From Nitrosopumilaceae archaeon (GTDB taxonomy: Archaea > Thermoproteota > Nitrososphaeria > Nitrososphaerales > Nitrosopumilaceae), in NCBI GenBank assembly GCA_965200155.1, contig CBDATR010000031.1:11321-43320 (forward strand): DNA of 32,000 nt, in the 5' to 3' direction. Within the stretch, counting starts at the first letter, position 1, and every line of letters begins with the position of its first letter. This document shows positions 1 through 32,000 of this stretch, piece by piece. A program made the translations under genes and the position numbers. A model generated the notes under the pieces. That model was given only the letters and a program-made list of their open reading frames with translations, had not been told where the DNA came from and did not search any database.

Positions 1-84
1 TCACCTGTGTCTAAATTTACGCACAACTGATCGCGACAGTTAATGTAATTTGTGTATAAGATTCCGGAAGACGTGAACTCATAC
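1..84 (-). mobile_element. MITE-1 copy, cut by the window edge (orientation B)
   Basis: Matches the 92-bp consensus gtatgagttcacgtcttccggaatcttgtgcacaaatcacattaactgtcgcgatcagttgtgcgtaaatttagacacaggtgaactcatac in reverse complement. It ends with gtgaactcatac at 73-84. For all MITE-1 features, '+' means the consensus as written lies on the + strand. Confidence 0.9.
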
Positions 85-1033
85 GAATTAATACCAGCCA
101 GAATAGAGGAGACCCTTCATGTGATAGAAATGGCCACATGTATGTGCGGCAAAAAACAACTGGCTTCAGCAGCGGGCGTCCCAGAGAGTGGTGGTTTTGA
201 GATGTGGTGCCATCACTGCATTGCGTGCGGAAAAGATTCCAATAAAATGCGTACCTGTAATTTCGAGGGATCTCTTCGGCCTGAATATATCGGTGGGTGC
301 GGTAAACAACATAATTGCCAGGGCCGCCGATGCATGTGAATCATTTATGGAAACAATTTATGAGAATATAATAAAATCACCCAGCATTCATGTGGACGAA
401 ACTGGTATATCACTGGCGGGTAAGCGTGGCTGGATATGGGGGATGCGGGCCGAAGAGTGGATGATATACAAAAGTAGGAGTTCATATGTAGTGGACAAAT
501 ACCTGAACGGTCACAATGGAGCGATAGTAACGGACAGGTACGTTGTGTATCGCCGGTTTGATGACGGTGGGAAGCACCATCTGGGCGCATTTATTGCGCG
601 ATACCAGTATATTACATGCAGGATTCTATATTGATCCCGGTGCTCAGGACGCCCGGATCAAACTTGACAACGACCTGAAAGGATTGTTCCGGAGCGCACG
701 TGAATCGCTGCGGGCCGTCCGCGCAATTACGACACTCATTTGAGGCAGGAGCAGATGCATCAGTATTATGATGTTGATGATGCTGAACTACAAAAGAAGG
801 TAAAAGGATTGAATAAGGCCATACCAGGCATGTTCGTATTCCTAGAATATGACGGTGTGGAGCCGACCAACAATCCAGCGGAGCAGTGGAACCGGTTCTG
901 ATACGCAGTGGTATTCCGTAAGATTAGTGGCCAGATAAAGGGTGTAATGCGCCGCATGTCCACATGTGTTCAGAGATGGCGGGCTCAGGGCCTTTCTGTA
1001 ATGAACGAGGTTGCTGCCAGAATGCAATTATAA
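85..1033 (+). pseudogene. IS66-family transposase, multiply frameshifted
   Basis: Three overlapping ORFs (52-339, 188-634, 543-743) together rebuild one IS66-type sequence: HVDETGISLAGKRGWIWG, DRYVVYRRF, WAHLLRD. The C-terminal FLEYDGVEPTNNPAEQ...RKISGQIKG segment lies in yet another frame and contains an in-frame TGA. Confidence 0.8.
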
Positions 1034-1090
1034 TTAAAAAACTGGGATGCATTCTATCTTATTATGTGATCAAAACACGTGAACTCATAC
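85..1090 (+). mobile_element. IS66-family element, copy 1: right two-thirds only, N-terminal part missing beyond MITE-1
   Basis: About 90% nucleotide and protein identity to the 26288-27981 element from ELIPA(R/K)IEETLHVIEMA onward. Ends in the terminal repeat tgatcaaaacacgtgaactcatac at 1067-1090. It is inserted into the 3' tail of IS-A copy 1. Confidence 0.85.
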
Positions 1091-1118
1091 AAATGGTTAC
1101 CACAAAACCCATTAATTT

Positions 1119-1210
1119 GTATGAGTTCACCTATGTCTAAATTTACGCATAACTGATCGCGACAGTTAATGTGATTTGTGTACAAGATTCCGGAAGACAT
1201 GAACTCATAC
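1119..1210 (-). mobile_element. MITE-1 copy with 8-bp TSD attaattt
   Basis: Full 92-bp match. attaattt occurs at 1111-1118 and again at 1211-1218. This is the same site and relative orientation within the IS-A tail as the copy at 29492. Confidence 0.95.
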
Positions 1211-1264
1211 ATTAATTTAGTGGATTTTCTGATAAGTAATATTCGAATTATAATAACACGGAAA

Positions 1265-2062
1265 TTATGGACAGATATTTTTCAAGAATTTCTTGTACCT
1301 GGTATGCTTGTGTATAATGTGTAAATTATGCAACCCGGATACTACGAGATCTTCCCGGAATTCCTCACGACTACCATCATATACCTGACTTAATCTACGA
1401 TATACCTTTGGCATTCGAATTACATGCTCGATTAATATGCGCCTTTTTGATACATATTGGTTGTATTTCCTTTCAGTTTTAGTGAGTGATTCCCTACCCC
1501 TGTATGGAATTATGACCTTTGCGCCGGGTAGGAAGTCTTTCATACCCTGGTATCCTGCATCTGCTATTACTGTTATCTTCTCAGATGGCAGCGTGGTTGA
1601 TTCTTTTAGGGACTTGCCACCGAGGGGAATATCATTCTTGAATATACCATAATCGTGTCTTTTTCCCTCATATACTCCACTGACGTGAATTATCAGTCTT
1701 TTCTTGTTTGATGTTATCTGTACGTTATACGTGTGGGTTTTTTGTTTACCAGAGTACATTGCCTCCTGATTTTTTTCAGGACGTTGTACGCGTACATGTG
1801 TCCCGTCAGTCTTTATCTCCCCTCCGGCTCGACCGGGAACAATTTCCTTAAAGTCGGGTGTTGACTTGATTTGTGATATTGCTTTTGCAACGGTATCGGC
1901 CGTTGGAAGTATCTTGATCAGTCCCTGCTTTGTAAACTGGATGTAACGGCATATGTTTGACTGGTTTATCTTGAGTATTGTAGCAAGAAGCTCCTGCTTT
2001 GTGTTGCAGCGCAGGCGTATCAGTGTAACTAAGAGTACATGCCTAATGGGAAATTTGTTCAT
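1265..2062 (-). CDS. DDE_Tnp_4-type transposase of IS-A (265-aa ORF); the frame stays open upstream to about 2300 and the N-terminus is disrupted
   Basis: DGTHV..., GKRHDYGIF and VIADAGYQG blocks plus KRRILIEHV are typical of DDE_Tnp_4/Harbinger-like transposases. The upstream open frame is broken by a 19-bp tandem duplication at 2294-2333. Confidence 0.75.
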   Translation of the reverse strand: MNKFPIRHVLLVTLIRLRCNTKQELLATILKINQSNICRYIQFTKQGLIKILPTADTVAKAISQIKSTPDFKEIVPGRAGGEIKTDGTHVRVQRPEKNQEAMYSGKQKTHTYNVQITSNKKRLIIHVSGVYEGKRHDYGIFKNDIPLGGKSLKESTTLPSEKITVIADAGYQGMKDFLPGAKVIIPYRGRESLTKTERKYNQYVSKRRILIEHVIRMPKVYRRLSQVYDGSREEFREDLVVSGLHNLHIIHKHTRYKKFLKNICP

Positions 2063-2530
2063 GTGGCCACGATCATTTGTAAGTTCTAAGAATCGCCGTG
2101 CATCATCGCCTTCCAGGGACTCTACGTATTCTGTGAATGTGGTTAGTATCCATTTGAACTCTTCCGGGGTGCATCCGGTCAGGGAATGAAGCTGATCCTT
2201 GCGTTCTATGATGTCATCAAGATTTGAAACGAGGGCATTCTTTGTTTGAGCTTCAAGTTTGCCACGCAGGTTTGTTACTTCGGCCTCGGACTCGGTGTGT
2301 AGCCGGTTGTACTCGGTGTAGCCGGTTGTACTCTGTGACTAACTGCTCCTTGGTGAGTTCTGCTTTTAGCATATCTGGTATTACAAAATTAGGTCTTAAC
2401 TTTTCTGTTTCACACGAGTCTGTGTGGGAAAACCCATGATACTAGGTCAATTACTCGTATCTAACAACTTGGTTTAGACGTGCAGTGTGGGAGAAGTGAT
2501 TCTGCGCATACGGTCTAATGCACCATTTTT

Positions 2531-2622
2531 GTATGAGTTCACGTCTTCCGGAATCTTGTGCACAAATCACATTAACTGTCGCGATCAGTTGTGCGTAAAT
2601 TTAGACACAGGTGAACTCATAC
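2531..2622 (+). mobile_element. MITE-1 copy with 8-bp TSD ccattttt
   Basis: Full 92-bp match. ccattttt flanks both ends (2523-2530 and 2623-2630). Confidence 0.95.
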
Positions 2623-2736
2623 CCATTTTTTTCACTTGAATCCATGTACCTACTTCTTTACAGCACCACCTTATCATAGATGCGTAACGACAGAGCATGA
2701 TTGGATTGCGCCGGGATAGGGACTCGTATGTGGCTA

Positions 2737-2931
2737 CTATGACTTGTCCTTGTAGTCCTTGAGTTCCTTCTCGCCTTCTATCTTGCCCTTTTCAAACTCT
2801 CCCTTGGCCTTACCAAAGGTGCGGGCCAGCTCCGGTATCTTGCGGGCGCCAAATATGAGTACCACTACTACAACAATGAGTATTATCCACTCCTGACCGG
2901 CAATAAACTGCGCCAAGGCACCAAGCATCAA
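2737..2931 (-). CDS. tatA: Sec-independent translocase subunit TatA/E
   Basis: 64 aa with one N-terminal TM helix (WIILIVVVVVLIFG), then the amphipathic ARKIPELARTFGKAKGEFEKG motif. Sits directly downstream of tatC. Confidence 0.85.
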   Translation of the reverse strand: MMLGALAQFIAGQEWIILIVVVVVLIFGARKIPELARTFGKAKGEFEKGKIEGEKELKDYKDKS

Positions 2932-2955
2932 TCTATCATAGACGTCTCATTGAAT

Positions 2956-3732
2956 TTAAATCTTTGATTTTCGCTCTATTACTGCTAGCCCAATTCCATA
3001 CAATGCTAACATGGGCAGTGCGACAAACCACATGGTTATGCCGCTACCATCCGGCGTCACCGCGGCACCAAATATCACTATTATCACTACTGCATACCTG
3101 ATATTCTTGCGCCAAAATTTGGCATCGGTAAAGCCCGCGTATGTAATGGCATACATTACGAGTGGCAGCTGAAAGGACAGGCCAAAAGCCAGGAGAAACT
3201 GTAGTACAAAGGTCACAAAGTCCATTATGTTAAGGAATGTAATCAGACCCGCAGCATCGCCAAATTGGTAGAAGAATTGCAGTATGAATGGCACCACCAC
3301 GATATACGAAAAGACGCACCCCACAACAAAGAGTCCCAATGCAGGCAGGGTGATGGAGCGGGTCGCGTGAATCTCCGCGTCTCTCAGGGCAGGTGTAATG
3401 AATGCCACTGCTTCCCGTATAATTACTGGTATGCTGGCTACTATACCCAGTAATATGGCGATATACACCTGAGAGAAGAAGGCTTGGCCCGGTGCCGTCT
3501 GTATAAGATCAACGCCTGGCGGCACCAGCTGTGCACTCATATGCACGGTTAGCTGTGCGGCCACATTGTCCAGGGGATCCATGACCGGATAGTACAGGGG
3601 AATGCCCCACAGCGAGATGGGTTCTAGGTGCACGCTCATGGTAAAGATGGTGATGGCTGCCACTGCCACGGCTACCCGGAGTATACGACGCCGCAACTCC
3701 TCAAAGTGTGTACCAAAACTGTCAATGGACAT
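2956..3732 (-). CDS. tatC: Sec-independent translocase subunit TatC
   Basis: 258-aa polytopic membrane protein. The N-terminal HFEELRRRIL motif and six hydrophobic segments are typical of TatC. Adjacent to tatA. Confidence 0.9.
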   Translation of the reverse strand: MSIDSFGTHFEELRRRILRVAVAVAAITIFTMSVHLEPISLWGIPLYYPVMDPLDNVAAQLTVHMSAQLVPPGVDLIQTAPGQAFFSQVYIAILLGIVASIPVIIREAVAFITPALRDAEIHATRSITLPALGLFVVGCVFSYIVVVPFILQFFYQFGDAAGLITFLNIMDFVTFVLQFLLAFGLSFQLPLVMYAITYAGFTDAKFWRKNIRYAVVIIVIFGAAVTPDGSGITMWFVALPMLALYGIGLAVIERKSKI

Positions 3733-3762
3733 GATCTGCTGATGTCTGGAATCTTGTCTTTA

Positions 3763-4251
3763 TTATTTGCCCGGAATTGGCAACAATTTGGAGTCTGGCA
3801 GTCCCGCGGCGCGCATGTCATCCTGGCTCATGCCCTCAAACTCCAACGTTATTGTAGGTACGGTATCAAAGGTCTCTGCCATGGAGCGTGCCAGCTCCGC
3901 TATACCTGCGGGATCAAAGAATACCTTGGAGTCTGCCAGAAAGACACGATCTCCCTTGACGGTCTCCTTTCCACCATACCGTTCCCGAAGGTGTCGTGTT
4001 ATCTTTGGCAGTTCCTTGGAGGATATGTGATTGTGATAGTATACGAGTCCGTGAACCGGAGTATAGTCCAGGGGTGTACCGTGGCGATAAGTAAAGATTC
4101 CTATGAATATGGCCTCATCCTCAGGCATTCTTACGCATTTTATGTCCCAGTTTAGCAGTTTGCCTGGATCATATGTGAGATTGTCCATATCATCCGGTGT
4201 CATCTTCCAGTATCGTGCCCTTGCCATATGTTGGTATACAAGTTCGTGCAT
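3763..4251 (-). CDS. Hypothetical protein (about 163 aa; start placed at MHELVYQHM)
   Basis: A long ORF runs 3763-4377. The upstream 42 codons overlap purS on the opposite strand and look non-coding, so an internal ATG at 4251 was chosen. I recognise no family. Confidence 0.5.
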   Translation of the reverse strand: MHELVYQHMARARYWKMTPDDMDNLTYDPGKLLNWDIKCVRMPEDEAIFIGIFTYRHGTPLDYTPVHGLVYYHNHISSKELPKITRHLRERYGGKETVKGDRVFLADSKVFFDPAGIAELARSMAETFDTVPTITLEFEGMSQDDMRAAGLPDSKLLPIPGK

Positions 4252-4294
4252 ATAAAATCCATGGCACAATACAAATATTGAATCATGGTTATTT

Positions 4295-4555
4295 TTGCTT
4301 GTGGAAACCTTTGATGTACTGGTAACAATAGAGAACAAGCCTTCCATAAGTGACCCCGAGGGACAGACCATTCTCAATGACCTTGTTCAGCGGGAGGGTA
4401 CCACTAACATTACACAGATACGGTGTTCCAAGAACCTCAAGTTTACCATATCTTCTGAGAGCCATGATGCCGCTATGGAAGAGGTGCGCCGCATATGTGA
4501 GGAAATGCGCATATACAACCCGCTGGTGAGTCATATACATGTGGTAAAAGTCTAG
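4295..4555 (+). CDS. purS: Phosphoribosylformylglycinamidine synthase subunit PurS
   Basis: 86 aa. V-I-NKPSISDPEGQTILNDL...IRCSKNLKF is the characteristic PurS pattern and size. Confidence 0.8.
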   Translation: MLVETFDVLVTIENKPSISDPEGQTILNDLVQREGTTNITQIRCSKNLKFTISSESHDAAMEEVRRICEEMRIYNPLVSHIHVVKV

Positions 4556-4965
4556 TCAGATTTGGCTATGGTCCCATCAATGAGAAGCTTGTTTCGCAGG
4601 AAGCCCGCTAGGTCCGTCTGGGTTATGACGCCCACTAGTCTACCATTCTCCAGCACCACCAGCCGTCTTATGCGCGCATTCATCATCTTTTGGACTGCCA
4701 CCTCTATCTTTGTGGAGGGTTCCGCAGAGAGAAATGTGGTTGACTGAATTTCTGATACCGAAAACTCTGAAGCCTGTCTGTCTTCCGCGGCTATCTTTCG
4801 AACTATGTCCCGCTCGGTGACTATTCCCAGCGGTATATCCTTGTCTGATATTGTAACTACAAAACTGATATCCTTATCCCGCAACAAGCGGGCCGCGTCC
4901 AGTGCAGAACTGTCTGCCGATATGGTAACTACATTTTGGCCCATTATATCCCGAACACGTGTCAT
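4552..4965 (-). CDS. CBS domain pair protein
   Basis: 137 aa with two CBS-like repeats (VRDIMGQNVVTISADSSALDAARLL..., IVTERDIVRKI, RRLVVLENGRLVGVITQTDL). Confidence 0.8.
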   Translation of the reverse strand: MTRVRDIMGQNVVTISADSSALDAARLLRDKDISFVVTISDKDIPLGIVTERDIVRKIAAEDRQASEFSVSEIQSTTFLSAEPSTKIEVAVQKMMNARIRRLVVLENGRLVGVITQTDLAGFLRNKLLIDGTIAKSD

Positions 4966-5077
4966 AAGTGAGACTATTTGTGACTCCTAAAATATGTTAA
5001 CAGGGTTTGCCGCTCATAATTGCGATTTGTGTCTCTTACTCAAATTATTATGACTCGTCATAGGGTGACTCGTGCAG

Positions 5078-5500
5078 TTACTTGCTGACAGGTGTTGATT
5101 GTGGAGGGTAACCGTGATCATTCAGTATATCCAGTATCTTTTTGGGTAGGGAACAGTAGTCTGCTCCGGGTTCTGCTACCACGTACAGTATGTCATCATC
5201 GAGTCGAAAACTGATTGTAACCGCAAAGCGCCGTGATGCCATGGCAAAGTTGACCGGGCCCAGTTGCCTGTCGAACTCCCGTCGCATGCGCACGCGGAGG
5301 GCCAGCTCCATGAACAGTACCTCATCATCCTTCTCGGTTTCGAGTGGTTTTACGCCTTTCCGCATACCTCCTGCAACCAGTCGCCCGCGCTCATTTATCA
5401 CTCCGGCAAAGCGTATGTCTGGGTCTAAATCCATAACCTTGTTGCACAAACCCGAATGTTGGGACAATTTTGCTGCCAAACCAAACCGTTCTGAGGACAT
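5078..5500 (-). CDS. Conserved hypothetical small protein, paralog of 13648-14037 (possibly Roadblock/LC7-like fold; inference)
   Basis: 140 aa. Shares IRFAGVINERGRLVAGGMRKGVKPL with IRYVGAINKYGRTLAGFIRTGASPL in the paralog, with the same overall length and layout. Confidence 0.6.
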   Translation of the reverse strand: MSSERFGLAAKLSQHSGLCNKVMDLDPDIRFAGVINERGRLVAGGMRKGVKPLETEKDDEVLFMELALRVRMRREFDRQLGPVNFAMASRRFAVTISFRLDDDILYVVAEPGADYCSLPKKILDILNDHGYPPQSTPVSK

Positions 5501-5531
5501 CCTATTATTAGATTTAACTGAGTTGTGGCCG

Positions 5532-5546
5532 GTAACCGTTTAGGTC
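5532..5546. repeat. Solo MITE-2 terminal repeat (gtaaccgtttaggtc)
   Basis: Exact 15-nt match to the left terminus of MITE-2, 32 bp upstream of the start of the 5078-5500 gene. No partner end lies within normal MITE-2 distance. Confidence 0.6.
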
Positions 5547-5592
5547 GCACCATGCCTTAACCATATGTCCTGATTAATCCAATACATGCCAT

Positions 5593-5959
5593 ATGGAAGA
5601 CCCAGAGGTTGAGATTCTGCGGGACAAGTTAGCCAAGGCCATGGCTGAATACAAAAGAAACATCAAGATCAATGAAGAGAAAGATGTGACTATCCGCAGA
5701 TTGTTTGAGTGTAGTCAAAGTATGTGTGGTAAAGACACTGTTAGAATGTATGAGTTCACCTGTGTCTAAATTTACGCATAACTGATCGCGACAGTTAATG
5801 TGATTTGTGCATAAGATTCCGGAAGACGTGAACTCATACGTTAGAATGTCTAAAAAACTTGTGCAGGATGTGTCACGTATTTAGATCCGACTACAAAAAA
5901 ACACAAAGCGTGTTGAAAGAATTTGAAGAAAAAACCCGTCGCATGCTCAGACTTATGAA
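5593..5959 (+). pseudogene. Degraded small coiled-coil ORF hit by MITE-1, a frameshift and an IS-A terminus
   Basis: MEDPEVEILRDKLAKAMAEYKRNIKINEEKD...GKDTVRM is interrupted at 5748 by MITE-1. The frame resumes after the TSD (SKKLVQDVSRI), then needs a frameshift (FRSDYKKTQSVLKEFEEKTRRMLRLMN), and ends at the IS-A terminus at 5960. Confidence 0.35.
5748..5839 (-). mobile_element. MITE-1 copy with 8-bp TSD gttagaat
   Basis: Full 92-bp match. gttagaat occurs at 5740-5747 and 5840-5847. Confidence 0.95.
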
Positions 5960-6122
5960 TAGACCTTATGCGCATGATTGACAGTAACAGCCCATGTTGC
6001 TTCAAACTGGGGTGTATTTTATTGCACACAATCAGTCAAGCATGAACAATGTGAATGGTACCTGCCAGCACTAACGTATGCCGTGATTACAAATGCCGTG
6101 CAGTGAGGCGACCGGATCTTGG
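5960..6122 (-). mobile_element. IS-A 3'-terminal fragment (about 163 bp)
   Basis: tagaccttatgcgcatgattgacagtaacagcccatgttgcttcaaactgggg... matches 25897-26060 and the reverse complement of 29290-29457 and 29640-29812. It is cut off at the MITE-2 copy beginning at 6124. Confidence 0.8.
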
Positions 6123-6123
6123 T

Positions 6124-6265
6124 GTAACAGTTTAGGTCACTCCTAGACAACCGCTCAAAATACACCGCGAACATATCCATTCTTGCCTTTTCTATCATAA
6201 TGTCTCACATATGCCCCCGTATTTATCGTCTAGATGTCTGATTTTTACGCGACCTAAACGGTTAC
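6124..6265 (+). mobile_element. MITE-2 copy (142 bp), followed by an extra right-end repeat at 6273-6289
   Basis: Termini are gtaacagtttaggtc ... gacctaaacggttac. The interior aligns with 13039-13164 and, in reverse complement, with 31052-31394. A second gtgacctaaacggttac lies at 6273-6289. Confidence 0.8.
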
Positions 6266-6475
6266 GTCGGAAGTGACCTAAACGGTTACGTTAGCCCTCA
6301 TACTGGTGGCAGCTCACACTACGCGCAAGCATTACGGTGCATCACAATATGCTTCAAACTAGGCACCATGAGTTCGTACAAGGAATATGAAATCATACGT
6401 ACTGCCCAGACATATTGTACTGAGAGAATGGTGTCATCCATAAGTCAGACTATACCGTCGGCAAAGGCTCAGCAT

Positions 6476-7576
6476 TTACTGCGTCAGTCTTTTTAGGAGT
6501 GCGTCAAACTCCTGCTCGAAGAGTGGGGGCTCATTCATGATCCGGGTATTCTCCTGTACGTGTGCGGAGCTTTTGTGGCCTGCCAGCGGTGCTAGAACAC
6601 CGGGAGTGGAGCGGACAAATTGCAATGCCCGCATGGCGGCAGTACCCGTTCCAAACTGCGGCAACACGTTTGGTGCCAACAGACGACCCTGCATGAACGG
6701 AACGCTAGTAAACACTCCCAAATCCATCTTTCTTGCCGCCTCCAGGAATGGCACTATATCACCATTAATTGCCTGTGTGGGCTTGCGCAGTGCCTCGTCC
6801 AGGTACATATTATAAGGAAGCTGCACAAAACGGAACCCATGATTTATTCCTGCTGCCTCCCTGGCCATCCCAAGTACCTCCTCTATGGAAAGGTATTGTG
6901 GATCCCCGGCCTCCACCCGAAAGCAGTCCCATGTAGCCATGCCATAATACTTAATGTGGCCGGCGCGACGCTGCTCCTCGTACCATCCAATTATGTCCCG
7001 GAGTCTGGCACGCAGCTCTTTTCCTGAGACATCCTTGTGCTGACCCTCTACAACATTATGCAGGTACATCAGGTCTATACAGTCTACCCCCAGGTTCTGC
7101 AGGCTCTGCTCCAGCTGCGCCCGGAGAAAAGGTATACTCATGCAGTGATAACCGGACGAAATGTCGTTATCTTGTATTATTCCGCGCTTAACATAATTCT
7201 CCCTGATATATGCCCAAAAATCCAGGGGGGAATCCGCATCATTTGTTACATAGCCGTGCTTGGTGCATAGAAATATCTGATCCCGCGATACCATGCCATC
7301 CTGTATCATCCTGGATATGGCCGCGCCCACCGCGCGCTCGGATTTTTGTGCCCGATAGTTTATTGCCGTATCAATTACATTTATGCCCGCTCTCACAGAA
7401 TCTATCACCGCCTGCGTCATCATTTCATCGGTAGTGGCATCCGGCTCCCCAAGGTACGTTCCAACCCCTACATTGGAGAGTGTTAAACCATCAAACTGGC
7501 GATAATTGAGCATATGCGCAGTGGATCTCTCCTGAAATGATCTTGTGCCCTGAGCCGTAGCATAATTTTGTGCCAT
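6476..7576 (-). CDS. Aldo/keto reductase family oxidoreductase
   Basis: 366 aa. GVGTYLG, VIDTAINYR, LCTKHGY and IDLMYLHN blocks match the AKR catalytic D-Y-K-H layout. Confidence 0.8.
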   Translation of the reverse strand: MAQNYATAQGTRSFQERSTAHMLNYRQFDGLTLSNVGVGTYLGEPDATTDEMMTQAVIDSVRAGINVIDTAINYRAQKSERAVGAAISRMIQDGMVSRDQIFLCTKHGYVTNDADSPLDFWAYIRENYVKRGIIQDNDISSGYHCMSIPFLRAQLEQSLQNLGVDCIDLMYLHNVVEGQHKDVSGKELRARLRDIIGWYEEQRRAGHIKYYGMATWDCFRVEAGDPQYLSIEEVLGMAREAAGINHGFRFVQLPYNMYLDEALRKPTQAINGDIVPFLEAARKMDLGVFTSVPFMQGRLLAPNVLPQFGTGTAAMRALQFVRSTPGVLAPLAGHKSSAHVQENTRIMNEPPLFEQEFDALLKRLTQ

Positions 7577-7634
7577 TACTGTACCAGTAATTGTTAGTGA
7601 CCATTATATTCCTGCCCTTTTGGAGCGGGACCCC

Positions 7635-10130
7635 TCATATCAGGAAATATTCCGCATCCGGATGATGCAATATTATGGCAGCAGTAGACTGGTCCGGAAT
7701 TATCTGCCCTGATGCGGACAGCGTCATGCCGGCCTTGTCCGGATGCAGCAGCCTCCATACAAGCTCATGCTGCTCTATGTTTGGACAGCTGGGGTATCCC
7801 CAGCTGTATCTGAGACAACCGGTATCCAGTCCCAGCTCAGTGCGTATTCTTCTGTTATTCCACTCTGCCAGGGCCTCCACAAACTCCACGGCTAGGCCGT
7901 GCAGGTAGTATGCGTCCGTTATTCTGCCTTCCTCGTTCCATTTCGATATAATCTCCTCTGCCCTACTACCTGCACTTACTGCCTGAAATATCACCACGTC
8001 GCTATACTGTTCCTTTCCAAAGTAGTCTGCCATGCACAGTCTCCTAGCTTTCTGAGAGCGGGGAAATGCAAGTCTTGTGTCCCTGTCATCACTGCGGATT
8101 ACCAGCCAGTTGCCGCGACTATGGCACTGAAAGTACCCATACGTAACTGTGGGCGCAAAGAGGGACTCCGCTCTTATCTTTTCCTGCCATTGCAGGTACA
8201 GTCTCTGGTGCTCCTCTGCCTGTTCACGACCGGCCATGCCCCGCAGACCCCAGGACAACTTGAAGAGAGATCTCTGGTCCACCAGTGACCAGACCTGCTG
8301 ATAGTCTATCACATCCTGCAGTATGGTCCGTCCCATGAACGGGGGGCGGGGGGGCTTTACCGCTCTGACATCGCTCTTGGATACCTGGGCAGCCGGGGCA
8401 GCCCTAGTAGGCGGGACATACTTTTCCAGCTTGTTGCGCCACTCCTTTCTCAAAATATCCGGCTCGGACATGAGCCTGTCCATAACCTTCAGTCCGTCGA
8501 ACATGGTATTACAATAAAAGACGCCGGGATCATAGATACCGTTATCGGTGGATATGCGGTTCACGAAACTGGTGTTTATGGCCGCGCCGCCGCACAGTAT
8601 GGGTATGCTCAAATCGTTATCCCTGGCATGATCCACAAAGTGCTTCATCTCCCTGGACGTATTCACCAAGAGCGCCGAGAGTCCTACAGCATCTGCATCA
8701 ACCTCCTGTATCTTGTCCAGGAATCTCTGCATGGGCACCTGCTTGCCCAAGTCGTATACTGCATACCCATTGTTCTGGAATATTGTCTTTACAAGGTTCT
8801 TTCCTATGTCGTGCACATCGCCGTATACGGTACCCAGAACCAGCTTGCCCTTGCTGGCACCCTCCTTCTTTAGCAGATACTTTTCCAGCTCCGATACCGC
8901 ACTCTTCATACATTCCGCGGATTTCAGTACAAAGGGCAGTATTATCTCACCTGCGCCGAATCTGTCCCCTACCGTCTTCATGGCGGGGAGGAGTGACTCG
9001 TTCAATACCTGGATGGCTGCGGGATGCGTTTGCTGTAATGGCGCCTGTATTTGGCCGTCCTGAATTACTGTATCCCCGTCCATGTTGGCGTGTATGGCCT
9101 GCACTACCTCCCTCTCGATTCCCTCCAGTATGCGATTTACAATCATATAGTTGGCCTTCTTGGATGCGGGCCATGCGGGGTCGATTGTGGGCTTTGCTGC
9201 GCCAGGTCCCTCGGAGCTTAGTCCCTCAAATACGTCCAGGAGTTTGGCCAGGGCGTCCGGCCGCCTGTTCAGTACCAAATCATCGGCAGCACGTTTCTGC
9301 GTTAGCGGTATGTTGGCGTATGGTATGATATCTGTGGGGTTCACTATTACGCAGTCCAGGCCAGCCTGAACTGCATGATAAAAGAATACGGAGTTTATCA
9401 CTTTGCGGGGATAGGGATCCAGTCCGAAACTGACATTGCTCAGGCCCAGAACCGTATATGACTGGGGAAATCTCTCCTTGATGAGCCGTATTCCTTCTAT
9501 GGTCTGGTTGGCCGAGTCAAGAAACTCATCCTCGCCTGTAGCCAGGGTGAATGTGAGTGGATCAAATATGTACTGCCACTCTTGTAAATCATACTTTTTG
9601 CCTGTCTCTACCAGTAATTCTGCCGTACTCATCTTCTGCCTTGCGGTCTTGGTCATGCCCTGCGGTCCTATACACATGGCTATGGCGGGCAGTCCGTACT
9701 TTTTCATTACCGGGGCAATGCCGGAGAATCGGCTCCCGTCCCCCTCCAGATTAATCGAGTTTATGATGGGCTTGCCGGGTATATGACGTACCGCGGCCTC
9801 TATAACTACTGGATCTGTCGAGTCTATGACTAATGGTGTCTCCACCTCCAGGCTTAGCTGCTTTACCAGTTTCACCATGAACTCCTTCTCGTCTGCGCGC
9901 TCAGTAACGGCGACACACACATCAAGACAGTGGGCCCCGCCCTGGGCTTGGTCGCGGGCTATATCCACTAATCCCTCGTAATCATCTGCCAGAATGAGGC
10001 GCTTGGCCTTGCGGGAGCCTGCCGCATTTACCCGCTCACCTATTATGAGTGGGGCCGGTCTCTGGCGCAGCGATATGGTGCGCATAGCCGAGCTCACTAG
10101 AGGAATCATGGGTTGTGTGTGCATTACCAA
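7635..10130 (-). CDS. metH: Cobalamin-dependent methionine synthase MetH lacking the N-terminal homocysteine-binding domain
   Basis: 831 aa. Opens directly with the pterin-binding domain (LIIGERVNAAGSRK...). It has the B12-binding motif GDVHDIGKNLV and a C-terminal AdoMet-activation-like domain. Confidence 0.85.
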   Translation of the reverse strand: MVMHTQPMIPLVSSAMRTISLRQRPAPLIIGERVNAAGSRKAKRLILADDYEGLVDIARDQAQGGAHCLDVCVAVTERADEKEFMVKLVKQLSLEVETPLVIDSTDPVVIEAAVRHIPGKPIINSINLEGDGSRFSGIAPVMKKYGLPAIAMCIGPQGMTKTARQKMSTAELLVETGKKYDLQEWQYIFDPLTFTLATGEDEFLDSANQTIEGIRLIKERFPQSYTVLGLSNVSFGLDPYPRKVINSVFFYHAVQAGLDCVIVNPTDIIPYANIPLTQKRAADDLVLNRRPDALAKLLDVFEGLSSEGPGAAKPTIDPAWPASKKANYMIVNRILEGIEREVVQAIHANMDGDTVIQDGQIQAPLQQTHPAAIQVLNESLLPAMKTVGDRFGAGEIILPFVLKSAECMKSAVSELEKYLLKKEGASKGKLVLGTVYGDVHDIGKNLVKTIFQNNGYAVYDLGKQVPMQRFLDKIQEVDADAVGLSALLVNTSREMKHFVDHARDNDLSIPILCGGAAINTSFVNRISTDNGIYDPGVFYCNTMFDGLKVMDRLMSEPDILRKEWRNKLEKYVPPTRAAPAAQVSKSDVRAVKPPRPPFMGRTILQDVIDYQQVWSLVDQRSLFKLSWGLRGMAGREQAEEHQRLYLQWQEKIRAESLFAPTVTYGYFQCHSRGNWLVIRSDDRDTRLAFPRSQKARRLCMADYFGKEQYSDVVIFQAVSAGSRAEEIISKWNEEGRITDAYYLHGLAVEFVEALAEWNNRRIRTELGLDTGCLRYSWGYPSCPNIEQHELVWRLLHPDKAGMTLSASGQIIPDQSTAAIILHHPDAEYFLI

Positions 10131-10174
10131 TTATTATACTGTGAAACTTGCTCGTGCCGGTTCAGGAATATATT

Positions 10175-10858
10175 ATGCCGCCTTGTGTTGCATGTGTGAA
10201 CGTGACACCTGCCTGGGATATCAAACATGACTGCCCGATAAATGTACCTTCCTTCTTTGATAAATGGGCCATGACTGGACTTGACGAGAGGCTGGAGGAA
10301 GGCCACGGATACAGCGTCCGGATGTATCTACGCAGCACGATACTGCCGGAGCGGTTCTCGTTTCTGGATGTGGGGTGCGGTAATGGCTGGGTGGTACGCA
10401 TGATGTCCCGGTATGATGGGTGTCACAGGGCCGTGGGCATTGACAAGAGCGCTGGCATGATAAATAACGCGCGCCGCCGCATTCATGGACACAAGGAGGA
10501 ATACTTTGCCACACCACTGGAGGAGTGGGACATGGTTCCCTTTGATATCATATTCTCCATGGAGTCCCTATATTACATGGAGTCCATGAGTGATGCCATT
10601 GCCAAGATACACTCGCTGCTGGTTCCCGGTGGCATATTCATATGCGGGACTGATTATTACGCGGAGAACCAGGAAACGCAGGTGTGGGGTGATCTCGTAG
10701 ATGATACCATGCACCTGCTCTCTGAGAGTCAGTGGGTGTCACTCTTTGAGGATGCCGGTTTTGGGGTACGTGCCACCCGTCTGCGCAATCCCGGCCATCC
10801 CGTAAAGTGGAAAAGGGATGAAGGTACGCTGTTTTTAGTCGGGAAACGACAGGACTAG
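10175..10858 (+). CDS. Class I SAM-dependent methyltransferase
   Basis: Motif I is FLDVGCGNGWVV, with post-I and motif II spacing as in class I methyltransferases. The track ORF begins at a TTG at 10148; the first ATG is at 10175. Confidence 0.75.
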   Translation: MPPCVACVNVTPAWDIKHDCPINVPSFFDKWAMTGLDERLEEGHGYSVRMYLRSTILPERFSFLDVGCGNGWVVRMMSRYDGCHRAVGIDKSAGMINNARRRIHGHKEEYFATPLEEWDMVPFDIIFSMESLYYMESMSDAIAKIHSLLVPGGIFICGTDYYAENQETQVWGDLVDDTMHLLSESQWVSLFEDAGFGVRATRLRNPGHPVKWKRDEGTLFLVGKRQD

Positions 10859-11182
10859 TACGCTTTGCATATTCTCGCCTTTACGCCTCAGAATCATTGT
10901 AGCCGATCATGCAATACTACGGAGATTATGCATAAAGGTTAGAGAATCCAGGATAGTGATGGATTTTGTACGTGATCGTTTTGAGCATTGTTGCCTGCAG
11001 ACCTATTTGCATAATGTCCTACAAAGATCACCATACCGGAAACCGTATTCGCCATGATGTTACACGATACATGTCTGGAAACGGCGCGGCATGGGGGTGG
11101 TCATTCCGGCGCACTGCAAGTTCTGGGTTGATCATCCGGCCTTGCTATATGCAGGAGTATGACATTGATGTTATGTGAGTGA

Positions 11183-11621
11183 TGTTTCATACCGAAATTA
11201 TATCGCTTAGTCATCCGTATCCTTTCCATCCATTTTGGGTCGTTCTATCTTGATGCGCGCCTGTTACGAAATGCCCTGAGCGGGGTCTCCAGGTTATGCA
11301 TGTCAAGAGCAAAGTGAAGCCGTATCTCATTGTAGTATTCTACATAATCTGACAGGCTTTCATAATGGAATATCTCATCCTAGATGCTCCGGTGAAATTG
11401 CTCCATCTTACCATTGGTCTGGGGGTGGCGGGGATGGCTATTGATGAGCTCAATACCCCGATTGAGCAGCTCATTCTAGAATATGGTGGGCTTCCATTTC
11501 TTCTTTGGAGCCTTGCTACGCGCTCCAACGAGGCATGATCCATTATCGGACAGTATATATGCCGGGGTTCCGAACTGCTCTATGGCCTTGCGTAATGGCG
11601 TTCTCGGACGTGGCCTCCCGG
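11183..11621 (-). pseudogene. Remnant (3' half) of a diverged IS481-like element with an rve-domain pseudogene
   Basis: The minus strand reads SDNGSCLVGARSKAPKKKWKPTIF*NELLNRGIELINSHPRHPQTNGKMEQFHRSI*DEIFHYESLSDYVEYYNEIRLHF with in-frame stops. The tail aligns with the 11622-11720 end of copy A. It is truncated by insertion of copy A. Confidence 0.7.
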
Positions 11622-12588
11622 TGTAATGTATGAAAAGTCGGTCCGCTAGTCATTGGTATCTCGCTCCATCCATTTTGCATCATTTGCCCTAATTGTCTGG
11701 GTCGCCTTTTTATTCCTGGAGTGGTGTCTCGCCGTTATCTATATCCCGTGAGAAGTGCAACCTTCTCTCATTGTAGTAGTCCACATAATCCCGGAGACTG
11801 TCATAATGCCAAATCTCGTCCTCAATCATTCCATGGAAGCGCTCCAGTTTGCCATTTGTCTGCGGGTGGTATGTCTGGAATTGATTAGTATGATGTCTTG
11901 ATCCAGCAGTTCTTCCTTGAATAGTGTTGGTTTCCAGCTTTTCTTGCCCTTTTATTGTCCTACGAAACACGCGCCGTTATCCGAGATGCAGGGGCGCCGA
12001 ATCGTTTCATTGCCAGTCTCAGTAATAGAGTGGCGTTCTCTGAGGTTGCATGCTCAAATAGTGCCGCTCCGACTATGCACCTGGATGCATCATCTATGAG
12101 ATTCAGTTCCCTGAAGCGCTCATCTTTCATGACATGCCAGTGCCACATTGCATTGGAATATTTACGCTCATAGCGTACCCACTCTGACTTTGCAGGTGAT
12201 GAGACTGTCGTACCGTTCTTTTTCATTATGCGATATACTGCGCGATATGATATATTGTAATTCTGTCTAAGCCTCTTTGCAATACGTACTACTCCGGCGG
12301 GATCCTTGCTGTATGCTTCAGTTACCATTCGTATCTGGGTGGCGGTGATTGGTATCATGGGCCTGCCCATCTTTACTCGAGTCGTTCCCGTCCTCTGGAA
12401 TCGGGCCCACAATCTTCGTACGTGTCTTGTTTCAGGTCTTGAGCTATTTTGGTGGTGGCAACGCCTCTTTTGCGTTGTCTTACTATTGATTCCTCTGTTA
12501 TTCTCTTTACCATAGCCTTTCGTGGCTTGTGCAATCTGAACTACTGTACGCCGGATCCTAAGCGGACTTACTTTTCGTACTATTGACA
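11622..12588 (-). mobile_element. IS481-like (rve integrase) element, copy A
   Basis: Imperfect inverted repeats of about 25 bp: tgtaatgtatgaaaagtcggtccgc at 11622 and tgtcaatagtacgaaaagtaagtccgc (reverse complement) at 12588. About 95% identical to 23314-24366. Confidence 0.8.
11710..12480 (-). pseudogene. IS481-like transposase (HTH + rve), frameshifted with an in-frame stop
   Basis: ORFs 11960-12628 and 11710-11970 carry WHWHVM...LIDDASRCIVG, then SDNGACFVGQ*KGKK and HPQTNGKLERFHGMIEDEIWHY...YYNERRLH in different frames. The 5' extension of the track ORF into 12596-12628 is MITE sequence. Confidence 0.75.
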
Positions 12589-12595
12589 AGGTAAG

Positions 12596-12687
12596 GTATG
12601 AGTTCACGTCTTCCGGAATCTTGTGCACAAATCACATTAACTGTCGCGATCAGTTGTGCGTAAATTTAGACACAGGTGAACTCATAC
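12596..12687 (+). mobile_element. MITE-1 copy with 8-bp TSD aaggtaag
   Basis: Full 92-bp match. aaggtaag occurs at 12588-12595 and 12688-12695, directly abutting the IS481-like end. Confidence 0.95.
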
Positions 12688-13038
12688 AAGGTAAGAGTGA
12701 CCAACAAAAGTCTAATACGCACTCACGGCAAACCGGCCTCTATCAAACTGCTCTAAAGTACGCATACAAAAATAATGGATGTGTGAAACTGTTCGCGCGG
12801 GACGACGTGGGTATTGTCAAAGATGGTGATGTTTTCATTTATGCGGGCACACAATATGCACGTGATAAAAATACTGTCGAATATGGCTGACATAGAGATC
12901 TATTCTGGTCGTAACGCTATCTGCTTAACTATTTAAAAAGTCGATAAACGCATTGCGAACTAAAATGTCGTCATTGTGAGGATACACTACTATCAATAAG
13001 ACACTATATTTCTATATATGTATTGTGTTCGATGTGAT

Positions 13039-13164
13039 GTAACCGTTTAGGTCACCCCTGAATAAAATACACTGCTAACATGCCTGTTCTCGCTTTTTCT
13101 ATCTTACATATGCCCATGAATTTACCATCTGGGTGTTAATCTTTAACGCGACCTAAACGGTTAC
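13039..13164 (+). mobile_element. MITE-2 copy (126 bp)
   Basis: gtaaccgtttaggtc at 13039-13053 and gacctaaacggttac at 13150-13164 form perfect 15-bp inverted repeats. The interior is homologous to 6124-6265. Confidence 0.85.
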
Positions 13165-13214
13165 CTAAAGTCGTGTGCGAATACATTTAACGGGGATACG
13201 CAATATTATAAGTA

Positions 13215-13628
13215 GTGAACGTTAGACGGGTTGGCAATGTCATACTGGCAGTAAAGGATATTGACAAATCCAAGTACTTTTATCATAATCTGATAGGTCT
13301 CCCCGTTCGTATGGAGCGGCGGGCATGGGTTGATCTTGGTACTACCGGAGCACTTCTAAGTCTTCATCCCGCTTCGTTGGCAGCTGAGCACACGGGTGGT
13401 TCCATCGACAATGGCATAACCATAGGTTTCCTTGTTGGTGATGTGAAATCCGCGCTAGAGGAGCTGCGCTCTCAGGGCGTACGCGTATATCGCGAGATAG
13501 TGATAAGAGATGCAGGCAAAAATGCTATTGTATATGACCCTGACGAATACTTGGTATCACTATTTGAACCAAACTTCAAGGACAAAGATCAGCAGACCGG
13601 TGGCTACCACGGTTTTACGCCAGTATAA
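13215..13628 (+). CDS. VOC/glyoxalase-family protein
   Basis: 137 aa with a GTG start. VGNVILAVKDIDKSKYFYHNLIGL and the C-terminal AIVYDPDEYLVSLFE are typical of the glyoxalase / bleomycin-resistance fold. Confidence 0.75.
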   Translation: MNVRRVGNVILAVKDIDKSKYFYHNLIGLPVRMERRAWVDLGTTGALLSLHPASLAAEHTGGSIDNGITIGFLVGDVKSALEELRSQGVRVYREIVIRDAGKNAIVYDPDEYLVSLFEPNFKDKDQQTGGYHGFTPV

Positions 13629-13647
13629 GTAAAATATAATGACATAT

Positions 13648-14037
13648 CTAATTTGAAATCACAGTCTTTGCCTGTCGTACAAGATCCATGTATTGTTGCT
13701 CCTCGGCGTCTATGGTAATTATAAATGATACCTTTCCGCTAGGAATGAGTACTAACTTTACCTTTTCATGACGCAGTAACATGTGTTGCAATTTGCCTAT
13801 ACTATCCTCGGTATCTATGCTGGTGTGAGCTAGTGTGGACATTAAAAAGAAGACATCTCTTGCCTTCTCCTTGTTGAGCAGTGGGCTAGCTCCGGTTCGT
13901 ATGAATCCTGCTAGTGTGCGGCCGTACTTGTTTATGGCGCCCACATATCTTATGCTTTGGGACAGGTTCATTATACTCTTGCATATCTTGCCGGACTCTG
14001 TGACTGTGTGTTTCCATTTCTCCTCACTGTGAGACAT
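13648..14037 (-). CDS. Conserved hypothetical small protein, paralog of 5078-5500
   Basis: 129 aa. Shares the I-R-[FY]-x-G-x-I-N-x-x-G-R core and a similar C-terminal beta-rich segment with the 5078-5500 product. Confidence 0.6.
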   Translation of the reverse strand: MSHSEEKWKHTVTESGKICKSIMNLSQSIRYVGAINKYGRTLAGFIRTGASPLLNKEKARDVFFLMSTLAHTSIDTEDSIGKLQHMLLRHEKVKLVLIPSGKVSFIITIDAEEQQYMDLVRQAKTVISN

Positions 14038-14187
14038 TTGATATATTCTCTCATGTTGGATATTTATGCTGTCTGGATATGCCTGTGAATTTGGCCCGGA
14101 CTTGATGAATATACGGTTTACCGCGAATAAAGATTTGGCGTTGCAATCCTGACCGCCGCGTTTCGTAACACAGAAATATGCTTCTTA

Positions 14188-14577
14188 TTGATTGATGATA
14201 TGGACCCCCACATACTGCAGCATATGCAAAACTTGTATGGACTAAATCCTGATGCTCCACACATGGCACTGGGGTTTCCCCGACTGCCACCCTTGGCACA
14301 CAAGAGGCTTTTGGGCCCGGGCAGCTCCATGACCGAGAGACTGGGCTCGCCCAGGGATGTGGCACGCGCGGATATGGACGGGTTTGCCGAAGAGTTCAGG
14401 GAAAGGACTGCCGCGCTAGTTTCCGGGGACGGGTTCCTGCCTGCCGGCCATCCACTGAGTAACAAAAAGCATCGCCTCCGGGCCCTTGTGGCGGAGAACC
14501 AGCGACTACAACAGGAGAACCAGGATCTCAAGCAAAAACTGGCGGCATCAGAGAAGCGGGATCAATTCTCCAGCTGA
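14188..14577 (+). CDS. Hypothetical protein with a C-terminal coiled coil
   Basis: 129 aa. The C-terminus LRALVAENQRLQQENQDLKQKLAASEKR has a heptad pattern. The competing minus-strand ORFs (14051-14365, 14118-14531) have Ser/Arg/Cys-rich antisense-like composition. Confidence 0.45.
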   Translation: MIDDMDPHILQHMQNLYGLNPDAPHMALGFPRLPPLAHKRLLGPGSSMTERLGSPRDVARADMDGFAEEFRERTAALVSGDGFLPAGHPLSNKKHRLRALVAENQRLQQENQDLKQKLAASEKRDQFSS

Positions 14578-14777
14578 GCCAGCAGTCTGACTATTATACG
14601 CGAATTCTCTCGGCGCTGTTTCCGTATATCTTCTATCTTGTGCTTATCCCGGCCTGCCATTACCAGTGAAAAATACTCCTCGTCCAGCGTACTGTTCTCG
14701 CTATACCTTTTGATAATCTCGAATAGAACCCCGATCAGCTGATTCTGCGCCTGTATCAGGTCATCCTTCTCACTCAT
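14562..14777 (-). CDS. Small helical hypothetical protein, translationally coupled to the HD-domain gene
   Basis: 71 aa. Its ATG overlaps the stop of the upstream HD gene (ATGA at 14774-14777). Confidence 0.5.
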   Translation of the reverse strand: MSEKDDLIQAQNQLIGVLFEIIKRYSENSTLDEEYFSLVMAGRDKHKIEDIRKQRRENSRIIVRLLAQLEN

Positions 14778-15289
14778 AATCCTGCATCCTGTCCAACACT
14801 CATTACGCGCCTGCCAGTTATGTCTTTTCTGTAGGATTCCATAAATGACTGGAAGTCTTCCGGTTTCATAATGTCCTTGTATCTTTTTGCCTGCAATGCC
14901 ATATCCAGACGATCTGCATCCCTAACAATTGCTGCCTCGGGGCTGTCCTGACGTGCATACTCGCGCCACACACTGGCATATTGCTCCCGCAACGGTTCCG
15001 GTAGGTGGCCCAGTATCTCATCCATGGCCTTTTGCTCCATTTCCCTTTTGCACTCATGTGGCATATGGCCGGGTATTATATCGCCGATTATGGACTCTGC
15101 CAGGTCATGCAGCAGCGCCATCCGAACGGCTTTGCAAACATCAAGGCCCTCCATATCCGCCATAATCATGGATAAAATGGCCGTTCCGTACGAATGTGCC
15201 GCAACAGACTCCGGGTTTTCCACACCGGCATTGAGCCAGCCCTGCCGTGGTACGCCCTTGAGATTAAACGCTGCTTGTATAATGTCCAT
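14774..15289 (-). CDS. HD-domain phosphohydrolase (YfbR/HDDC2-like 5'-deoxynucleotidase family)
   Basis: 171 aa. ESVAAHSY...LLHDLAESIIGDI contains the H...HD...D metal-binding signature. Confidence 0.8.
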   Translation of the reverse strand: MDIIQAAFNLKGVPRQGWLNAGVENPESVAAHSYGTAILSMIMADMEGLDVCKAVRMALLHDLAESIIGDIIPGHMPHECKREMEQKAMDEILGHLPEPLREQYASVWREYARQDSPEAAIVRDADRLDMALQAKRYKDIMKPEDFQSFMESYRKDITGRRVMSVGQDAGL

Positions 15290-15431
15290 CTATAACATTT
15301 TCTTGAAATTGATCAATTATAATGTCTGGCATGAAGTTTGTTGCATAACTGCCCTATTTCCAAATCCTATTACCGCAGGATATGGCTCACACAAATGGGG
15401 TGTTTTATACCACTAAGCGGTAACTTTTCTT

Positions 15432-15854
15432 GTGGAGATAGACCAGCCCCAGGATCCCGATTATGACTCGGTATGCATAAGATATGTGGGCCTTGCGGAT
15501 CCTCATGCTTTGGAGGGGATAAGCATACTTCAGGCCGCCGATGGTAGGGAGTTTCACATGAGAGCCTTCTCCGGCGAGGTGGCGCGCTTCATAGCCAGGT
15601 ATAACGCTGGCGGAGCGGATCCGGTACCCTCCGTATACAGTATGATAGGGGATATCTGCGAGACCAACGGCCTTACGCTGGTCAAGGTGAAAATATACGA
15701 GTCCGGTCAGGCGCTGAGGGCAAACCTGTACTTTACCGGCAAAAAAGACATGATACTGCGCAACTATCGTGCATCGGACGCGCTGGCCATGGCCTCCTAT
15801 ACGGGCGTTCCCATACTGGTACGCAGTAGCCTGCTACAAAGTCTGGATGCCTGA
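15432..15854 (+). CDS. Bifunctional nuclease (DUF151/BFN) family protein
   Basis: 140 aa with a GTG start. VKIYESGQALRANLYF and RASDALAMASYTGVPILV match the BFN-family core. Confidence 0.7.
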   Translation: MEIDQPQDPDYDSVCIRYVGLADPHALEGISILQAADGREFHMRAFSGEVARFIARYNAGGADPVPSVYSMIGDICETNGLTLVKVKIYESGQALRANLYFTGKKDMILRNYRASDALAMASYTGVPILVRSSLLQSLDA

Positions 15855-15985
15855 TGGTATGAGTTTGTGTCTTAATCATATGTACTAATAATTCCAATCC
15901 GTCGTGGATAAAATTGGACACACGTGAATTCTTCTGATTAATCCAAAACTCCACGTTTATTAGGCCCATCATATCGCGTGTTCTA

Positions 15986-17236
15986 GTGCGAACCATACTA
16001 GTCGTGGTTGCGGTGGCCTTGTCGGTTGCCATCGCGGGTATTATCACATTTGGGGGCCAGCCCGCTAATGTTGCCCAGTCCGGGGATGATACAATTCCGC
16101 CTACCCGCACCATACTCATAGGCTCCCTGCATCCATTGACCGGTTCTTTAAGCACACTGGGAGTGGAGACCATTCATGCCACGGAGCTGGCCGTACATGA
16201 CTTTAACCAGTACCTGGAGGAGCAGGGAGAAGACTGGAGGATGAGTCTCATAAGCGAGGACACCGCTACCACCCCTGCGGTCGCCCTAGACAAGCTGCAG
16301 ACCCTGCATTCCAGGGGCATCGATATAGTGATAGGGCCGGTTACCAGCGCCAATATACAGAACACAAAGGGGTACGCGGATGCCAACGATATCATAATGT
16401 TTAGCTGCTGCTCTTCCTCCTCTGCCCTAGCCATACCGGATGACAACATATTCCGTATCTCGCTGGACAACAAGAAGCACGGCGTCGCCATGGGCAAGAT
16501 AATTCGGGATAATGCCGATGTGCTGATACCGGTCTGGCGAGCAGACTCGTATGGCCAGAGTTTCCGGGATGACACGCTGGAGAACTTTGTAGCTAGGGGT
16601 GGCGTGGCGGACCCCGGAATAAGCTACAATCCTGACACGCATGATTTTAGCGCCGAGATATCCCTGCTGAACGAGAAAGTGGAGATACTGGTAGATCAGT
16701 ATGGCCCGGATAGAGTGGGCATATTATTGGTGGCCTTTGAGGATGCCATTCTGGTATTCCAGGCAGCCTCGCAATATGACATACTGCACGAGGTGCGCTG
16801 GTTTGGCTCCCAGTCCCTTTCCAAATCCCAGGTACTGGCCGAGGATCCAGTCAGCGGAAAATTTGTGGAAGAGGTGGGATTTCTCTCCACTGATGTGGCG
16901 GCAAACAAGGGCCCCAAGTTTGACATGGTTGCCGACTATGTGGCCGAAAAGACCGGTGACACTCCCTCATCATTCATGCACGGTAACTATGACAGCGTAT
17001 GGATGGTGGGCCTGACCATGCTGGATGCCGGTGCCACGGACGCGATGAGTGTCAAGTCCCGCATACCCGACATATCTGCCCAGTATCAGGGCGCCCTGGG
17101 AAACCTGCGACTTAACGATGCCGGTGATCTGGATGTTGATAACCTATCAATAGTATCATTGATGAACGGCACCTGGGTTGATGTGGGCATATATGATGCA
17201 ATAAATGATGACATAATTGGAATGCCGGATCCATAG
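15986..17236 (+). CDS. ABC-transporter substrate-binding protein (branched-chain amino acid / LivK-like, type I periplasmic binding fold)
   Basis: 416 aa with an N-terminal TM/signal anchor. IGSLHPLTGSLSTLGVE...AVHDFN and IVIGPVTSANI are typical of the Peripla_BP_6 family. Confidence 0.75.
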   Translation: MRTILVVVAVALSVAIAGIITFGGQPANVAQSGDDTIPPTRTILIGSLHPLTGSLSTLGVETIHATELAVHDFNQYLEEQGEDWRMSLISEDTATTPAVALDKLQTLHSRGIDIVIGPVTSANIQNTKGYADANDIIMFSCCSSSSALAIPDDNIFRISLDNKKHGVAMGKIIRDNADVLIPVWRADSYGQSFRDDTLENFVARGGVADPGISYNPDTHDFSAEISLLNEKVEILVDQYGPDRVGILLVAFEDAILVFQAASQYDILHEVRWFGSQSLSKSQVLAEDPVSGKFVEEVGFLSTDVAANKGPKFDMVADYVAEKTGDTPSSFMHGNYDSVWMVGLTMLDAGATDAMSVKSRIPDISAQYQGALGNLRLNDAGDLDVDNLSIVSLMNGTWVDVGIYDAINDDIIGMPDP

Positions 17237-17238
17237 TT

Positions 17239-18342
17239 ATGAGATCTGGCATTATCCTGTTATTGTGCATCTGTGCGGGATTATCCTCCGTATATGCCAT
17301 ATCATATCATGATACGAAATGGGGTATTGTGGCAGAACCTGTTCTGACTAACCTGGATATACCGTGGGATGCGGAATTCGCAGATGACACACTATTCTTC
17401 ACCACTCGGCACGGTACCCTGTACGTCCTGGAGAACCAGACCACTAATGTGATATTACAGCTGGATGTGGGCGGCGGCGAGGGCGGCATGCTGGGACTGG
17501 CGCTGCATCCGGACTTTGCCGAGAACAGTCTGCTTTACGTGTACTATACCGGCACAGATAACAGGGTGGTACGATACGTCTACGGGAACGGCACGCTAGT
17601 CCATGACTCCGTAATAATACAGGGAATATCCGCGGCATCAAATCACAATGGCGGCCGGGTAGCCTTTGGCCCCGATGACATGCTATATGTCACTACTGGT
17701 GATGCCGGCAACGCCGCACTCTCACAGGATGTGGCATCATTATCCGGCAAGATACTGCGCATGACTCCTGAGGGGGGTGTCCCCGATGACAACCCGATAC
17801 CTGGCTCGCTGGTATACGCGTACGGTCTTCGCAACCCCCAGGGCATGGCCTGGGATTTTAATGGCACCATGTTCGTGACGGATCATGGCCCATCCGGTTT
17901 TTATGGCCGCGCCCATGACGAGATAAACGCTATAGTACCACAGGGAAACTATGGCTGGCCCCATGCCATAGGATCCGATATTATGCCTGACATGATACCG
18001 CCCCTGATACACTCCGGGCAGGATACATGGGCTCCCTCGGGCATGGCATACGTAAGTAATAGTACCATTCCTTCATGGGATGACAAGATACTGTATGGCG
18101 CCCTGCGCGGCCAGCATATTGGTATAGTATCATTGAATGGGAGCTCATATGACAGGGCATTTGAGGGGGACCTGGGCCGTATACGGCACGTATTCCAGCA
18201 TGATAATGGTACCATATATGCCATAACCAGTAACACTGACGGGCGCGGCTCCCCGTCATCGCATGACGACATGATACTAAGATTGTCTATTGGTCAGGCC
18301 CCGGCATGCAATATGCCATCGTGGCTATCCCTTCTGTGCTAG
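17239..18342 (+). CDS. PQQ-dependent sugar (glucose/sorbosone) dehydrogenase-like beta-propeller protein
   Basis: 367 aa with a signal peptide (LLLCICAGLSSVYA). HNGGRVAFGPDDMLYVTTGD and GLRNPQGMAWD are GSDH-family motifs. It starts 3 nt after the preceding gene. Confidence 0.8.
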   Translation: MRSGIILLLCICAGLSSVYAISYHDTKWGIVAEPVLTNLDIPWDAEFADDTLFFTTRHGTLYVLENQTTNVILQLDVGGGEGGMLGLALHPDFAENSLLYVYYTGTDNRVVRYVYGNGTLVHDSVIIQGISAASNHNGGRVAFGPDDMLYVTTGDAGNAALSQDVASLSGKILRMTPEGGVPDDNPIPGSLVYAYGLRNPQGMAWDFNGTMFVTDHGPSGFYGRAHDEINAIVPQGNYGWPHAIGSDIMPDMIPPLIHSGQDTWAPSGMAYVSNSTIPSWDDKILYGALRGQHIGIVSLNGSSYDRAFEGDLGRIRHVFQHDNGTIYAITSNTDGRGSPSSHDDMILRLSIGQAPACNMPSWLSLLC

Positions 18343-19439
18343 GTGACTATGTCGCCCAACCTGTCCTGTGATGCCGCCTGCCTTATCTCCATGGCTATGC
18401 GGCGTCCCACTCCGAAGGTGCGGCCGTACTGATACTTTGTGTATGGGGTGGTGGTGGCCAGTATGGGATTGCCCGGTACCCGCAGGGACACATCATACAC
18501 TACCATCTCCAAATCCTTGGTTATCACGCTTTGCAGGGAGAACGGGCCTATGATTCCGGGATCAAAGTCATTCCTGGCGGCACTGGCAAACTTGTCTCCC
18601 ATGTCAAATATGGTCTCCAGTAATGACTCCCGTACGGACGCGGGGGTATGGCCCACCTCTATATTCTGCAGCTTTATGTCTATCTGGGCCTGCTGGGCCG
18701 CCGGTAATGCATTATAGTCCATTATGTTGGTCTGCAGCCGCCGCTCAATGCCCATAAAGTCTACCATTCCAGTAAGTGGCGAGACAAAATAGTTGAAATT
18801 CATGTACGTGCCAATTACCAACTCCTCAATGCTGGCCCGCTCCAGGCCTTCGCGGTCTATGGTTCCCTTATCAATGGCATCATGGGATTTTTTCGTGTAA
18901 TCCTGATATGATGATACGGTAAAGAAGGCCCGTTCCAGCTGGCGACTCTTCTCCTGCACCTTTACTATACATGGTCCGTCAATGTCCCTGGGATTCTCAT
19001 ATACCCGTGGCAGCCGCAGGCCTGCCCGCCTCAGCATGTAGTATTGCCCTTTTTCTTCTGAGCGCTCCTCGGCCCGGAAGAGGCGCCTATTTCCGAATAT
19101 GGGTACAGCCAGTTCATCTTCCAGTATGTCATATCCAAGGTATACTGCCAGTGACCTGTGGGGGACCAGTATGCACTGAGTGTCGGTCATGTATTTTTGC
19201 TCCTCCACTGTTGCCATGTCTTGGAATCGCTCAAGTACGCGTATCTCGTCTGCTATGCGGGAGAATCGCCGGTATGGTGTCTGGCGGCTCTTTTGGCAGT
19301 ATATTGAGGTCTGAAAATTCTCGTCCTTGGCGCCGTCCGCTATCTCTAAAGCCGAGTGGCTTCCCAGAACGGCTATCCGGGGATTGTCATATGGTGCTGC
19401 AATATTTGCCATTTCGTTGCGCCTTATCATTGGTATCAT
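18339..19439 (-). CDS. purP: 5-formaminoimidazole-4-carboxamide ribonucleotide (FAICAR) synthetase PurP
   Basis: 366 aa. IAVLGSHSALEIADGAKDENF...Y and an ATP-grasp C-terminal half. PurP is an archaeal-type purine enzyme. An alternative start, MANIAAPY, lies at 19409. Confidence 0.85.
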   Translation of the reverse strand: MIPMIRRNEMANIAAPYDNPRIAVLGSHSALEIADGAKDENFQTSIYCQKSRQTPYRRFSRIADEIRVLERFQDMATVEEQKYMTDTQCILVPHRSLAVYLGYDILEDELAVPIFGNRRLFRAEERSEEKGQYYMLRRAGLRLPRVYENPRDIDGPCIVKVQEKSRQLERAFFTVSSYQDYTKKSHDAIDKGTIDREGLERASIEELVIGTYMNFNYFVSPLTGMVDFMGIERRLQTNIMDYNALPAAQQAQIDIKLQNIEVGHTPASVRESLLETIFDMGDKFASAARNDFDPGIIGPFSLQSVITKDLEMVVYDVSLRVPGNPILATTTPYTKYQYGRTFGVGRRIAMEIRQAASQDRLGDIVT

Positions 19440-19489
19440 GTGTTATGATGGGGCATAATTTGATATTTTGCATGTGACTTGTTACTTGC

Positions 19490-19581
19490 GTATGAGTTCA
19501 CCTGTGTCTAAATTTACGCACAACTGATCGCGACAGTTAATGTGATTTGTGCACAAGATTCCGGAAGACGTGAACTCATAC
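19490..19581 (-). mobile_element. MITE-1 copy with 8-bp TSD ttacttgc
   Basis: Full 92-bp match. ttacttgc occurs at 19482-19489 and 19582-19589. It lies in the divergent intergenic region between purP and the 19636 ORF. Confidence 0.95.
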
Positions 19582-19635
19582 TTACTTGCTGTTATAATAC
19601 GTGAGTACTGGACATGTTCCTAGAGTCTATATATC

Positions 19636-19932
19636 ATGAACTCTTATTCTTTTGTGATGCTGGTAGACATGAGGCTGTTGGCCGGTGGCGGTTCCATGCT
19701 GGTTGCAGGACTTGTTCTTACGGGGGTACTGGGCATGATGCAGCCTGCGGGCCAGTCGGGCATGACCGAGGAGCAGATACTGGATTTGCTGGAGCAGGAG
19801 CGACAGAACGAGGATATGAGGATGCTGGCAGGCATACTGGCCGGTGTGGGATTTCTGTTAATACTGGTAAGTTTTGGTGCCCGGCGACGACGCCGGGGCG
19901 GCGCCAAAGAGAGCATCAAAAAGCCCGCATAG
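19636..19932 (+). CDS. Small membrane protein (two predicted TM helices, basic C-terminus)
   Basis: 98 aa. LLAGGGSMLVAGLVLTGVLGMM and LAGILAGVGFLLILVSFG are followed by ARRRRRGG. The two alternative overlapping ORFs lack protein-like composition. Confidence 0.5.
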   Translation: MNSYSFVMLVDMRLLAGGGSMLVAGLVLTGVLGMMQPAGQSGMTEEQILDLLEQERQNEDMRMLAGILAGVGFLLILVSFGARRRRRGGAKESIKKPA

Positions 19933-19942
19933 TCCATGGTGA

Positions 19943-20257
19943 TTGTATCATATGGTAATGGCCGAGATTAGCGTGACTCCGGTGGGTACGGGCCAGACCG
20001 GAGTATCGTTCTATGTTGCCCGGGCCTTGGAGGCAGTATCGAGCATGCCTCATGTACGGTATGAGCTTAACCCCATGGGGACGGTTCTGGAGGCCGATGA
20101 CATAGAACATGTTCTGGATGCCGCCAAGCTTATGGTTACAGTACTGCATAATCTGGGTGTGGCCAGGGTGAGTGTTATAATGAAGATAGACTCCCGGCAG
20201 GACAAGCACGATACCATGTCCGATAAGGTCAAGTCAGTGTACAGGCATATGGGCTAG
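19943..20257 (+). CDS. MTH1187/YkoF-family (DUF77) thiamine-binding-like protein
   Basis: About 100 aa. AEISVTPVGTGQTGVSFYVA...YELNPMGTVLE is the family signature. The start may be at 19952 or 19958. Confidence 0.75.
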   Translation: MYHMVMAEISVTPVGTGQTGVSFYVARALEAVSSMPHVRYELNPMGTVLEADDIEHVLDAAKLMVTVLHNLGVARVSVIMKIDSRQDKHDTMSDKVKSVYRHMG

Positions 20258-21345
20258 AGTTTTTGTATAACGTTGAATTTCGTATCTCTCTGTACGGGTT
20301 CCCTGCTTATCTCGCGCACTATGTCTGCCAGCTCAGTTATGGTGGTGTCTGTGGGCTTGCCTGCTGCCCGGTAAATCTCCTCGGAGAATGCGGTTCCCAC
20401 CAAGTCGTTGCCACCATATGATAGTGATACCTGAGCCAGCTTCTTACCATACGCTACCCAGTATACCGATATGTTGTCCAGTATGCCTGATAGCATTATG
20501 CGGGATACGGCAAGTACCCTCAAGTCGTACATGGCAGAGCACTCCTGAGTGACCAGTCCGTCCTTTTCCAGCTGGGTGTTGTCCAGGCTAAACTTTAGCG
20601 GTATGAACGTGATAAAGCCGCCGGTCTCCTTTTGCAGGTCCCGTATACGTATGAGGTGGTCTATTATGTGGTGGGGCTGTTCAATATGTCCGTATAGCAT
20701 GGTGACATTACTTTGTATGCCCAGCAGGTGTGCCTCCCGTATTGTATCCAGCCACTCCTGGCCGGTGCACTTGCCCCGGACCACCTTGTCCCGTACCTCC
20801 GGGTGAAACAGCTCCGCCCCTCCGCCGGGCATTGTATCCAGGCCCGCCGCTTTGAGTCTGGACAGTATTTCGGTGACGGAATTCTTTGTAAGTTTGGAGA
20901 GGTAGAATATCTCTGCGGCCGTAAATGCCTTGATATTCATGTTGGGATGATTCTTTTTTATTATACGCATCATGTCCTCGTAATAGTCCAGCGGCAGACT
21001 GGGGTGGAACCCGCCCACTATGTGAACTTCTGTAGCGCCCATGCGTTCTGCCATCGATACGTTCTCCTCTATCTGCTGTGGCGTCAGTGTGTATGCGTCC
21101 TCGTCGCCCTTTTTGCGGTAAAAGGCGCACATCTGGCAGCTAGCGGCACAGACGTTGGTATAATTCATGTAGTATGATGAGGTAAAGCTGACACGGTTGC
21201 CTACCTGTCGCTGCCGCACCATGTCTGCAGCAGATCCTAGCATGTGCAAGTCCGCGGACATTAGGTTAATTCCCTCATCATATGACATCTCCTCGCCCTT
21301 GGCTATGCGCTCCCACAACACATCGTGCTCTATAGCCTGTGTCAA
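20254..21345 (-). CDS. Radical SAM enzyme of the MqnC/MqnE/CofH family
   Basis: 363 aa. It has the CxxxCxxC cluster (NVCAASCQMCAF), PGGGAELF, MLYGHIE, GGFITFIPLKF and GGNDLVGT blocks. I cannot tell menaquinone (futalosine) from F420 function by eye. Confidence 0.8.
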   Translation of the reverse strand: MTQAIEHDVLWERIAKGEEMSYDEGINLMSADLHMLGSAADMVRQRQVGNRVSFTSSYYMNYTNVCAASCQMCAFYRKKGDEDAYTLTPQQIEENVSMAERMGATEVHIVGGFHPSLPLDYYEDMMRIIKKNHPNMNIKAFTAAEIFYLSKLTKNSVTEILSRLKAAGLDTMPGGGAELFHPEVRDKVVRGKCTGQEWLDTIREAHLLGIQSNVTMLYGHIEQPHHIIDHLIRIRDLQKETGGFITFIPLKFSLDNTQLEKDGLVTQECSAMYDLRVLAVSRIMLSGILDNISVYWVAYGKKLAQVSLSYGGNDLVGTAFSEEIYRAAGKPTDTTITELADIVREISREPVQRDTKFNVIQKL

Positions 21346-21400
21346 TGTGTGATATCATTGGCGCCGTTGATATATTCCTTGGGCGTCTCTCTCATTCTAG

Positions 21401-21643
21401 TCAGAAAACGGTGACATCGCCAGGCGCGGGCTCGCGACCCTGCGGTACCTGCATGCTACCGTGCTGCTCCTTGATATGCTCTCTTAGAGCATCAAGATCA
21501 GCAAACATCTTGCCACACATGTAGCATCTTGGCCGGTCTTCATCTACTAGAGGCATGACCATGTTTGTGGTTGCCATGATGGGGATTATAACATTATGGT
21601 GGACCATTGCGGTCATGGATAAGTTTGTGCATGCTCGATCCAA
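21401..21643 (-). CDS. Small C2H2 zinc-finger protein
   Basis: C-x2-C-x12-H-x4-H (CYMCGKMFADLDALREHIKEQH). The true start is probably an internal Met (MATTNMVMPL or MVMPL). Confidence 0.55.
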   Translation of the reverse strand: MDRACTNLSMTAMVHHNVIIPIMATTNMVMPLVDEDRPRCYMCGKMFADLDALREHIKEQHGSMQVPQGREPAPGDVTVF

Positions 21644-21680
21644 TGTACTAATTGTTGCTGCAGCTGTGTCCTCTTGATTC

Positions 21681-21900
21681 GTATGAGTTCACGTGTTTTG
21701 ATCATATGATAAGATTGTAATTGACTTGGTACGACAATATTGCGCTTAAACACCAAGTTTGAAATAGAATCTAATGAGTAGGCGTACAACACAATAATAA
21801 ATGGGAGCAGGAAAACCGGCTGCTCCGGGACACCCTTGCGTCCACCAAGAGGAATCTTGCAGATGTGATGAAACGCGTGAAGGTATTGTAATGATATGGC
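21681..21900 (+). mobile_element. Terminal fragment of a diverged IS66-like element
   Basis: Starts with gtatgagttcacgtgttttgatca, as at the 27981 end. It then carries a diverged, frameshifted N-terminus (MSRR..., EQENRLLRDTLASTKRNLADVMKRVKVL versus ELENKLLQDTLAS...HYKERVRVLE). It is cut off at the MITE-1 copy at 21901. Confidence 0.7.
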
Positions 21901-21992
21901 GTATGAGTTCACCTGTGTCTAAATTTACGCATAACTGATCGCGACAGTTAATGTGATTTGTGCACAAGATTCCGGAAGACGTTAACTCATAC
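21901..21992 (-). mobile_element. MITE-1 copy without TSD (junction copy)
   Basis: 92-bp match with one terminal mismatch (gttaactcatac). The flanks gatatggc and agtggggt differ. It joins the IS66-like fragment to an IS630-like remnant. Confidence 0.9.
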
Positions 21993-22680
21993 AGTGGGGT
22001 TGCTCCAACAAAAAGTCATCCCCCATCCACATGAATTATGTATGAGTTCACCTGTGTCTAAATTTACGTATAACTGATCGCGACAGTTAATGTGATTTGT
22101 GCACAAGATTCCGGAAGACGTGAACTCATACTGAATTATGATTCAATGGAAGACGTGAAAAAATGGAGGCAAGAAATGTCAGAAAAGGTTGCACGTTACA
22201 TAAAGATGGATTATGCCATTGTTACCCAGGATGAATCCCATTTCAAGACCGAGAGATTATCTGCGCGATTCTGGGCCCCTGCAGGCAGGCGCGTACTCAT
22301 GGTATGAACCGGCAGGCGATACTGGTTCTCCATGGCCTGTACCATGATTAATGACGGTAGGGTATTCCTTGATGATTATACGGTCATAGATACAGAGAAT
22401 TTCCTGGATCACATGCATAACAAGGTGGGTAAGATGGTACTATTCGTGGACATGGCACACCTCAAGGAAGGCCAAGGAATTCTTTGCTGATCGGGACATA
22501 ATCGTAATAGAGTATCCGGTTGGACATCCATACCTGAATCCAGTCAAGGAATTCTGTAGCGTACTCAAGAGGGGGATGGATCACTCCCTACGATATTCGG
22601 ATATCAATTACCACAAGTAGGCAGTGTATGATTTCAAAGATGGCCATAAGCTCGATTATGATTTTAACAAATTCTGAAAC
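21993..22680 (+). pseudogene. IS630/Tc1-mariner-like DDE transposase remnant, frameshifted and split by MITE-1
   Basis: AIVTQDESHFKTERLSARFWAPAGRRV, then, in shifted frames, RYWFSMACTMINDGRVF, MVLFVDMA and IIVIEYPVGHPYLNPVKEF. These match the DE...W.P.G / D.A..H / P.SP.LNP.E pattern of IS630-type transposases. Confidence 0.6.
22040..22131 (-). mobile_element. MITE-1 copy with 8-bp TSD tgaattat
   Basis: Full 92-bp match. tgaattat occurs at 22032-22039 and 22132-22139, inside the IS630-like pseudogene. Confidence 0.95.
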
Positions 22681-22890
22681 AGAAAACCAGCTGATGGATT
22701 AATACTACCAATCATGGAATCAGTACGCAAGGGGGAACCCAGTGATCCAAAAACAGAAAAAACGGTTCAAAAAGTGCAGGCGGTGTGGAAAGCACATCCG
22801 TGTCGGCCGGTATAGTACAAAAGGTCAAACTAGGTTACCTACAAAGTAGTTGGTACACTATTTCATGCCACTCTGATCAGGGAATAAGTG

Positions 22891-23088
22891 GTGGATTTTT
22901 GTGCGTGATCGTTCTGGAGGCCCATACATGTACACAGTCATTATACGCCACTAAACTCGTCATGAAGTATTCCATGTCCATAAAGTATGGTAGGGTACAT
23001 TACTTACATCTGCTGATTTAGCCTGTCTGCCATCCCTGTTGTGATATTTTATGGAAAATCACTGCCAAGACTTATGGTGACTGCTATA
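22891..23088 (+). repeat. Unclassified 198-bp repeat (family 4), copy 1
   Basis: About 90% identical to the reverse complement of 31711-31907. The first roughly 30 nt (gtggatttttgtgcgtgatcgtt) also resemble 10960-10990. Confidence 0.7.
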
Positions 23089-23285
23089 TGCTAGCATATC
23101 CTACATATTTGCACTGTGTTTATGTGTAGTTTGTTGAATAACTGAGCTTGCTCTAACTTAGGTCCCCCTGCCGCGATCTAGTTCTCCTAAACTATAGTGT
23201 GCTCCATAAGTCTATGACATGCAAGACGGGGATTGTGTGACGAATATAGGATATGTTGTCCAGAGACTTATGGTGGTCGCTATTT

Positions 23286-23315
23286 GTATGAGTTCACGTC
23301 TTCCGGAATCTTGTG
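23286..23315 (+). mobile_element. MITE-1 left part (nt 1-28/30), split by the IS481-like insertion
   Basis: gtatgagttcacgtcttccggaatcttgtg, then the IS481-like terminus. The outer 8-mer cgctattt (23278-23285) recurs at 24444-24451 after the right part. Confidence 0.9.
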
Positions 23316-24366
23316 TCAATAGTACGAAAAGTAAGTCCGCTTAGGATCCGGCGTACAGTAGTTCAGATTGCACAAACCACGAAAGGCTATGGTAAAGAGA
23401 ATAACAGAGGAATCAATAGTAAGGCAGCGCAAAAGAGGCGTTGCCGCCACCAAAATGTATGAGTTCACGTCTTCCGGAATCTTATGCACAAATCACATTA
23501 ACTGTCGCGATCAGTTATGCGTAAATTTAGACACAGGTGAACTCATACACCAAAATAGCTCAAGACCTGAAACAAGACACGTACGAAGATTGTTAACCAG
23601 AGAACGGGAACGACTCGAGTAAATATGGGCAGGCCCATGATACCAATCACCGCCACCCAGATACGAATGGTAACTGAAGCATAAAGCAAGGACCCCGCCG
23701 GAGTAGTACGTATTGCAAAGAGGCTTAGACAGAATTACAATATATCGCGCAGTATATCGCATAATGAAAAAGAATGGTACGGCAGGCTCATCACCTGCAA
23801 AGTCAGAGTGGGTACGCTATGAGCGTAAATATTCCAATGCAATGTGGCACTGGCATGTCATGAAAGATGAGCGCTTCAGGGGACTGAATCTCATAGATGA
23901 TGTATCCAGGTGTATAGTCGGAGTGGCACTATTCTAGCATGCAACCTCAGAGAACGCCGCTCTATTACTGAGACTGGCAATGAAACGATTCGGTGCCCCT
24001 GCATCTAGGATAACGGCGCGTGTTTCGTAGGACAATAAAAGGGCAAGAAAAGCTGGAAACCCACACTATTCTAGGAAGAACTGGATCAAGACATCATACT
24101 AATCAATTCCAGACCATACTACCCGCAGACAAATGGCAAACTGGAGCGCTTCCATGGAATGATTGAGGACGAGATATGGCATTATGACAGTCTCCGGGAT
24201 TATGTAGACTACTACAATGAGAGAAGGTTGCACTTCTCACTGGATATAGATAACGGCGAAACACCACTCCAAGAATAAAAAGGCGACCCAGACAATTAGA
24301 GCAAATGATACAAAATGGGTGGAGCGGGATGCCAATGACTAGCGGACCGACTTTTCATACATTACA
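23314..24366 (+). mobile_element. IS481-like element copy B (pseudogenised), inserted into a MITE-1 and itself carrying a MITE-1
   Basis: Same termini as copy A. It is flanked by a 13-15 bp direct repeat of MITE-1 sequence (ttccggaatcttg[tg]). The rve reading frame contains stops and frameshifts and a MITE-1 at 23457. Confidence 0.85.
23457..23548 (+). mobile_element. MITE-1 copy with 8-bp TSD accaaaat
   Basis: Full 92-bp match. accaaaat occurs at 23449-23456 and 23549-23556. The equivalent site in copy A (about 12455) is uninterrupted. Confidence 0.95.
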
Positions 24367-24443
24367 TTCCGGAATCTTGTGCACAAATCACATTAACTGT
24401 CGCGATCAGTTGTGTGTAAATTTAGACACAGGTGAACTCATAC
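24367..24443 (+). mobile_element. MITE-1 right part (nt 16-92) of the copy split by IS481-like copy B
   Basis: ttccggaatcttgtgcacaaatc...gtgaactcatac, followed by cgctattt, which matches the left outer flank. Confidence 0.9.
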
Positions 24444-24489
24444 CGCTATTTAGCTTGATAAATCTACGTTTTACCTTCCGTTTGTAGTC

Positions 24490-24845
24490 AATCCATCCGC
24501 CGCGACTGTACGTTTCCAGTTCAGTAAATCATGATCCGGGTTTTATTACGATTGATGCAGGCAACCAGGCCATCACCGTTATCTATGTCAATATCAAGAT
24601 CTTGCATACGCTGGTATATCGTGGAATAGTACGTGGATTTGTATCAGTTCAGCATCCACATAAAAAGTCAGATAGTTGTCGGTATCTCATATTTGTTGTT
24701 GTGTACATCGACGGCAATCATTATCGAGGTGTCCGCGTATTGGAATGGTACACCCTCCTTGTTTTTGCTGGATAAACTGATATCATCATCCCATGGGGGA
24801 TCAGGCCCAAATGCATTCTCGCCTGATGTATTCGTTGTCTGTAGT
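24490..24845 (-). pseudogene. Frameshifted fragment of an unknown protein family, paralogous to 29815-30060
   Basis: The minus strand reads ...SKNKEGVPFQYADTSIMIAVDVHNNKYEI... and, in another frame, YQRMQDLDIDIDNGDGLVACINRNK. This resembles NHNKEGAPYQYTVDMLDDTENGIKYEI and YTDAEEIGIDKGNGMIVGTDKK at 29815-30060. Coordinates are approximate. Confidence 0.35.
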
Positions 24846-25023
24846 TCTAATCAAATTTATTGTAATATTATAATATATTAATACTTTAATCTAAGACCAC
24901 AACTATGCAATGAGGGCGCACAAACTGTTTCTTAGGGGCATGACTTTTACGTAACCTGATTGAGTTATGCAGTAAACTAGTTCACATGCAAAGTCATTTA
25001 AGATACAATGTGTATCAATAAGT

Positions 25024-25785
25024 GTGCAATTAAAGGACAAGGTTTGTGTTGTGACAGGTGCGTCCAGTGACATAGGCGAGGGGATAGTCAAGCGTTTGGT
25101 GGAAGAGGGTGCAAAGGTAGTACTGATCTCACGCAATCACAAGGCAATGGAGGATGTACGCACTCGCGTGGGCGGTATGGAGAGAACTGTATCTATGGTA
25201 TGTGATCTTACCGATGACTCCCAAGTATTACATGCAATAGATCGCATAGTTTCAGAGTATAGCAAAATAGATGTACTTGTGAATAATGCGGGTATGATTA
25301 ATGAGCCAGTACACTTTCATACCATGTCACAATCAATAATAGATTCGCTTATCAATGTAAACATGCTAGGCACGTTCAAGATTACAGGGGCAGTACTACG
25401 TAACATGTCAGAGATGCGGCAAGGTAGTATAGTAAACATAGGATCCGTATCATCAGAAAGAGCTACGCCCAAGGTACATTTAGCGGCCTACAGTTCAACC
25501 AAGGCAGCCATATCCATGTTTACAAAGTCCATAGCAGTGGAGTACGCCCGTCGTAACATCAGGTGTAATTGCATAAATCCTGGAATAATTAAATCGGGCG
25601 TGATAAAACCATACTTGAATGATCCTGCGGCAAGAAGTGTACTAGAGGAAAGGCTACCCATGGGTCGCATAGGCGAGCCATCAGATGTCGCAAACGCAAC
25701 ATTGTTCTTTGCATCAGATGAATCTTCATGGATTACCGGAACCATCCTCAATGTAGATGGCGGACGATCAGCATCCGAGGGTTAG
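25024..25785 (+). CDS. Short-chain dehydrogenase/reductase (FabG-like)
   Basis: 253 aa with a GTG start. TGASSDIGEG (TGxxxGxG), NNAG and YSSTKAA (YxxxK) motifs. Confidence 0.85.
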   Translation: MQLKDKVCVVTGASSDIGEGIVKRLVEEGAKVVLISRNHKAMEDVRTRVGGMERTVSMVCDLTDDSQVLHAIDRIVSEYSKIDVLVNNAGMINEPVHFHTMSQSIIDSLINVNMLGTFKITGAVLRNMSEMRQGSIVNIGSVSSERATPKVHLAAYSSTKAAISMFTKSIAVEYARRNIRCNCINPGIIKSGVIKPYLNDPAARSVLEERLPMGRIGEPSDVANATLFFASDESSWITGTILNVDGGRSASEG

Positions 25786-25896
25786 GCATTCGCTTATCGT
25801 GTACAAATCATACCACTGTTGCTAGTAGCAGGGTATATCTTTAGAGATTGGTGAATTTATACAAGACTTGAAGTATGAGTTTATGTCTACATAGAT

Positions 25897-26205
25897 TAGA
25901 CATTATGCGCATGATTGACAGTAACAGCCCATGTTGCTTCAAACTGGGGTGTATTTTATGACACACAATCAGTCAAGCATGAACAATGTGAGTGGCACCT
26001 GCCAGCACTAACGTATGCCATGATTGCAAATGTCGTATAGTGGGGTGACCGGATCTTGACGTATATCATGAGTGAGCTAAATGGTAACCACAAAACCCAT
26101 TAATTTAGTGGATTTTCTGATGAGTAATATTCGAATTATAATATCACGGAAATTATGGGTAGATATTTTTCAAAAATTTCTTGTACCTGTTATGCTTGTG
26201 CATAA
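25897..26205 (-). mobile_element. IS-A 3' end fragment (terminus plus the last roughly 15 codons of the transposase)
   Basis: tagacattatgcgcatgattgacag... through ...KKFLKNIYP* (reverse complement). It ends where the 5' terminus of IS-A copy 2 begins (tagaccgtatgcgcag at 26206). The MITE-1 target site is empty here. Confidence 0.75.
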
Positions 26206-26287
26206 TAGACCGTATGCGCAGAATCACTTCTCCCACCCTGCACCTCTAAACCAAGTTGTTAGATACGAACAATTGACCTAGTATCAT

Positions 26288-27981
26288 GTATGAGTTCACG
26301 TGTTTTGATCACATAATAAGATAGAATGCATCCCAGTTTTTTTTAATTATAACTGCATTCTGGCAGCAACCTCGTTCATAACAGAAAGGCCTTGAGCCCT
26401 CCATGTCTGAACACATGATACAAATGTAGACATGCGGCGCATTGCCCTTTCACCACCCTTTATCTGGCCACTAATCTTGCGGAATACCACTGCGTATCAG
26501 AACCGGTTCCACTGCTCCGCTGGATTGTTGGTGGGCTCTACACTGTCATATTCTAAGAATACGAACATGCCTGGTATGGCCTTATTCAATCCTTTTACCT
26601 TCTTTTGTAGTTCAGTATCATCAACATCACAGTACTGATGCATCTGCTCCTGTCTCAAATGAGTGTCGTAATTGCGCGGACGGCCCGCAGTGATTCAGGG
26701 ATTCCCGTGCGCTCCGGAACAATCCTTTCAGGTCGTTGTCAAGTTTGATCCGGGCGTCCTGAGCACCGGGATCAATATAGAATCCTGCATGTAATGCCTG
26801 GGTATCGCGCAATAAATGCGCCCAACACAACTGGTGCTTCCCACCGTCATCAAACCGGCGGTACACAACGTACCTGTCCGTTACTATCGCTCCCTGGTAA
26901 CCGTTCAGGTATTTGTTCACTACATTTGAACTCCTACTTTTGTCATATATGGACATCATCCACTCTTCGGCTCGCATCCCCCATACCCAGCCACGCCTAC
27001 CCGCCAGTGATATACCAGTTTCGTCCACATGAATGCTGGGTGATTTTATTATATTTTCATGAATTGTTTCCATAAATGATTCACATGCATCGGCGGCCCT
27101 GGCAATTATGTTGTTTACCGCACCCACAGATATATTCAGGCCGAAGAGATCCTTCGAAATTACAGGTATGCGTTTTATTGGAATCTTTTCTGCGCGTAAT
27201 GCAGTGATGGCACCGCATAATTGAACCCCAAAACTACCACTCTTTGGGACGCCAGCTGCTGGGGCCAGTTGTTTTTTGCCGCACTTGCATGCAGCCATTT
27301 CTATCACATGAAGGGTCTCCTCTATTTTGGCGGGTATTAATTCCGTTATGTGTCGTTGTTTCCAACCAATTTTTGTCATTATATTGCCGCACTCACATAT
27401 TGGAGCACACTCAAAGGTGTGGCGCATTACTCTGTCGGGGTTGTGGGAACGGGAAACCCCCTTGTGTCCCTTTTGCGCGCCAGCCTTTTTGGCTGATTTC
27501 GTACTGGCTTCTGTCTGTTGCTTATTATCTCCCTGTTTTCGCTTCTGCTCCTCCTGTTTTCGCTTCTTGTACTGGAGGGATTGAAGGGATGGTGGCGAGT
27601 GAGCATTCTCATAATATCTAAGTCGCGTTGTGAGTACCGCAATTTTCCTGTCTTTTTCTACTAATTCCTCTTTTAATTCACTTACATAATTTCTAATAAT
27701 TTGGAAATCTTGTATATGATTTCGTATTTCTTTTATGGTGTGTGACATATATGCTTCCAATACTCTCACACGTTCCTTGTAATGTGCAAGATCTTTCTTG
27801 TAATCCTCAATATCTTTCTTGATAGACGCAAGGGTATCCTGAAGAAGTTTATTTTCCAGTTCCAATTCCTTATAGGACCGGCGTCTTCTCATTAGATTCT
27901 TATTGCAAATTTGGTATTTAAGTAAAATATTGCCATACCAATCTATATCTTAGTGAATGATCAAAACACGTGAACTCATAC
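26288..27981 (-). mobile_element. IS66-family element copy 2, most complete (1694 bp)
   Basis: 24-bp inverted repeats gtatgagttcacgtgttttgatca at both ends. It contains a single transposase gene. Together with the partial repeat 27982-28485 it is flanked by an 8-bp TSD agtatcat (26280-26287 and 28486-28493). Confidence 0.85.
26627..27892 (-). CDS. IS66-family transposase (421-aa ORF); the C-terminal roughly 95 codons (26347-26626) are out of frame and contain an in-frame TGA, so it is probably non-functional
   Basis: N-terminal coiled coil, a Cys-rich block (CAPICECG...CKCG), HVDETGISLAGRRGWVWG and CWAHLLRD. The downstream FLEYDSVEPTNNPAEQWNRF*YAVVFRKISGQIKG segment lies in another frame. 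Confidence 0.8.
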   Translation of the reverse strand: MRRRRSYKELELENKLLQDTLASIKKDIEDYKKDLAHYKERVRVLEAYMSHTIKEIRNHIQDFQIIRNYVSELKEELVEKDRKIAVLTTRLRYYENAHSPPSLQSLQYKKRKQEEQKRKQGDNKQQTEASTKSAKKAGAQKGHKGVSRSHNPDRVMRHTFECAPICECGNIMTKIGWKQRHITELIPAKIEETLHVIEMAACKCGKKQLAPAAGVPKSGSFGVQLCGAITALRAEKIPIKRIPVISKDLFGLNISVGAVNNIIARAADACESFMETIHENIIKSPSIHVDETGISLAGRRGWVWGMRAEEWMMSIYDKSRSSNVVNKYLNGYQGAIVTDRYVVYRRFDDGGKHQLCWAHLLRDTQALHAGFYIDPGAQDARIKLDNDLKGLFRSARESLNHCGPSAQLRHSFETGADASVL

Positions 27982-28485
27982 CCCCCTTGTGTCCCTTTTG
28001 CGCGCCAGCCTTTTTGGCTGATTTCGTACTGGCTTCTGTCTGTTGCTTATTATCTCCCTGTTTTCGCTTCTGCTCCTCCTGTTTTCGCTTCTTGTACTGG
28101 AGGGATTGAAGGGATGGTGGCGAGTGAGCATTCTCATAATATCTAAGTCGCGTTGTGAGTACCGCAATTTTCCCCTGTTTTTCTTTTAGTTTCTCATTCA
28201 ATTCATTTACATAATACCTAATAATTTGGAAATCTTGTGTGAGATTTCGTATTTCTTTTGTGGTGTGTGACGTATGTGCTTCCAATACTCTCACACGTTC
28301 CTTGTAATGTGCAAGATCTTTCTCGGTAGACGCAAGGGTATCCTGAAGAAGTTTATTTTCCAGTTCCAATTCCTTATAGGACCGGCGTCTTCTCATTAGA
28401 TTCTTATTGCAAATTTGGTATTTAAGTAAAATATTGTCATACCAATCTATATCTTAGTGAATGATCAAAACACGTGAACTCATAC
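27982..28485 (-). mobile_element. Tandem partial duplicate of the IS66-like right end (equivalent to 27457-27981)
   Basis: It restarts at cccccttgtgtccc (27457 in the full copy) and ends with the same terminal repeat at 28462-28485. It encodes a 148-aa N-terminal coiled-coil fragment (ORF 27950-28396) with a 7-aa deletion. Confidence 0.8.
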
Positions 28486-28534
28486 AGTATCATGGGTTTT
28501 CCCACACAGACTCGTGTAAAACAGAAAAGTTAAG

Positions 28535-28626
28535 GTATGAGTTCACGTCTTCCGGAATCTTGTGCACAAATCACATTAACTGTCGCGATCAGTTGTGCGT
28601 AAATTTAGACACAGGTGAACTCATAC
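28535..28626 (+). mobile_element. MITE-1 copy without TSD, bridging a roughly 570-bp deletion in IS-A copy 2
   Basis: Full 92-bp match. The left flank aagttaag corresponds to about 2386 in copy 1 and the right flank agataaag to about 1818 in copy 1. Confidence 0.9.
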
Positions 28627-28628
28627 AG

Positions 28629-29189
28629 ATAAAGACTGACGGGACACATGTACGCGTACAACGTCCTGAAAAAAATCAGGAGGCAATGTACTCTGGTAAA
28701 CAAAAAACCCACACGTATAACGTACAGATAACATCAAACAAGAAAAGACTGATAATTCACGTAAGTGGAGTATATGAGGGAAAAAGACACGATTATGGCA
28801 TATTCAAGAATGATATTCCCCTTGGCGGCAAATGGGACAAGTCCCTAAAAGAATCAACCACGCCACCATCTGATAAGATAACAGTAATAGCAGATGCAGG
28901 ATACCAGGGTATGAAAGACTTCCTACCCGGCGCAAAGGTCATGATTCCATACAGGGGTAGGGAATCACTCACTAAAACTGAAAGGAAATACAACCAATAT
29001 GTATCAAAAAGGCGCATATTAATCGAGAATGTAATTCGAATGCTAAAGGTATATCGTAGATTAAGTCAGGTATATGATGGTAGTCGTGAGGAATTCCGGG
29101 AAGATCTCGTAGTATCTGGGTTGCATAATTTACACATTATGCACAAGCATACCAGGTACAAGAAATTCTTGAAAAATATCTGTCCATAA
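28629..29189 (+). pseudogene. IS-A DDE_Tnp_4 transposase, C-terminal 186 codons only
   Basis: IKTDGTHVRVQRPEKNQ... to ...KKFLKNICP* is about 95% identical to ORF 1265-2062. The N-terminal part of track ORF 28461-29189 is read-through of IS and MITE sequence. Confidence 0.8.
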
Positions 29190-29457
29190 TTTCCGTGTTA
29201 TTATAATTCGAATATTACTCATCAGAAAATCCACTAAATTAATGGGTTTTGTGGTAACCATTTAGCTCACTCATGATATACGTCATCAAGATCCGGTCAC
29301 CCCACTACATGACATTTGCAATCACGGCATACGTTAGTGCTGGCAGGTGCCATTAACATTGTTCATGCTTGACTGATTGTGTGCCATAAAATACACCCCA
29401 GTTTGAAGCAACATGGGCTATTCCTGTCAATCATGCGCATAAGGTCTATTATAATTC

Positions 29458-29812
29458 GGATATTACTCATCAGAAAATCCACTAAATTAATGTATGAGTT
29501 CACGTCTTCCGGAATCTTGTACACAAATCACATTAACTGTCGCGATCAGTTATGCGTAAATTTAGACATAGGTGAACTCATACAAATTAATGGGTTTTGT
29601 GGTAACCATTTAGCTTACTCATGATATACGTCACCAAGATCCGGTCGCCACACTACACGATATTTGCAATCACGGCATACGTTAGTGCTGGCAGATGCCA
29701 TTAACATTGGTTTGTTCATGCTTGACGGATTGTGTGCCATAAAATACACCCCAGTTTGAAGCAACCTAGGCTGTTACTGTCAATCATGCGCATAAGGTCT
29801 ATTGGCCCTAGT
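29458..29812 (+). mobile_element. Second tandem copy of the IS-A 3' tail, containing a MITE-1
   Basis: ttataattcggatattactcatcag ... catgcgcataaggtcta repeats 29204-29457. It differs by the 100-bp MITE-1 plus TSD insertion. Confidence 0.8.
29492..29583 (+). mobile_element. MITE-1 copy with 8-bp TSD aaattaat
   Basis: Full 92-bp match. aaattaat occurs at 29484-29491 and 29584-29591. The empty site ccactaaattaatgggtttt is visible at about 29231-29250. Confidence 0.95.
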
Positions 29813-29814
29813 CA

Positions 29815-30060
29815 GCTTTTTGTCTGTGCCCACAATCATGCCATTCCCCTTGTCTATGCCAATCTCTTCCGCGTCTGTATATTGTGGAGTAGTGCGGGGT
29901 TTGGTGCCCTTCCAGTAGTCCTGCAAGGAATCCGGATACCTGCCTGTATCTCATACTTAATGCCGTTCTCAGTGTCATCTAACATGTCCACGGTATACTG
30001 GTAGGGAGCACCCTCCTTGTTATGGTTGGCCTTTTCAATCCCACGCATGGTTGAAGCCAA
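29815..30060 (-). pseudogene. Frameshifted gene fragment, paralog of 24490-24845, abutting the IS-A terminus
   Basis: ORF 29854-30060 (MASTMRGIEKANHNKEGAPYQYTVDMLDDTENGIKYEIQ) continues in another frame as YPDSLQDYWKGTKPRTTPQYTDAEEIGIDKGNGMIVGTDKKLTRAN and runs into the IS-A end at 29812. Confidence 0.35.
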
Positions 30061-30171
30061 ATAGCCTCCCGCTGGACGTACTTGGCATTGTCGGTGAATA
30101 CCATCAAGTTTGTTTAAAAAATCTCAGATGTAATACTTGGATCCAAGTTAGTAATCACTACGACAGAATAA

Positions 30172-30263
30172 GTATGAGTTCACGTCTTCCGGAATCTTAT
30201 ACACAAATCACATTAACTGTCGCGATCAGTTATGCGTAAATTTAGACACAGGTGAACTCATAC
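30172..30263 (+). mobile_element. MITE-1 copy with 8-bp TSD cagaataa
   Basis: Full 92-bp match. cagaataa occurs at 30164-30171 and 30264-30271. Confidence 0.95.
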
Positions 30264-30439
30264 CAGAATAAACGAGAATACTCAAACCGTTTCTCACATA
30301 CATTTTTAATCTAACTTGTTTGGAGTTATGCAACTAACTAGTGTAATCTAAGTGGATATAAACTCGTACAATTCTACAACACATGCTGCTAATACTTGAA
30401 TTTTAAATTCGCGTATAAAATAAAAACACGCATGTAATG

Positions 30440-31030
30440 CTAGAACACAATATAGTCTAACGCCACAGCGTCGCTTATTAGTGATGTGTGCCTTGCTCCT
30501 ATTACGTAACCGTTTTTTATGTCAGAGGTAGGGACCCATCTATTCGTAGAGGTATAGTGGCGTTTCTCTGCTAACTCCCGCTCAATGGATTCTATATCAA
30601 ACTCGGCTTCTTCTACTTCTTGGGTAGCTATATGCCGTATTGTTACCAGTATCTTGGTTATCTTTATACGATCACCAAACCTCCATTGAACGGGAGGGTG
30701 TTCGTCTGAGACTTCAAGTACCTTGATCTTCATTTGTTTGGTACCTAGAGCATCACTACTAATCAACAACCTCTCGTCAACAAACTCCTCAAAGCTGGTT
30801 CGATGGCGTGCTGATCCTGTGCTGGATACTGTTTCTAGAATGCTTTGCACGTCGTTACGGGGTGTATCTTCAATTATATCTGGCTCCTCGTAAACTTTGT
30901 CCTCTATAGGTTCATCCTCTTGCGCGGCGTCTTCTTCCTCTACTACGTCTGGATCTTGCGGAATGTCATCATCTTTTTTATTTCTGATTTTTTCCCATAT
31001 ACCCATACCAAAATATAGTCTGTGCGACAT
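30440..31030 (-). CDS. Hypothetical protein with an acidic N-terminal region
   Basis: 196-aa ORF. It has a D/E-rich low-complexity segment (DPDVVEEEDAAQEDEPIEDKVYEEPDIIED), then a structured-looking C-terminal half. I recognise no family. The start may be the internal MGIWEK. Confidence 0.5.
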   Translation of the reverse strand: MSHRLYFGMGIWEKIRNKKDDDIPQDPDVVEEEDAAQEDEPIEDKVYEEPDIIEDTPRNDVQSILETVSSTGSARHRTSFEEFVDERLLISSDALGTKQMKIKVLEVSDEHPPVQWRFGDRIKITKILVTIRHIATQEVEEAEFDIESIERELAEKRHYTSTNRWVPTSDIKNGYVIGARHTSLISDAVALDYIVF

Positions 31031-31073
31031 AAAAATATAGCCACTCCAGTCGTAACCGTTTAGGTAGCGTAAA

Positions 31074-31165
31074 GTATGAGTTCACGTCTTCCGGAATCTT
31101 ATGCACAAATCACATTAACTGTCGCGATCAGTTATGCGTAAATTTAGACACAGGTGAACTCATAC
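31074..31165 (+). mobile_element. MITE-1 copy with 8-bp TSD agcgtaaa
   Basis: Full 92-bp match. agcgtaaa occurs at 31066-31073 and 31166-31173. Confidence 0.95.
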
Positions 31166-31185
31166 AGCGTAAAAGCTCAGACATC

Positions 31186-31277
31186 GTATGAGTTCACGTC
31201 TTCCGGAATCTTATGCACAAATCACATTAACTGTCGCGATCAGTTATGCGTAAATTTAGACACAGGTGAACTCATAC
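31186..31277 (+). mobile_element. MITE-1 copy with 8-bp TSD cagacatc
   Basis: Full 92-bp match. cagacatc occurs at 31178-31185 and 31278-31285, only 20 bp from the previous copy. Confidence 0.95.
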
Positions 31278-31710
31278 CAGACATCTAGACGATAAATACA
31301 TGATCATATGTGAGGTATTATGATGGAAATGGCGATAATGTATATGCTCATGGTGTTTTTTAAACGGTTGTCCATGGGTAACCTAATCGATTACGTGTAC
31401 ACTTTACGTCGTCTATATATTGTGTAGACCAACATACTGCTAGCCATTACTGCAAGTGTTATGGCACTCCATACTGCTAGTGATACGATGTCGACTTCGG
31501 CCACAATACATCAGTACAATACGTAGATTTTGTATTTTTCGCCTGACTGTGCTGTACACTAGAGTCCGCAAAATAATTCTCGTGTGCTCCTGTCTTACAT
31601 CATTGTTCCTTTGGTGTATTGATCCGGCATACCATTGGTATCTTGGATCATTCTCGCCATGGTATGTATGGCTTAATTACCGCGACCTTTTTAGCGAATT
31701 CTGCATCTCT

Positions 31711-31907
31711 ATAGCTGTCACCATAAGTCTTGGCGGTGTTTTTCCATAAAATATCCCAACCGGGATGGCAGACAGGCTGAATCAGCAGATGCAAGTAATG
31801 TACCCTACCATACTTTATGGACATGCAATACTTCATGATGAGTTTAGCGGCGTATAATGACTGTGCATATGTATGGGTCTCCAGAACGATCACGCACAAA
31901 AATCCAC
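31711..31907 (-). repeat. Unclassified repeat (family 4), copy 2, abutted by an IS66-like terminus
   Basis: Reverse complement of 22891-23088 at about 90% identity. It ends exactly where the IS66-like terminal repeat begins (31908). Confidence 0.7.
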
Positions 31908-32000
31908 GTATGAGTTCACGTGTTTTGATCATTCACTAAGATATAGGTAGGAGTTCATATGTAGTGGACAAATACCTGAACGGTTACCAGGGCGCGATAG
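31908..32000 (+). mobile_element. IS66-like element copy 3 with an internal deletion; runs off the window
   Basis: gtatgagttcacgtgttttgatcattcactaagatatag is joined at about 31946 directly to gtaggagttcatatgtagtggacaaatacctgaacgg, which is the mid-transposase sequence found at 474-520 in copy 1. Confidence 0.8.

Follow-up and report, generated by a model that had tools for sequence, protein, structure and literature searches.

Nested transposons and a 92-bp repeat

The window analysed here, a stretch of 32 kb from the genome of a Nitrosopumilaceae-like thaumarchaeon of the ammonia-oxidising type, consists to 32% of intra-window repeat, with four IS families nested in one another. Dispersed through it are 15 copies of a 92-bp element, MITE-1, where chance predicts none: 13 are intact, one is cut by the window edge and one is split by an IS (Table 1). 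A search with the 92-mer recovered 12 sites at no more than three mismatches and none in shuffled sequences; the copy at 1119-1210 carries four mismatches, and the truncated and split copies complete the same set of 15 that an earlier note on this DNA had listed. The perfect 12-bp terminal inverted repeats that it described, GTATGAGTTCAC...GTGAACTCATAC, are present in nearly all copies. The terminus GTATGAGTTCAC occurs 35 times in the window, against 0.16 expected, and every occurrence could be assigned, 29 to the termini of the 15 MITE-1 copies and six to the ends of a larger IS66-like IS.

The copies are nearly identical, as previously claimed (mean pairwise identity 97.6%). Four equal the consensus, and four more are identical to each other and form the A28/A61 variant. 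The spread of MITE-1 is recent, and these two sets of four point to recent bursts, probably from two master variants. The element folds into a long predicted hairpin (DNA, -16.3 kcal/mol, z = -3.3); compensatory change in this hairpin was ruled out, the G-to-A variant positions 28 and 61 not being paired with each other. MITE-1 had no match in Rfam, and Rfam and tRNA scans of the window were also empty. Its sole open frame spans 30 codons and has no family match, and the former placing of copies inside small ORFs is probably an artefact of this one frame. Short and non-coding, with terminal inverted repeats, target-site duplications (TSDs) and dispersed copies, MITE-1 is a MITE, an element of an ordinary kind.

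Table 1 Copies of MITE-1 and of the IS66-family element in the window
Feature	Position	Strand	Remarks
MITE-1, cut by window edge	1-84	-	Inside IS66-like copy; right flank GAATTAAT, present once in the intact IS at 27336-27343 (other strand), the unfilled site
IS66-like copy, partial	85-1090	+	90% identity to 26287-27343; interrupted by MITE-1 1-84; ORF 188-634 matches PF03050
MITE-1	1119-1210	-	TSD ATTAATTT; same event as 29492-29583
MITE-1, = consensus	2531-2622	+	TSD CCATTTTT; downstream of tatA; occupied in other samples too
MITE-1, A28/A61 subfamily	5748-5839	-	TSD GTTAGAAT; intergenic
MITE-1, = consensus	12596-12687	+	TSD AAGGTAAG; extreme end of IS481-like copy 11622-12588
MITE-1, = consensus	19490-19581	-	TSD TTACTTGC; divergent intergenic region, 50 bp upstream of purP; also in other samples
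MITE-1, no TSD	21901-21992	-	Adjoins diverged IS66-like end fragment 21681-21900
MITE-1	22040-22131	-	TSD TGAATTAT
MITE-1, split (23286-23315 + 24367-24443)	23286-24443	+	TSD CGCTATTT; interrupted by IS481-like element 23316-24366, which has its own 15-bp TSD TTCCGGAATCTTGTG
MITE-1	23457-23548	+	TSD ACCAAAAT; within IS481-like element; unfilled paralogue 12446-12453
IS66-family element, full length (1,694 bp), presumed parent	26288-27981	-	Perfect 24-bp TIR GTATGAGTTCACGTGTTTTGATCA; single transposase ORF 27892 to 26350, frameshift near residue 411
Right-hand ~504-525 bp of the IS, repeated in tandem	27982-28485	-	Gapped alignment to 27457-27981
MITE-1, = consensus, no TSD	28535-28626	+	Right flank AGATAAAG runs on into IS5-like element; left flank unrelated
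MITE-1	29492-29583	+	TSD AAATTAAT; same event as 1119; unfilled paralogues 29236-29243 and 26099-26106 (also for 1119)
MITE-1	30172-30263	+	TSD CAGAATAA
MITE-1	31074-31165	+	TSD AGCGTAAA; unfilled 6244-6251 (82% paralogue; CGCGTAAA on other strand), in 6233-6251
MITE-1	31186-31277	+	TSD CAGACATC; 20 bp after copy 31074; unfilled paralogue 6233-6240, in 6233-6251
IS66-like end of a further copy, cut by window edge	31908-32000	+	

Target-site duplications and unfilled sites

Exact 8-bp direct repeats flank 12 of the 15 window copies, namely 11 intact copies and the split one. The twelve duplications reported in the earlier note were thus recovered, although they do not differ everywhere as it had stated, since they comprise 11 distinct sequences. 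The duplication at 1119, ATTAATTT, is the reverse complement of that at 29492, AAATTAAT; the two copies sit at the same position in a larger repeat (1091-1255 matches 29611-29447 at 98%) and have three diagnostic substitutions in common. They therefore represent one insertion that was later duplicated, so that the window records 14 independent events and not 15. The described preference for AT-rich targets is borne out, the duplicated 8-mers being 72% A+T against 53% for the whole window (resampling p about 6e-4). No duplication is found at the copies at 21901 and 28535, or at one copy in L022, and later deletion or recombination would best explain all three. For the copy at 28535, the mismatch between its flanks indicates a probable deletion, or recombination between MITE copies.

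Unfilled counterparts were identified for five paralogous pairs, four of them given in Table 1 (the copies at 23457, at 29492 and 1119, at 31074 and 31186, and at 1-84) and the fifth setting the copy at L021:519 against window position 1923. At the unfilled sites the target is seen once only. Together with an unfilled paralogue of the IS insertion described below, these sites are direct evidence of transposition. The flanking 8-mers vary by site and the unfilled paralogues hold the target once, which disposes of the reading, named beforehand as a test, that the 8-mers are part of the repeat itself.

Distribution of MITE-1 beyond the window

Probing predicted proteins with the MITE-encoded peptide, we recovered it in 26 proteins with distinct flanks, spread over nine contigs that range in size from 11 to 540 kb; one of the 26 comes from the window. 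The other 25 are additional MITE-containing ORFs, located on eight or more further contigs of this assembly, and MITE-1 copies occur in two other assemblies as well. Further copies with new duplications are present in L021 and L022, including two more exact 8-bp duplications in L021. The copies are not, then, restricted to this region, the other test that had been named, and the MITE reading survives both the flank-as-repeat and the single-region segmental-duplication tests.

The GTDB representative genomes, searched with a 20-mer taken from the core of the MITE, gave no loci among the matches listed. A transposase-based scan of the same representatives yielded nothing closer than relatives at 24-31% identity in unrelated bacteria, so that collection lacks the source genome and its near relatives. 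JGI metagenome contigs contained no match to a 60-nt pattern or to the 20-nt core, and IMG/VR contained none. On these searches the family appears to be genome-wide yet confined to one lineage. Two sites, 2531 and 19490, could be checked in other samples; both were occupied there, and no orthologous presence/absence polymorphism was found at these two sites.

An IS66-family element with the same terminal 12-14 bp

The earlier account was right about the MITE and missed its presumed autonomous parent, the full-length IS66-family element at 26288-27981. An 8-bp TSD, AGTATCAT (26280-26287 and 28486-28493), brackets the whole composite 26288-28485, for which 2436-2443 is an unfilled paralogue. The outer 12-14 bp of the IS66-like ends are those of MITE-1 (GTATGAGTTCAC[GT]), and the duplication is 8 bp long for both elements. 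The element has one ORF (27892-26350), with a weak zf-IS66 match, no tnpA or tnpB, and no space for more genes. This ORF matches PF03050, the IS66 DDE domain, at 2e-28, and IS66-like transposases score 100-137 bits against that profile (cut-off 23.1). On the evidence of these sequence features, the parent IS is of the ISBst12-group type within the IS66 family. Its nearest protein relatives outside its own lineage are only 29-34% identical (among 5.8 billion proteins), and neither the intact transposases nor the 421-aa ORF of the window had an exact entry on record.

Elsewhere in the assembly lie intact, full-length transposase copies of 508-515 aa, 94% identical; they reach 220-227 bits against NCBIfam NF033517 (cut-off 180), compared with 169 bits, under the cut-off, for the frameshifted window copy. 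The catalytic residues D283, D332 and E455 are invariant in an alignment of 20 sequences and are kept in the intact relatives. In the window copy an 8-nt deletion shifts the frame ahead of E455, which is lost, and this copy cannot supply the enzyme. Of the earlier suggestion of recent, probably ongoing mobilisation, the recent spread is upheld; the ongoing part finds no support in the defective window IS or in sites 2531 and 19490, both occupied elsewhere.

How MITE-1 is likely to move

We consider it very probable that MITE-1, 92 bp long, is a non-autonomous DNA transposon that the co-resident single-ORF ISBst12-type IS66-family IS mobilises in trans through its DDE transposase. The transposase would recognise the outer 12-14 bp common to MITE-1 and the IS; the target, preferably A+T-rich, would be cut with a stagger of 8 bp and joined to the element ends, and repair of the gaps would leave the 8-bp duplication. 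We infer that this particular IS66-like enzyme moves MITE-1, presumably by copy-and-paste; elements of the ISBst12 group carry one ORF and are known with 8-bp direct repeats, and ISDge4 has been reported to transpose in that way (PMC12898284). The overlap between MITE-1 and the 24-bp perfect TIR of the IS is limited to 12-14 bp, and the similarity score of the two interiors is 19, compared with 19.1 ± 2.5 for shuffles. MITE-1 as an internal or simple deletion derivative of the IS was rejected, its interior being no closer to the IS than shuffled sequence. Nor does MITE-1 insert preferentially into its presumed parent: IS66-like DNA accounts for 11% of the window and received two of the 14 events, which is no enrichment.

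Since the IS66-like match is confined to these outer 12-14 bp, with an unrelated interior, and since several further IS families are present, MITE-1 might be a true MITE driven by another transposase, encoded by the IS5-like (DDE_Tnp_4), IS481-like or IS630-like elements of the window or by an IS elsewhere in the genome. The IS481-like element, however, differs in its ends (TGTAATGTATG...CTATTGACA) and duplicates 15 bp of target, all 35 matches to GTATGAGTTCAC in the window belong to MITE-1 or the IS66-like element and to no other, and it is the IS66-like element that makes the same 8-bp duplication, leaving a different driver unlikely. An as yet unseen IS, with ends closer than those of the window IS66-like element, is a possible mover.

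The chance that the copies are immobile, whether as a segmental duplication or as REP-like structured repeats spread by recombination, is close to nil. The long hairpin would suit such repeats, and the 1119/29492 pair was indeed passively copied within a larger repeat, but most copies share no flanking homology, the window holds 11 different exact 8-bp duplications, 25 loci on other contigs have unique flanks, and the clean filled/unfilled pairs already refute this reading. It is also improbable, though less so, that MITE-1 is mobile and has in addition been co-opted as a mobile promoter, a terminator hairpin or a small-RNA source for neighbours such as purP. The copy at 19490 lies in the divergent promoter region of that gene in every sample seen, and MITE-1 combines a stable hairpin with an A+T-rich TAAATTTA motif; against this, only four copies are near housekeeping genes, in inconsistent orientations and positions, other transposons house most copies, the Rfam match is absent and the variants do not compensate each other in the predicted hairpin.

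Comparison with known elements and significance

The canonical IS66 end reads GTAAGCG, and IS66-family transposition is poorly understood. The preferred pairing of MITE-1 with the IS66-family element would offer a clean natural test pair for the family, and it raises the possibility that 12-14 terminal bp suffice for transposase recognition. The parent IS resembles the ISBst12 group (ISBst12, ISDge4; PMC12898284) in its length of ~1.7 kb, its single ORF, its IS66 DDE domain, its GTA-starting ends and its 8-bp duplications, and differs from it in ends that read GTATGAG, in its thaumarchaeal host and in having proteins outside its lineage only 29-34% identical. MITE-1 itself, at the small end of the MITE size range, is similar to classical prokaryotic MITEs (the Correia element of Neisseria, Sulfolobus SM1-SM4, and the Haloquadratum and Halobacterium MITEs; PMC10969869) in being short and non-coding with TIRs and TSDs, and in its many near-identical hairpin-forming copies, mostly intergenic or nested in transposons, with ends shared with a resident IS. 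Unlike them, it has a presumed IS66-family driver and only the termini in common with its parent. A literature search found no IS66-derived MITE and no MITE from ammonia-oxidising archaea.

Archaea of the Nitrosopumilaceae type are generally portrayed as streamlined and poor in mobile elements. Thaumarchaeota do carry bacterial-type IS, with bursts in some species, such as 83 IS in Ca. Nitrososphaera gargensis and 43 IS5 copies in Ca. Nitrosocosmicus oleophilus (Krupovic et al. 2019; PMC6563490). Neither 'MITE' nor 'IS66' appears in the main text of that survey, whereas here a MITE and an IS66-family element occur together in a window that is 32% repeat, with four nested IS families. Nested IS families and a MITE in a window that is one-third repeat point to a lineage under relaxed selection or in a recent change of lifestyle. 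More tentatively, and with some doubt on our part, MITE-1 could be the first MITE family linked with the ISBst12 group of IS66 as well as the first from ammonia-oxidising Thaumarchaeota, with well over 100 copies in a ~2-Mb genome, a load that would rival or exceed the top archaeal densities (the highest reported is 146 per Mb; PMC11602168). A normally streamlined Nitrosopumilaceae-like lineage would then be undergoing a transposon burst of the kind seen in recently host-restricted organisms.

The MITE-1 repeats also give rise to spurious small ORFs and, at 28461-29189, to a chimeric ORF in which MITE sequence is fused to a transposase fragment, and annotators of these genomes need to mask them. 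Short-read assemblies break exactly at the edges of these repeats.

Copy number, target sites and age of MITE-1

A search of the window with the 92-mer of MITE-1, a non-coding mobile element, returned 12 sites at ≤3 mismatches and 0 in 100 shuffles, a looser search yielded an extra copy at 1119-1210 (4 mismatches), and low-stringency BLAST of the window recovered a copy cut by the window edge (1-84) and another that is split in two (23286-23315 and 24367-24443), with no MITE-1 copies beyond the 15. These searches agree with the earlier note on the 15 copies and on all of their coordinates. The 12-bp terminus GTATGAGTTCAC occurs 35 times in the window against 0.16 expected; 29 of these occurrences are termini of the 15 copies, here named by start coordinate, and the remaining 6, at 1079, 21681, 26288, 27970, 28474 and 31908, are ends of a larger element.

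An exact 8-bp direct repeat is found around the split copy and around 11 of the intact ones. The claim of 12 copies with intact duplications thus stands as a count of exact repeats, but not as a count of events, since one pair is duplicated: ATTAATTT (copy 1119) is the reverse complement of AAATTAAT (copy 29492), and both copies occupy an equal position in a larger repeat (1091-1255 versus 29611-29447, 98%) and have three diagnostic substitutions in common. The pair represents a single insertion, later copied passively, so that the window holds 14 independent events with 11 distinct duplications. Copies 21901 and 28535 have no 8-bp direct repeat in their flanks, and are best read as products of post-insertion deletion or of recombination between copies; copy 21901 adjoins a diverged IS66-like end fragment, while the right flank of 28535, AGATAAAG, runs on into an IS5-like element, just as in the paralogue near 1818, and its left flank is unrelated.

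Paralogous transposon copies crowd the window and thereby supply unfilled counterparts for several insertions: related sequences with the target 8-mer once and no insertion. Both MITE-1 and the parent IS, the IS66-family element presumed to supply its transposase, insert with an 8-bp duplication.

Filled insertion sites and their unfilled paralogues (window coordinates unless marked; L021 is a locus from another assembly)
Insertion	Filled site	Unfilled site
MITE-1 in IS481-like copy 2	23457-23548, ATTTTGGT both sides	12446-12453, ATTTTGGT once
MITE-1, one event in two copies	29492 and 1119	29236-29243 and 26099-26106
MITE-1, two adjacent insertions	31074 and 31186	6233-6251, 82% paralogue
MITE-1 at window edge	1-84, beside GAATTAAT	27336-27343, once in intact IS
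MITE-1 in L021	L021:519-610, CCCTGCTT	1923-1930, empty
IS66-like composite	26288-28485, AGTATCAT flanks	2436-2443

A+T content is 72% in the duplicated 8-mers and 53% in the window as a whole (p ~6e-4), which bears out the suggestion that targets are A+T-rich, and no target consensus is evident among the 11 sites. Every copy in the housekeeping block (2.9-21.3 kb) is intergenic and the others lie within other transposons. IS66-like DNA accounts for 11% of the window and received 2 of the 14 events, so MITE-1 shows no sign of preferring its parent.

Mean pairwise identity among copies is 97.6%, in line with the near-identity at few variable positions already described. Four copies (2531, 12596, 19490 and 28535) equal the consensus exactly, and another four (5748, 23457, 31074 and 31186) are mutually identical, with A at positions 28 and 61; differences are transitions almost throughout. 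From this near-identity and the two groups of identical copies, the sequences indicate that two or more master variants gave rise to recent bursts. A 99-bp length variant with an internal palindrome is present at L021:7365-7463 (duplication TAATAAGT), and further length-variant relatives were seen among predicted peptides.

The IS66-family element and its probable role in the mobilisation of MITE-1

The parent IS (26288-27981) is 1,694 bp long and has at its ends a perfect 24-bp inverted repeat, GTATGAGTTCACGTGTTTTGATCA, whose outermost 12-14 bp are the MITE-1 termini. Its one minus-strand ORF matches the IS66 DDE domain (PF03050, 2e-28) and, weakly, zf-IS66. With a single ORF, a length of ~1.7 kb, GTA-starting ends and 8-bp duplications it matches the ISBst12 group within the IS66 family; ISDge4, which belongs to this group, is reported to have an 8-bp direct repeat and to move by copy-and-paste (PMC12898284). 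Among 5.8 billion proteins, none beyond the transposase's own cluster exceeds 34% identity to it.

The closest database protein, P0001 (508 aa), is 94% identical to the window transposase, which changes frame near residue 411, probably through a deletion of about 8 nt. D283, D332 and E455 are invariant in an alignment of 20 transposases, and as the frame change precedes E455, the 421-aa window ORF is defective, having lost the catalytic glutamate. Copies that are intact (508-515 aa) score 220-227 bits against NCBIfam NF033517 (cut-off 180) and appear to lie on other contigs of the same assembly as the window. Within that assembly the window is part of the 63,340-bp contig: the database protein P0135 is encoded exactly at window 28396-27950, and P0139 is 100% identical to the window PurP (18339-19439). 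The frameshift, at about 26639-26643 (residues about 411-413), gives 421-aa and 96-aa products, and further copies in this assembly have it too (P0128, 421 aa; P0121, P0129 and P0132, 96 aa); either the defective variant itself was propagated or copies were homogenised.

A tandem second copy of the right-hand ~504-525 bp directly follows the full element (27982-28485, 92% identical to 27457-27981), and a single 8-bp duplication surrounds the whole composite (26288-28485). A similar extra right end of 39 bp lies at 4507-4545 of L022, a locus from another assembly. Both could stem from aberrant, perhaps one-ended, transposition, or else from an insertion at the end of an IS and a subsequent deletion.

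We infer that the IS66-like transposase drives MITE-1, the core argument being that the two have common ends and a common duplication length. Much less probably, the driver is another element elsewhere in the genome with ends closer to those of MITE-1. The match with the parent IS is confined to the outer ~14 bp, past which the ends diverge. The MITE-1 interior scores 19 for similarity to the IS, against 19.1 ± 2.5 for shuffled sequence, and since the termini alone match we rejected MITE-1 as a recent deletion derivative of the parent IS.

MITE-1 folds into a long hairpin (DNA -16.3 kcal/mol, z = -3.3; RNA -27.8 kcal/mol), as any MITE does. A co-opted regulatory role, such as one exerted by the copy that lies 50 bp upstream of purP, is very improbable: MITE-1 has no match in Rfam, its variant positions are not compensatory in the hairpin, and nothing speaks for such a role. 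Of the 174-bp divergent intergenic region between purP and a 114-aa ORF (19440-19613), 100 bp is MITE-1 plus its duplication, and as this insertion is found in every sample seen, the native promoters must tolerate or use it.

Distribution, host and comparison with known elements

One MITE-1 frame is open over 30 codons, and its product YEFTSSGILCTNHINCRDQLCVNLDTGELI, used as a protein probe, matched 26 small predicted proteins, from NCBI and ENA only, with flanks that all differ, on contigs of 540, 513, 239, 190, 130, 63, 35, 25 and 11 kb. One of them, P0273, is window copy 1119; as just 1 of the 15 window copies is among the matches, the genome total is probably much larger. Two other ENA assemblies carry three copies (L021, ERZ25068043) and two copies, one within a deleted IS66-like copy (L022, ERZ26869290). 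Logan short-read contigs from other runs stop 26-28 nt into MITE-1 at 2531 and 19490, so these insertions exist in those samples too. No MITE-1 was found in JGI metagenome contigs, in IMG/VR or, among the matches listed, in GTDB representative genomes. The copies are thus not limited to one region, with matches on nine contigs and in L021 and L022, and the family is genome-wide yet specific to one lineage. The best named relatives of the window PurP are Nitrosopumilaceae / Nitrosopumilus proteins (66-69% identity), with further relatives at 78-82%, and the window has an archaeal-type TatC; by these genes the host is a thaumarchaeon (Nitrososphaeria).

MITEs are known in bacteria and some archaea, including Sulfolobus, Halobacterium and Haloquadratum (PMC10969869), the highest archaeal density reported being 146 per Mb (PMC11602168). 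Mobile elements surveyed across 20 thaumarchaeal genomes included 244 IS of 13 families; MITEs and IS66 are both unmentioned in the main text of that survey (PMC6563490). In our limited literature search no MITE derived from IS66 turned up, nor any from ammonia-oxidising archaea, which does not prove absence. The finding is real and well supported, and its mechanism standard; MITE-1 matters mainly for genome dynamics in this archaeal lineage and is a natural substrate for the study of IS66-type transposition.

Other elements and genes

An element of ~0.95 kb with ends TGTAATGTATG...CTATTGACA and weak IS481, IS3 and HTH matches is present twice (11622-12588 and 23316-24366, 94-97% identical), the second copy having inserted within a MITE-1 copy with a 15-bp duplication, TTCCGGAATCTTGTG. 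Two copies of an IS5-like element (DDE_Tnp_4 + HTH_Tnp_4) lie at 1091-2523 and 26198-29450, the latter broken by the IS66-like composite, a MITE and a deletion. A stretch of 170-310 bp from the end of this element also occurs by itself and in tandem (5953-6124, 25894-26206, 29199-29450 and 29447-29803) and may be the 'other MITE' of the earlier note. A ~135-bp repeat (79-82% identity) is found at 6132-6266, 13100-13164 and 31051-31385, and one copy took two MITE-1 insertions 20 bp apart. The 242-aa ORF at 28461-29189 is chimeric, starting in the IS66-like flank and continuing through MITE-1, where it encodes YEFTSSGILCTNHINCRDQLCVNLDTGELI, into the DDE domain of the truncated IS5-like transposase, an annotation trap made by the open frame of MITE-1.

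ORF fragments at 22092-22490, such as ...FWAPAGRRVLMV, look like a decayed IS630/Tc1-type transposase and have no match in Pfam; P0276 represents a MITE-1 variant within another copy of this element elsewhere in the genome. A 198-bp inverted repeat pair (93% identity) lies at 22891-23088 and 31710-31907. On the minus strand, 7635-10130 encodes a MetH-like protein of 831 aa that aligns to 326-1181 of the methionine synthase model TIGR02082; as the match begins at 326, the N-terminal homocysteine-binding module is missing, suggesting that this MetH is split or truncated. Finally, MITE-1 copies lie either side of a gene cluster at L021 1284-10677, which encodes a DUF1156 methyltransferase-like protein (891 aa), a DUF499 protein and an SNF2/DEAD helicase (1,036 aa) and looks like a defence island.

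Follow-up and report, generated by a model that had tools for sequence, protein, structure and literature searches.

An apparently undescribed MITE family probably mobilised by a single-ORF IS66-family transposase in a repeat-dense archaeal-type contig

Insertion sequences of the IS66 family have inverted repeats of about 15-30 bp that start with GTA(A), the “GTAA” rule of the ISfinder descriptions. On insertion, IS66 elements make 8-bp target duplications (PMC6778807; PMC3281130). Within the family, the ISBst12 group is defined by a single transposase ORF without tnpA or tnpB, and for one of its members, ISDge4 (449-aa transposase, terminal inverted repeats GTGACTACTCAGCA/GTAACTGCTCAGCA), transposition has been observed together with its 8-bp direct repeat (PMC12898284). 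Prokaryotic MITEs paired with an IS include the IS982-related MITE of Cardinium, MITEPsy1/IS5, and the SM MITEs of Sulfolobus (PMC9769881; PMC3189936). A described IS66-derived MITE was not found in the searchable literature.

We propose that MITE-1, a 92-bp non-coding element present in 15 copies in the window (the whole 32-kb stretch of DNA analysed here, which is part of a 63,340-bp contig), is mobilised in trans by a single-ORF IS66-family (ISBst12-like) transposase of the same genome, a reading to which we give, from sequence comparison, a probability of about 0.7. The gene content of the window is of archaeal type (PurP, a TatC for which the archaeal type is the best match, and MqnE/CofH-family radical SAM genes), and from this gene content we infer an archaeal host.

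The IS66-like element on which the proposal centres lies at 26288-27981 on the minus strand, is 1694 bp long and near full-length with a single ORF, and is bounded by perfect 24-bp inverted repeats, gtatgagttcacgtgttttgatca (IRL 26288-26311 and IRR 27958-27981). It is followed, also on the minus strand, by 504 bp (27982-28485) from the right end of another IS copy, one that belongs to a different subfamily; this fragment ends in an IRR at 28462-28485 and is 92% identical to 27457-27981, with 21 bp missing. The composite of the two (26288-28485) has the 8-bp sequence AGTATCAT on its left (26280-26287) and on its right (28486-28493), and both flanks align at 93-98% to the reverse complement of 2395-2473. 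Because this paralog of both flanks holds AGTATCAT only once (ATGATACT on the plus strand, 2436-2443), we regard 2395-2473 (minus strand) as the empty site of the IS66-like insertion. Thus the inverted repeats, the flanked composite and the empty site that the earlier note had described are all borne out. The AGTATCAT pair is the one IS duplication from this genome (n=1), and a single IS copy in the window retains both ends. As for the origin of the composite, a simple tandem duplication is out, since its two right ends are of separate subfamilies, with 8% difference and a 21-bp indel between them. A copy of one IS subfamily may have inserted into a copy of another, with recombination then removing the duplicated left part.

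Further IS ends had been listed at 1067-1090, 21681, 28462-28485 and 31908; all are present, and what carries them can now be specified as partial, deleted or diverged copies. A partial copy of 1006 bp (85-1090, plus strand), 90% identical to the main copy and with many indels, retains the transposase gene over its C-terminal two thirds as well as an IRL at 1067-1090, and is interrupted by a MITE-1 at 84/85. The right-end fragment at 21681-21891 (plus strand) comes from a related but diverged IS66-like element (75%) with the same 24-nt terminus, and adjoins a MITE-1 without a duplication. At 31908-32000 (plus strand), an internally deleted derivative has 39 bp from the IRR end joined to interior sequence that corresponds to about 26937, and leaves the window at its edge.

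The transposase gene of the main copy (26347-27892, minus strand; conceptual product of about 514 aa) is a pseudogene, in which a 421-aa ORF (26627-27892) is followed by a frameshift, near 26660-26690, and by a TGA in frame at 26497-26499. Every IS copy in the window with coding sequence left in it is likewise a pseudogene. The ORF of the main copy matches Pfam PF03050 (E 2e-28). An intact homolog, P0134, matches the same profile (E 7e-38, 131 bits, profile positions 14-277 of 284) as well as NCBIfam NF033517 (220 bits vs a cutoff of 180, profile positions 1-380 of 387). The profile classification that the earlier note had called for thus returns an IS66-family transposase, above the cutoffs, and the uninterrupted ORF of about 515 codons that it had predicted exists, at 515 aa in P0134 and 508 aa in P0125 and P0001. 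In these ORFs the acidic, Cys/His and C-terminal motifs conserved across the family are intact, and the protein has an N-terminal coiled-coil extension. At 90%, all three belong to one cluster family with ORFs on the window's own contig, where P0135, identical to the window ORF 27950-28396, is also located. From their sources and contig sizes we infer that these intact 508-515-aa proteins of the IS come from the same assembly as the window, whose contigs include ones of 540,264, 512,672, 238,848, 129,857 and 63,340 bp. The locus is also present in Logan runs, SRR33960550 and SRR33991074 among them.

One transposase frame (26347-27892) fills the 1694-bp element, which has no space for tnpA or tnpB and in which no second family-matching ORF was found. 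The trio of tnpA, tnpB and tnpC that marks the canonical IS66 group is therefore not what this element carries; it has the single transposase ORF, free of tnpA and tnpB, of the ISBst12 group. Judged by organisation and profile matches only, the IS would be a single-ORF IS66-family member of ISBst12-like organisation. A search for a solved structure of any relative of the transposase found none.

MITE-1 has what is expected of a MITE: it is short and non-coding, with terminal repeats of 12-14 nt, near-identical copies and target duplications. The 13 intact copies are all 92 bp long and have a mean pairwise identity of 97.7%, which points to recent amplification; the window IS copies, at 90-92% identity, have diverged further. 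Exact 8-bp duplications flank 12 of the 14 assessable copies (11 of the 13 intact copies and one split copy). Those on the minus strand are at 1119-1210 (ATTAATTT), 5748-5839 (GTTAGAAT), 19490-19581 (TTACTTGC) and 22040-22131 (TGAATTAT), and those on the plus strand at 2531-2622 (CCATTTTT), 12596-12687 (AAGGTAAG), 29492-29583 (AAATTAAT), 30172-30263 (CAGAATAA), 31074-31165 (AGCGTAAA) and 31186-31277 (CAGACATC), together with a copy nested in an IS481-like element (23457-23548, ACCAAAAT) and the copy split by that same element (23286-24443, CGCTATTT). The IS481-like element, here called X (23316-24366), made a 15-bp duplication when it inserted into MITE-1. Two intact copies have no duplication: the one at 21901-21992 (minus strand) lies at a rearranged junction, and the one at 28535-28626 (plus strand) stands in place of 576 bp kept in the paralog 1819-2394. 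Such copies mark deletions and hence explain local rearrangements. The remaining copy (1-84, minus strand), inside the IS66-like copy at 85-1090, is truncated by the window start. Scanning the window for Rfam families and tRNAs gave no matches, and MITE-1, by the empty Rfam scan, belongs to no known RNA family. Viral contigs, scanned for MITE-1 and IS ends, yielded nothing.

Filled and empty paralogs also exist for MITE-1. The copy at 1119-1210 has paralogous empty sites at 26079-26133 and 29199-29263, where ATTAATTT occurs singly, and this copy and that at 29492-29583 are one ancestral insertion, copied with its host repeat. With filled/empty pairs in hand for each, an 8-bp staggered target cut applies to both the IS and MITE-1, so that the common duplication length claimed for the two is upheld by an empty site for each. 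That 8 bp is the hallmark of the IS66 family, as had also been stated, agrees with the literature (PMC6778807; PMC3281130; PMC12898284).

Might MITE-1 nevertheless be an inactive fossil, a record of past activity with no functional partner left? The decayed state of every coding IS copy in the window, and a premature TGA common to many IS copies (seen as AEQWNRF*), would fit such a history. Yet the MITE-1 copies are uniform in length and nearly identical, IS copies and other mobile elements are among their insertion targets, and the duplications around them have stayed perfect. Uninterrupted 508-515-aa ORFs with intact family-conserved motifs also exist, and we therefore hold a fossil to be very improbable.

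The link between MITE-1 and the IS lies in their termini. End A of MITE-1, GTATGAGTTCACGTCTTCC, matches the IS end at 14/14 positions, and end B, GTATGAGTTCACCTGTGTC, matches it over 12 contiguous bases and at 13/14 overall; the outer box common to IS and MITE-1 is thus GTATGAGTTCAC, extending to 14 nt at one MITE end. The earlier note had both MITE-1 ends identical to the first 14 nt of the IS, which stands for end A and fails by one base for end B. Allowing up to 2 mismatches, the terminal 14-mer occurs 36 times in the window vs 0.24 times expected by chance. Every occurrence with zero or one mismatch is a MITE-1 or IS end, and the sole occurrence with two (25873) is read as the stranded remnant of a MITE-1 end.

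Other transposase families of the genome had been named as a place to look for better-matching ends; those of the window, IS-A (IS5-family) and X, are rejected as partners. Both are interleaved with MITE-1 copies across the window, and one of them could in principle move MITE-1 if its likeness to the IS66-like ends were a coincidence. The ends of IS-A (ATAGACCTTATGCGCA; ATAGACC(T/G)TATGCGCA) and those of X (TCAATAGTACG.../...CATACATTACA) are, however, unrelated to GTATGAGTTCAC, X duplicates 15 bp and not 8 bp, and the chance of an exact 14-nt match is negligible, leaving this explanation with next to no likelihood.

Inward of the box the resemblance stops. In the IS repeat, positions 15-24 (GTTTTGATCA) are unlike either MITE end (CTTCCGGAAT, TGTGTCTAAA), and the 64-nt core of MITE-1 resembles the IS interior no more than shuffled sequence does (local score 13; shuffles 11.9 +/- 1.5). 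MITE-1 is hence no simple deletion product of this IS, and derivation by internal deletion, which mobilisation does not require, is not what the sequences indicate. What a MITE-IS partnership calls for is there: the same ends, the same 8-bp duplication, and an intact transposase in what we take to be the same assembly.

How specific is the partnership? The nearest transposase relatives outside this genome, from a protein search, are 36-40% identical, and in other archaeal-context contigs such relatives conserve the heptamer GTATGAG and make 8-bp duplications. The IS of P0003 has termini GTATGAGTTCACCT with the full 12-nt box GTATGAGTTCAC, and its 8-bp duplication is perfect in four independent cases; that of P0010 has GTATGAGGTCAGCT and a 7/8 duplication; and the ISs of P0009 start with GTATGAG, one of them with an 8- or 9-bp duplication. 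The duplication length, checked in these relatives, accordingly stays with that of the window IS. A groundwater metagenome contig holds a 121-bp element that is bounded by the same ends and flanked by a duplication of 8 bp. More distant single-ORF relatives have ends GTAACCCCTCACAC or GTAAGCGTTCACGC, and an automatic search for inverted repeats and duplications at distant metagenome loci returned GTAA-type repeats without clear duplications, on contigs that are short and collapsed. Scans of genome and metagenome contigs with the transposase gave only relatives of 22-31% identity, and no second genome with the IS or MITE-1.

These relatives bear on a further explanation, in which MITE-1 is mobilised by another member of the IS66 sub-lineage, present in this genome but unseen, and the window IS merely has the lineage-wide box. 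The full inverted repeats of such a member, which would also be the origin of MITE-1, would match MITE-1 (for instance GTATGAGTTCACGTCTTCC..., ...CACCTGTG... or ...CACCTGTGTC). The agreement of IS and MITE-1 over 12-14 nt only, with a differing inner repeat and an unrelated core, is as this explanation would have it, as are the retention of the box among transposases just 36-40% identical and the 15-nt match of MITE-1 end B to the IRR of the P0003-type IS, which is from another organism. On the other hand, of the protein-search matches of at least 36%, those that lie on contigs of the sizes known for the window IS's own clusters and occur in both NCBI and ENA are these clusters alone, all other matches of the sub-lineage coming from other samples, and even the diverged window fragment (21681-21891, 75%) retains the GTTTTGATCA-type repeat. 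We consider an unseen member unlikely, though a more serious contender than a fossil.

In light of this, the earlier note's link between MITE-1 and a specific single-ORF IS66 transposase divides in two. At the level of the family the link is strong; that the partner is this particular IS is probable and no more, because the whole lineage has the box, and the inner repeat of MITE-1 is not that of the IS. Mobilisation in trans by the resident single-ORF transposase would then work as follows. The transposase would recognise chiefly the outer box, so that an unrelated 92-bp sequence between two boxes could serve as substrate, and intact IS copies elsewhere in the genome would supply the enzyme, those in the window being pseudogenes.

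MITE-1 thus seems to represent a MITE family not described before, one linked to IS66 elements with a single ORF. Our analysis annotates some 15 repeats, along with several fragments of IS elements, in an archaeal-type contig that is dense in repeats, and these repeats explain why short-read assemblies of the organism break at such sites. The GTATGAG terminus together with the 8-bp duplication, conserved at 36-40% transposase identity, is a marker for the ends of this lineage. The general understanding of MITEs or of IS66 elements is left unchanged; a MITE-IS pairing is standard, and this is ordinary annotation. More tentatively, the GTATGAG box may mark a clade of single-ORF IS66 elements, mainly archaeal and so far undescribed, whose transposase would need little beyond about the outer 12 nt of each end. 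In different hosts such a clade would repeatedly have turned short, unrelated sequences into MITEs, with MITE-1 and the 121-bp groundwater element as two cases. Were that so, it would offer a minimal-end system for studying the poorly understood mechanism of IS66 transposition, for which there is no solved structure.

How, finally, does the locus compare with known systems? As in the ISBst12 group (ISBst12, ISDge4), there is one IS66 DDE transposase ORF, a length of about 1.5-1.7 kb and an 8-bp duplication, and the repeats start with GTA and contain ...TCAC. The window IS differs from that group in ends that read GTATGAG and not GTAA, and in a longer transposase (508-515 aa) with its N-terminal extension. 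Its perfect 24-bp repeats, starting GTATGAGTTCAC, are those of an IS66 element with T as the fourth base, a position that is A in more distant relatives (GTAACCCCTCAC or GTAAGCGTTCAC). With canonical IS66 and IS679, the IS has in common a homologous TnpC-type DDE transposase and the 8-bp duplication, whereas those elements have three ORFs in 2.5-2.8 kb and the window IS, at about 1.7 kb, has neither tnpA nor tnpB. Like the MITEs of known MITE-IS pairs, MITE-1 is short, non-coding and present in many copies, with the ends and the duplication length of a resident IS; unlike them, its partner family is IS66, and the likeness is confined to the outer 12-14 nt, around a core of unrelated sequence.

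Here, we propose that MITE-1, the 92-bp non-coding mobile element of this window, is mobilised by the IS66-like element, a partnership that the evidence supports and whose main weakness is specificity. The terminal 14-mer occurs 36 times in the window when up to two mismatches are allowed (0.24 expected), and every match with no more than one mismatch is the end of a MITE-1 or IS66-like copy. The only two-mismatch match, at 25873, opens an 18-nt remnant (GTATGAGTTTATGTCTAC, 25873-25890) similar to MITE-1 end A (15/18) and just outside an IS5-type repeat, which is probably a truncated MITE-1 end. The 14-nt identity claimed in the earlier note holds in full for MITE-1 end A (GTATGAGTTCACGTCTTCC, 14/14) but was slightly too strongly worded for end B (GTATGAGTTCACCTGTGTC), which matches the IS66-like end over 12 contiguous bases and at 13/14 positions overall. 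Between the ends, the 64-nt MITE-1 core scores 13 against the IS interior, where shuffles give 11.9 +/- 1.5, so no similarity is detectable.

The IS66-like element (26288-27981, 1694 bp) has perfect 24-bp inverted repeats (gtatgagttcacgtgttttgatca; IRL 26288-26311, IRR 27958-27981), whose complementarity continues, more weakly, to about position 36. Directly after IRR comes a 504-bp right-end segment (27982-28485), 92% identical to the element's right-hand 525 bp and ending in a second IRR. This composite (26288-28485) had been described as flanked by one 8-mer that is single in an empty site (copy 1), and so it proves: AGTATCAT stands at 26280-26287 and 28486-28493, and once in the paralog 2395-2473 (other strand), which aligns with both composite flanks at 93-98%. 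The paralog is a genuine empty site, and its single 8-mer shows a true 8-bp duplication rather than a repeat that arose by chance. The 504-bp segment lacks 21 bp encoding IKKDIEDYKK, as do the transposases P0125 and P0136, and the right ends of the composite represent two different subfamilies. A tandem duplication is therefore rejected, and the composite is best read as the product of an IS copy that landed within another and of later recombination between their homologous left-hand portions. Other IS66-like copies are a partial one at 85-1090 (1006 bp; 90% identical, many indels, the same TGA), cut by MITE-1 at 1-84, a right-end fragment at 21681-21891 (75% identical, same 24-nt terminus), and an internally deleted copy at 31908-32000, which joins 39 bp from the IRR end to sequence about 1 kb further in and runs off the window. 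The junction of this deletion lies exactly at an internal GTAGGAGTTCA, similar to the element terminus GTATGAGTTCA, and could reflect use of a pseudo-end, or chance.

MITE-1 is present as 13 intact copies, each exactly 92 bp (mean pairwise identity 97.7%), with one more cut by the window edge and another split by an IS481-like insertion. Perfect direct repeats with a maximal length of exactly 8 bp surround 11 of the 13, as well as the split copy, and the duplicated 8-mers are AT-rich (72% vs 53% for the window). The copies at 1119-1210 and 29492-29583 are one ancestral insertion duplicated with its host repeat; since two other paralogous repeats (26079-26133 and 29199-29263) are MITE-free and carry a single ATTAATTT, MITE-1 too has a verified empty site, and the duplication length common to both elements stands. 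The two duplication-less copies lie at rearrangement junctions, one (28535-28626) in place of 576 bp of the IS5-family element kept in the paralog 1819-2394, the other (21901-21992) adjoining a truncated IS66-like fragment, and both fit MITE-mediated deletion or recombination. Two retrieved loci, L012 and L015 (Logan SRR33960550, 6857 bp), correspond to window ~12660-19517 and both contig ends break exactly inside MITE-1; as short-read contigs of the same organism end there, MITE-1 limits the assembly contiguity of this genome.

Two other insertion sequences are excluded as partners: the IS481-like element by its 15-bp duplication and the IS5-family element by its ends (ATAGACCTTATGCGCA). The former (rve and HTH matches) lies inside a MITE-1 copy at 23286-24443, is flanked by TTCCGGAATCTTGTG and holds a nested MITE-1 (23457-23548); a second copy (11622-12588) adjoins the MITE-1 at 12596-12687. 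The latter (DDE_Tnp_4, HTH_Tnp_4) occurs as nested, inverted and tandemly duplicated pieces (25897-26206, 29136-29450, 29584-29803, 5953-6124 and 1091-2523), with an end segment of ~310 bp inverted between 25897-26206 and 29136-29448 and the segment 29236-29450 repeated at 29584-29803.

What transposase might act on these ends? A minus-strand 421-aa ORF (26627-27892) matches Pfam DDE_Tnp_IS66 (E 2e-28; the zf-IS66 match is weak), and the window gene is a pseudogene, with a frame break near 26660-26690 and an in-frame TGA at 26497-26499; read through, it gives ~514 codons. The uninterrupted ORF of about 515 codons that had been predicted exists: protein search recovered intact P0134 (515 aa), P0125 and P0001 (508 aa each), with at least 91% identity over full length. 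All three share 90% clusters with ORFs of the contig that contains the window, and a further transposase, P0135, is identical to window ORF 27950-28396, both mapping to a 63,340-bp NCBI/ENA contig; from the sources and contig sizes we infer that intact 508-515-aa genes are present in the same assembly. The IS66-type assignment is upheld by P0134 as well (220 bits, above the cutoff of 180, for the NCBIfam IS66 family transposase model NF033517; 131 bits for PF03050). Alignment to the 36-40%-identical relatives shows no change in the acidic residues D290/E291, D339 and E450-E462, in the zinc-finger cysteines CxC...CxC, or in the motifs CWAH and, at the C-terminus, KISGQIKGG. Many IS copies, including both window copies, P0123, P0130 and P0136, have the variant AEQWNRF* in place of the AEQALR of intact copies; the site (window ~26490-26510 and ~985-1000) contains a palindrome, GAACCGGTTC, and an in-frame TGA, so that this whole multi-copy subfamily lacks the conserved C-terminal 47 residues.

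Close relatives of either element were not found in the representative-genome, metagenome and viral collections; beyond the IS66-like element's own copies, next in rank are transposases of 36-40% identity. The P0003 element (40%), with four independent insertions adjoining Sec61-beta and DUF2070 genes in archaeal context, has termini GTATGAGTTCACCTACCC / GTATGAGTTCACCTGCCC and four perfect 8-bp duplications (GCGGCGGC, CCCGTCAA, GGCAGGCG, GAGGCCGT). The P0010 element (36%) also adjoins a DUF2070 gene (termini GTATGAGGTCAGCT, duplication 7/8), the two P0009 elements (38%, 3.2-Mb contig) start with GTATGAG, one with an 8- or 9-bp repeat, and the P0004 element (38%, GC-rich contig), recovered at one end only, has a GTTTGAGTTCAC match 27 nt upstream of the gene start. 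Judged from these sequences, the GTATGAG heptamer is conserved across the lineage and marks this IS66 sub-clade, with the full GTATGAGTTCAC box in the closest-matching relative, and the 8-bp duplication is conserved together with it. The relatives' duplications thus agree with the 8 bp held to be an IS66 hallmark, as do published IS66 elements (PMC6778807; PMC3281130) and ISDge4 of the ISBst12 group (PMC12898284). Since the whole lineage has the terminal box, and MITE-1 and the IS66-like element differ in the inner halves of their repeats, the true partner could be an unseen sibling IS of the same sub-lineage; we consider this unlikely, as among the top hits, the contigs with sizes seen for the IS66-like element's clusters carry no sub-lineage proteins but those of its own clusters. 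A Hainich groundwater metagenome contig (L053:1611-1731) holds a 121-bp MITE-like element (termini GTATCAGTTCACC / GTATGAGTTCACGG, perfect 8-bp duplication CTCGCATT) that directly adjoins a distant single-ORF IS66 with repeats GGTAACTGCTCACAGCCCCC, and another terminus of this kind, GTACCAGTTCACC, comes next. Such an element points to MITEs with this box in unrelated organisms.

In the most likely account of the MITE-1/IS66-like partnership, the outer terminal box would be recognised by the IS66-type DDE transposase from intact IS copies, which would cut at the GTA ends and join them to target DNA with an 8-bp staggered cut, repair then leaving the 8-bp duplications. Because MITE-1 has such a box at either end and no coding capacity, it would be moved in trans. 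The outer 12-14 nt would suffice for the transposase, the intact IS66-like copies are the putative donor, and transposition may be cut-and-paste or copy-and-paste. The host is probably an archaeon, given the archaeal-type gene content (PurP, a TatC with an archaeal-type best match, CofH/MqnE-family radical SAM genes), and the relatives' archaeal context is consistent with this. Host genes at 20254-21345 and 18339-19439 encode a radical SAM enzyme and archaeal formate-dependent PurP; the former, of the CofH/MqnE/MqnC family, best matches futalosine-pathway models, and together they point tentatively to an archaeon that makes menaquinone.

IS66-family transposases are already known from archaea (PMC13343696), sometimes in dozens of copies, such as the 49 in Methanosarcina mazei TMA (bioRxiv 10.1101/2024.09.30.615893), and pairing a MITE with an IS by common ends and duplication length is a standard approach (PMC9769881; PMC3189936). 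A full-text search of an incomplete literature library returned no description of an IS66-derived MITE. The terminal motif is a useful marker and the annotation is solid; the pairing leaves the understanding of MITEs and of IS66 elements unchanged. Unlike canonical IS66, which has a three-ORF layout (PMC12898284), the IS66-like element has space for one ORF only and hence a single-ORF, ISBst12-like organisation. Single-ORF relatives at 22-31% identity end in GTAACCCCTCACAC, GTAACTGCTCACAG or GTAAGCGTTCACGC, similar to the published ends of ISDge4 (PMC12898284). Thus, by transposase, duplication length, repeats and layout, rather than by phylogeny, the element is an IS66-family member of the ISBst12-like type.
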